DNA of 64,000 nt from Pristiophorus japonicus (lineage: Eukaryota): assembly GCF_044704955.1 (NCBI RefSeq), contig NC_091990.1, forward strand, positions 176,824,001-176,888,000, read 5' to 3'. The position numbers and the translations under genes are program-made. The notes beneath the pieces were generated by a model. That model was not told the DNA's origin, did no database searches, and saw only the letters and a list, made by a program, of their open reading frames with translations. Numbering within the stretch: position 1 is the stretch's first letter; the number at the start of each line of letters is the position of its first letter. This document shows positions 1 through 64,000 of the stretch, piece by piece.

Positions 1-3000
1 TCAGGGGTGAAAGTGCAGATCCATTTGGTTCCCGGTACACGACCCATCCGCCACAAGGCACGGGCGGTACCGTACATGATGCGTGAGAAAGTGGAAATTG
101 AGCTGGACAGGCTGCAGCGAGACGGCATCATCGCGCCGGTGGAATTCAACAAGTGATCCAGTCCAATTGCCCCGGTACTTAAAGAGGACGGCACGGTTAG
201 AATTTGTGGGGACTATCAAGTAACGATTAACCCTTTTTCACTACAGGACCAGTACCCGTTACCCAAGGCAGACGACCTATTTGCGACCCTGGCTGGAGGG
301 AAGACGTTCACCAAGCTGGACCTGACCTCGGCCTACATGACGCAGGAGCTGGAGGAGTCTTCGAAAGGCCTCACCTGCATCAACACACACAAAGGTCTGT
401 TCATCTATAACCGGTGCCCGTTCGGGATTTGGTCGGCCGCGGCAATCTTCCAACGGAACACGGAGAGCCTGCTAAAGTTAGTTCCTCGCACCGTGGTTTT
501 CCAGGACGACATACTGGTTACAGGTCGGGACACCATTGAGCACTTGAAGAATCTGGAAGAGGTTCTTAGTTGGTTGGATTGAGTGGGGCTCAGGTTGAAA
601 CGCTCGAAGTGTGTTTTCCTGGCGCAAGAGGTCGAGTTCTTGGAAAGAAGAATCGCGGCAGACGGCATCAGACCCACCGACGCCAAGACGGAGGCCATCA
701 AGAATGCGCCGAGACCATAGAACGTGACGGAGCTGCGGTCGTTCCTGGGACTCCTTAACTATTTTGGTCATTTCCTACCTGCTAGAACCCCTACATGCGC
801 TACTGCGCAAGGGAGACGACTGGGTGTGAGGGAATTCACAAGAGGCTGCCTTTAAGAAAGCCAGAAATCTGTTGTGTTCAAACAAACTGCTTGTCCTGTA
901 TAACCCTTGTAAAAGATTACTGCTAGCTTGTGATGCATCATCATATGGGGTCGGGTGTGTGTTACAACAGGCTAACGAATCGAGGATCTTGCAATCGGTC
1001 GCTTATGCGTCCAGGAGTTTGTCCAAGGCCGAAAGGGCCCAAAGCATGATTGAAAAAAAGGCTCTGGTGTGTGTTTATGGGGTAAAAAAAAAGCCTACCA
1101 GTACTTATTTGGCCTCAAGTTTGAGCTTGAAACTAACCACAAGCCATTCATATCATTGTTCTCTGAAAGCAAAGGGATTAACACCAATGCCTCTGCCCGC
1201 ATCCAAAGATGGGCGCTCACGCTGTCGGCATACAACTAATCCGTCACAGAACGGGAACAGAGAACTGCGCAGAAGCTCTCAGTCGGCTGCCATTGCCCAC
1301 CACCAGGGTGGAAATGGCACAGCCAGCTCATGGTCATGGAGGCATTCGAGAATGAAAAGTCCCCTGTTTCAGCCCGCCAGATCAGGACCTGGACCTGCCA
1401 GGATCCTTTACTGTCCTTGGTAAAAAACTGTGTCCTCCATGGGAGCTAGTCTAGTGTCCCAGCGTGGTCTCGCCCAAGAAAGGCAGAGATATGTTTATAT
1501 GTGAACTGCACAGCACCCACCCAGGCATTGTAATGATGAAAGGCATAGCCAGATCAAATGAGTGGTGGCTCGGCATTGACTCAGATTTAGAGTCACGCTT
1601 GCACCAGTGCAATACTTGCTCTCAGCTGAGCAATGCACCCAGAGAGGCACCGCTACATTTGTGGTTGTGGCCCTCCAAACCGTGGTCGAGGATCCATGTG
1701 GACTATGCGGGTCCATTTCTAGGCAAAATGTTTTTGGTTGTCATGGATGCTTACTCAAAATGGATTGAATGTGTGATAATGTCTGTAAGCACGTCCACTA
1801 TTGAAAGACTACGAGCCATGTTTGCCACGCACGGCTTGCCTGATGTCCTAGTCAGCGACAATGGGCCATGCTTCACCAGAGAAACATAGAAAATAGATGC
1901 AGGAGTAGGCTATCCGGCCATTCGAGCCTGCACCGCCATTCAGTAAGATCATGGCTGATCATTCCTTCAGTACCCCGTTCCTGCTTTCTCTCCATACCCC
2001 TTGATCCCTTTAGCCGCAAGGGCCATATCTAACTCCCTCTTGAATATATCCAATGAACTGGCATCAACAACTCTCTGCGGCAGGGGATTCCACAAGTTAA
2101 CAAGTTCTCTGAGTGAAGAAGTTTCTCCTCATCTCAGTCCTAAATGGCCTGCCCCTTATCCTAAGGCTGTGTCTCTTGGTTCTGGACTGCCCCAACATCG
2201 GGAACATTCTTCCCGCATCTAACCTGTCCAGTCCAGTCAGAATCTTATATGTTTCTATGAGATCCTCTCTCATCCTTCTAAACTCCAGTGTATAAAGGCC
2301 CAGTTGATCCAGTCTCTCCTCATATGTCAGTCCCACCATCCCTGGAATCAGTCTGGTGAACCTACGCTGCACTCCCTCAATGGCAAGAACATCCTTCCTC
2401 AGATTAGGAGACCAAAACTGAACACAATATTCCAGGTGAGGCCTCATTAAGGCCGTGTACAACTGCAGTAAGACCTCCCTGCTCCTATATTCAAATCCCC
2501 TAGCTATGAAGGCCAACATACCATTTGCCTTCTTCACCGCCTGCTGTACCTGCATGCCAACCTTCAATGACTGATGAACCATGACTCCCAGGACTCGCTG
2601 CATCTCCCCCTTTCCTAATCTGCCGCCATTCAGATAATATTCTGCCCTCATGTTTTTGCCCCCAAAGTGGATAACCTCACATTTATCCACATTATACTGC
2701 ATCTGCCATGCATTTGCCCATTCGCCTAACTTGTCCAAATCACCCTGCAGTCTCTTGGCATCCTCCACACAGCTCACACCACCACTCAGTTTAGTGTCAT
2801 CTGCAAACTTGGAGATATTACACTCAATTCCATCATCTAAATCATTAATATATATTGTAAAGAGCTGGGGTCCCAGCACTGAGCCCTGCGGCACTCCACT
2901 AGTCACTGCCTGCCATTCTGAAAAGGACCAGTTTATCCCGACTCTCTGCTTCCTGTCTGCCAACGAGTTCTCTATCCACGTCAGTACATTACCCCCAATA

Positions 3001-4614
3001 CCATGTGCTTTGATTTTGCACACCAATCTCTTGTGGGACCTTGTCAAAAGCCTTTTAAAAGTCCAAATACATCACATCCACTGGTTCTCCCCTGTCCACT
3101 CTACTAGTTACATCCTCAAAAAATTCCAGAAGATTTGTCAAGCATGATTTCCCCTTCATAAATCCATGCTGACTTGGACCAATCCTGTCACTGCTTTCCA
3201 AATGCGCTGCTATTTCATCCTTAATGATTGATTCCAACATTTTCCCCACTACTGATGTCAGGCTATAATTACCCGTTTTCTCTGTCCCTCCTTTTTTAAA
3301 AACTGGTGTTACATTAGCTACCCTCCAGTCCATAGGAACTGATCCAGAGTCGATAGAGTGTTGGAAAATTACCACCAATGCATTTCTAGGGGCACTTCCT
3401 TAAGTACTCTGGGATGTAGACTATCAGGCCCTGGGGATTTATCGGCCTTCAATCCCGTCAATTTCCCTAACACAATTTCCCACCGAATAAGGATATCCTT
3501 CAGTTCCTCCTTCTCACTAGACCTTCGGTCCCCTAGTACATCCGGAAGGTTATTTGTGTCTTCCTTTGTGAAGACAGAACCAAAGTACTTGTTCAATTGG
3601 TCTGCCATTGCTTTGTTCCCCATTATAAATTCACCCGAATCCGACTGCAAGGGACCTACGTTTGTCTTCACTAATCTTCACCAGTGCTGAATTCAAGGAA
3701 TTCATGACCTGCAATGGGATCAAACATGTCACATCTGCCCTGTTCAAGCCCGCATCCAACGGCCAGGCAGAACGGGCAGTTCAGACCATCAACCAAAGCT
3801 TGAAACGTGGGACGGAAGGCTCCCGAGTGCTGCTCAGCTACCGCACCAGACCCCACTCACTCACCGGGCTGCTCATGAAAAGGGCGCTAAAAACAAGGCT
3901 CTCTCTTGTCCACCCTGATCTCCATGGAGAGCAAGCGGCATCAACAAAGTGTGTAACATGTCTGTGCAAATTTGTCACGTGATATTGAGATCAATGATCC
4001 TGTGTTTGTGCTCAATTACGGACATGATCCCAAATGGCTCGCTGGCATGGTCACAGCCAAAGAGGGGAGTAAGATGTTTCAGATCAAACTGGCCAATGGA
4101 CAAACGTACGGAAAACATTTGGACCAAATCAAATTGCGGTTCACCAACAGCTACGAACAACCCGAAAAGATATCACTAACTCTGGCCCTCCAACACACAC
4201 ACAAGTGGCAACTGACATCATGGTTGACCACGAAGCCGAACTCACCAACCCCAGCAAGGCCGGCTGCCCAACAGCCCAGTGAAGAACTGACCAACCCATC
4301 CACACCCGCATTTGTACCGAGACGATCGACAAGGGAGCGAAAAGCCCTAGATCGTCTCACCTTGTAAATAAATGTACTGTTGACTTCACGGGGGAGTGAT
4401 GTTATGTATTTAACCCCTTGTAACCTGTATTACACTACCACCAGAGGGCCCAGATGTTGGAGTCCTAAGGGATCCCAGCATCCCTTGGGAGCACGGTATA
4501 TAAGCAGGCCACCTACGAGGTACCTACACTCTGGAGTCTAATTAAAGGAGCTAAGGTCACACTTGCTCATTGTACACAGTACTCAGTTTCATCCTTTATT
4601 ATGAGTGTACCACA
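1..4614 (+). mobile_element. Ty3/Gypsy LTR retrotransposon, degenerate, 5' part outside the window
   Basis: RT (FQDD), RNase H (LACDASSYG) and integrase (HPG..C..C, DYAGP, SDNG) with stops and frameshifts; PPT at 4390-4396; 3' LTR about 4400-4614 (TG..CA, TATA, ATTAAA). Confidence 0.9.
1880..3675 (-). mobile_element. CR1 LINE, 5'-truncated, inserted in the Gypsy integrase
   Basis: RT with PQGSVLGP and FADD; TTTCTATG-type tail at the left; flanking direct repeat CTTCACCAG at 1871-1879 and 3676-3684; integrase reads across (GPCFTS|AEFKEF). Confidence 0.92.
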
Positions 4615-5276
4615 TGCATGGTTTGGAGAGGGCGGTATTAAGAGCAGTGACGTCCAAAATTACGGATCGTACGTCAATTCAGGTGTTGCACCCAGACTGA
4701 TGTCACGATATGGATCATCTAAATATCTAGAGTGAGCGCAGGCAACAGCAGCACTGTGGGCCTGCCCAAGATGGCGGCTGCTGCGTTCCGTGCTGAAAGC
4801 GGGCGGCCGCCATTCTTTCTTCCAATCTGGCCTAAATGGCTGACTCTAATTTTGAGTCCATTATTTTTTTTTAAAAAGTTGAATCAAGGACCAAATGCTG
4901 GAAATTCAGCCCACTGATATAGTGAGGTAAGAAAAAAGGTTCAGAACTTTTAATTTAGCTCTTAGAAATGTAATTACTTTAAAAGATGCATTTAATTTGC
5001 AATTATATTTTTTCAGTGAATATAAACCATATATCCATCCTTTTCGTAACTTCAGTTGAAGTTGTCTTGCACCATTTGTCCAATTCAAATTTTCTCAGAG
5101 CTATTTATTGCGAAATGTGCCCTGCCCCACACCCCCATGTCCAGCATCAAGCAGAATCCTGCCAGATTATTTCTGTGTGACCTAGTAAAGTGCAGCAAAA
5201 TAATCCCAAACATTTAAATATAAAAGTGGAATTTTTCAAACTGGAGGAAGGGGAGAAGGATCAGGGTGAAACATAC

Positions 5277-5588
5277 CTGGAAGTGGTAACATTGCCTTTT
5301 TTACAATTGGTTTCTTTAATTTAGCATGATTCACATGGAAGGAAAATTCTTGAAATAAATCTCGTGCAGTTGGTATTAGTTGCAAGCGGGAAGACAGCCG
5401 ATAACATCCATTTTCCTCCCTCTTGGGTTCTCCATGTTTGATTCCTTTGAATATCATTTCTCCTTTTTGCATCCAAGTTGCACTGATTTCTTTGGGGGAA
5501 AAGTTACTGATATTGCAGATAAGAGTAAGATCTGTGCCATACATAGGATCTGGTGGGTCACATTTGATGTCTTCAACAGATGGAATTC
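5277..5588 (-). CDS. exon 9, fifth post-TM C1 domain (gene continues beyond the window)
   Basis: aaacag|GA ATT acceptor and CCA G|GTATGT donor; 312 nt. GIPSVEDIKC..LICNISNFSP..W..FSFHVNH has Phe at the F-strand Cys position. No stop before the donor. Confidence 0.85.
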
Positions 5589-6860
5589 CTGTTTAAATTG
5601 CATGAAACCACAGTTGATCACAATATTGAATAACCTTCATGCTTAAAGATCAAAAAGGGAGGTTAAAAAGAACTGTCTCTTTCTCCTCCCCCAAATGATG
5701 GATATTTAAGAAGACAGCATCCATCAAATCTATCATTGTGCAAATTAGACTTTGGGGGTGAATATTAACTCCAAAACACAGGTGAGTTAGGGTCGGGTGG
5801 CAGGTTAAAGCATTAAAAACCTGGATCTCAGACTCCAGCCCACCTCCACCCCACCCACTTCCAGTTTTAATGGAGGCAGGATGGGAGGTGAGCAGCCAAC
5901 TAGCTCCCAGGGTTGGCACTTTAAATATTATAAATGAGGCTAGCAGCCTCAGATTTAATCTGCTGTGCTGGTTTAACTGTGGCAGTCGCGGTTCCCGGGC
6001 CTCGGGATTTCCGGCAACTGCAAAGAGGCAAGGACTGCCTTAGGGAGAAATCCTTGTGGGCCGGAAGGAGTAGGGAGTGCTTCCTCCTGGCCCAAATTCC
6101 CCCAGCATCAGTCCCCCTGCACCTCCCCAACCCCACCATATAACTCCCAGGTCGGAGGTCGGATTTCCACCCCACCCCCCCCGTTCCACCTCAGATTGTA
6201 CTCCACCTCCTGGAGTCAGGGATCGGACACCTCGCAACCACCCCCACACCCCGGCCCACCACCTCGGGGTCAGAGCTCACACCTACCTGTGGTTCAACAT
6301 CTTCTCCAGCATTCCTCATCTGACTGGAAACCAGCCTGTCAAACGGACTAACCACCGGGCGGCGAACCTGTTTGTGACATTCCACGCACGCTTTGGAGTT
6401 AAACCTCCACAGTTTATGGGGAAACCTGGAGTTCCGGGTTTCCAGCGCTCTACCAGCACTCACCACCATCCCCCTCCCTGCTCCCAGCGGGTCCAAACGT
6501 AAAAATTCCCGTCTTAGTTTCAAAGAAAGTGATAACATTTTTAAAAACTCTTTACCTTACAAAACATTTTGCTGCTGATTTAATAATTACAGCTATGTTG
6601 GGATGCCACCAACTTAGGACCAATGGAGCTACTGAGAGGAACTCTGGAGTCACAGGCAAACAAGAAATGCAAGTGGCACTGTTGCTGAAGATATTGTGGA
6701 TCACCAAAAGAGGTAGTTAAAGCTTGGGCCTCCAATGGCAAAGCGATTATCATTTTCAACGTAAACACAAACCAGCTTCCTGCAGGAGGCAGCCAAGTTG
6801 CGGGCCACTAGCAGAGATTGATGTTTGAAGGTCTTGTGGTCACCATGTTTATAAAAGACT

Positions 6861-7715
6861 TCACGAGGATACAGACAGTCTGTTGAAATGGGTGGACATG
6901 TGGCAGATGATATTTAACGCAGAAAAGTGCAAAGTGATGCATTTTGGTAGGAAGAATGAGGAGTGACAATATAAACTGAAGGGTACAATTCTAAAGGGAG
7001 TGCATGAACAGAGAGACCTGGGGCATATGTGCAAAAATCGTTGAAGGTGGCAGGGCAGGTTGAGAAAGCGGTTAAAGAAAAGCATATGGGACCCTGAGCT
7101 TCATAAATAGAGGCGTAGGGTACAAAAGCAAGCAAGTTATGAAGAATCTTTCTTAAACACTGGTTCGGCCACAACTGGAGTATTGTGTCCAATTCTGGGC
7201 ACCGCACTTTACGAAGGATGTGAAGACCTTAGAGAGGGTGTAGAAAAGATTTACAAGAATTTACCAGGGATGAGGGACTTATGTGGATAGACTGGAGAAG
7301 CTGGAGTTGTTCTCCTTAGAGCAGAGAAGATTGAGAGGAGATTTGATACAGGTGTTTAAAATCATGAGGGGTCTAGACAGAGTAGATAGAGAGAAACTGT
7401 TCCCATTGGCTGAAGGGTCAAAAACCAGAGGACACAGATTTAAGGTGATTGGCAGAAGAACCAAAGGCGACATGAGGAAAAACATTTTTACGTAGCAAAT
7501 GATTTGGATCTGGAATCCCTACTGAAAGGTGGTGGAGGCAGATTCAATCGTGGCTTTCAAAAGGGAATTGGATAAGTACCCGAAGGAAAAAAAATTGCAG
7601 GGCTACGGGGAAAGAGCAGGTGAGTGGGACAAGCTGAAGGGCTCTTGGAGAGCTGGCATGGGCTCGATGGGACGAATGTCTCCTTCTGTGTTGTAACCAT
7701 TCGATGATTCTATGG
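6861..7715 (+). mobile_element. old CR1 3' fragment
   Basis: Degenerate RT C-terminus (LFSLEQRRLRGDLI) and ATTCTATG-type tail. Confidence 0.8.
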
Positions 7716-7913
7716 TTTATCCTCAACGATCACCAATATGCTATTAGTCTCGTCCTATGATATTTGTCTTATCTGACTACGAGCCTCTATTAATATAAAC
7801 AATGCCAATTTAATTAATTTGAAACAATCAAATTTGTCCATTTACAAAATAATCTTTTCAACATTCCATAATTGGGACTATGAAGTTGCACTTCTTGTTG
7901 AAACAATATTTAC

Positions 7914-8234
7914 CTTTCATCTTCAAAAGATAACTGGATGAGACAGGCTTGTTTGAAGTTTCAGAATGAAGGATTTGCATTTTGAACTCATTTCCATTGT
8001 CCTCATCAGTTGGTTTGAATGTTCTTTTGGAGGTTACAGAGAACAAACCAGTGACTTCATCCAATTTACTTCCTTCTGTTTCAACTCCATCATTAGTTTT
8101 CTCAAATGCTTTGAACCAGAATATTTGATGGTCTGATGGAAAGAAGCCATATGCTTTGCAGGAAAGTGTGACACGTTGTCCCACCTCTGGGTAAAGCGGA
8201 TCTGATTTAATTGCTTCTACCTTTGGCATCGACA
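7914..8234 (-). CDS. exon 8, fourth post-TM C1 domain
   Basis: ctacag|TG TCG acceptor and AAA G|GTAAAT donor; 321 nt. LSCKAYGFFP..WFK..FKMQILH has Met at the F-strand Cys position. Confidence 0.85.
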
Positions 8235-8699
8235 CTGTAGTCATACAAAAGAAACAGTGTTAAAGAGATTGTGTAACAGAGAACATCACAAGTTAAAAAA
8301 GTCTAGTAGGCCTTGATAAATTTTAAACTTTGATTTATTGAATGACTATCCTTTTTCTCTGTCCCTCTTTCTTCCCCCCCACACTGTAATACAGTGCCAC
8401 TTTGCAACAATGGTAATTTGACAGTGACATTTCACTTTGCTAATCCATGGGGGCCGAGGCATACTGTAGCACACCAGCTAGCTGATTCCACTTCTGCAAC
8501 AGAAATAAGATCAGCTAACTCAGGGATCAAACTTGCAACCTTATAGTTCTCTCTGGCTCAGGCCCAAATCTGACGGTGCATTTTCCCAATGAGCTAATAG
8601 GGAGCTTCAAACAATCCTAACCGACTCTATTCAGCTTGGTTCAGCAGTACCGCTCCTGCCACTGGAGGTGGTCTAGGTTCTAGCGGCATTCTAGGACCT

Positions 8700-9037
8700 G
8701 AGGAAATAATTTATGCCGACAGGTCAGTACAATGCTGAAAGAGCAGTGCAGTACTGAAAGAGGTAGACACAAAAGATCTCATGGCACTTTTCCAATGAGC
8801 AAGGACTTCGCCTGATGTCCTGGACAACATTTCGACCTCAAATAAAATCACCAAAAAAAGATTAACTGTTCAGTCATCACATTGCTGCTTGTGGGACCAT
8901 ATCGTGCAGAAATTGCCTACCATGTTTGCCTACAAAACAACAAAGATTACACTTCAAAAGTAATTAATTAGCAATCAAATGTTTATGGACTTAAATTGGA
9001 CAAGAAAGGCACTGTATAAATGCAAGATTTTTCTTTC
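8700..9037 (+). mobile_element. Deu-domain SINE remnant (SacSINE1/AmnSINE-like)
   Basis: Recalled Deu-core-like segments (gatctcatggcact..tgtcctggacaacatt..tcacattgctgcttgtggga) and an L2-like tail (tataaatgcaagatttttctttc). Boundaries approximate. Confidence 0.5.
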
Positions 9038-9444
9038 ATGGCATTGTTCTTAGTTATCCTGTGCTTTTATTTCATTTATTGATCTTCTTGGAGTATTTTT
9101 CACAGACTGCAAAAAGATCAACTCGGATTTTCTCATTTTGCTAAAATATCGAAAAAACAAAAAAGTTAACTTTATTTTGTAGGTGACAGCAAGATTTCGA
9201 TTTAATTTATTTTGGTTCCTTTATTCCCGTTGTCTCCAATCGGATCACTCCAGGTAATGGGCCGTCACTAACAGACCTTTGCCAATGCTGAAATCGCCCA
9301 GTAGAATTGGTAGTCACCAACTTAAATCTGTATATTAGTTTCAGTTTATTAATATTTCCCAATTAACAAATCATTACAGTTTATGCATTGTTAAAATCAA
9401 ACCAGAATATTAGTCGATTATGCCCCAGATTTTGCTGTCAAAAT

Positions 9445-9770
9445 ATCATCATCATCATAGGCGGTCCCTCGAACAAGGAGGACTTCCTTCCACGAGAGTT
9501 CAGATGTTTCAATGAAGGACCCGATGTTCCAGTCCTGAACTCCAGTTGAGGGGGTGGAAGATGCCTGTGCGTGGATTTTTTTAATGTGTGGTGACCGTTG
9601 CACATCAGCCACCACACGGGCTTGACAGAGCTAGGCCATTATCCAGTGGCAAGGATTAACCAGGACGACTGGAGACCTGCTCTGTTGCACGGACCTAGTG
9701 CACACACATATCGCAGTGTGGGCTGGCCCGTGCTGCCCCTGGGTCCTCGGCTCTTCTGGGCCCCGTACCA
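9445..9770 (-). repeat. interspersed repeat with a (CAT)n end, probably a retroposon 3' end
   Basis: Homologous copies at about 26425-26690 and 47785-48102 share ggaagatgcctgtgcgtggattttttt..ggacctagtgcgcacacatatcgcagtgtgggctggcc. Orientation inferred from the tail. Confidence 0.65.
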
Positions 9771-10140
9771 TCATTCGCTGCACCTCCACCACGATGTCAA
9801 AATAACAATGAAGCTAATGATGCTCACTATTATTTATGTACAGCAACTTTAGGCGAGGGGTAGAGGAGTGGTTAAACTCAAATATCCAAAAGTTGCTGTC
9901 TTGAGTTGCCTTTAGATTTGTGAAAACGGCATCTCGTCATTTGCTCACCACTGAATGACATGAAGTTGCAGTATTTGCGCAGTAGATCCGAACTAAACCC
10001 GCCACAGAAAGTTAGGTCTGGTCTGAAGTGACGCAAGGAACCCGTCTTGGAGCCATTTAAGTTCCGTGCAAATTTAATTCAGACAAAGGGAGCTTTTTAA
10101 GCTGTCTGAGATGCTTTTAGCAATGTATTAATTATGACCA

Positions 10141-10690
10141 GTTTTGGTCTCCTAACTTGAGGAAGGACATTCTTGCTATTGAGGGAGTGCAGCGAAGGTT
10201 CACCAGACTGATTCCTGGGATGGCGGGACTGACATATCAAGAAAGACTGGATCAACTGGGCTTGTATTCACTGGAGTTCAGAAGAATGAGAGGAGATCTC
10301 ATAGAAACGTTTAAAGTTCTGATGGGTTTAGACAGGTTAGATGCAGGAAGAATGATCCCAATGTTGGGGAAGTCCAGAACCAGGGGTCACAGTCTAAGGA
10401 TAAGGGGTAAGCCATTTAGGACCGAGATGAGGAGAAACTTCTTCACCCAGAGAGTGGTGAACCTGTGGAATTCTCTACCACAGAAAGTTGTTGAGGCCAA
10501 TTCACTAAATATATTCAAAAGGGAGTTAGATGTAGTCCTTATTACTTGGGGGATCAAGGGGTATGGCGAGAAAGCAGGAATGGGGTACTGAAGTTGCATG
10601 TTCAGCCATGAACTCATTGAATGGTGGTGCAGGCTAGAAGGGCCGAATGGCCTACTCCTGCACCTATTTTCTATGTTTCTATGTTTCTAT
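10141..10690 (+). mobile_element. young CR1 3' fragment
   Basis: Closely similar to 13277-13825; (TTTCTATG)n tail; flanking TATGACCA at 10133-10140 and 10688-10695. Confidence 0.9.
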
Positions 10691-10857
10691 GACCAATCTA
10701 CCTCTCTGGCACTGAAAAATTATTACAAATGTGGAGTCTCATTCCTTCAGATATTAATTATTGGAAATTTTAAAAATGTAAAATGTGATTTTTTTTTTAA
10801 ACTTGTCTCTTTTTTCTCTCTTAATCCAAACTTTCTTGCCCTCTCTTTCTGTACCTG

Positions 10858-13826
10858 TACAAAAAGGGCCATTGTACAGCAAAATTCTAAAAGGACAGAG
10901 GGTGTTAAAAAAACAAGCCTAAAGGCTTTGTGTCTTAATGCAAGGAGTATCCGCAATAAGGTGGATGAATTAACTGTGCAAATAGATGTTAACAAATATG
11001 ATGTGATTGGGATTACGGAGACGTGGCTCCAGGATGAGCAGGGCTGGGAACTCAACATCCAGGGGTATTCAACATTCAGGAAGGATAGAATAAAAGGAAA
11101 AGGAGGTGGGGTAGCATTGCTGGTTAAGGAGGAGATTAAGGCAATAGTTAGGAAGGACATTAGCTTGGATGATGTGGAATCTATATGGGTAGAGCTGCAG
11201 AACACCAAAGGGCAAAAAACGTTAGTGGGAGTTGTGTACAGACCTCCAAACAGTAGTAGTGATGTTGGGGAGGGCATCAAACAGGAAATTAGGGGTGCGT
11301 GCAATAAAGGTGCAGCAGTTATAATGGGTGACTTTAATATGCACATAGATTGGGCTAACCAAACTGGAAGCAATACGGTGGAGGAGGATTTTCTGGAGTG
11401 CATAAGGGATGGTTTTTTAGACCAATATGTCGAGGAACCAACTAGGGGGGAGGCCATCTTAGACTGGGTGTTATGTAATGAGAAAGGATTAATTAGCAAT
11501 CTCGTTGTGCGAGGCCCCTTGGGGAAGAGTGACCATAATATGGTGGAATTCTGCATTAGGATGGAGAATGAAACAGTTAATTCAGAGACCATGGTCCAGA
11601 ACTTAAAGAAGGCTAACTTTGAAGGTATGAGGCGTGAATTGGCTGAGATGGATTGGCGAATGATACTTAAGGGGTTGACTGTGGATGGGCAATGGCAGAC
11701 ATTTAGAGACCGCATGGATGAACTACAACAATTGTACATTCCTGTCTGGCATAGAAATAAAAAAGGGAAGGTGGCTCAACCGTGGCTATCAAGGGAAATC
11801 AGGGATAGTATTAAAGCCAAGGAAGTGGCATACAAATTGGCCAGAAATAGCAGCGAACCTGGGGACTGGGAGAAATTTAGAACTCAGCAGAGGAGGACAA
11901 AGGGTTTGATTAGGGCAGGGAAAATGGAGTATGAGAAGAAGCTTGCAGGGAACATTAAGACGGATTGCAAAAGTTTCTATAGATATGTAAAGAGAAAAAG
12001 GTTAGTAAAGACAAACGTAGGTCCCCTGCAGTCAGAATCAGGGGAAGTCATAACGGGGAACAAAGAAATGGCGGACCAATTGAACAAGTACTTTGGTTCG
12101 GTATTCACGAAGGAGGACACGAACAACCTTCCGGTTATAAAAGGGGTCGGGGGGTCTAGTAAGGAGGAGGAACTGAGGGAAATCCTTATTAGCCGGGAAA
12201 TTGTGTTGGGGAAATTGATGGGATTGAAGGCCGATAAATCCCCAGGGCCTGATGGACTGCATCCCAGAGTACTTAAGGAGGTGGCCTTGGAAATAGTGGA
12301 TGCGTTGACAGTCATTTTCCAACATTCCATTGACTCTGGATCAGTTCCTATGGAGTGGAGGGTAGCCAATGTAACCCCACTTTTTAAAAAAGGAGGGAGA
12401 GAGGTAACAGGGAATTATAGACCGGTCAGCCTGACATCGGTAGTGGGTAAAATGATGGAATCAATTATTAAGGATGTCATAGCAGTGCATTTGGAAAGAG
12501 GTGACATGATAGGTCCAAGTCAGCATGGATTTGTGAAAGGGAAATCATGCTTGACAAATCTTCTGGAATTTTTTGAGGATGTTTCCAGTAGAGTGGATAA
12601 GGGAGAACCAGTTGATGTGGTATATTTGGACTTTCAGAAGGCGTTCGACAAGGTCCCACACAAGAGATTGATGTGCAAAGTTAGAGCACATGGGATTGGG
12701 GGTAGTGTACTGACATGGATTGAGAACTGGTTGTCAGACAGGAAGCAAAGAGTAGGAGTAAATGGGTACTTTTCAGAATGGCAGGCAGTGACTAGTGGGG
12801 TACCGCAGGGTTCTGTGCTGGGGCCCCAGCTGTTTACACTGTACATTAATGATTTAGATGAGGGGATTGAGTGTAGTATCTCCAAGTTTGCGGATGACAC
12901 TAAGTTGGGTGGCAGTGTGAGCTGCGAGGAGGATGCTGTGAGGCTGCAGAGCGACTTGGATAGGTTAGGTGAGTGGGCAAATGCATGGCAGATGAAGTAT
13001 AATGTGGATAAATGTGAGGTTATCCACTTTGGTGGTAAAAACAGAGAGACAGACTATTATCTGAATGGTGACAGATTAGGAAAAGGGGAGGTGCAAAGAG
13101 ACCTGGGTGTCATGGTACATCAGTCATTGAAGGTTGGCATGCAGGTGCAGCAGGCGGTTAAGAAAGCAAATGGCATGTTGGCCTTCATAGCAAGGGGATT
13201 TGAGTACAGGGGCAGGGAGGTGTTGCTACAGTTGTACAGGGCATTGGTGAGGCCACACCTGGAGTATTGTGTACAGTTTTGGTCTCCTAACCTGAGGAAG
13301 GACATTCTTGCTATTGAGGGAGTGCAGCGAAGGTTCACCAGACTGATTCCCGGGATGGCGGGACTGACCTATCAAGAAAGACTGGATCAACTGGGCTTGT
13401 ATTCACTGGAGTTCAGAAGAATGAGAGGGGACCTCATAGAAACATATAAAATTCTGACGGGGTTAGACAGGTTAGATGCAGGAAGAATGTTCCCAATGTT
13501 GGGGAAGTCCAGAACCAGGGGTCACAGTCTAAGGATAAGGGGTAAGCCATTTAGGACCGAGATGCGGAGGAACTTCTTCACCCAGAGAGTGGTGAACCTG
13601 TGGAATTCTCTACCACAGAAAGTTGTTGAGGCCAATTCACTAAATATATTCAAAAAGGAGTTAGATGAGGTCCTTACTGCTAGGGGGATCAAGGGGTATG
13701 GCGAGAAAGCAGGAATGGGGTACTGAAGTTGAATGTTCAGCCATGAACTCATTGAATGGCGGTGCAGGCTAGAAGGGCCGAATGGCCTACTCCTGCACCT
13801 ATTTTCTATGTTTCTATGTTTCTATG
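10858..13826 (+). mobile_element. CR1 LINE with uninterrupted ORF2 (APE endonuclease + RT), no ORF1
   Basis: Open frame to the stop at 13726: NARS, ITETW, YRPP, GDFN, SDH endonuclease motifs, then PGPDG, QGSVLGP, FADD; (TTTCTATG)3 tail. Confidence 0.95.
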
Positions 13827-15603
13827 TCTATGATTGAATTGAATTCACCCACTCTAATTTACACTTCCTTCTCAGACTTTGATCTGTTAATTTCACAATC
13901 ATTCAATCTGACTGGTTAAGAAGATACACATTTGCTTTCCCTGTTCACTCAGGTCCCAAACATCTGGACCGGAATCTTTACCTTGGAGTTAGGTTGTGTG
14001 CGTGCATGCCGCGTAGCCCAAAAATGTTAACGGCATGTTCTGCAGTGCAAAATTTATTGAATGGCTCCAATTAAAACAGTCATGCGCATTTCTCGGATCA
14101 ATTAAATGGGTCTGATGAAGTCATCGAGCATTCGTTTCCAGTAGATATTTAAAGCTGACTTGCACACTTCACATTTGAAGGTTGATATAGGAGTGCATAA
14201 TTTGGATTCCAGGGGCCTCCATAACGTGATAAAACTGTGGGTCATGGAGACAAAGCAGCGGGCCACGCCAACATTAAACGGTGCCTCCCTCGAAGTTCTA
14301 GTGCTGGCAGTAAAAACACGCAGGGAGGTCCTGTTCACTGGCATTCCCTCTCCCACAGGTCCATCAAGTGCCCCCCCCACCTCCATCCCCCCACTGTCCA
14401 GCCACAGGAGCAAGATGATTCCTCAGAGGGAGCTCCATTCTCTGAGGGTGCACCATTAGCAAACTCAAGTACAGCCAGCACCAGCGCAGATACGCTTGGT
14501 GGGTCCTGTGTGAGATAGTGTAGTGTTGTCACCTGGTCTCTCACATCACGTGAGCAAGAGCAGATGGTGTTGACAGGGACAGCAGTGGAGGCTATGCGCT
14601 GGAGGGCGCAGGATACTCCAAGCTCGGCTGAGCTGCAGCCAGTTGCTTAACCTCAGGGGCCATCGAGAAAGAGAGTGATCTTGGAGGGGCAGCAACAAGT
14701 GCATGAGGCTCTGGCAGCTTTTGCATCCGCAATGTCTGCAAATGTGCAGGGAATGGAGGAGTCCATCTCCAACATGAACACCACCATCTTGCAGGTGGTG
14801 ACGACGATGTGCTGTTCCATGGAAAGGATGGCCATCTGCTTGGACCAGCAAATGCGCCAGTCCAACAAGAACATGCTTCCTGTAGACAACAGATGGCAGA
14901 CGCTCGTAGACCTCATCTGGAGGAGGGATATAAACATAGACTTGGGTGTTCATCGCCCCACTGATGTGCAGCAAGGTGCTCTCCAGCTCCTTGCTAGCAG
15001 GGAAGTGCAGGTGGCTCAAGGGGAAATGATGTTGAAAGGGGACATGGAAGTGGGGACTCTTTTCCCAGCGCTCACACTTCTCCCCTGTTGCCTCTCCTTC
15101 AGTTAGAGCCCCACATGCTTCCTCGGATCCCGATGGCCAAGTCTGCCCCTGGACAGTTGCAGGAGGAGCAGCCTTTGGCGGGCCCACTCAGGCTCCAAAT
15201 CCCAGAGGGCGTCCACTAAAAGTATCGAAGCAATCCTAGCAGGGAAGTGAGCAGCCTGCAACTATCTCTGCTGAAGGCACAAGAGTTGTACCTTGTAGAA
15301 GCACAGGGAAAAGAAAATAGATACAATCACAGATGCACAAGTGTATGCACATGGGTGTATGAACAAATGTTAGTGATAAGTTTGTTATATTTATGACACA
15401 GATACATTTATTTCTTTGCACCACTTTCCGGTCTTGTCCATTTTTGCCTGTGACCTGGGAAATGGCCTTGTCACTGGGAGTGAATGATTAGACATTACTT
15501 AACATCGAGCAATGGCGGTTTGGGTGAGAGGAATAGCTTGGTAATTGTAGGGCTGCTTTACAGTGTTGTTGTGGTGGGGTGGGAGACTTAATATAGCAGT
15601 ATA

Positions 15604-16497
15604 GAGAGTTGGGATAAATGGTTCATTCTTGTGTTGACAATCAGTAACTAGTGGGGTGCCTCAGGGATCAGACCCCAACTATTACAATCTATATTAACGA
15701 TTTGGAAGAAGTGACCGAGTGTAACGTAGCCAAGTTTGCTGCCAAACAAAGATAGGAGGGAAAGCAATGTGTGAGGAGGACACAAAAAATCTGCAAAAGG
15801 ACATAAGACAGGCTAAGTGAGTGGGCAAAAATTTGGCAGATGGAGTATAATTTTGGAAAGTGTGAGGTCATGCACTTTGGCAGAAAAAAATCAAAGAGCA
15901 AGTTATTATTTAAATGGAGAAAATTTGCAAAGTGCCCACACCTGGAATACTGTGTACAGTTTTGGTTTCCATATTTACGAAAGGATATACTTGCTTTGCA
16001 GGCAGTTCAAAGAAGGTTCACTAGGTTGATTCCGGAGATGAGAGGATTGACTGATGAGGAAAGGTTGAGGAGGTTGGGCCTCTACTCATTGGAATTTGGA
16101 AGAGTGAGAGGTGATCTTATCGAAACATGTAAGATTACGAGGGAGCTTGACAGCGTGGATGCAGAGAGGAAGTTTCCTCTGATAGGGAAGACTAGAACTA
16201 GGGGGCATAATCTTAGAATAAGGGGCCGCCCATTTAAAACGGAGGTGAGGAGGAATTTCTTCTCTCAGATGGTTGTAAATCTGTGGAATTCGCTGCCTCA
16301 GAGAGCTGTGGAAGCCAGGACACTGAATACATTTAAGACAGAGATAGACAGCTGCTTAACTGATAAGGGATTAAGGGGTTATGAGGAGCGGGCAGGGAAG
16401 TGGAGCTGAGTCCATGATCAGATTAGCCATGATCGTATTGAATGGCGGAGCAGGCTTGAGGGGCCGTGAGCCTGCTCCTATTTCTTATGTTCTTATG
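15604..16497 (+). mobile_element. CR1 3' fragment nested in the Harbinger
   Basis: RT C-terminus (LEYCVQFW) with internal deletion; (TTCTTATG)n tail. Confidence 0.85.
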
Positions 16498-16504
16498 CGG
16501 CAGT

Positions 16505-17193
16505 CATAGAAACATAGAAACATAGAAAATAGGTGCAGGAGTAGGCCATTCGGCCCTTCTAGCCTGCACCGCCATTCAATGAGTTCATGGCTGAACATGC
16601 AACTTCAGTACCACATTCCTGCTTTCTCGCCATACCCCTTGATCCCCCTACTAGTAAGGACTACATCTAACTCCTTTTTGAATATATTTAGTGAATTGGC
16701 CTCAACCACTTTCTGTGGTAGAGAATTCCACAGGTTCACCACTCTCTGGGTGAAGAAGTTCCTCCTCATCTCGGTCCTAAATGGCTTACCCCTTATCCTT
16801 AGACTGTGTACCCTGGTTCTGGACTTCCCCAACATTGGGAACATTCTTCCTGCATCCAACCTGTCTAACCCCTTCAGAATCTTAAACGTTTCTATGAGGT
16901 CCCCTCTCATTCTTCTGAACTCCAGTGAATACAAGCCCAGTTGATCCAGTCTTTCTTGATAGGTCAGTCCCGCCATCCCGGGAATCAGTCTGGTGAACCT
17001 ACGCTGCACTCCCTCAATAGCAAGAATGTCCTTCCTCAGGTTAGGAGACCAAAACTGTACACAATACTCCAGGTGTGGCCTCACCAAGGCCCTGTACAAC
17101 TGTAGCAACACGTCCCTGCCCCTGTACTCAAATCCTCTCGCTATGAAGGCCAACATGCCATTTGCTTTCTTAACCGCCTGCTGTACCTGCATG
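16505..17193 (-). mobile_element. young CR1 3' fragment nested in the Harbinger
   Basis: Close reverse-complement match to about 13140-13825; (CATAGAAA)n tail at the left. Confidence 0.9.
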
Positions 17194-17199
17194 GGTGCA

Positions 17200-18390
17200 T
17201 TAGAGAAAGTTAAGTAAATCTGGCCATGATGAGGCCATCCTTGGCCTCCCGTGTAGCAATGTGTGTCGCTGCTGGTGCCATCTCCACCTTCGGTTCCACC
17301 TCCTGCTCGTCTTCCACCTGTTCCTCTTTCTCCTCCGAAGAGGCTGTGCACCTTGCTCATCCTGCAGCTCCAATCCTCGCTGTTGGGCTATGTTTTGTAG
17401 CATACATCATACAATGATGATTCTGGAGACCCTGTCTGGTGTGTACTGAAGGGCTCCTCCAGATCTGTCAAGGCATCTGAAGTGCATCTTCAGCATGCCA
17501 ATTGTTTGCTCTATGACACATCTGGTGGACATGTAGCTGTCATTATAGCGCTCCTCGGCCTCAGTATTTGGCATCCTGAAGGATGGCATGAGCCACGTCT
17601 TCAGTGGATAGTCCTAGTCTCAGCGCCTCTGTTTGGAGGTGCGAAGAGCTGAGGGAGGACGTATTGACGCAGCATGAAAGATGCATTACAGCTGCCAGGG
17701 AATCTGGTGCACACATGCATGATAATCTTTTTATGGTTATCGATGAGCTGCACATTGAGGGAGTGGAAGCCCTTGTGGTTCACAAACACTCCTGGGTGAT
17801 GATGGGGTGCCTTGATGACCACAGGTGTGCAGGCCATGATGCCCTGCACCTGTGGGAAGCCAACCAGAGCCGCAAAGCTGAGCGCCGGCTCAGTAACATT
17901 GGCTTCATTAGTAGCAAAGTTGACATAATTCTGACATGTCAAACATGGCATCGGTTACCTGGGTGATGCACCTATAGGCGGCCGACTACGAGATGCTGCA
18001 AATGTCTGCTGCAGATCCCTGGAAGGAGCCTGAGGCGAAGAGATTGAGGGCAGTGGTGACTTTGACAGCTGCTGGTAACTCGTGTCCACCAGGTCCTCTG
18101 GGCAGCAGGTCTTGTTCCAGCAAGCTACACATGTCTGCGATGATCTGGCACGATAGTCTGAGCGTCTTGAAGCACTGTTGTTCAGTCATGTCCAGGAAGC
18201 TCATCCTCTGCTTGTATACCCTGTGTTGGGGGTATCGCCATCAGCATGGTGCAGCCCTGTGGCGACCTCCTCTCTCTTGTGGAGCATCAGGTCATTGTGG
18301 AGAAGGCTGCTGTTGTGGCTGCTGTTGGTGGTGGAGTCACCTTGGTCCAGTTCTGAAGTCCAAGGTGAGACAGCATAAGTGGCAGCCATG
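17200..18390 (-). pseudogene. Harbinger (HARBI1-like) DDE transposase pseudogene
   Basis: Fragments [40 protein letters not shown] and [19 protein letters not shown] lie in different frames. Confidence 0.85.
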
Positions 18391-19139
18391 CTGATGTACT
18401 AGATGACAGGTAAAGTGGAGATCAGAGGCCCAATCTCTCAATGTTGTGATAGTGACTAGCAATGTGGTGAGAGTGGCTTCAGAGGTTGCAGAAATGACGT
18501 GCAAATGCCTGCCAACTAAATCTCTGCACAAAATGCGGTCAGCAAGAGCCTTTCCATTAGTCAAGTAATGAGGTGTAATGTCAGAGCATTTATGTATTTT
18601 TCTCAGCTGTCAATTAATGGACTTGCACAAAGGCCATTGTTTTTCTGCCTCCACTTCACAGGCAAGGTTCCTGAGGTGCATGAATCACGTGCTCAGGAAG
18701 TTAAAGTCAAAACTTGCTGTTAAAAAGCCTTTTTAGGGTCACTCAACAAGCATTTAAGTACTTCAATGAGGTCACCTGCCTCTGCCGAGCAGATCCGTGG
18801 CGCATTGGGAAACACGCCCGAATTAAATGCGGAAGTCAGCGGGATGATGGTGGGTTCCCGACATGCTGGCAATTTTTACTGCTGACCCATCCCAAACCTG
18901 CACGCTCGGGACCGGGAAAATTCCGGCCGTGGTTTCCCTCGCTGTGATGTCACCAACCCGCACTTCCAGCAACTTGCCACGCAAAAATGTAAAAACATAA
19001 TCATACATGGGCAAGTCTGACTAACTGCAGATGCCGTTAGATGTCCTGCCACAGCAAGTTATGGCCCGACATGTTTTTATAAGAAATGCTCAGAAAAAAT
19101 TTGTAATAGTCATACACTGGTCAGAACTTGGTTACTTAC

Positions 19140-19451
19140 CCAGTTTACTGAGTACCCAGTCAGTTTCCATTGGCTCGGTTAGGCTCTCATGTTCTACTTG
19201 GCATGTGTATTTCTTCTTAACATCAGCTCTGGTAGGTACAATCTTCACACTACTGGTCAAGTAATAGAGGTTATCATTTCCCAATGTTGTCTCACTAACT
19301 TCGGATGCTTCTGTCATTTTCTCACCATTTTTGAGCCACGTAACTGTGATTTCTTCGGGGTAAAAGGAACGTATTGGACATTTTAAAGTCAAGACCTCTC
19401 CTGCAACTGGTTTTTCTTCTTCATACGTTATCGTGTCCAGTTTTGGAGTGG
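19140..19451 (-). CDS. exon 7, third post-TM C1 domain
   Basis: ttttcag|CC ACT acceptor and CTG G|GTAAGT donor; 312 nt. LKCPIRSFYPEEITVTWLKNG..YTCQVEHESL is a canonical C1-set pattern. Confidence 0.9.
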
Positions 19452-19940
19452 CTGAAAAAAAAAACACACACAAAAGAAAATTACCGCAGGCTTATATACA
19501 AGCAGGTTAGAGATATTGTGGGCTAGATTCTTTGTCTATCCACAGCCAATGACCAGAAAATATAATCCGTTGTGTTCTGAAAATTCTGAAATAAGACCCA
19601 AGTATAAAATAAAAAATTGCACAATAACCTAATTTAAATCAATGACTCCAGGGCAATCAGCTAATAGGTTTCCCTATTAAATGTTTGAGTTCTGAATATT
19701 CTTGGATCTGTTCCGAATCCTTCCTTTGTAAAAATAGCACTTTCTTTAAAGAGTAATCAGGGAAATACGGCACTCAGGACACTTCACTTTTATCAGGATT
19801 TGCCAAATACAATTATCAATTCTGTTGCATTACAAAAAACAAGGAAACAGTATCTGGAAACAAAACATAATCCCATTGTTCTATACAAGGTAAATGCTGG
19901 AAATTTCAGCAGGTCAAGCAGCATCTGTGGAGAGAAACAG

Positions 19941-19977
19941 AGTCAACGTTTCAGGTCTGTGACCCTTCGTCAGAACT
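19941..19977 (-). ncRNA. minimal type-I hammerhead ribozyme motif (Penelope terminal segment)
   Basis: Minus strand AGUU-CUGACGA-AGGGUC aca GACCU-GAAA-CG-U-U-GACU: core boxes, stem II, palindromic AACGUU stem III and a short stem I. Confidence 0.7.
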
Positions 19978-20549
19978 AGAGACGTTTGAGATGCAACAGA
20001 TTCTTAAAGAAGTGCAGGGGCAGTGAAAGGGGGAAGTGGAGGAAAGAACAAAAGGAAAAATCTGTGATAGGGTGGAAGGCAGAAGAGATTAAGAGACAAA
20101 AGGGATGATGGGCAACAGTGAGATGGTGATAGAACAAATTAAGAGACAAAAGATGAGTCTAGATGGGGTGTGGAAGGTAGAATCATCACCAACTGCCATG
20201 GGAAAGAGAAAAAAAGGGGGGAGGGTGGGACCCAACTATTTGTACTAACAAAATGGCCGCCGTTTTGCTGATTACCACATGACCTACTGCTGATTGATCC
20301 CCTTGGAGGATAAGCTATACCCTGAAGTTTCTCTGGAATGTGTAAATGGAACCGCCCAGCCTCAGATCTGACTGACATTGCAAAGTGTAATATGATTTAC
20401 TCTGACTTCAGAAGTCAGAGAGGACACATCTCAAACAATCCAGCAAAAGCCACCAAGTTCCAGCTGAAGTCCCTTTCCCCAGCGCAAGTGCATCCCTTCC
20501 CCAGCCAAGGTCCCTTTCCCCAGCGCAAGTGCTGCCACCCCCCCCCCCC

Positions 20550-20698
20550 GCCAGCCAAAGTCCCTTACCCCAGCGTAACGTGCTGCCTACCACAGCTAAA
20601 GTCCCTTACCCAAGCACCCCCCCCCCCCCGCCAGCCAAAGTCCCTTACCCCAGCGTAACGTGCTGCCTACCACAGCTAAAGTCCCTTACCCAAGCACC
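20550..20698. repeat. 80-bp tandem duplication inside the Penelope element
   Basis: gccagccaaagtcccttaccccagcgtaacg...caagcacc begins at both 20550 and 20630; the shorter subunit aagtccctt(t/a)ccc also recurs upstream. Confidence 0.85.
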
Positions 20699-21775
20699 GC
20701 GCCCCCCACCTCCCCCAAAAAAGTGAATAAGTGAATAGTGACAGTGTCGTGACTTTTAGATTTTATCCATTCCAACAATGTCCCTTGTCACACATGCACA
20801 GAGCTTTCTGAGAAATCGGATATGGGTGTAAAGTGGGGGGGGGGGATTGGAAGAACGTGATCTGACTTCCCCGAGTTCCCTCTCTCCCCTCCGATCCCCG
20901 CCACCTGTGTCTCTCTCCCTCCCCCCCCTCCCCCAGGCTCTCTCTCTCTTCCCCCTCTCCTGCAAGGTAGAGGTTGGTTCGCCAAACAACAACAGTGCCA
21001 CCCTTGTCAGCAGGCTTAATGACAATGTTGCCGTTGGATCTGAGAGCGAAGAGCTGCAAGTTGAGAGGGAGGTGGATTGGAGTGAGTGAGTGAGAGGAAC
21101 AGAGACATTGAGATGGCCGATGTCCCTGCTCTTTTATCTCCTCCCTTTCCACTGCCCAGGGCCCCAAATACTCCTTCCAAGTGAAACAGCGATTTACTTG
21201 TACGTCTTTTAATTTAGTATACTGTATTCGCTGCTCATGATGTGGTCTCCTATACATTGGGGAGACCAAATGCAGATTGGGTAACCGCTTTGCAGAACAT
21301 CTCTGTTCAGTCCATAAGCGTGACTCCGAGCTTCCAATCACCTGTCACTTTAATTCTCCGCTCCACTCCCACTCTGACCTCTCCGTCCTCGGCCTCCTGC
21401 ACTGTTCCAATGAAGCTCAACGCAAGCTCGAGGAACAGCACCTCATCTTTTGTTTAGGCACTTTACAGCCTTCTGGACTCAACATCGAGTTCAACAATTT
21501 CAGATTCTAACCTCTGTTCATCTTTTTTCTCCTCTTTTTTTCTCCTCTTTCCTATGGCAGCTGGTGATGATTCCGCCATTCACACCCCACCTAGGCTCAT
21601 CTTTTGTCTCTTAACTTGTTCCATTACCATCTCATTTTTGCCCATCATCCCTTTTGTCTCTTAATCTCTTCTGCCTTCCACCCGATCTCAGACCTTCCCT
21701 TTTGTTCTTTCCTCCCCTCCCCCTTTCACTGCCTCTGCACTTCCTTAAGAATATGTTACAACTCAAACATTTTCC

Positions 21776-21812
21776 AGTTCTGATGAAGGGCCACAGATCT
21801 GAAACGTTGACT
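21776..21812 (+). ncRNA. minimal hammerhead ribozyme motif, second copy
   Basis: AGTT-CTGATGA-AGGGCCACAGATCT-GAAA-CGTT-GACT; stem II is weakened by substitutions. Confidence 0.6.
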
Positions 21813-21942
21813 CTGTTTCTCTCCACAGATGCTGCGTGACCTGCTGAGATTTCCAGCATTTTCTGTTTTTATTCCAGATTCCAGCATCTGCAGTATTTTG
21901 CTTTTTTGTTCTATACAAGGTATTGTCAAAAATATTACATAC

Positions 21943-22323
21943 CTCTAATCTTTAGAATTACTTCTTCCTCTTGGTCACTGCCAGTGCACTCGTGCTGCAC
22001 CTTACAGATGTACTTTGTGTCCTGGTCTTGCAGCAAATCTAGCACAATAACTAGTACACTGGTGATGTTGTATGTTTTGTCATCATACTCAGTCTCACTT
22101 ATGTAGTGTTTATACTTGGACTTCTTCCCTTTGTCTCCAGCAAAGATTGTTCCCTGGCTCTGATCCAGTCGAATGATTTCTTCCAATTCATTATTCTTTC
22201 TGATTCGTTGCCATATGATAATTAATGGTCTTGGTTTAAAACCACTGATTGGACAAGTCAAGGCCACAACCTCATTATGATTGGTGTGAGGTGGCACCAC
22301 AATTTTTGAAATCTTCGGTGGCA
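21943..22323 (-). CDS. exon 6, second post-TM C1 domain
   Basis: cccaaag|TG CCA acceptor and AGA G|GTATGT donor; 381 nt. LTCPISGFKP..W..YICKVQH retains both Cys. Confidence 0.88.
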
Positions 22324-22572
22324 CTTTGGGAAAGAAAAACAAAACAAAGAAATCACCTATTTAAACTGAAATATTTTCACGAGTTACTAAGAGCAAGAAA
22401 ATATTATCTTGCTGTGAATTTTCTATGATTTAGAATCTACAGATGGCAGAACTGCATTGTCATTATTAACCACATGAATGTCACTTCAATGTACAAATAC
22501 ACAAGTTAACAAAAAAGAATAGAATCACATAGCATAAATATTAAGGATTAAATGCAAATGTCCATGATTTAC

Positions 22573-23013
22573 CTCCTTTAATATCCAGTTTTACAGATTC
22601 CTTAATGGGTGACGCAAGAGTTTCATGTTTAACTTCAATAGTTAATTCAGCGCCATTATCGTTGTATACATTAGGATACATTTTGATATTGCACTTTAAG
22701 TTGAAAGTCCCATTACTGTTAATTTCATATTCTGGTTCCAAAGACTTAAAGAGTTCATCTGGTTTATAATCTTCCATAAGTAGCGTCACTTCTTCTAGTT
22801 TTCCATTGTGCTTTGCTCCTTCTTGGTTCTTTGTGATCATGTTCTGACTATTCCAGCTACAAATTTTATTTGTGTTTTGATCCTCCTTCCTCTTTAAGAA
22901 TAAATCAATTCCAATCTCCTTAGGTCTAAATCCAGTAATTTGGCAATGGATGATGCTTTCCTCTAAATGGCGAATGTTTGGAGATACGCTGACGTCAGTA
23001 ATTTTTGGAGTAG
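22573..23013 (-). CDS. exon 5, first post-TM C1-like domain with long internal insert
   Basis: gattag|CT ACT acceptor and GGA G|GTAAAT donor; 441 nt open frame (longer than the ORF track shows). ATPKITDVSV..IHCQITGFRP..NSNGTFNLKC..ELTIEVKHETL; core Trp and F-strand Cys are absent. Confidence 0.85.
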
Positions 23014-23977
23014 CTAATCAAAACAAAAGTAAATTAAAACTTGACAATCGAAATGTTCTCATTGCTTTACTCTGCTTTATTTTCTTGCTAGGATTACAGG
23101 TGTATATACAAGACGTGATATTGTGCATGTATACACAGGCAGGAGTTTCCGTAAGGTTGAGCTGTTTTTTTCCAGCACCATTCATCTGACCAGTGCAAAT
23201 TACATCCAATGCAAATCTAGTTTCCTTTATCTTTTGCATTGGTTTAAAAACATTGTACTAGAAACTGCCCCCGCCCACAAAACTGGCCACACCCCCAGAT
23301 TGAATTAATAACCATTGCAAGTTTCCCCTAATTGCACTCGTTTGCAGGTCTTCAAGGTGGCTCTTAAAATTAAGCATTTTTTTTTACGAGCAAGGACACT
23401 AATTGGCATGTTTTTAAAGCTTTTGAATATAATTTCTTTTTAATTTACTAAGAAACTGACTACTGTACACCAATATAACTAGCAAATGGTTTTGTATAGT
23501 TTTGAAAAGTAATTTTGAGTTATTTAAAATTGGGTTTTTAAAAAGGTGATGTCCTAGAGATTCCGATTAAAAATGCTTATTTTTTGTGATAAAACCATTT
23601 TCAGTTGTATTAAGCAAACTGCACCAAGTTACCACTCTTAAATATATCAAGGAATATTTTTTAAAGCAAAGTTTAAAAAAAAATTACATTCCAAAACGCT
23701 GCCCTATGGCAGATTTTACATTTGGCGATATGCAAATGAGTTTGACCAGAAATGAGAGAAAAAATACACTTCTCAAAACTACTGGAATTTTAGGCACAAT
23801 TTGCACCTGGATTCCAATTGCGCCCAAAGCAGAAACTCCAGGCCAGGTTCTCTATCTAACACCATTATGGGAGCACAATCACCTCATTTGGGGAAAACAT
23901 GCAATAAGCAGCCAAAGAATTACAAGAACACACATAGTTATTGCACAATAAAAGGGTTTCACCAGTTAATACATTAC

Positions 23978-24091
23978 CTTTTTTTAAATATTTGAAATAA
24001 AGTACTGCAGCACCAAGCAATAGTGCACATAACAGCAATGTAACACATATACTTGCAGCAATCGCACGTGTTGAAGAAAGTTTCACAGGCT
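23978..24091 (-). CDS. exon 4, transmembrane segment
   Basis: tttcag|AG CCT acceptor and AAA G|GTAATG donor; 114 nt. EPVKLSSTRAIAASICVTLLLCALLLGAAVLYFKYLKK is a hydrophobic span followed by basic stop-transfer residues. Confidence 0.85.
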
Positions 24092-24256
24092 CTGAAATTT
24101 CAAACATAAATACATAAGCATTAAGACAAAAACCACGCAACAAGAAATAAATTGTCTCACTAATAGAGTTTGTTATGGCACTCCTCCATTTCTGTAAATT
24201 ATAAATGAACATACTTAAAACACCATAAAGTATTGAAAGAATTTGAAACTACAGAC

Positions 24257-24740
24257 ATAGAACATAAGAAATAGGAGCAGGAATAAGTCATTTGGCCCCT
24301 CGAGCCTGCTCTGCCATTTAGTAAGATCATGGCTGATCTGATCATGGACTCAGCTCCACTCCCCACAACCCTTTATTCCCTTATCGCTCAAAAATCTGTC
24401 TATCTCCGCCTTAAATATATTCAATGACCCAGCCTCCACAGCTCTCTGGGGCAGAGAATTCCATAGATTTACAGCCCTCAAGAGAAGAAATTTCTTCTCA
24501 TCTCAGTTTTAAATGGGCAGCCCCTTATTCTGAGATTCTGCCGTCTAGTTTTAGTTTCCTCCACGAGTGAAAATATCCCATCTGCATTCACCTTGTCGAG
24601 CCCCCTCATTATCTTATATGTTTTGATAAGATCACCTCTCATTTTTCTGAACTCCAATGAGTATAGGCCCAACCTATCTTCATAAGTCAATCCTCTCATC
24701 TCCGGAATCAACCTAGTGAACCTTCTCTGAACAGCCTCTG
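24257..24740 (-). mobile_element. CR1 3' fragment
   Basis: GLYSLEFRKMRGDLI and an acataagaa tail. Confidence 0.85.
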
Positions 24741-26175
24741 TGCAGTAAACATCCCCTCTAAGTAATGGCCTAGAAATTTCATGTGGTGAATTGCACCAAT
24801 GAAAAATAAGTTGCAGCTGCCGGTGGATTGGAGAGGTATTTACACCACAATTTCATGGGTCAGCTCATTTGCATGTGTATTAGACCACTGTAAAATAGGA
24901 GTAAATTGCTATGTTGCATGGAAATTAGAGTAGTGCCTTTAAAAAGCCAGTTCTGGCTGAAGATTGCAGCAGTAGGCAAATAACGAACAGTGCTCAACTT
25001 GTATGTCATCTGATAGTTTTTGGGACACTTTACAAGAATGTTTAACACAGGAGAACCCAGCAGAGGCAGCCAAAGTCAGAGGGAGGGTATGAGACCAAGG
25101 CAGAGAAGATCATAGAATGGTTACAGCATGGAAGGCGGCTATTTGGCCCGTCGAGCCCGTGCCGGCAAACGACAGCCCCTCAGTATTGTATTGGAGTGTC
25201 AGCCAAGATTTTGTGCTCTGGTTTCTGGAGTGGGACTTGAACTCACAATCTTCTGATATCGGAGGCAAGGTTACCACCACTGAGCCATGGCTGACACAAG
25301 ATGACACAGTTTCACTGAGTCCAACCTGCAAACCCTCCTCAATTAAATAAAGTACAGGAGAGACAGAATGATTTGTGTCCATGGCAGGAAACATGTTAAA
25401 GAAGACAATCATTGCATGCGGAGGGAGGCAGCACTGGTCAATGCCACAAAATGTTGAATGACTTAATCTGAGGAAACTGTGTAACATACCAGCCACAACC
25501 CCTTTCTTCTTTAGGCACCCTGGGCACTGGTATACTTTTAACCATCTAAAAGTAACAGTTGTACAACTAATCTTTCACTGTGCACCCTGATTAAGAAGAG
25601 CAGTAACACAGGATCATTAATTACATGAACAATCTGAAAACCTTTCCTGCACTTTAACATTGTGCGCTAAGTGGCTTGAGCGACCATCAACTGCAAGCCT
25701 TTGCCTAATTTATTCAATCTGCAGGAGAAAATGGCACACAATGCCAGAGAGAGACAGGCAGCAGGAGAGGGTAACATCAACCTGGAAAACCTCATACCCT
25801 ACGAGATTGTAGCTGTGCACCACATGGAATGGCTTGGTGCTCTTCCTGTGGGAACTAGGAAGATTGAAGGCAAAACAACAACAACTCTGCCCTAATTTAT
25901 CTTTCTTTGGCTAACAACAAAAATTAGGGAAAGCGGTAAGGGAGAGGGCATGGTCAGAAAAATGTCCTTAAATTAGACCTTCAAAGACATGGAAGGAGAT
26001 AGCACAGCAGAATGATTTTAGGAATTAAATTCAAGTTATTGTGACTGAATAAATACTCCCATGGTGGGGCAGTGATTCAGAATCAGAGAAGGGGAGAATT
26101 CAGACAAGTGTGTTTGCCCACAGAAGTTTGCTTATGTCGAGTTGAGCCGGTCTGAGCAGGGATTAGTTATTATTC

Positions 26176-26387
26176 TGTAATGTATATAAACTATACTAGT
26201 GTGTAAGACTTGCCAGCAGGGGGCGCACCTGTTGGAGACCCAAGGGTCACCTGCACACCGGGACAAGCAAGTATAAAAGATTGTCTGCCATGCTGCTTTA
26301 CCACTCTGGAGTTTGATTAAAGAGACTAAGGTCACATCAGTTTGAGCTTACAGTACACAGTCTTGTGGAGTTATTCTGAACATAACA
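26176..26387 (+). mobile_element. solo LTR related to the Gypsy LTR at 4400-4614
   Basis: TGTAATG..ATAACA; shares gttggag..aggg, TATA, cactctggagt..attaaag..ctaaggtcaca with that LTR; TSD not clean. Confidence 0.7.
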
Positions 26388-27133
26388 AGTTCAATGGGAT
26401 TAAGTGCGTAATAGGAGTACAAAGTATTTCAATGAAGGATCTAAAATTCCAAGTCCCGAACTAAATCGTGAAGGATGGAAGATGCCTGTGCGTGGATTTT
26501 TTTTAACGTGGGGTGGCCGTTGCACACCAGCCTCCACACGGGCTTGACAGAGTTAGGTCTTGGTCCAGTGGCAAGGATTAACCGAGATGACTGGAGACCA
26601 GCTCTGCTGCATGGACCTAGTGCGCACACATATCGCAGTGTGGGCTGGCCCGTGCTGCCCCCGGGCCCTCGCCTCTTCTGGGTCCCGAACTCGCGCCTCT
26701 CCTGGGCCCGATCATATCCCTCTACAATCTCTCGCCGCTCTTTCGCCCCGACCTTGCCGCTCCTGCTGTACTTGCCCACGCTCCAATCACCGACCTGGAT
26801 GATGGTGACGTCCATCTTCACTGCCGTTGCTCTCCTGCTCCAGCACGTGCTACTCCCTGCAGTGCTTTGCCGCCATGCTGCTCCAAAGTGGGTGACCTCA
26901 CATTTGCCTACTTTGAAATCCATTTGTCACAGTTTTGACAATTAACTTAATCTATCTATGTTTTTAATGTCTTTTCATTGTGGAATAATAAAGAATGAAT
27001 CCTTGATTTAAATCAGATGGAAACCTCAGTAGAAATTCAATGTTAAAAACTGGTAACAAGTAATTTTAAATAATTGTAAGATTTAACAAAAGAACACTGA
27101 AAAACATTCCCATCTTATGAAAAGAGAACATAC

Positions 27134-27451
27134 CTTGCACTGTGAGTTCAGTAACCAGTAAATAGCCATCAGGATGTGATCGGTGATTCATGATACACCT
27201 ATACTTATTATTATCATCATCCATTGTTGGTTCAATTCTCAGTCTACTGGAAACATTAAAGGTTCCATCACTGTTGGGAATCGGGGAACTAGTGCAGATA
27301 TTTGTTATTCTTGTCACGTTATCCTTTGATAGCTTTTCCCAGATGAGCTCATGCTCCAAAGGATAAAATCCTGTTGCGTCACATCTCACTGACCCTTCTG
27401 TACCAGTCAGAATGGTAATGTGTTGTGTGGACAAACGGACCACTGGTTGAG
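27134..27451 (-). CDS. exon 3, extracellular IgC1 domain
   Basis: cacag|CT CAA acceptor and CAA G|GTATG donor; 318 nt. RCDATGFYP..WEK..NSDGTFNVSS..YRCIMNH has both canonical Cys and resembles the B7-H6 C domain. Confidence 0.9.
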
Positions 27452-29468
27452 CTGTGTTGAAGATAAATATAACAATTGGGCAGACAGGTTGAAGGCACAT
27501 TACCATAAATATGTAAATTATTGTTGTGCAAACATATATGCTAAGCACACCATCATCCTTCCTTCAGGTATTTATCTCATGAAATAATCTACTTGTTTTC
27601 TTCAAGGATGTGGAAAATTATATCTGGTGAATCAAATAAGTTCTAAATACCAGAAAGTCAGATGTAAGCATTCCAAATTGCACCACCACCAACAACCATT
27701 TTTATCGCATCTTTAATGTACAATAATGTTTGAAGGTGCTTCACAAAGGATAGGGGGAGGGGGGGGGGGGGGCGGGGTGAAGGGGATGGAAATAGAACAG
27801 GTGACTAAAAGCATGGTGGAATAGATATATTTAGACAAGGTGTTTGAAAGCAGAGAGAAAGCTGCTACCAGCAGTGGAATGGAGAGAGCAGGGAATGCAC
27901 AGGTAGCCGTTGAGGATCAAAGTATTTGGGGTGGGGCACAACAGTGGAAAGAAGGAGGAAGGGGGAGAGGATAAGAGGGGGATGAGGATGAAGGAGATGA
28001 GGAGAACGGGGGAGATGAGGAGGAAGAAGAGGGAGGGGAGGAGGACAAAAACAATGCGTCGATATAACCTTCAATGCAGACAAACCTCCAAAGGCACTTG
28101 AGAGGCATAATTCATTTCAAAAATGGTAAGCCAAAGAAGGAGGTATTTGGAGGGATGTCCAAAAGCTTGGTCAAAGACGTAGACTGTAAAGAGGGTCTTA
28201 TAGAATGAGAAGGAAGTGGAGAGGTGGAAGATGCTTAGGAAAGAAAATGCCACAACATAGGGCCAAGGTAGCTGAAGGAATGGTGGGATGGAAGAGAGCA
28301 GGATACTTAAGAAGAACAGAGTGTTGGGGGCAGGGTTTGGATGCCTGGAGGAGGGCACAGAGATATGAAAGGATAAAGCCAAAAAGGAGTTAAACCATTA
28401 AAAAAATCATGAACAATAGTTTCACACTATTTATACACAATATTTAAAAAATATTTATTGTAGAGATTTTATAAACCCTGGACAAATCAGCTAGGAAATA
28501 GCCAATATTTTCATGCCATAGAATTTGGTTAGAATTGCTGTAGAAATTGGCCTCGAGAGGGCATAGAATTCTACGGACTTTGGAAATAATACACCCTCAA
28601 AAGGGATTACAATGATGGTATTAAAAATCCTCGGATTTCCAGTAGTACATCTACCATATCAGTCTCAAATTTTTGTGCTTTTTAAAATTATGTTTCATAG
28701 TGATACACTGTTGGGATTGTGTGAATAATTTGTATTTTATCATTGCTTATATTTCAATGTTGGGAATATTCTCATTCGTAGTTTTAGAATGCCTGTTATT
28801 GGTAGCTGTGTGGGGAAACTTCTTGTGCAGCCTGTTAGTGTCCTATTCTGAGCAGTTGAAACAGTAAAAGGTTCTCAGAGCACTTTTATTGAAGAGGTTT
28901 TGGGGGACATTTTTTTGTGCTCATCACAGTTGGGCACCAGAACATTTTTTAAATTTTGTCACCCTGTGCCAGCAAACGAACACTAATTGGGTGTGTTTGC
29001 GACCGGCTATAACTCTTCTACTCTGCCCCAACACTGTACCTCACTATTCACCTCAGAGACGTACCCCTATGCATCATTGTAAGCTTCCAATTTGCCACAC
29101 AGCATTCCTGCTGGTTTCGGGAGTGAGATTGCCAATTCTGTGCAAAAATTAAGGGCGCTCATACTCATTTCACAAATACTGCTAGCAGACAGGATGGAAT
29201 CTCATTCCAGCAGTCTGGACTGCATGCAAATCCAGACTTCATAGGTGAAAAGATTGTGCTAACCCAGTGAATCACCTATTCTATGTTGACCATGTTTATT
29301 TCACACCTTTATGTTTAAATGTATGAAGAACATAAGAAATAGGAGCAGGATGTAGGCCATTTGGCCCATCGAGCCTGCTCCGCCATTCAATAAGATCATG
29401 GTTTAGAGCTTCCCCCACCCAACAACTTAATACTGAAATCAACAACAGATAACATTTTGGAGACTTAC

Positions 29469-29816
29469 CTGACACCTGCATTTCTGAACTCTTTTCTATC
29501 TTATCAGGAGTGACAAATACAACACAGGTGTATTCTCCTTCTTCATTAAACTGTATGTTTGGAAGATGAAGTGAAGCATCTCCTTTCTGTAATTCGGTGT
29601 CAGACATTTTTGCTCCAGTTCTTTTTGGGAAATGGGCTCCTCCATTAAAGACATAGATCGGTGTCCTGTTTTCAATTGACCCAAATAACCACTGGACACC
29701 TACATTTGTTAGGTCGAGTGTTGGTGCCTTATAGCCGGAAATTTTACATTCCAGGGAAACATCATCATTCACTAACACATTCTTTGGTCTTGCAAATATG
29801 TTCACATCCAAGGTTT
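29469..29816 (-). CDS. NCR3LG1: B7-H6/NCR3LG1-like gene, exon 2 (IgV domain)
   Basis: tttag|AA ACC TTG acceptor and TCA G|GTAAGT donor; 348 nt. ETLDVNIF..VSLEC..VGVQW..GDASLHLPNIQFNEEGEYTCVVFVTP resembles the B7-H6 V domain ([26 protein letters not shown] as recalled). The symbol denotes family likeness; orthology is untested. Confidence 0.85.
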
Positions 29817-30469
29817 CTAAATATCAACAGAACAATAAAACATTAATGGTACAGAAATTGCAGTTGGAGGCTTTGCTGAAAAATTTCTACGAACTTACCT
29901 GGTGGTCCGGAGACTTGCAGGCCTGGGCCTCTTTGCGAAGGCCCGCATGGAGGCCCAAATACTCCAGGGTTGGTGGTACTTCGCACGCGTTCCTGGGATC
30001 ACATGTGCCATCCCAACCAATCAGAGTAGGGGTATTCCCATTCATGCTTGTGATGTGTTCCGTATAGACAGAAACTCCATAAGTATCAATGGTAATATCC
30101 CAGAAAATACACAAATACTTGCAATAAATGTAAAAAAAAATCACTTATTCAAAATGGCATTTAATTAATTATTTAAAACAGCATTTTGAAAAATAAATTT
30201 ACATATTTTAAAGGGTTTAAAAATAGACTTAACTTATTTCTCAGGTTTTTAAATGTTTAAATGATTGAAAAAATATTATTTTTCAGTCTTTTCGCTGATA
30301 AAAACATGCCTTTCGCCTGCTTTTATCAATCATGAGAATTTCAAGGATATTCGCTGAGCAGAAGTTTGGCAAATAGCCCAACTCTCCACCAGTGGAGGCC
30401 CTTTACTTCTGAATGTGTGCGATGTATCAAGAGAATTCTTGACAGATCGAAAGTACCGGGTTTACGCGC

Positions 30470-32215
30470 ATAAGAATATAGAATTAGGACCAGGGGTAGG
30501 CCATTCGGCCCCTTGAGCCTGCTCCGGCATTCAATGAGATCATGGCTGATTTTCTACTTCAACGCCACTTCCCTTCACTATCCCTATATCCTTTCATTCC
30601 CTTAATATCCAAAAATCTATCGATCTCTGTCTTGAATATACTCAAAGACTGAGCGGGCGAAATTGCCCTCTGACCGAAAGGGCGCGCACTCACTGATCCT
30701 GAAGATTTTTCTCCGCCCCAATCCATGATGATCACAATATTCCTCCCCTTCAGTTAAAGGGGAGGGCCGCTGTGAACTCTGCAATTAATTTAGTTTTGCG
30801 CAGTGGGCCACCAGGAAGGGTTTCAGCCGGGCCAGTTACCCAAGAGGGGGTGCTGGGCTGCCTGTTGGAGGTCCGGCCAAACCCATGGGCACCATTATTG
30901 GGCCGACCTCACAGTCGGCCGACAATTAAAATAAAATGGCGGCCGCGGCAGAGCGCCCTCGCCACCCAGCTTCCCACAGGGGAAAGCTGTCGGGGGCACC
31001 GAGCGGCGGCCGATCTGTTCCCGCGGGGCAATTTCCCACACGTGGCGGAAAGGGGTCGCCGCTGGTTGGTGGGGGGGGGGGGGGCGGCACGTGCCCGACG
31101 GGGCGGGAATATGGCAGCGCGGTGACAAGCACCGCTGGCAAACAAATGGAAGGCAATTTCATAACTGTCGGTGACTCTGCGCTGACTAGGCGGTGAGTCT
31201 GAGAATGTGTAAGGAAGGGTTGCGAAGGTGATAGATGGATAGAGAAGGTGGCAAAAGGATGGAGATAGGGAATCATGGGAAAATAGGTAAAGAAATGTCA
31301 AGATGCAGACAACTGCAGAATTGACAGAAAAAAAAGGGGTTACCAAGAGTTGAAGTTGAGGTTAGACACGGGTCATGAGAAAGCCGCAAGGCAGCACAAA
31401 GAAAGAAAGCAATCCTAGATAGGAAGGGAAAAGTAATAGCTTCTACTGATAAGGAGGAAGGGAAACTAATTGGGTTCTTTACTAATAAGGGAAGACAGTG
31501 TAGCAAAGCTATAACTAACCTGACCTGACACCAGCCCTAATTGGGAGACTTTCTTGCCTGCCGTTGGACGTACTCGGTGGGGAGGCAGAAAGGGATTGGA
31601 TAGACCAATTGCTAATCAAATGTGTTCTGTTTTGAAAATGTATATCTACTGTGCTTTTCGCGCTGAAAAGGGCTTGTCCAGGGGAAGGTAAACAGGCTCT
31701 GATTGAGTGTGTCCCTTTGTCTTGACAAGTCCCGGCCGGAGAATCTTCAATAAAGGTCTTTTACAGAAAAGGCAAAGAGGTGTTCGCGTCAGTGTATTCG
31801 CTGAAACAGATTGAGGGAAAAAGAATCCGTATTAACAAGTCCTTACCAACCCTCTTGGAGGTGGTCACGGCTCTTAAAAGGGGCAATTTCAGCTCCTGAG
31901 CCTCCACAGCCCTCTGGAGTAGAGAATTCCAAAGATTCACCACCCTCCAAGTGAAGTTTCGCCTCATCTCAGTCCTAAATGGCCGACCACTTATTCTGAG
32001 TGTGACCCCGGGTTCTAGATTCCTCAGCCGGGGAAACATCCTCCCGCATCTACCCTGTCAGGCCCTGTAAGAATTTTGTATGTTTCAATGAGATCAACTC
32101 TCATTCTTCTAAACTCTAGAGAATATAGGCCTAGTCTACTCAATCTCTCCTCATAGGACAATCACCCCATCCCAGGAATCATTCTGGTGAACCTTCGTTG
32201 CACTCCCTCAATGGC
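30470..32215 (-). mobile_element. CR1 3' fragment split by a MITE
   Basis: CR1 sequence stops at 30652 and resumes at 31897 (gactga|gcctccacagc). Confidence 0.8.
30653..31896. mobile_element. non-autonomous Harbinger-type element, possibly containing a solo LTR at about 31194-31867
   Basis: TIR core GAAATTGCCC / GGGCAATTTC; 3-bp TSD TGA at 30650-30652 and 31897-31899; internal TG..CA segment with CCAAT and AATAAA. Confidence 0.65.
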
Positions 32216-33064
32216 AGTGCATGCCTAAACCTGGAACTTGGGGACCCTATGGGCACATACGCAGCTCGTACACTCCCACGAATTCAGGCTCATTATCTCA
32301 ATTCAAGTATCATAACTAGAAATAAAACACATTCAAAATATATTGTTTGATGGGCACGGAATCACTTCAGATGTTCAGCTCCAAGGTACTGCCATGGAGT
32401 GGTTAGATGCAAGTCACATCCATGATTCCATGACGTGATGTACTTCCAATCTGTCATCCCTTTGCTGGAGGTTGAGCAAATGACAGATGCTTCCTCCCAG
32501 GGAATTATGGAGCATCATATTAGGTAATTCAAATGCATCCCTTAGCAACTGATTATGAAGCAGCAAAGATGGAAATCTCAAAGCAAGACTGTCCTCCCAG
32601 GTGGGTATGATGTTTACAATGGGAAAACTACAAAAAGAGAAAAATAAAATTAGGATGATATATTTCTATTAACATACACACACATCTCCAAATCTATTTC
32701 CTTTCTCTATCAAAGGTGACAATTGGTGCTGTTATAGGGTTCAACAGTCCCCAGTAGCCCTTCAATATAGTTAGTGGTAGATTTCAAATACCTTGTCCAA
32801 GTGGTTATTCTTCTCATGTTAACCTGAACCTTGACAGAAAACTATCCAGTCAAGAAGGTCTGCAGCTGATCTCTATCCTGTACTCATATCAACAGACATG
32901 CACATTGCAGAGACTTGTCGATGACAATCAGAAGTGGGTCGCTGGGCTGTACGTGAAGTCTCTGATGGTCAGATATGGAGGGAAACATTTACCCAAGTTC
33001 AGAAAACGTAGAAGCAGGTTGGCAAATGCCACACTTTAGGGACCCATAGATGTGTGCAAGCTAC

Positions 33065-33486
33065 TGCTGGAGTGGAACCAGCTGAAGCCGTCCAGCCTAC
33101 CAATACATAATTTTTATAACCTTCCCACTGTTTGTCCAACTAGGACCATCCCACATGATAGAGAATTCAAGCTCTGCAGCCTGGATGCAGTTTTTGAGAA
33201 AACACAGACCACATTGCATTAAGTCATCAATCAACTTGACATTTTAGATCCTTGGGTAGCGAGCCAATCAAAAGGTTAACAGACTATCAAATGAGCCAAT
33301 AAGGTCAAAGAAGGCGAGTTCTTTTCTGTAAATTGAACCGGGTATAAGTACAGCCATTTTGGCCATGTGGTCTCAGAAGGACAAAGGCCTGGCTTAAAGC
33401 CAAGAGCTTGTTGCTGCTGCCAGAATAAAGTTACATTAAAACTACAACCGGAGTTCGTATTTCATTGGAAATTAAGAGATCTAACA
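33065..33486 (+). mobile_element. probable solo LTR
   Basis: TG..CA ends, CCAAT boxes, TATAAG, AATAAA; flanks CTAC / CCAC (4-bp TSD with one mismatch). Confidence 0.55.
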
Positions 33487-34139
33487 CCACACATTAGGTT
33501 ATTGACTTGCATGGTTACTTGGAGCTGGCCTGAAATAATCCCTGACCCCAATGACAGGTCTGATTAAGAACCTATTGTGGCTCACCAATCAACAGTGCCA
33601 GCAGACTTGCCCGACTTAACTTCTGATACAGCTACCAAAAACGTTTTAAACAAAATACTTATCTCAATGTGGAGCCGGGATAAGCAGGATTGCTCCTCTC
33701 AGCTCAACTGTCCTGACGACCGTTGCCGCCAGTGATGGAGCAGCACGAAATTTACATCTGCATTGCTGGCGAGTTGCCTGGGGCCTACTGTACATGAGGC
33801 CTGAGGCCCAATTTTTCAGGACTATCTGTTCTGGCACAACCCAGACCACTAAAACTAATTATATTACCTTCATCATATTTATATTCCAGATCAGCTTTCT
33901 CATAACATATTATGGGTCAAACCTGCAACCTTTCTGGTCTGTACGGAAAGTCGTCTTTTCTAATAGCTTCTCTCCAAGATCACTAATACACTGCACAACA
34001 AGACCCTTTCTCAACATGCAGCCTATAATCATACGCCTTGCCATTTTCACACTGGCACTGGAATATAAACCTTAAAAACCAAGTTGTACTTCTCTCTGTG
34101 GTTTATATCACCAAGTATATGTGGGGCAATATTTCCAAC

Positions 34140-34580
34140 AATGTTGTCACAGTAGTCAAGTCTGGAGGTGACAAAGGCATGGATGAGGATTTCAGCAGGA
34201 GATGAGCAGTTCAGCAGGAGATGAGCAGAGGTGGAGTAGAGCGATGTTAGAGGCAGTCCTTGTGATGGAGAGATATGGAGCAGGAGGCTCAGCGCGGGGT
34301 CAAATAGGATGTCGAGGCTGCAATCATTTTGGTTCAACCCAAGACAGTGGCTGGGAAAGGGGGTGGAATCAGAGGCGAGAGTACAAAGTTTGTGGCTTTG
34401 GTGTTCCCAATGTACAATTGGAAGAAATTGTGACTCATCGAGGACGAGATGTCTGACAAAGTCTGACAACAGAGAGTCAGTGGAGGGGTCAATGCCAGTG
34501 GTGGAGAGTTAGAGCTGGGTGTTTTCAGCAAATATGTGGAACCTGACCCGTGTCTTCAGATGATGTTACCAAGGGGCAGC
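34140..34580 (-). mobile_element. old L2 LINE fragment
   Basis: LIHAFVTSRLDYC is typical of the L2 RT C-terminal region. Confidence 0.7.
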
Positions 34581-36639
34581 ATTAGGAGACTCCAGAAGTA
34601 ATGGTGCAGGGGAAGGAAAATAAGCAATTGCAGGAAGTAATGTCTGTAAGCTTGTAATGTTTGTAGCTCCACACTGTGGATGTGGACGTATTGTGTACTG
34701 CAAGTGCAGGGTTAATAATAAACAGAACCAACCGATTTCCGGAGACTTCTGAAAGAGCTGCCTGCCATGTTAGGAAGCTGTGTGTTCTGTGTCCTGTATT
34801 CTGTGAATATATCACATTTGGTGACAAAAGATGGGATTTTTCAGATGATTTAAAGCTGAAATTTTGTTGGTGAAGGATTCAGCCAGCCGACAGAAGACTT
34901 TGGAAGTTTCTGTCTTTGAAAAAAGCTACAAAAATCCGAGGCAAAATACAGCACACGGTGTGAACAGCTAGAGATTAAAATGGCAGGTGTATTGGGATAT
35001 TTCGGTGAATATAGACACAACCGGGAATGTTTTAAAGCGTATGTGGATCGGCTAGAAATGTATTTCACTGCAAATAGCATAATCGAAGTTCCAGACAATG
35101 CAGTCTAGAACCGGGCTGTGTTGGAACATAAGAAAGCGATCTTCTTATCGGAGGCAGGTCCGACATTATACGAAACCCTTGCAAATCTGCTTGTGCCTGA
35201 CGAGCCAAAGGACACAACGCTTAAAGAGATTTTAACGAAGCTGGAGCAGCACTATAACCCCAAACTGTTAGAAATTGCTGAAAGCTATCGTTTCGGGATT
35301 CGGAATCAAATGATTGATGGAAGTTTCAGTTATTACATCGTAGCATTAAAAAAGCTATCGATGCACTGTAATTTTGGAATCTTTCAAAACCAAGCATTAC
35401 GGGATCGTTTTGTTTGTGGGGTGAAAAATGATGCGATCAGAAGGAAGTTATTGACGACAGATGACTTGACTTTTGAGATTGCTTGTCAGACAGCGAGGTC
35501 GATGGGCATGGCCGAACAACATTCCGTAGAATTAAATATTAATTACGGTCGTCAGTCAACCGAGGTAAATCACCTGCAGGTTCAAAGTAAAAAATGGGCA
35601 TGGCCGAAAGTCTCAGAAACTGGAAATTCTACCAGGGCGTCGAAGTCGTGCTATAGGTGCCTGGGACAACACATTGCTCAAAGTTGTCCATACGTGAAGG
35701 CAGAGTATTTCTTCTGCAGAAAGACTGGGCATTTTGCGAAGGCATGCCGACTGAAGGGTAAACCAGTTTTTAAAGCTATGAGTCCAGCGTTCAAAGCTAT
35801 GAGTAGAAATCCCAAGAGACTACATAGCATGCAACAACAACAACAGGACAAGGAGATGTTAGAGTTACACGTCATCAGGAGCACGAGGTTAACGGACAGC
35901 AATTCAGAAAGCATCAAAATCCACATAAATGTTGCGGGATTCAAGACATAAGAACGTAAGAATTAGGAACAGGAGTAGGCCATCTAGCCCCTCGAGCCTG
36001 CTCCGCCATTCAATAAGATCATCGCTGATATGGCCGTGGACTCAGCTCCACTTACCTGCCCGCTCCCCGTAACCCTTAATTCACTTATTGGTTAAAAATC
36101 TATCTATCTGTGACTTAAATACATTCAATGCTTCCTTGGGCAGAGAATTCCACAGATTCACAACCCTCTGGGAGAAGAAATTCTTTCTCAACTCGGTTTT
36201 AAATTAGCTCCCCCGTATTTTGAGGCTGTGCCCCCTAGTTATAGTCTCCCAGACCAGTGGAAACAACCTCTCTGCCTCGATCTTGTCTATCCCTTTCATT
36301 ATATTAAATGTTTCTATAAGATCACCCTTCATCCTTCTGAACTCCAATGAGTAAAGACCCAGTCTACTCAATCGATCATCATATAGTAACCTCCTCATCT
36401 CCGGAGTCGGCCTAGTGAATCGTCTCTGTACCCCCTCCAAAGCCAGTATATCCTTCCTTAAGGTGACCAAAACTGCACGCAGTACTCCAGGTGCGGCCTT
36501 ACCAATACCCTATACAGTTGCAGCAGGACCTCCCTGCTTTTGTACTCCATTCCTCTCGTAATGAAGGCCAACATTCCATTCGCCTTCCTGATTACCTGCT
36601 GCACCTGCAAACTAACTTTTTGGGATTCATGCACAAGGA

Positions 36640-37136
36640 AGGGGAGCGGGTAGGTCCGAAGGCCTCCTCGTAGGACTGCTCCTGGGCACGGCCAAGGGTG
36701 CCATCAGCCGGTCCAGGCAGCGGGCGGTCGAGGGGGTCGTTCAACCTGACTGCCTGCCTCTCTTCCGCTCTTACATCCGGTCCAGGGTGTCCTTGGAGAT
36801 GGAGCACGCGGTGTCCACCGGTACGCTTGCGGCCTTCCGCGAGAGGTGGGCACCGGAGGGACTGGAGTGCATCATCACGCCCGGCAACCAAATTTTAATT
36901 TGATTTTACGTTTTTAAGTTTAATTTGTTTTAATTGCCGGTGCTTTTAGTGTCCCCCTTCCCTTTTATAGGGGGCACTGGGGAAAATTGTGATTTTAGTG
37001 CCCAAAAAAAACCAAAAAAAGAAAAACACAAAAAAAAGGGGGGAAAAAAAAAGGGCCTTGTAAATGTCTGGAGTGTCACCCAGGTCGGGTGGCACCGTTT
37101 AATGTTTTATGTTTTCGCAGGTAAACTCAAAAGAGT
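36640..37136 (+). mobile_element. Tx1-like (L1 clade) LINE 3' fragment, copy A
   Basis: ORF2 C-terminus (..LLLGTAKGAISRSR..FRERW..) plus 3'UTR; bounded by TTCATGCACAAGGA at 36626-36639 and 37137-37150. Confidence 0.75.
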
Positions 37137-37150
37137 TTCATGCACAAGGA

Positions 37151-37754
37151 TGTTCCATGTTTTTATTGAGTGCACAAGGTTGCAGCCCCTGTTCCATTAT
37201 TTGAAGGGGCTGCTCCTGAAATTCTGGCTGCACTTCAGTCCCACTCTCCTGATCTTTGGGCACCCAGTGCGGAGGGGAGCGGGTAGGTCCGAAGGCCTCC
37301 TCGTAGGACTGCTCCTGGGCACGGCCAAGGGTGCCATCAGCCGGTCCAGGCAGCGGGCGGTCGAGGGGGTCGTTCAACCTGACTGCCTGCCTCTCTTCCG
37401 CTCTTACATCCGGTCCAGGGTGTCCTTGGAGATGGAGCACGCGGTGTCCACCGGTACGCTTGCGGCCTTCCGCGAGAGGTGGGCACCGGAGGGACTGGAG
37501 TGCATCATCACGCCCGGCAACCAAATTTTAATTTGATTTTACGTTTTAAAGTTTAATTTGTTTTAAATGCCGGTGCTTTTAGTGTCCCCCTCCCCTTTTA
37601 TAGGGGGCACTGGAAAAAGGAAAATTTGATTTTAGTGCCCAAAAAAAACCCAAAAAAAAGCAAAAAAAGAGGGCCTTGTAAATGTCTGGTGTGTCATCCA
37701 AGGCGGGTGGCACCGATTAATGTTTTTGTTTTGCAGGTAAACTCCAAAAAGAGT
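37151..37754 (+). mobile_element. Tx1-like (L1 clade) LINE 3' fragment, copy B
   Basis: Extends further 5' than copy A, including HVFIEC (end of a zf-RVT-like motif); bounded by TTCATGCACAAGGA at 37137-37150 and 37755-37768. Confidence 0.75.
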
Positions 37755-40700
37755 TTCATGCACAAGGACCCCCAGGTCCCTCTGCACCTCAGCAGGTTGT
37801 AATTTCTCCCCATTCAAATAATATTCCCTTTTACTGTTTTTTTTCCCCAAGGTGGATGATCTCACACTTTCCGACATTGTATTCCATCTGCCAAACATTA
37901 GCCCATTCGCTTAACCTATCTAAATCTCTTTGCAGCCTCTCTGTGTCCTCTACACAACCCGCTTTCCCACTAATCTTTGTGTCATCTGCAAATTTTGTTA
38001 CACTACACTCTGTCCCCTCTTCCAGGTCATCTATGTATATTGTAAACAGTTGTGGTCCCAGCACCGATTCCTGTGGCACACCACTAACCACCGATTTCCA
38101 ACCCGAAAAGGACCCGTTTATCCCGACTCTCTGCTTTCTGCTCGCCAGCCAATTCTCTATCCATGCTAATACATTTCCTCTGACTCCGCGTACCTCTATC
38201 TTCTGCAGTAACCTTTTGTGTGGCACCTTATTGAATGCCTTTTGGAAATCTAAATACACCACATCCATCGGTACACCTCTATCCACCATGCTCGTTATAT
38301 CCTCAAAGAATTCCAGTAAATTAGTTAAACATGATTTCCCCTTCATGAATCCATGCTGCGTCTGCTTGATTGCACTATTCCTATCTAGATGTCCCGCTAT
38401 TTCTTCCTTAATGATAGTTTCAAGTATTTTCCCCACTACAGATGTTAAACTAACCGGCCTATAGTTACCTGCCTTTTATCTGCCCCCTTTTTTAAACAGA
38501 GGCGTTACATTAGCTGCTTTCCAATCCGCTGGTACCTCCCCAGAGTCCAGAGAATTTTGGTAGATTATAACGAATGCATCTGCTATAACTTCCGCCATCT
38601 CTTTTAATACCCTGGGATGCATTTCATCAGGACCAGGGGACTTGTCTATATTGAGTCCCATTAGCCTGTCCAGCACTACCCCCCTAGTGATAGTGATAGT
38701 GATTGTCTCAAGGTCCTCCCTTCCCACATTCCTGTGACCAGCAATTTTTGGCATGGTTTTTGTGTCTTCCACTGTGAAGACCAAAGCAAAATAATTGTTT
38801 AAGGTCTCAGCCATTTCCACATTTCCCATTATTAAATCCCCCTTCTCATCTTCTAAGGGACCAACATTTACTTAATCACTCTTTTCCGTTTTATATATCT
38901 GTAAAAGCTTTTACTATCTGTTTTTATGTTTTGCGCAAGTTTAACTTCGTAATCTATCTTTCCTTTCTTTATTGCTTTTTTAGTCATTCTTTGCTGTTGT
39001 TTAGAATTTTCCCAATCTTATAGTTTCCCACTAACCTTGGCCACCTTATACGCATCGGTCTTTGATTTGATACTCTCCTTTATTTCCTTGGTTATCCACG
39101 GCTGGTTGTCCCTTCTCTTACCACCCTTCTTTTTCACTGGAATATATTTTTGTTGTGCACTATGAAAGAGCTCCTTAAAAGTCCTCCACTGTTCCTCAAT
39201 TGTGCCACCATTTAGTCTGTGTTTCCAGTCTACTTTAGCCAACTCTGCCCTCATCCCACTGTAGTCCCCTTTATTTAAGCATAGTACGCTCGTTTCTGAC
39301 ACAACTTCCTCACCCTCAATCTGTATTACAAATTCAAACATACCGTGATCACTCACTCCGAGAGGATCTTTTACTAGGAGATCGTTTATTTTTCCTGTCT
39401 CATTACACAGCACCAGATCTAAGATAGCTTGTTCCCTTGTAGGTTCTGTAACATACTGTTCTAAGAAAGAATCCCGTATGCATTCTATGAATTCCTCCTC
39501 CAGGCTACCCCGTACGATTTGAGTTGACCAATCGATATGTCGGTTAAAATCCCCCATGACTACTGCCGTTCCTTTTTCACATGCCTCCATTATTCCCTTG
39601 ATTATTGCCCGCCCCACCGTGAAGTTATTATTTGGGGGCCTATAAACTACGCCCAACAGTGACTTTTTCCCCTTACTATCTCTAATCTCCACCCACAATG
39701 ATTCAACATTTTGTTCATTAGAGCCAATATCGTCTCTCACAACTGCCCTATCATCCTTTATTAACAGAGCTACCCCACCTCCTTTCCCTTCTTGTCTATC
39801 TTTCCGAATCATCAGATACCCCTGTATGTTTAATTCCCAGATACCAATGGAAATTGACATGGGTGCATGTGTGTGTGTAGTATCGGAGTCACTGTACCTC
39901 GACAAATTGCGTGATTTTTAACTGGAGAAATCCAAGATAGAGCTGCGAGGCTACTCGGGAGAGAAAATTCCTGTGGTAGGTCGTATCACCGTACCGGTGA
40001 AATATAAAGATCAATTTCAGAACGTGCCTCTAATAGTAGTGAAAGGAGACAAGCTTGCCTTACTGGGAAGAAATTGGTTGAGCTCACTGAAGCTGGATTG
40101 GAGTAAGATTTTGTGTGTGGAAGCAAGATTTTCATCAATGGATGAGGTTATCAAGAAGTATCCGAAGGTGTTCTGTGAAACAGGCAGTCCGATCAAAGGC
40201 TTCAAGGCGAGTGTCAGGGTACAGAAGGACACTAGATCGGTTTACAACAAGCCACGTTCCGTACCACATGCACTCCAGGAGAAAGTTGAGCAAGAACTCA
40301 AAAGACTAGATAGACTGAGAACATTATTTGTAAGAGAGATCGATGTAATTGGGCTACACCCATTGTTGTTGTACCCAAGTCTGATGGTAAGGTAAGATTC
40401 TAAAGGGTAATGTCCCTAATACATTGCCGAATATAGAAGATTTGTTCACAACACTGACAGGTGGTCAGATCTTCTCAAAACTGGATCTTACGAATGCCTA
40501 CTTACAGCTTGAACTAGATGAGGAGTCCAAGTCATGTTTGACTATAAATACTCATCTAGACATATATCAATTTAATAGGCTACCGTTTGGAGTGTCTTCC
40601 GCCCCTACCATATTCCAAGGGGTGATGAACCAGATTTTGCAAGGTATTGAAGGGGTAGTATGTTATTTGGATGACATACTAATTTCAGCACCAAATAGGC

Positions 40701-43700
40701 AAATTCATAATAACATATTGAATGAAGTCCTCAAACGGCTAGAGAAGCACAGAGTACGAGTGTCTGCTTGTAAGTGTGAGTTAGTTAAAAACTCAGTGGA
40801 GTACTTAGGGTACAGAGTCGACAAAGATGGTTTACATCCAACCATGGAAAAATTGGATGCAATTAGAAATGCAACCACTCCCAGGAATGTCACTGAACTT
40901 CGTTCATTTTTGGGTCTTTTGAACTACCAAATTTGGCTACAGTATTACATCCACTGAATGAACTTTAAAAAAAAACAGATCCATTGGAAGTGATCAAAAG
41001 AATGCGATACAGCATTCAAGGAGTGTAAAAGCAAATTGGTAGAGAGCACCATGTTAGTTCACTTTGACATATCTAAGGAGATTAAGCTAGCATGTGATGC
41101 CTCTCCATATGGAGTTGGGGCAGTAATCTCTCATGTATTAAGTAGTGGGGAGGAGAGACCAATTGCTTTTGCTTCACGCACTCTCAGTGCCAGTGAGAGT
41201 AATTATGCGCAAATTGAAAGGAAAGCTTTGGCATTAATTTTTGGGGTCAAGAAGTTTCACTAATACTTGTATGGTCGTAAGTTTACCATCGTTACGGACC
41301 ATAAGCCCCCGACAGCAATCCTCCATCCAAAGTCCCCAGTTCCAACATTAGCTGCAGCCCGAATGCAGAGATGGGCTTTGATTTTGTCAGCATATACATA
41401 TGATATTGAATACAGACGATCAGCTGATCACAGTAATGCTGATGCAATGTCTAGCTTGCCTTCCCCATCACAAGTTACACCCGATAGGGAAGAAGTGTTT
41501 TATTTTTCATACATTGATGAACTGCCAGTCAAGCTGAAGAGATTGGTAGAGCAACCAAACGTGATCCAGTGATGTCAAAAGTGTATGAGTATATTGCAAA
41601 TGGATGGCCAAACCAGGTAACAGACAAAGATCCATTCTTCATTCGTAGGAATGAATTATCAGTCGATAAAGATTGTATCATGTCGGGTGCAAGAGTGGTT
41701 ATACCAAAGAAATTCAGGTCCAAATTATTAGGAGACCTCCATGACCAGCACCTGGGAATGTGCTTGACCAAGAGTTTTGCACGCAGTTATTTATGGTGGC
41801 CAGGTCTTGATAAAGATATAGAGTAAATTGTGAGTTAGTGTACGACATGTCAATCGGTAAGCAAGCAACCACCACCAGTACCATTACAGCCATAGAAATG
41901 GCCTCCCAGGGTGTGGCAAAGGCTACATATTGATTTTGCTGAGTTAGAAGGACAACAATTGTTCATTGTGATTGATAGCCATTCGAAGTGGGTTGAGGTG
42001 TTTCCAATGTGGAAAATAGCAACAAGTAAAACATTGGACATTTTACGAAAATTATTTTCTTCATTTGGCCTCCCTGAAAAAATTGTTTTGGATAATGGAC
42101 CACAATTTCATTCAGAAGAATTTGCACAATTCACAAGCAAAAATGGTGTGAAACATACCAAGGTTCCACCATACTATCCTGCTTCGAATGGTGCAGCAGA
42201 GCGCACTGTACAATTTATAAAACGTGCCCTCATAAAACAAATGTTAGATCCAAATCCAAGGAAACGACAGTTGTCATTGGATCACAAATTGGCTAATTTT
42301 TTGATTACATATCGAAATACTCCTTATACAACTACTGGTAGAACACCAGCAGAGTTGTTTCTCAAACGACAGCCATGAACCAGATTCTCGTTGTTAAAGC
42401 CAAATTTGGCACAGTCCGTAGAAGAGTCACAATTAAGACAGAAAGAGAATCATGATAAAGGTAGAATAAAAGAGAGAAGTGTGAAATTAAACCAGAAGGT
42501 GAGAGTGAAAAACCATCACCATAAATGGTTAAAGTGGTTACCAGGAAGAGTGGTGAAGATATGTGGTCCTCACACATATTTGGTAAAGCTGTTTGATAAT
42601 GGACAGGTTAGGTTTATTCATATTGATTATATTTTGCTTACAGACATGGAAGGAGTTGAAGGTGGGAATGATTCAATTATTTCTGACTCATCAGATAGTT
42701 TTGATATACCAGTAGCAAATCCTAAATCCAATGTACTGGAAACAAATCCAGGAGAGAATCAGAATGAAAGTTTGAGTCCGAGTCAGGAAAACAAAGAGCC
42801 TGAAGTTAGAGTGAGTTCAAATGAAAATCAAGGAAATTCCGTGGAGGAAAATGTTCCTTGAATGAGTTTAGATTCGACACCATGTTTGGAAGGTTCTGTT
42901 CGAGAGCGAAGGTATCCTCTTCGAAACAGAAAACAAGTGGTAAAGTTAAATTTGTAAATATGGAAAAAAAATAAGTTTATATCCAGTGTTATGTATAAAC
43001 ATGAAAGTTATGTATGATGTTTGTTATGATGGCTTCTTCATTAAGGAGGGAGAAGTGTTAGCTTGTAATGTTTGTAGCTCCATACTGTGGATGTGGACGT
43101 ATTGTGTACTGCAAGTGCAGGGTTAATAATAAACAGAACCAGACAGATTTCCGGAGATTTCCGAGAGAGCTGCCTGCCATGTTAGGAAGCTGTGTGTGCT
43201 GTGTTCTGTGAATATATCACACTGGAGATGTTCTGATGACATTTTGATAGGTCAAGAGGGAATAAATTCCAATCTTTCTTTATGTATTAAATCTATCTAA
43301 TCGTATTCTATTCTAACATTTCATACATCAGCATTATGCAAGGCCCTCTAACTCAACAGATATATTCTTTATCCAAATCTAATATTAATATAAACTGTAA
43401 AATAATTCATTGATTTTAAAGCTGTTTTAAAAAATAATTACTGCATTTTCCCAATGAATAGAAGCTTTTTCATTTAAGAAGAAAATAAGTTTTTGGACTG
43501 CACCAGGGAACAAGAGATGATAGAACTAGGTCCAGCTATTTCTGCATCTTTCTTATATTACTCAACAAAGGAACAAACAAACTTGCATTTACATAGCATC
43601 TATCACAGCCTCAGGTTGTCCCAAAGTGCTTCACAGTCAATTAATTACTTTTGAACTGCACTCACTGTTGTTGAATGGGCAAAAAAGGAGCTTTCCCTTT

Positions 43701-44054
43701 TAGTCCAGACCATAGTGTCTTCCTGCTGACCCTGATTGTGCCGGTAAACAAGGGATAGGAAGACTAGAGCAGCAAATATGACCACCCACATAATTTATTT
43801 TACATGCCAGAGACAAACCAAATTAACACAAGGCACAAGGGAAATACCAATAAACAGAAATACAAATAAGACAACATGTAAGCCATCCCTAGAAGAGGGA
43901 CAGTAAATGGCCAGTCATAATCAGCAGCCAATGAATGCTTCTCATCTACTGAAGCAGCAAATATGGGGATAAAAGAGTGTTCATGAGAACTACGAACTGT
44001 CTCTGCAGGTGAGACACAGACCAGTGGTTAAATGGAGCCAGAATGCTGAGGTAT

Positions 44055-46121
44055 GGGGCTAGAGTTTCCTCCGAAATCACCCATTTACCTCCCAAAAATA
44101 CAAGTTTCATCGAAAAAACACATTTACCACCCGACGGTAAATTCCAGTCATTACCGCCGGCCGGTATTCAATATTGTCCGCCCATATATTACCGCCCAAA
44201 ATGGAAGTTTACCACCGGACATTAATACTGTCCTGAAAAAGCAGGTCTCACTGAATCTTAAGTGGATCTTAAGAGCTGACAGGTTTGTTTGATATTACAC
44301 ACATCTTTATAGTTCACCACAGTTTGATGTATTTTTAAAGGGATTGTAGTATTTTTGTGTTAGGCAATAATATAAATGGTCTAATAAAGCCTTATTTACT
44401 CGTTTAGTCTCACTCACCCCTCAGTCTCTCCACCCCCCACAGTCTCTCTCACACCAGTGTCTCCTCCCCCTCACCCACCCCAGTATCTCATCACCCCCCA
44501 ACAGCAATTTCTCACCCCCCAGACAGCACTCTCACTCTCTTCTCTCCCACAGCGATCTCACTCTCTTCCCCCACCCCTCCCCTCACAGCGATCTCACTCT
44601 CTTCCCCCCCTCCCCTCACAGCAATCTCACTCTCTTCCCTCCCCCCGCCGACAGCAATCTCACTCTATGTTCCCCCCACCCCCCACAGCGATCTCACTCT
44701 CCCCCACCCCCTATAGCAATCTCACTCTCTCCCACCCCTCAAAGCGATCTCACTTTCCCCCCCACCACAGCTATCTCTTCCCGCCCCCACAGCGATCTCC
44801 CTCTCCCCCGCCTCCCCCCACCGCGATCTCTCCCTCTCTCCTCCGCGCCCCTCACAGCGATCTCTCTCTCCAGCCCCCCCCACAGCGATCTCCCCCGCCC
44901 CCACCCACTCCACAGCGATCTCTCCCTCTAGCTCCACCCGCCCCCACAGCACACACCGATCTCTCTCTCTCTCTTCCCCCCCCCGCCCCAGTGATCTCAC
45001 TCTCCCCCCCAGCGATCTCTCTCTCCTCGCCCCCTCACAGCGATCTCTCTCCAGCACAACCCCCACAGCAATCTCTCTCTCCCCCCCCACCCCCTCCAAG
45101 CGATCTCTCTCTCTCCCCCACGCCCCACAATGATCTCTCTCCCCCCATCCCAGTGATCTCTCTCCCCCACCCCACAACAGCGATCTCTCTCTCCAGCACA
45201 ATCCCCAACCCCCACCGCAATCTCTCTTTTCCCCCCCCCCCACCGATCTCTCTCTTCCCCCCCACCCCGAGCGATCTCTCTCCCCGCCCCCCCCCCCAGC
45301 GATCTCTCTTCCCCTCCCCCCCCACCCCTAGCGATCTCTCTCCCCGCCCCCCCACCCCCAACGATCTCTCTCTTCCCCTCCCCCCCCCCGCCCCTAGCGA
45401 TCTCTCTCCCCGCCCCCCCCACCGATCTCTCTCTTCCCCTCCCCCCCCCACCCCTAGCGATCTCTCTCCCTGCCCCCCCCCACCCCCAGCGATCTCTCTC
45501 TTCCCCCCCCACCCCCAGCGATCTCTCTCTCCCCCCCCACCCCCAGCGATCTCTCTCCCCGCCCCCCCCAGCGATCTCTCTCTTCCCCTCCCCCCCCCCC
45601 ACCCCTAGCGATCTCTCTCCCCGCCCCCCCCACCGATCTCTCTCTTCCCCTCCCCCCCCACCCCTAGCGATCTCTCTCCTCGCCCCCCCCACCCCCAGCG
45701 ATCTCTCTCTTCCCCTCCCCCCCCCACCCCTAGCGATCTCTCTCCTCGCCCCCCCCACCCCCAGCGATCTCTCTCTTCCCCTCCCCCCCCCCAGCGATCT
45801 CTCTCCCCGCCCCCCCACCCCTAGCGATCTCTCTCCCCACCCCCCCCAGCCCCAGCGATCTCTGGCCTCGCGTCGGTGCCTGAGGGGAGGGGGAGGCGGG
45901 AGAGCGGCGGAGCTTGACAGTTGACAGCCGCGCGCGCGCGTGCGCACAACTTGTGAGCCGAAGGTTCCCGAATCGATCCGCCTCCGCCGCCGCCGCCGCC
46001 GACATGCAGCACCCGAAAACCGCGCCAGCCCGCCGGCATCCCCTGGATGTTGAAAAAGAACGAACCGTCGGAACACCGCTGAGGGTCGGGCGGGGGCGAT
46101 TTAAAAGGAAAGTCCAGCCCC
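44055..46121. mobile_element. non-autonomous TIR element (Harbinger-like) with an internal minisatellite
   Basis: TIRs GGGGCTAGAGTTTCC / GGAAAGTCCAGCCCC (13/15); TSD not resolved. Confidence 0.6.
44410..45862. repeat. C-rich minisatellite, unit Cn-AGCGATCTCTCT
   Basis: Dozens of roughly 25-37 bp units with an (a)gcgatctc core separated by C runs. Confidence 0.95.
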
Positions 46122-49100
46122 TTGGGGTCTTGCCATTGAATAGTTTGCCACTATGTGAATTCCCTGAGGTATACTGCTCACAAATCCAATTGCTTCCGCA
46201 GGCGGCCAGTGGGGAAAGCCGTTTTTCTTAATGATGAGCCAGTCCAGACAACATCAAGGGAAGTCTCAATTGCTGACAAAAGGGAGGCCTCAGTTCAGAA
46301 TGCGGAATATGGAGACACTGATGCAGAGTAAGTGAGCAGCAGTCTGACTGAATTGCTGCAAAGAGCCAAGTCTCTTCTATGACAAATGGAGATGATCTAT
46401 TATTGGCTTTATTACTGGCTATAATGTTGCATAATGCTTTTTGCAAGCTGGAAATACAATCTAGTTAATATTCACCTTTCAACAACAACAGCTAATATTG
46501 CAGCGAAATCCCTGAGACGCATTAGCGAGATTTCAGTGACACATACATAATTATAGTGGCAGAAGCTGCATTCCCTCAATAGCATCAATGTGCACCTTAG
46601 AAATCACACAAAAAAAAATCAAAAATACCCAAAAGAGTCAAACAGGGGTTGTAACCAAATCGGCACAGAACCAACTGATGGCGAAAGAACCTTATCAGAG
46701 ATGGGGATGGGAGCAAACACACACAGGAGCCAAACTAATGGGGAGGAGGAGGAGGAGGAGGGGACCAAAATCTGGATTGGCACTGAATGGACAATGGGGG
46801 AAGGGGGTTACAGAGATCACATTGACAATTGACTCAACTTTGAATTGAACATTTTAAATAAAGTTAGTACTTTTCAAAGATTTGTTTCATGGTGGTTCGG
46901 GGTCCAAGGATATTGTCCTCGGTCTCTGACTGATGATCTCATTCAGCCCATTTACTTGTCGCACAAATGTTAGAAATGAACTCTTCAGTTTTCTTAGAAA
47001 ATATTAAGTTCACTGGGCTTCTGGTTATTGGGCTCCCATACCTAAAATAAAAATGGGGCAGATGGCAATTTTACCCCCTGTTACCCCACTGGATGAGTTC
47101 TCGATTGCTGCCTGGAGCAGGTTTCTCCCCGACCCTGCAGGCAGAGTCCGCCTGGACAGCTCCTGACCTCTAAGTAGGTTGTCTGATTGTTGTTGACTGT
47201 AAGCCAAGGACAGGAAGATCTGAAAGAGGGAAGGCAGGAGAGATGCAGAAAAAATGTAGCTTTTTAGAATTTGCCTATTACTCTCGAGGTGTTAGGATGC
47301 ATATAAATATCTAAGGTCCCAGGAGAGGCGAGAGTTCGTGGCTCAGTGGCAAATATTGTTTTATAACGCTCATGTGAAGCGCCTTGGAACGTTTTTCTAT
47401 GTTAAATACAAGTTGTTGCTGTTGTAGTGGCAATAGTTCTCAGTTTAATCCCTAGGACTCACTATATTTGCATATATAGTGGGCAGATAACCACAAACTA
47501 ATTCCTTGGGGAAGACACGGTTCGCTTACATAATTGATCAGTGACGCTGAAGCCAAGTGGTATATCTAACAGAAAACCCCAAAACATAATATTTTATATT
47601 TTTTTATATAATATTGGTGCAACACTTTTGGATATGGTGCATTTCAGTCTTATGTTTAATGACAGCAAGTACCATGTAGGTTTTCAGGTTGATTTCTTTC
47701 ATTTTCATCACGTGTGTGTTTGGAATGCAGAAGGAAGGGTGGCTTGAGCAGCAAGTGCATGTGGTTTTGGATACTGTATTCTGCTCATCATCGTCATAGG
47801 CAGTCCCCCGAAGCGAGGATGACTTGTTTCCACGCCAAAAAAGGATGAGTTCACAGGTGTGTCAATGAAGGACCTAATATTCCAGGTCCTGAACTACATC
47901 CTGAAGGGTGGAAGATGCCTGTGTGTGGATTTTTTTTAACGTGTGGTGGCCGTTGCACACCAGCCATCACACGGGCTTGACAGAGCTCAGTGTTGGTCCA
48001 GTGGCAAGGATTAACCAAGATGACTGGAGACCAGTTCTGCTGCACAGACCTAGTGCGCACACATATCGCAGTGTGGGCTGGCCTGTGCTGCCCCTGGGCC
48101 CCTGACCCTGAATTATGCTACTGCTTCAATCAAAGACCAAGCTGCAAGCAGGAACCTTCATCATGCTGTGAATCAGGAATTTCCCCTTGTAATACAGAAA
48201 CTGATTCAAAAAGGAACAAGGAACCTCGGGTAGGAACAGCAGCATACTAAAGATCTAAAGGCCATGATATCAACCCCTACCCACGAGTGTGTTGGGGGAT
48301 TGGGAAGTGAAATTGCGTAATCTGCCACTCACACGCCCACTGTTATTTTTCATAGCAGCGGAATGCGGGACATCTGAGTGTCCTTCCATGGAGAGGCGGA
48401 ACGCTTATTAACATATTTAAATTGTGCTCCAACAGTGCAACTGGGAGCCTGATTTGAAATTAACTTGTGCTGCATGGGTTTCCCAGGGGACAGGAAACTC
48501 AGCAGAGAATGTCAGCTCCCCAAGGTAAGTGGCTCCTTCAACAGTCCTCGTGGGTCAACAGGAGCACTCCCCCAGATGCCTCAAGAAAGCCTACATAACA
48601 GTTAAGAGCAGGAGTAGGCCATACGGCCCCTCAAGCCTACTCCGCCATTCAGTAAGACCATGGCTGATCTTTACCTCAACCGTAAGCCTCCCCCCACTAC
48701 CCAATTACCAATCGGAGCTTCCTCCCTCCCCCGCTCGATTTCCGGGGACCGTTCCCAAGGGTCCCCGATTGCAGCCTTCTGCCGTTCGTGTTCCCTCCCG
48801 CCCACTGGTCAGATTATCCTTTTGGCCGGCTGCTAAGCAGGAAGTGGCTACAAGAAGCAAACGAGGCCCTGCTATTCAGATTGGCAGGGTCTCCATGTCT
48901 CCAGCCTTGTCAAGTTAATTGGTTGTTTTCAGCTTCACCCACGCCCTCCCTGCAAATAATGGGGGTCAAAGTATCTCTAAACTGGGTGATACATTTGGCC
49001 TATCTAAACGGGATGGAGTTGGATGGGGAAAAGAGTGTCTCTATGAACGAGTGGAAGGAGTTAGATTACCTCTCTGTTTTAAGGTAGCCTTTGTGAAATT

Positions 49101-49309
49101 TTTTTCTAAATACAAGTACACAGAATGCACCATTTTAATGTTAAAGAAAATACCTAGAAATGCACTGACAGTGACCATCATCCACATTCATACGGTCAAC
49201 TTCCATACATACCCACGACTCCCAGCTCAAACTCTCCACTATCTCTCTGGAACAGTGATCAAGATTAGCGATAGAAAAAGGCAGGGAGCAATCTAGAGTA
49301 AAAATGTTT

Positions 49310-52300
49310 AACTGGGGGTGGTGGGGTGGAGGTTAATTTCACTGGGATGAGAACGGATCTGGCCTGGGTAAACTGGAATCAAAGATTGGCAGGTAAAACT
49401 GTATTGGAACAATGGGCTACCTATGAAGAGGAAATAGTTCAGGTACAGTTGAGGTACATTCCCACGAGGGGGAACGGTAGAGCAACTAAAGTCAGGGCTC
49501 CCTGGATAACGAAAGAGATAAGAGAATATGATGACGCAGAAAGAGAGTGCATATTGACAAATGTCAGCTTGCAAATACATCTGAAACAGGTGCAGCGTCG
49601 AAAATCCGGAATTCCGGAATAATCCAGACCGATCGGTGGCAGGGTCATCCCAATTCCGTAAAATGTTCTGAAATCCGGACCCGCTGATCGCGCCGACCTC
49701 GGGGTCCCACCACTGCCCGACCTGAGGCCTTGCCTCACCGCCTCTCCTGCTGCCGCAGCCCTTACCTCGGGGCCTCCTCGTCAGCCCGCCTGAACAGCTC
49801 CTCGGTGGTGGGGCCTTGCCCCATGACCTCATCGACGGGGCCGACGGCCCGAACAGCTCCTCAGCGGGGTCCCCCCACTCCCTTTCTGACATTCCGAAAT
49901 CTGAAAATACCCGAACCTGGGCTTGGGTGTTTCTGGATTCGTGACGTCAGAAAGACGATCGAAAGTCCGGAAAAGCCCGGAATCCGGAAGGCCCTCAGTC
50001 CAGACAGTTCCGGATTCGCGACACTGCACCTGTATATAGAAATGTCAGAGGAGAAGTGAAAAAGAAAATAAGAGGGGAAAAGAGGGGGATGAGAATAGAA
50101 TGGCAGCCAACATAAAAGGTAATCCAAAAGTCATCTATAGGCACATGAGGTGGGGTGGGTAGATTAGGGACCAAAAAGGTGACCTATACTTGGAGGCAGA
50201 GGGTATGGCTGAAGTACTAAATGAGTACTTTGCACCTGTCTTCTCCAAGGAAGAGAATGCTGCCATAGACATAGTGAAGATACTTGATAAAATAAAAAAT
50301 GATAAAGAGGAAGTATTAGAAAGGCTGGCTGAATTTAAAATAGATAAATCACCAGGACCAGATGGGATGCATCCTAGGATGATGAAGGAATTGAGAGAGG
50401 AAATCGCAGAGCTACTGGCCATAATATTCCAATCTTCCTTAGATACGGGGCTGGTGCCAGAGGACTGGAGAATTGCAAATGTTACACCATTGTTCAAAAA
50501 AGGGTGTAAAGATAAACCCAGCAACTGCAGACCAGCCAGTTTATCCTTGGTGGTGGGGACGCTTTTAGAAACAGTAATCAGGGACAAAATTAACAGTCAC
50601 TTGGATGAGTGGAGATAAACGAAAGAAAGCCAGCATGGATTTGTTAAAGGCAAATCGTGTTTTTTGATGAGGTAACAGGGTTGATGAGGATAATGCAGTT
50701 GACGTATGCAATGATTTCCAAAAGACTTTCGACGAAGTGCCATATAATAAACTTGCCAGCAAAGTTGAAGCCCATGGAATAAAAGGAACAGTGACAGCAT
50801 GGATACAGAATTATGACATGATTAAGAAACAGAGAATGGTTGTTTTTCGGACTGGAGGAAGGTATACAGTGGTTTTCCCCAGGGGTCGGTTCTAGGACCA
50901 CTGCTTTTCTTGAGATATATTAATGACTTGGATGTGAGTGCACAGGGCACAATTTCAAAATTTACAGATGACACAAAACTCGTAAGAATAGTGAACAGTG
51001 AGGAGAGGGATAGACTTGAGGAAGACATGGGGGTAATATATTAGCATGGATAAAGAATTGGTTAATGAACGGAAAACAGAGAGTCGGGATAAATGGTTCA
51101 TTCTCTGGTTGGCAATCAGTAACTAGTGGGGTGCCGCAGGGATCAGAGCTGGGACCCCTACTATTAACAATCTATATTAACGACTTGGAAGAAGGGACTG
51201 AGTGTAACGTAGCCAAGTTTGCTGACGATACAAAGATGGGAGGAAAAACAATGTGTGAGGAGGACACAAAAAATCTGCAAAAGGACATTGACAGGCTAAG
51301 TGAGTGGGCAAAAATTTTGCAGATGGAGTATAATGTTGGAAAGTGTGAGGTCATGCACTTTGGCAGAAAAAAATCAAAGAGCAAGTTATTATTTAAATGG
51401 AGAAAGATTGCAAAGTGCTGCAGTACAGCGGGACCTGGGGGTACTTGTGCATGAAACACAAAAGGATAATATGCAGGTACAGCAAGTGATCAGGAAGGCC
51501 AATGGAATCTTGGCCTTTATTGCAAAGGGGATGGAGTATAAAAGCAGGGAAGTCTTGCTACAGCTATACAGGGTATTGGTGAGGCCACACCTGGACTACT
51601 GCATGCAGTTTTGGTTTCCATATATACGAAAGGATATAGTTGCTTTAGAGGCAGTTCAGAGAAGGTTCACTAGGTTGATTCCGGAGATGAGGGAGTTGAC
51701 TTATGAGGAAAGGTTGAGTAGGTTGGCCCTCTACTCAATGAAATTCAGAAGAATGAGAGGTGATCTTATTGAAACGTATAAGATTATGAGGGGGCTTGGC
51801 AAGGTGGATGCAGAGAGGATGTTTCCACTGATGGGGGAGACTAGAATTAGAGGGCATGATCTTAGAATAAGGGGCCTCCCATTTAAAACTGAGATGAGGA
51901 GAAATTTATTTCTGAGGGTTGTGAATCTGTGGAATTCACTGCTCAGAGAGCTGTGGAAGCTGGGACCTTGAATAAATTTAAGACAGTGTCTTAAACGATA
52001 AGGGGTTATGGGGAGCGGGCAGGGAAGTGGAGCTGAGTCCATGATCAGATCAGCCATGATCTTATTGAATGGCGGAGCAGACTCGAGGGGCCGTATGGCC
52101 TGCTCCTGCTCCTATTTCTTATGTTCTTATAGACAGGCTGGTGAAACGGGCGGACACACGGCAAATAAAATTTAACGCAGAAAAGTACGAAGTGATACAT
52201 TTTGGTAGAAAGAATGAGGAGACGACACAAACTAAATTGTCCAATCCTGAAGAGGGTGCACGAACAGAGAGAATTGGGGGTATGTGTGCACAAATCGTTG

Positions 52301-52945
52301 AAGGAGGTAGCGTAGGTCGAGAAAGCAGTTAAATAGGTTTATGGGATCCTGGGCTTCATAAATAGAGGTATAGAGTACAAAAGTGGAAAGTATGATGAAC
52401 CTGTATAAAACACTGGTTTGGCCCTACTCTGTCCAATTCTGGGCATCACACTTTAGGAAGGATGTGAAGGTCTTAGAGAGGTGCAGACACGATTTACGAG
52501 AATGATTCCAGGAATGAGGGACTTCCGTTACGTTGATAGACTGGAGAAGCTGGGGTTGTTCTCCTTTGAGCAGAGAAGATTGAGAGGAGATTTGATAGAG
52601 TTGTTCAAAATCATGAGGGGTCTGGACAGAGTAGATAGAGAGAAACTGGTCCCATTGGCATAAGTGTTGAGAACAAGAGGACCAGATTTAAGGTGTTTGG
52701 CAAAATAACCAAAGGTGATGTAAGAATTTTTTTTTAAAAGCAGCGAGTGGTTAGGATCTGGAATGCACTGGTGGAGGCAGACTCACTCAATCTTATCTTT
52801 CAAAAGGGAAGTAGATAAGTATCTGAAGGAAAAGAATTTGCAGAGCTACGGTGAAAGGGTGGGGGAGTGGGACTAGCTGAGAATTGGCACGGGCTCGATG
52901 GGCCAAATGGTCGCCTTCTGTGCTGTAACCATCCTATGATTCTGT
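49310..52945 (+). mobile_element. cluster of degenerate CR1 fragments from several subfamilies
   Basis: RT pieces (SPGPDG, PQGS, FADD) at 50190-51025 and 51026-52128 (with tail), and a further 3' fragment at 52129-52945. Confidence 0.85.
49587..50032. mobile_element. Tc1/mariner-pogo-type MITE inside a CR1
   Basis: TIRs CAGGTGCAGCGTCG..AATCCGGAA / TTCCGGATT..CGACACTGCACCTG; right flank TA (left flank AA); many internal TCCGGA palindromes. Confidence 0.7.
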
Positions 52946-52989
52946 AATCCACCTACCCCTAATCTTCCCCCACAACAGCATGCACATAA

Positions 52990-54398
52990 ATCGAGACGTT
53001 GCTTAACCGGAAGCTAATGTAGGTCAGTGAGCACAGTGGTGACGGGGACTTGGTGGGAGTTAAGACACGGGCTGCCAAGTTTTGGATCGCCTCTAGTTTA
53101 CGTAGGGTAGGATGTGGGAGGCCAGCCAGGAGTACATTGGAATAGTCAAGTCTAGAGGGCTTCAGCAGCGGATAAGCTGAGGCAAGGGTGAAGATGGGCG
53201 TATTACAGAGGTGAAAATAGGCGATCTTAGTTATGATGCGGATATATGGTCGAAAGCTCATTTCAGGGTTAAATATGATGCTAAGGTTGCGAACAGTGTG
53301 GTTCAGCCTCAGACAGAAGTTGGGAGAAGGATGGAGTCAGTGGCTAGGGAATGGAGTTTGTGGCGAGGACCGAAAACAATGGCTTCGGTCTTCCCAATAT
53401 TCAATTGGAGAAAATTTTGGCTCATCCAGAACTGGATGTAGGACAAGCAGTCTGACAATTTAGAGACCGTGGAGGGGTTGAGAGAAGTGGTATTGAGGTA
53501 GAGCTGGGTGTCATCAGCGTACATGTGGAAACTGACACTGTGTTTCCAAATGATGTCACCAAGGGGCAATATGTAGATGAGAAATAGGAGGGGACTAAGG
53601 ATAGATCCTTGAGGGACACCACAGGAAACGATGCGTGGGCGGGAAGAGAAGCCATTGCAGGTGATTCTCTGGCTACGATTGGATAGATAAGAATGGAACC
53701 AGGTGAGTGCAGTCCCACTCAGCTGGACAACGGTGGAGAGGTGTTGGAGAAGGATAGAGTGGCCAGCTGTATCAAAGGCTGCAGACAAGTCAAAAAGGAC
53801 GAGAAGGCATAGTTTGCCATTGTCACAGTCACAAAGGATGTAATGTGTGACATTGATGAGAGCTGTTTCGATACTGTGGCAGGCGCGGAAACAGGATTGG
53901 AGGAATTCAATCATGGAATTGCAGGCAAGGATTTGGGGGGGGGCTGACTGACAACACATTCAAGGACTTTGGAATGGAAAGGGAGGTTGGAGATGGGGCG
54001 GTAGTTTGCAAGGACAGAGGGGGACAGTATCTGAGGAGAGCGAACCGTTAACAATGTCAGCCAACAGCCAGAAAAGGAAGCTGGGTGTTCAGAAGTTTAG
54101 TGGGAATAGGGTCAAGAGAGCACTAAATGGGTCTCATGGACAGGATGAGTTTGGAAAGGTCATGAGGAGAGATTGGAGAGAAACTGGAGAAAGATTCGAG
54201 GTCGGGGCTAGGGAAGGGGACTTCCTTAGAGGAAGTTTGGCCCACTGGGCTAGTTGAAGAAAGGGACGAGGCAGAGGTGGCCGAACAGATGGTCTCAATC
54301 TTGGAGACAAAGAAGTCCATGAGCTCCTCACACTTATTGTCGTAGGTGAGGGTAGAGACTGGGGAGAGGGTTTTAAAACAGCGGTTAGCAGTGGAGAC
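52990..54398 (-). mobile_element. L2 LINE fragment
   Basis: HSIETAL..DLSAAFDT..PQGSILSP..YADDTQLY. Confidence 0.85.
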
Positions 54399-54401
54399 TA
54401 G

Positions 54402-55593
54402 GGGCCCAAGTTTCCACATGATTTGCGCCTGATTTTTAGGAGCAACTGGTGGAGAACGGACTATCTTAGAAATCGCAATTCTCCACATTTTTTTTTCTGC
54501 AGTTCTAGTGAGGTAGAACAGTTCTACTTTGGAACAGAATTTTTTCTTCAAAAGGGGGCGTGTCCGGCCACTGACGCCTGATTTCAAAGTTTCCACAGTG
54601 AAAACGTACTCCAAACTAAAGTAGAATGGAGCAAGTGAAGATTTTTGTAGAACTGAAAAAACCTGTTCTACACATTAAAAAATCAGGCGCAGGTTACAAA
54701 TTATGCGTCCAGAACGAGGGGGGGGGAAGGGAAGTAATTAAATTCTACAATCAATCCTTATTTATACTTCTACAAATATTATACAAATAAATCCAACCTG
54801 AATAAACATTTATAAGCAAAGAAAAGATTAAATAAACCATCTTCCTACCTGTGTGAAAGTGCTTCAGCCATCGTTCGTTGCCGCGGAGGGGAGGGAGGGG
54901 AAGGAGACAGCGGTTTGTTGCCGTGGAGGGTGGGGAGGGGAAGGAGACAGCGGTTTGTTGCCGCCGCGGAGGGGAGGGAGGGGGAGGAAACCGCCGTTTG
55001 TTGCCGTGGAGGGGAGGGAGGGGAAGGAGACAGCGGTTTGTTGCCGTGGAGGGGAGGGAGGGGAAGGAGACAGCGGTTTGTTGCCGCTGTGGAGGGGAGG
55101 GAGGGGAAGGAGACAGCGGTTTGTTGCCGCGGAGGGGAGGGAGGGGGAGGAAACCGTCGTATGTTGCCGTGGAGGGTGGGGAGGGGGTGGGGAGGGGAAG
55201 GAGACAGTGGGGAGGGGAAGGAGACAGTGAGAAGGGTAGCCTCAGTGCTGATGGCAATGTGCTTTTATTAAAAAATGCTCAAAAATTAAACAGCTACAAA
55301 GAACTACAAAAATGGCCGAGTGCCAATGTTTTTTTCACACTGCGCGAACGCTCTAACGCACACGCACAGCGTTGCCGGCAGGAAAAAAACTAATTTAAAT
55401 AGTACCCGCCCCCTCCCACTTACAAAATTGGCGCAAGTGTAGGCTCCGCCCCCCTGGGCACCGCGCCAAACAGACAAGGAGCTGCAAAGCGCTCGAGAAT
55501 AGCGTGTTTTTTTTCTGCCGCTGTTTTAGGCGCGAAAAACGGGTGCCAAGCTCAGAGGGGCGCCCGTTTTTTATTCTGTGGAAACTTGGGCCC
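54402..55593. mobile_element. young Harbinger-type MITE with an internal ~40-bp G-rich minisatellite (54875-55230)
   Basis: Perfect 17-bp TIR GGGCCCAAGTTTCCACA; TAG TSD at 54399-54401 and 55594-55596. Confidence 0.9.
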
Positions 55594-55899
55594 TAGAAGC
55601 TGGGATTTACCTTTACATTCAAGAATGATTCTGGAATAGTGAGCGATTTTGGCAGAAAATGTAATCAAAAAATGGATAATGAGCTAATGGAGGAGATATT
55701 AGGAGGGTTTGCCAAAGGCTAAATGGTAGAGATTGGTTTTAAGGAGAGTGTTAGTAGAGAAGGGGGAAGCAGAAGAGTATAGGGAGGTAAGTCAAGAGTG
55801 GGGCCTAGGCAGCTGAAGGCACAGTCAACAGTGGGGATTTGAAGGAGGGGGAATGCACAAGAGGCCAGAATAAGCTGTATGAAGAGTTTGTGGATAGGG

Positions 55900-57340
55900 G
55901 ATAAAAGTTGAAAGGCTAAAGGCCATAGACTTAAATACAAGGATGAGAATTTTAAGTAAGGGTCTGGGAGAACCAGTTGCTGTTAGGGAGCACAGGGATG
56001 AGCGGGACTTGGCGCAGGATAAATATGGGCAGCACAGTTTTGGATAAGCTGAATTTTACAGAACATGTTGGATGGGAGGCCAGCTAGAAATTGTCTAGAG
56101 ATGACAAAAGCTTTGTTAACTATTTCAGCAGCAGATGGGCTAAGATAGCATTAAGGCAGGTGCATTACAGAGATGGAAGTAGACAATCTTTGCGTTGCAG
56201 AGGATATGGGGTTGGAAGCACAGCTCGGGGTCAAGGAGAATACTGAGGTTCTGGTTCAGCCTAAGACATTGGGGGAAGAAGGATGGAGTTGTGTAGAATT
56301 TGTGCTGGGACTAAAGACAATGACTTTGGTCTTCCCAATATTTAGCTGAAAGAAATTGCATCTCATTCAAGACTGGATATCAGACAAGCAGTCTGACAGC
56401 ACAGCTTCACAGGAGGGGTTGAGAGAAGTAGTGCAGAGTTAGAGCTGGGTATCATCAGTGTATATGTGGAAGCTAATCCCATGTCTGTGATGTCACCAAG
56501 AGGTAGCATGTAGATGAGGAAGAGAGGACCACATATAGATCCTTGGGGATCCCCAGAGGTAATGGTCTGAGAGCAGAAAGAGAAGCCATTGCTGGAGTTA
56601 CTCTGGCTACAATTGAATAAGTGTGAGCGGAATGATGCAAGGGCAGTCCCACCAAATTAGATGATGAAAGACTAGCACTGGAGAAGTATGGCATGGTCGA
56701 CCATGTGAAAGGCTACAGAAAGGAGAGAAGGAATGAAGAGGGGCAATGAAACACAGTCACAGTTACAAAGGAAGTCATTTATGACTTTGGTTAAAGCTGC
56801 TTTGCTGCTGTGGGAGGGGTGGTAATTTGATTGAATAGTTTCAACATGGAATTGCGGGAGAGATGGCGTGGATTTGGGAAAGCAACAATACGTTCATAGA
56901 TGAAGAGGAAAACAAGATTGGCGATATGGTGAGAGTTTGCAATGGCAGAGGGGTCGAGGGTGAGGTTTTTGAAAAGTGGGTAATAATGGTGGTTTTGAAA
57001 AGGGAGGAGGAACCATTTTCAATGACAGTTACTATGGAGGCCAGAAGGGAAGTTGAGTGATCAGCAATTTAGTAAGATTGGGGGTCAGGGGAGCAGGGGT
57101 ATGGCTCTCAAGGACGAGATGAACTTGGAGAAGGCATGAAGGGAGACAAGAAAGAAACTAGAGAGACATGGGTTCAGGGCTAGGGTGGAGAGGGTGCTGA
57201 GTGGCGATGTGGCTTGCTGCGAAATGGGGGGGGAGGAGTAGCTGAAACAGTTGGTCTCTGCCTTGGTGACAAAGAAGTGAGGGTGGAAGAGGCAGGGAGA
57301 AGGGTTTAAGAAAGCAATGCTAGTGGAGAAAAGAAGCCAG
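55900..57340 (-). mobile_element. highly decayed L2 LINE
   Basis: Colinear similarity to 52990-54398 (agagctgggtatcatcag, agaagccattgc); no long ORF. Confidence 0.65.
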
Positions 57341-58979
57341 CGGTCAGCTAGTGCAATAGTGCTGGGTGTGGTCCAGTGATGGATGGCTAAGCACCAGATA
57401 CACTGGAGTCTGCAACCCTAGTAAAAAGACAAAATATAGTACAGGTACCACCTAAAATCAGATACAAGTCTTCAAAGGAGGCCCATGTTTTAGGAACAAA
57501 TGATCAAAACATTCCTGTTGGATACCTGTATCTATCGTTCATTTTAGATGCCAATATCTTCACTAATGAGCAATTGCAGACAACCAGATCGTTTTGTTTT
57601 ACTGATCTTAACTTTATCTTTTTGGGGGGTGAAAGGAGGCAAATGCTCTGTGACAATCAAAAAATACTAATTAGCTTCTAATACTAATTTAACTTCTAAT
57701 TTTCATATGTTAACTATATCAGTAATGGACCGATCACATTACACATTTTGCATTAGTCACAGTGGTTTTTGTTTTGTGCTGACATAAAAATATGGGTATG
57801 TGTTGATGTGAAGTTGTTTTAATCAAATTTAGATTTAGGCTTTTTGCTAGCTGCAGTGCAACTGGAATAGGTAGAAAGTGGTCATTTTAATCTTCAGTAT
57901 TAAATGTTTTAATTGCAGCAATGAGCCAACTAGCCAAAGAGCGATGAGGAACCGACTCTGGAACTCCGGTCTACCAGCCGTGCTTCTCTCTCAACAGGTT
58001 TGAGTGTTGAGGTACAACTACACCTAACATTTTCTAAACATAGTACCTTCCTTCAGCACAGTTGGCTGCAGTTAGTGACATGTGATCCACAACTCCTGAA
58101 AAATCTACGGCACTCTCTACAGTGGCATGAAAATGATGATAAAATCTTTATCCTCGAACACAACTACGAAAAATAACAGATCAAAATTAACTTAATTTTT
58201 TCATGTTACATCCATCCCCAGGCAATTTCTTAGAAAAGGGCCCTTCACAAAAATACAACACGATACAACTTACAAACATACAAATTGCTATTAGTGGTTT
58301 AATGATAAGGCCCACCACCGTGTTTAAAAAAAAATCATCCTCCGGATGTGAATGTCGCTAGCAATGCTGACATTTATTGCCCATCCCTTCTTGCTTTGAT
58401 ACGGTGGTGGTGGGCCTTCTCATTAAACCACCAACAGCAATTTTATACAACTTAATAGCCTATTAGGTCACTTCAGAGGGCAGTTACGAGCCAACCACAC
58501 TGATGTTGTACTGGACTTGCATATAGACCAGAGTGGGACAGGTTTCCTTCCCTGAAGGACATTAGTAAAGATTGTTTTACCACAATCTTAAATGTCACTT
58601 TTGCAGATATGAGCTTTATATTACAAGATTTAAAAAAAAACATTTTATTAATAAAGAATAGCCTGAAATTAAATGTTTTTGAAATTGAAATTAAACACGC
58701 ACCACAGAAAGACAATGGGTGGGGCTGGACTCGTCGCACAAGATATAATTGTCTAAACTTAAATTTTTTTCCACACAAAACTAGATATACCGCCAACATC
58801 ACTTACAAGAACCGACAACAAACACACACACGAGTTCTAAGATTCCTTCAAATATACTTTTCCTGAGAAAGATTCTGGAGGGGAAACTTTTAACTTGTCA
58901 GGTCTCCATTTTGTCAGCCGAAATTTTTCAAGTGTGTAATTGTCACCGGAGAAGTCAGACGACCGCGATGTTTCTTTAC

Positions 58980-59046
58980 CTGCGAGCCAGACGAGCCACA
59001 CTGCGAGCAGAGCCCACACCAGAGTCCTGGGACCCCGAGCCCTCAT
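58980..59046 (-). CDS. B7-H6/NCR3LG1-like gene, exon 1 (signal peptide MRARGPRTLVWALLAVWLVWLA)
   Basis: ATG at 59046; basic N-region plus hydrophobic core; ends GCA G|GTAAAG (phase-1 donor at 58979), in frame with the V exon; ISRE just upstream. Linkage across the 29-kb intron is inferred. Confidence 0.75.
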
Positions 59047-59105
59047 CTGGGCATATTTCAATCCCAGTATACCCACCGCAACCATTTTGTAAAATAAAAA
59101 ACTTT

Positions 59106-59118
59106 ACTTTCAGTTTCG
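59106..59118 (-). promoter_or_regulatory. ISRE/IRF-binding element in the proximal promoter
   Basis: Minus strand CGAAACTGAAAGT fits GAAANNGAAA(G/C)(T/C), 60 bp upstream of the leader ATG; E-box TCACGTGA at 59138-59145. Confidence 0.6.
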
Positions 59119-59575
59119 TTCGTTCGTATTCTTTCGTTCACGTGATTCCTCCAGATAAACTGCTGCAACATTTTAATAAGTTCCTTGTGTCGCCAAGGTA
59201 GGGTCTAAACCCGACTCGCAACCGTAACATATTCCTGATGGTGAATAAATACATTGTTTTATATTCAATTCAACAAAGATGTTTCGGGGGACGGCGGCTA
59301 AACTAATGTCTGTATTCCTGCGAGGGACCACCGGCAAATAGGGCTACATATAGTGACACCAGTATTCCTGGCCAGATTCGTAATTCCCCCGTTGGTCAGG
59401 CTCACAGACCACACTGCTGTCCGTCCAGCAGCTCTCAGTCTCGACCTTATCGGTGCCAAAAACAAACTTATGGTCAGAGCCAACATCAGCCGCAAAGGAT
59501 CTGCATAACACCGGATTTCCATCTTCTAGTTACAATGATAAATCAGTCGTATTTCTTATCTGCCCAGAAGGTGAC

Positions 59576-62500
59576 TGTCATATTTGTAACTACAATGTAA
59601 CATTACTGTATGCACTCAACTAAGATGCACACTATGACCACAGGGGGTGAACTTGTGTGAGACACTCCTTACCTGATCACTCAGGTATATAAAGGGAGGT
59701 CCCACGCAGAGTCATCACTTCTGAAGTACTGAATAAAGAGTTCAGTTCACGCAGTGGCCTTGTCCCTGGAATGTGCCTCGTGTGGTTTCATGCAGTAGAA
59801 TAAGGACTTTGCATTGACGATGAGAAACGGGAATTCACGACCCACGAGAATGGCCACCGGCAGCATAGATGAACGGTACTGTGTTGGGGAAGACTGGGAC
59901 GATTTTGTTGAGAGGTTTCAGCAGAGTTTTGTCACGAAAGACTGGCTGGGGGATGCAGCGGCCGACAAGCGTTGGGCTCATCTCTTGGCCAGCTGTGGGC
60001 GAAAGACTTATGCGCTCATAAAGGACTTACTGGCACCCGAGAAGCCATCGGACAAAACCCTTGAGGAGCTCAGCAAGTTGATTGGGGAGCACCTCAAGCC
60101 GGCGAGCAGCATACACATGGCGCGACACAGAATCTACACCCACCGACGTTGTGAAGGGCAGAGCATACCGGACTTTGTAGCGGACCTCTGGTGTTTGGCC
60201 AGCCTCTAAGTTCACAGACGCCTGCAGGGGAGAGATGCTAAGGGACTTCTTTATTGAGGGTATCGGTCATGCGGGAATTTTTCGCAAGCTAATTGAAACC
60301 AAGGACTTGACCTTGGAAGCGGCAGCGTTGTTGGCTCAGACTTTCATAGCGGGGGAGGAAGAGATGAAAATTTTTACGTGCGCAATTCTGTCTCCAACGC
60401 GGCGATGGATCAGGGAGTCAATGTTCTCAATGCCACTCAGATCCCCGTGAGCAGGCAGGGGCAACCCGACGTTCATCAGGCAGCAAAAGATCCCAGAGTA
60501 GGACTTCAACACAGACAATGGCAGGCTGAACGGACGTTCACGCCATCACAGTGGACAATGCGGCCTGGGATGGGGCCAATGACACCCACTAATAGGGTAC
60601 TGAAGAGCAGTCAAGGGGACAGTCAGCGCGGAATCACTGGCCATAGCCCTTTTGTCCCCAACAATGGAAACTTTAACTCGTGCTGGAGGTGTGGGGGTAA
60701 ACACTCAGCCAGATCTTGCAGATTCCATCAGTTTGTCTGCAGAAACTGCAACCTCAGTGGCCATTTAGCCCGTATGTGCAGAAAGCCTGCAACCAGACTG
60801 ATATTTGAGACAGATGAATCAGAAGAGGGTTCTATGAGGCAGGATGACTTTTGGGGCAAATCGATGGATGCTGAGGTTCAGCGGGTCCATGTGGCGAATG
60901 TTCACAGTTCATACACCAAAACGGCACCAATGATGATGAGGGTTCTGTTGAACAGCATCCCGTTACACGTACACGTAAACGGTACAAATGGAGCTGGACA
61001 CGGGGGGCCAGCCAGTCACTCATGGGCGTTCAGCAATTCGAGAAACTGGCCACGCAAAGCCAGCAGACCCAAATTAGAACGCACCGAGACGCAATTAAGG
61101 ACTTATACCAAAGAAATCATTCCGGTACTAGGCAGTGCAATGTTGGCTGTCACGCAATGTTGGCTGTCACACACGATGGCTTGGTGAACCGGCTGCCGCT
61201 CTGGATTGTCCCGGGCAATTTCCCACACTGTTGGGGAAGAGCTGGTTAGCCGCGATGAACTGGAAATGGGGGGATGTTCACGCAATGTCATCCGTGGAGC
61301 GAAGTTCGTGCTCACAAGTCCTACAACAATTCGAGTCACTGTTCCAACCTGGCGTCGGGACCTTCAAAGGCACTAAAATAGTGATACACATCACCCCGGA
61401 CGCCAGGCCAGTGCACCACAAAGCCAGAGCGGTGCCGTATGTGATGCAGGAGAAAATTGAGAGCAAATTGGACCGGCTGTTGAGAGAGGGCATCATCTCG
61501 CCTGTTGAATTCAGCGACTGGGCGAGCCCCATTGTCCCCGTTCTGAAAGCGGATGGTTCTGTCAGGATCTGTGGTGACTACAAGGCCACCATCAATCGGG
61601 TGTCCCTACAAGACCAATACCCGTTCCCAAGAACGGAGGACCTATTCGCCATGCTGGCAGGCGGCAAGCTGTTCACCAAGTTGGACCTCACTTCAGCCTA
61701 TATGACTCAGGAACTGACTGACAAATCTAAACTGCTGACCACCATCACCGCTCACAAGGGACTGTTTGCGTATAACAGGTGCCATTTTGGCATTCGATCA
61801 GCGGCCGCGATTTTTCAATGCAACATGGAAAACCTGCTTAAATCCATTCCTGGAATGATTGTATTCCAGGACGACATCCTCATCATGGGTCGAGACACCG
61901 AGGAACACCTCCACAACCTGGAGGAGGTGCTACGCCGACTGGACCGGGTAGGCCTGCGACTCAAGAAATCTAAATGCATGTTTTTAGCTCCCGAGGTTGA
62001 GTTTCTGGGCAGGAGGGTTGCTGCAGATGGGATTCGGCCCACCGAATCCAAAACAGAGGCGATTCGACGAGCACCCAGGCCCTGCAACACATCAGAGCTG
62101 CGTTCATTCCTGGGACTGTTGAACTATTTTGGGAACTTTCTGCCAAACTTGAGCAGATTTTTGGAGCCGCTACACGTGCTCCTGCATAAGGGGTGCGATT
62201 GGTTTTGGGGGGACTGTCAGGAACAGGCTTTCGATCGGGCATGAAACCTACTGTGTTCTAACAAGCTATTGACCCTGTACGACCCCTGTAAAAGTTTAGT
62301 TCTGTCATGTGATGCATCGTCCTAAGGGGTTGGGTGCGTGTTGCAGCAGGGTAATTTTTTTTTTTTTTTTTGAAATTCGTAGCCAATCGTTCCAATTCTT
62401 TGTCAAATCACAAACGCCAGAGGTCACCTTGGGCCCATTCAAGGATCACTCTGCGCCAATGTTCTTAGCCAAAAGGCCTAGAGCCACTGCACCATTCCTG

Positions 62501-64000
62501 GAAGTACTGCAATACCAGGTTCGTGCCATGGAGGTGGATGGGTCAGGTCCCCCACACACCTCCGTGGACCCCTGTAAAAGTTTAGTTCTGTCATGTGATG
62601 CATCGTCCTAAGGGGTTGGGTGCGTGTTGCAGCAGGGTAATGCTGAGGGTCAGCTACAACCTGTGGCTTATGCCTCCAGGTCGCTCTCTCAAGCAGAACG
62701 GTGTTATGGGATGGTTGAGAAGGAAGCGCTTGCATGTGTCTATGGTGTAAAAAAAAATGCATCAGTATCTCTTTGGTAGAAAGTTTGAACTGGAAACAGA
62801 CCATAAACCACTCACATCCCTGTTGTCAGACAGCAAGCCTGTCAATGCCAACGCATCAGCTCGCATACAGCGATGGGCTCTCACGCTGGCTGCCTATGAC
62901 TACTCCATCCGGCACAGGCCCGGCACTGAAAATTGCGCTAACGCGCTCAGCAGGCTTTCACTGGCCACCACTGAGGGAGCAGCTGAGCAAAGCGCTGAGA
63001 TGGTCATGGTTGTTGATGCCTTCGACAGTGCAGGCTCCCCCATCACAGCCCGCCAGATCAAAATCTGGACAAACTATCCCTGATTGAGAAATGTGTCTTG
63101 ACTGGTGATTGGGCGTCCGCACACGGAGCGTGCCCTGAGGAGGTCAGACCGTTCCACAGGCGGATGGATGAGCACTCCATTCAAGCCGATTGCCTACTAT
63201 GGGGCAGCCGGGTAGTTATGCCCCAGAAGGGCAGGGAAGTGTTCATCAGGGAACTCCACAGCGAGCACCCAGGCATTGTGATGATGAAGGCCATTGCCCG
63301 GTCACACGCTTGGTGACCGGAATTGACTCAGACCTGGAACAATGTGTTCGCAGGTGCATGACATGTGCCCAGCTCGGTAATGCCCCCAGGGAGGCCCCGC
63401 TCAGCCCGTGGCCCTGGCCCACTAAGCCATGGTCACGCATTCACGCTGACTACGCGGGCCCGTTCATGGGAAAAATGTTCCTTATCGTTGTAGATGCGTA
63501 CTCGAAATGGATCAAGTGCATCATCCTGAATTCATGCACGTCATCCACCACCGTGGAAAGCCTATGTGCGATCTTCGCAACCCATGGCTTGCCAGACATC
63601 CTGGTTAGTGACAATGGCCCGTGTTTCACGAGTTATGAATTCCGGGAGTTTATATCAGGCAATGGCATCAACCATGTCAGGACTGCGAGTTCAAGCCGGC
63701 CTCCAATGACCAGGCGGAACGTGCGGTCCAAATCGTTAAGCAAGGGATGCTTAGGATTCAAGGACCCTTCCTACAATGCCACCTATCGCGCCTCCTGCTG
63801 GCCTACAGATCCCGCCCGCACTTGCTCACGGGGGTCCCGCCCACAGAGCTACTAATGAAACGGACGCTCAAGACTCGGTTGTCCCTCTTCATCCAGTCCT
63901 GACTGACATAGTTGAGGGCAAGCGCAAGTCACAAAACGAGCACCATGATCGTAATTCGAGGGGGAGATGTATAGAAGTAAATGATCCTGTATTCGTCCTC
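59576..64000 (+). mobile_element. Ty3/Gypsy element, degenerate, runs off the right edge
   Basis: 5' LTR 59576-59813 (TG..CA, TATATAAA, AATAAA); gag from 59850 with CCHC knuckle; RT (FQDD), RNase H and integrase; pol resembles the element at 1-4614. Confidence 0.92.
62356..62566 (-). mobile_element. poly(A)-tailed retroposed RNA containing U2 snRNA-derived segments
   Basis: T17 at 62355-62371; minus-strand ACCTGGTATTGCAGTACTTCCAGGAATGGTGCA (62520-62488) and GGCCTTTTGGCTAAGA (62478-62463); exact 75-bp flanking duplication at 62281-62355 and 62567-62641. Confidence 0.85.

Follow-up and report, generated by a model that had tools for sequence, protein, structure and literature searches.

B7-H6 (NCR3LG1) is a ligand of the NK-cell receptor NKp30. 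In the human protein the NKp30-binding part is the ectodomain, made up of a V and a C1 domain, and the short cytoplasmic tail derives from Gag and contains tyrosine and proline motifs. C1-set domains are a signature of the extracellular machinery of adaptive immunity, being found in Ig, TCR, MHC, beta-2-microglobulin, tapasin, SIRP, and B7 proteins, and to our knowledge they are otherwise confined to extracellular or luminal proteins. Rods of Ig domains that do without disulfides in the reducing cytosol are familiar from titin and myosin-binding protein C, in which the domains are of the I set. IGSF1 carries a hydrophobic segment in mid-chain among its Ig domains, and its distal Ig domains reach the outside of the cell only with the help of another hydrophobic element and of a transmembrane (TM) segment at the C terminus. 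Runs of C1 domains with short linkers occur in IgM, IgA, and UrIg2, the last of which consists of a VJ domain, nine C1 domains, and a TM segment (PMC12227049).

The locus in this report lies in 64 kb of Japanese sawshark (Pristiophorus japonicus) DNA, hereafter the window, and we put at about 75% the probability that it encodes the sawshark orthologue of B7-H6 as one spliced gene, the product being a type I protein with a V-C1-TM arrangement and a cytosolic scaffold tail of seven Ig domains. It shares with human B7-H6 (structures 3PV6, 4ZSO, and 6YJP) the signal peptide, the V and C1 domains, and the single TM segment of a type I protein, but it lacks the short Gag-derived tail and has one of ~820 residues with seven C1-derived Ig domains. 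Nurse shark B7H6 (P0193; 1092 aa; UniRef, nr) is collinear with the sawshark protein over the full length, with the same V and C1 domains and a TM segment at 261-279 that is followed by seven Ig domains; the individual Ig domains are 48-63% identical, except for the first one of the tail at 37%, and the tail is covered to 100%. Since this nurse shark sequence has already been deposited full-length, the sequence is not new, but its interpretation possibly is.

All exons are on the minus strand. The leader exon (58980..59046) starts with an ATG at 59046, encodes the signal peptide MRARGPRTLVWALLAVWLVWLA, and closes with the phase 1 donor G/gtaaag. Its translation matches residues 1-22 of the annotated sawshark protein (P0187, described below) exactly, it is 54% identical over 35 aa to the N terminus of the Heptranchias orthologue, and its helix is placed at residues 7-20 in the AF2 model. 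Another in-frame ATG is found upstream of the leader start, at 59085. Intron 1, from the leader to the V exon, spans 29.2 kb. The V-set exon (29469..29816; residues 23-138) has both Ig cysteines and a Pfam V-set score of 2e-09, and the extracellular C1-set exon (27134..27451; residues 139-245; acceptor at 27451) has the canonical Cys-Trp-Cys-His pattern and a Pfam C1-set score of 7.7e-09 (36 bits). The TM exon (23978..24091) has 38 codons, which include the hydrophobic 24-mer AIAASICVTLLLCALLLGAAVLYF followed by KYLKK, and it terminates in the donor G/gtaatg without a stop, as the preliminary description of this DNA had noted.

The Ig exons downstream of the TM exon are labeled p1 to p5. The first, p1 (22573..23013; 147 codons), is of a divergent C1 type; at 19.2 bits it falls just under the curated cut-off of 21 bits for Pfam C1-set (PF07654), and it was placed in the family by a family HMM (2e-27) and by its fold. 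The remaining exons are over the threshold: p2 (21943..22323; 127 codons; 29.5 bits), with an insert of ~20 residues; the canonical p3 (19140..19451; 104 codons; 69.4 bits), whose PDB matches are to MHC class I alpha-3, SIRP, and Ig constant domains; p4 (7914..8234; 107 codons; 32.2 bits); and p5 (5277..5588; 104 codons; 46.8 bits). Their translations are exact matches to P0187 residues 558-660 for p3, 662-767 for p4, and 769-871 for p5. The 10.9-kb intron between p3 and p4 hides no exon, because p4 directly adjoins p3 in the orthologue, and since p5 closes with a donor the gene extends past the window.

This arrangement agrees with the preliminary description in its exon order, V-C1-TM followed by five C1-like exons, and in its junctions: all eight exons are present, each has an AG acceptor, a GT donor, phase 1 boundaries, and a length that is a multiple of three. 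The count of about 871 codons given there proved exact, provided that the 22-codon leader, which lies outside the interval then described, is included. A scan of all open stretches on both strands of the 64 kb with the family HMM returned exactly seven Ig exons (V, the extracellular C1, and p1 to p5) and no Ig exon beyond these; in this whole-window scan there was likewise no second leader or V exon between the TM exon and p1.

RNA contigs confirm that the exons on the two sides of the TM exon are joined. Spliced contigs from run X1 (4971 nt, depth 186) and run X2 (1995 nt, depth 57) connect the extracellular C1, TM, p1, and p2 exons with exact joints at 27134/24091, 23978/23013, and 22573/22323, so that p1 has RNA joints on both sides, and the introns removed are GT..AG on the minus strand. 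The joint at 23978/23013, whose absence had been named beforehand as grounds for rejecting the whole proposal, is thus present in both runs. Contigs from X1, X2, and X3 cover p2. The X1 contig continues for 341 nt past the C1 exon, a length that would fit the V exon (348 nt), and for 3373 nt downstream of p2, which would fit the three further exons in the window together with ~690 nt of coding sequence outside it and a 3' UTR. The gene is transcribed and spliced as a single unit. That the downstream C1 exons are instead a separate gene, or decaying read-through relics without function, has nothing in its favor save the odd layout, and we regard it as scarcely credible: it is refuted by the single contigs that span C1, TM, p1, and p2, it finds no leader or V exon in front of p1, and it is at odds with a tail that is conserved like the ectodomain, orthologous by position, and confidently folded in the model.

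The full-length product is recorded as P0187 (Pristiophorus japonicus, 1102 aa, "uncharacterized protein isoform X2"), which contains all eight exon translations, exact and in order. It adds two Ig domains past the window, p6 and, after an acidic linker, a last Ig domain, at whose last strand the protein stops; no anchor follows that strand at the P0187 C terminus. The preliminary estimate of five or more C1 domains beyond the TM segment was therefore right for the window, and the complete protein has seven.

The ectodomain identifies the protein as B7-H6-like. In phmmer searches against the PDB, the V exon matched human B7-H6 best (2.4e-14), followed by CD276 (1e-07), and the extracellular C1 exon matched B7-H6 at 9e-11. 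A profile built from 30 homologues scored B7-H6 at 4e-57 over positions 27-249, that is, over the whole ectodomain, compared to 9e-42 for CD276 (in two stretches) and 4e-28 for TAPBPR. Human B7-H6 is thus the closest solved relative both by single sequence and by family profile, which upholds the assignment first made from the sequence. The protein also has the leader signal peptide and the single TM segment after the C1 domain that make B7-H6 type I. The name given to the nurse shark entry is "Natural killer cell cytotoxicity receptor 3 ligand (B7H6)," and the sources for Alligator, Lacerta, Bombina, Rhinophrynus, and Pyxicephalus use NCR3LG1 for their family members; these names are annotations rather than tests. 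The Gag-derived tail is probably specific to mammals and not a defining feature of the family.

All seven tail domains are confidently folded in the AF2 model (pLDDT, 85 to 94), and the His that follows strand F, a hallmark of C1 domains, is retained in the tail. In p1 (pLDDT, 86.7) the first cysteine is kept, the Trp is changed to Leu and the second cysteine to Ile, and there is a disordered insert of ~35 residues; its best Foldseek matches are beta-2-microglobulin and MHC class II beta-2. Both cysteines are kept in the extracellular C1, p2, and p3 domains. The canonical Ig disulfide is lost in p1, in p4 (second Cys to Met), and in p5 (second Cys to Phe), as well as in p6 (first Cys to Ile) and the last domain (second Cys to Ile), both encoded outside the window. 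This pattern is fixed by position across species, except that the last domain keeps the pair in about half of the sequences, and we infer that, by the time the cartilaginous and bony fishes separated, a hydrophobic residue had already taken the place of one core cysteine at four of the seven positions.

The chain of Ig domains after the TM segment most likely lies in the cytosol. We place it there because of the single strong anchor with a basic flank, the lack of a second hydrophobic segment, the position-specific loss of disulfides, and the occurrence of sequons at chance level. One TM segment is found at residues 180-380 in 89 homologues, in all of which the TM exon and its basic flank are kept; the 12 residues after it contain 275 K/R and 36 D/E in total, against 117 and 163 in the 12 residues before it. 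Of 146 domains that precede the TM segment, 139 retain the Ig disulfide, compared with 201 of the 478 that follow (Fisher 2e-34, for homologues that are not phylogenetically independent). With the same caveat of phylogenetic nonindependence, sequons among the homologues reach 1.62 times their expected frequency ahead of the TM segment and 1.12 times beyond it, and the cysteine count is odd in 31% of the domains before it and 49% of those after. The proposal of a type I protein with intracellular poly-Ig stands as to its layout, one transcript with V-C1-TM, then C1 domains, and no second TM segment, and these sequence features strongly favor the cytosolic side.

The array might be brought back to the lumen by a further passage through the membrane or by an internal signal, leaving the C1 domains extracellular in the membrane form too. 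Such a return would accord with the extracellular or luminal setting of C1-set domains elsewhere, and the internal hydrophobic linker of IGSF1 re-routes Ig domains, as is generally known and as PMC6552037 describes in part. The sawshark protein, however, has neither of the IGSF1 elements, the second hydrophobic segment or the C-terminal TM segment. No second hydrophobic segment was found in the protein or in its shark orthologues, nor among the first 60 homologues listed, apart from four borderline exceptions; apart from the signal peptide, the AF2 model has a single helix, at 260-280; and strand A of p1 begins just five residues after the KYLKK stop-transfer flank. The sequence thus disfavors a luminal return, which we consider very improbable, and the second TM segment that the preliminary description named as grounds for rejection finds no counterpart in the protein.

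A more serious alternative, though still an unlikely one, is that the TM exon behaves as a cassette and that the product that counts functionally is a secreted V-C1-(C1)7 protein, acting as a soluble NKp30 ligand or decoy on an antibody-like stalk, with the membrane form and its cytosolic array secondary. Annotated isoforms that precisely skip the TM exon exist in Hemitrygon (isoform X6; a ray), Heterodontus (isoform X3; a shark), and Bombina (isoform X2; a frog), and skipping preserves the frame because each exon is phase 1 on both sides. In sawshark run X3 there are contigs on the neighboring exons and none on the TM exon, but the transcripts of X1 and X2 contain it, with no skipping joint among those listed, and it is this exon with its basic flank that is kept in the 89 homologues. 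Skips of other exons are annotated as well, so some of these isoforms may be splicing noise. The tail itself gives a divided answer. The cysteine pair of p2 and p3 is present in nearly all of 30 sequences, over >400 million years, which is easier to explain if the array is at times in an oxidizing compartment, and the half of the sequences in which the last domain keeps its pair points the same way; domains p3-p6 also align, in a single stretch of the profile, with the constant regions of IgA and IgM heavy chains, and UrIg2 scores 3e-39 against the profile. Against a secreted array are the ancient loss of the disulfide at four of seven positions, the chance-level sequons, and the frequent odd cysteine counts, the last two being unusual for secreted proteins. 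In UrIg2 and the Ig heavy chains, all C1 domains precede the anchor or are secreted and the disulfides are kept, whereas in the sawshark protein the TM segment comes directly after the second Ig domain and before the third, the array follows it, and four of seven positions are without the disulfide.

The layout is present from chimaeras to alligators (crocodilians) and lizards, with p1 at the same place in 129 homologues. Each tail position forms its own clade (support, 0.47 to 1.0) and is orthologous from chimaera to alligator. Among shark orthologues, identity within the tail domains is 50-72%, close to that of the ectodomain and far higher than the 24-47% of the TM segment and linker. Judged from these comparisons, the V-C1-TM-Ig-tail layout goes back to the earliest jawed vertebrates and has persisted from then on. 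Our literature search, which did not extend to the text of the 2012 B7H6 paper, found no published description of this architecture; it was presumably Flajnik et al. who reported nurse shark B7H6 in that year.

For a cytosolic tail, the nearest analogue in its way of working would be titin and myosin-binding protein C, although those muscle proteins are soluble and built of I-set domains, and the sawshark tail is of C1-set descent and tethered to a membrane ligand. The extracellular V and C1 domains would display the ligand, and beyond one TM helix a tight chain of seven Ig domains, starting five residues on, would fold in the cytosol without disulfides and form a stiff scaffold for protein binding beneath the membrane, linking the ligand on display with partners in the cytosol for purposes of clustering, anchoring, or trafficking. 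In mammals a Gag-derived tail has taken the place of the Ig tail, and skipping of the TM exon may yield a soluble form with the same array secreted. We suggest, as a tentative broader picture, that in the ancestor of jawed vertebrates the NKp30 ligand already had seven C1-derived Ig domains arranged as a rod in the cytosol, the first intracellular case of the antibody/MHC constant type, kept position by position for >400 million years, unanalyzed in the literature, and lost in mammals, and that the TM cassette could switch the array between the cytosol and the outside.

If true, a conserved cytosolic C1 array on an NK-cell ligand would widen the known roles of the fold, and B7-H6 would gain an intracellular function that was lost in mammals or replaced by a retroviral Gag piece, with a bearing on how a shared stock of C1-bearing genes gave rise to those for B7, MHC, and antigen receptors. 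Should the tail already be mentioned in the 2012 B7H6 paper, the contribution of the present analysis narrows to the RNA proof in a second shark order, together with the per-position orthology of the tail, the fixed pattern of disulfide loss, and the TM-skipping isoforms. A search of the tail for a conserved tyrosine, a short signaling motif, or another linear motif found none; the tetrapeptide YSNI in the sawshark linker recurs only in the sevengill shark.

The gene on the minus strand probably encodes a type I membrane protein whose cytosolic tail is an array of Ig domains, an architecture and topology that we put at roughly three chances in four. Its V exon (29816-29469), with a Pfam V-set domain, is followed by the exon of the extracellular C1 domain (27451-27134), the transmembrane (TM) exon (24091-23978) and five exons for the post-TM Ig domains p1 (23013-22573), p2 (22323-21943), p3 (19451-19140), p4 (8234-7914) and p5 (5588-5277), all on the minus strand. 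Pfam places five of these above the C1-set threshold, namely the extracellular C1 and p2 to p5, and p1 falls short of the cut-off (19.2 bits versus 21). All eight exons have an acceptor AG and a donor GT, measure a multiple of three and are in phase 1 on either side; each closes with a G, to which the following exon adds the other two bases of the codon. The preliminary description had given these eight minus-strand exons, in phase 1 with AG/GT junctions throughout, and it stands. It was also right that the TM exon closes in a donor without a stop; the donor reads G followed by gtaatg, and the exon encodes a hydrophobic stretch of 24 residues and then KYLKK. A family HMM built from the Ig domains of the window and their homologues, and run on open stretches of both strands, matched precisely seven Ig exons in the whole 64 kb and no further ones. 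The leader exon (59046-58980, minus strand) lies 29.2 kb upstream of V and was placed by homology and by the N terminus of P0187, a Pristiophorus japonicus database protein; homology set it there, and leader candidates at 43791 and 35830 were discarded.

RNA containing this stretch was available from three small runs of one study (X1, X2 and X3), which were compared as contigs over positions 21900-27600. Contigs of X1 (4971 nt, depth 186) and X2 (1995 nt, depth 57) both span C1, TM, p1 and p2, and in both the three introns are excised exactly, with GT..AG ends on the minus strand. Transcripts thus do splice the TM exon to p1, and the preliminary description withstands the refutation that it had set itself, namely that the TM exon and the C1 exons behind it share no transcript. 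The X1 contig continues for 341 nt past the C1 exon, which by its length would be the V exon (348 nt), and for 3373 nt past p2, a length that would accommodate p3 to p5, some 690 nt of coding sequence from beyond the window and a 3' untranslated region.

All eight exon translations are present in P0187, in order and letter-identical, so that the gene has already been predicted automatically; UniRef lists the protein as "uncharacterized protein isoform X2" of Pristiophorus japonicus, 1102 residues. Since the leader sits in the window and p6 onward lies outside it, the window covers residues 1-871, and the earlier estimate of about 871 codons was exact. Outside the window, P0187 has three further parts: p6, then a 33-residue acidic linker in which YSNI occurs, then a final Ig domain with which the protein closes; in a survey of domain charge, the linker alone was consistently acidic. 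The full-length analyses were done on this protein. Its AlphaFold2 model, made with 30 homologues, has a mean pLDDT of 83.5; in it a signal helix is followed by two beta domains, a single helix at residues 260-280 and seven further beta domains with pLDDT of 85-94; the only low-confidence regions are the p1 insert and the linker. Modelled singly (pLDDT 86.7), p1 has as its top structural matches beta-2-microglobulin and the MHC class II beta-2 domain, both C1-type folds.

The ectodomain (V plus extracellular C1) belongs with B7-H6. Among solved structures, the V exon is closest to human B7-H6 (2.4e-14), with CD276 second (1e-07), and the C1 exon likewise matches B7-H6 (9e-11). With a profile built from 30 homologues, B7-H6 scores 4e-57 over the entire ectodomain, ahead of CD276 and TAPBPR. 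The nurse-shark orthologue (1092 residues) has the identical layout, with 48-63% identity per Ig domain and 37% in p1, and was deposited as "Natural killer cell cytotoxicity receptor 3 ligand (B7H6)". The name NCR3LG1 is given by the sources to relatives in Alligator, Lacerta, Bombina, Rhinophrynus and Pyxicephalus, and most others are "uncharacterized"; among the six proteins returned by an ectodomain search with a chimaera homologue, none was named B7-H6.

Several features place the tail, that is, everything C-terminal of the TM, in the cytosol, a location that we infer from the anchor, the flanking charge, the loss of disulfides, the sequons and the odd cysteines. In sequence, the TM is a strong single anchor with a positive-inside pattern: pooled over the homologues, the 12 residues on its C-terminal side contain 275 K/R versus 36 D/E, and the 12 on its N-terminal side contain 117 versus 163. 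Strand A of p1 begins five residues past the anchor, and no second hydrophobic segment or C-terminal anchor was found in P0187, the shark orthologues or the AlphaFold2 model; because of this, a return of the tail to the lumen, as in IGSF1, is excluded. Of the domains preceding the TM, 139 of 146 retain the Ig disulfide, versus 201 of 478 of those following it, with a Fisher probability of 2e-34 that overstates the case because the sequences are related. Loss of the disulfide is fixed per position across species: Cys2 is replaced by Ile, Leu or Val in p1 (where the core Trp is also replaced), by Met or Val in p4 and by Phe in p5, and Cys1 is replaced by Val or Ile in p6. Apart from the Trp of p1, the disulfide-less tail domains keep the C1 hallmark His and the core Trp. 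Relative to the shuffled expectation, N-glycosylation sequons are 1.62-fold as frequent on the N-terminal side of the TM and 1.12-fold on its C-terminal side, and an odd cysteine count is seen in 49% of tail domains versus 31% of those before the TM. Conserved N-glycan sites counted per tail position are too few to weigh either way.

Against the cytosolic reading counts the retention of both cysteines in p2 and p3 in nearly all 30 sequences, as would suit a product that skips the TM exon and secretes the entire Ig array. Such a product, which would be the main rival if abundant, is likely a minor second form. Annotated isoforms of B7-H6-like genes lack the TM exon and nothing else in the ray Hemitrygon akajei (P0154, isoform X6, 38 residues), the shark Heterodontus francisci (P0132, isoform X3, 31 residues) and the frog Bombina bombina (P0020, isoform X2, 34 residues), and for these isoforms secretion of the whole array is predicted. 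In X3, the exons flanking the TM exon have a depth of 4-10 but no contig covers the TM exon itself, and a contig of 383 nt on the C1 exon ends downstream in 42 unplaced letters; the gap could be due to low coverage or to TM-exon skipping, which look the same in contigs.

The membrane-anchored layout with an Ig tail is widespread. A phmmer search of 1.84 billion representatives with p1 gave 129 matches, mostly proteins of 600-1500 residues aligned at residues 280-440; 89 homologues, a subset of those retrieved at that stage, have a single TM within residues 180-380 and at least 150 residues beyond it. Seven is the commonest number of post-TM Ig domains among the homologues. The layout occurs in chimaera, including Callorhinchus milii (UniProt V9K7L7, in the same cluster), in many sharks and rays, in bichir, reedfish, sturgeon, coelacanth and lungfish, and in frogs, salamanders, one caecilian, lizards and alligators. 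The only teleost matches, P0150 and P0175 of Gymnothorax javanicus, have a weakly related ectodomain (26% identity) and a TM at the extreme C terminus, and therefore the layout was unseen in any teleost in these searches. Word-based database searches with the tail returned V/C1 architectures exclusively, and an Atlas search returned C1-set clusters exclusively. Among 20 long or atypical matches, Pfam found only Ig families, bar one protein (P0053, 818 residues) that has V, C1, TM and p1 and then, instead of more Ig domains, a Tachylectin beta-propeller (6e-30). In the skate homologue (P0006 and P0137 of Amblyraja radiata), the V-C1 unit is present as two tandem copies, with V at 47-156 and 266-375, ahead of a TM at 494-512.

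A tree of C1 domains from nine species gives each position (the ectodomain C1, p1 to p6 and the last domain) its own bipartition, with SH-like support of 0.47-1.0 and above 0.9 for six of the eight, which dates assembly of the array to before the split of cartilaginous and bony vertebrates from their common ancestor; judged from these sequences, recent exon duplication is not its source. Constraint was gauged by per-domain protein identity among shark orthologues, which is 50-72% in the tail domains, near the level of the ectodomain, and just 24-47% in the TM and linker.

The protein is probably an NKp30-ligand homologue displayed at the membrane as a type I protein, with a cytosolic tail that would form a rigid chain of Ig domains independent of disulfides and could act beneath the membrane as a scaffold; docking or clustering is a tentative suggestion for its function. 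Neither a conserved tyrosine nor any other short conserved motif turned up in the tail, and the linker YSNI has a counterpart only in the sevengill shark (Heptranchias), as YCNI. Complex prediction with two copies of p3-p5 from the sevengill orthologue gave no support for a homodimer, a result that weighs neither way.

This gene, already annotated automatically, is orthologous to a deposited shark sequence named B7H6. Full-text searching, whose reach did not extend to the 2012 paper defining B7H6, brought up no text that describes a B7-H6 tail as containing Ig domains. Shark and frog B7H6 were reportedly defined by Flajnik et al. in 2012, and it is a toss-up whether the tail is mentioned there. 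New from this locus are direct RNA evidence that TM is spliced to p1, the product in full, the orthology of each position, the disulfide pattern and the TM-skipping isoforms.

The window also holds several repeats. An intact non-LTR retrotransposon ORF of 1042 residues (10598-13726, plus strand), with AP-endonuclease and reverse transcriptase domains in Pfam, sits within the 10.9-kb p3-p4 intron, and 3' copies of that family, all truncated, are found on the minus strand at 2097-3047, 16605-17360 and 24478-24711 and on the plus strand at 15840-16409 and 7283-7495. Fragments of LTR-retrotransposon pol with integrase zinc-binding and integrase core domains (337-1889, 3662-4367 and 63172-63852, plus strand) are interrupted by stops and an inserted LINE fragment. 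A G-rich minisatellite with a 40-nt unit occupies 54872-55186, and a C-rich minisatellite in intron 1 (44523-45863, unit of about 28-30 nt, about 43 copies) accounts for the GC peak (0.62) and strong negative GC skew of that intron.
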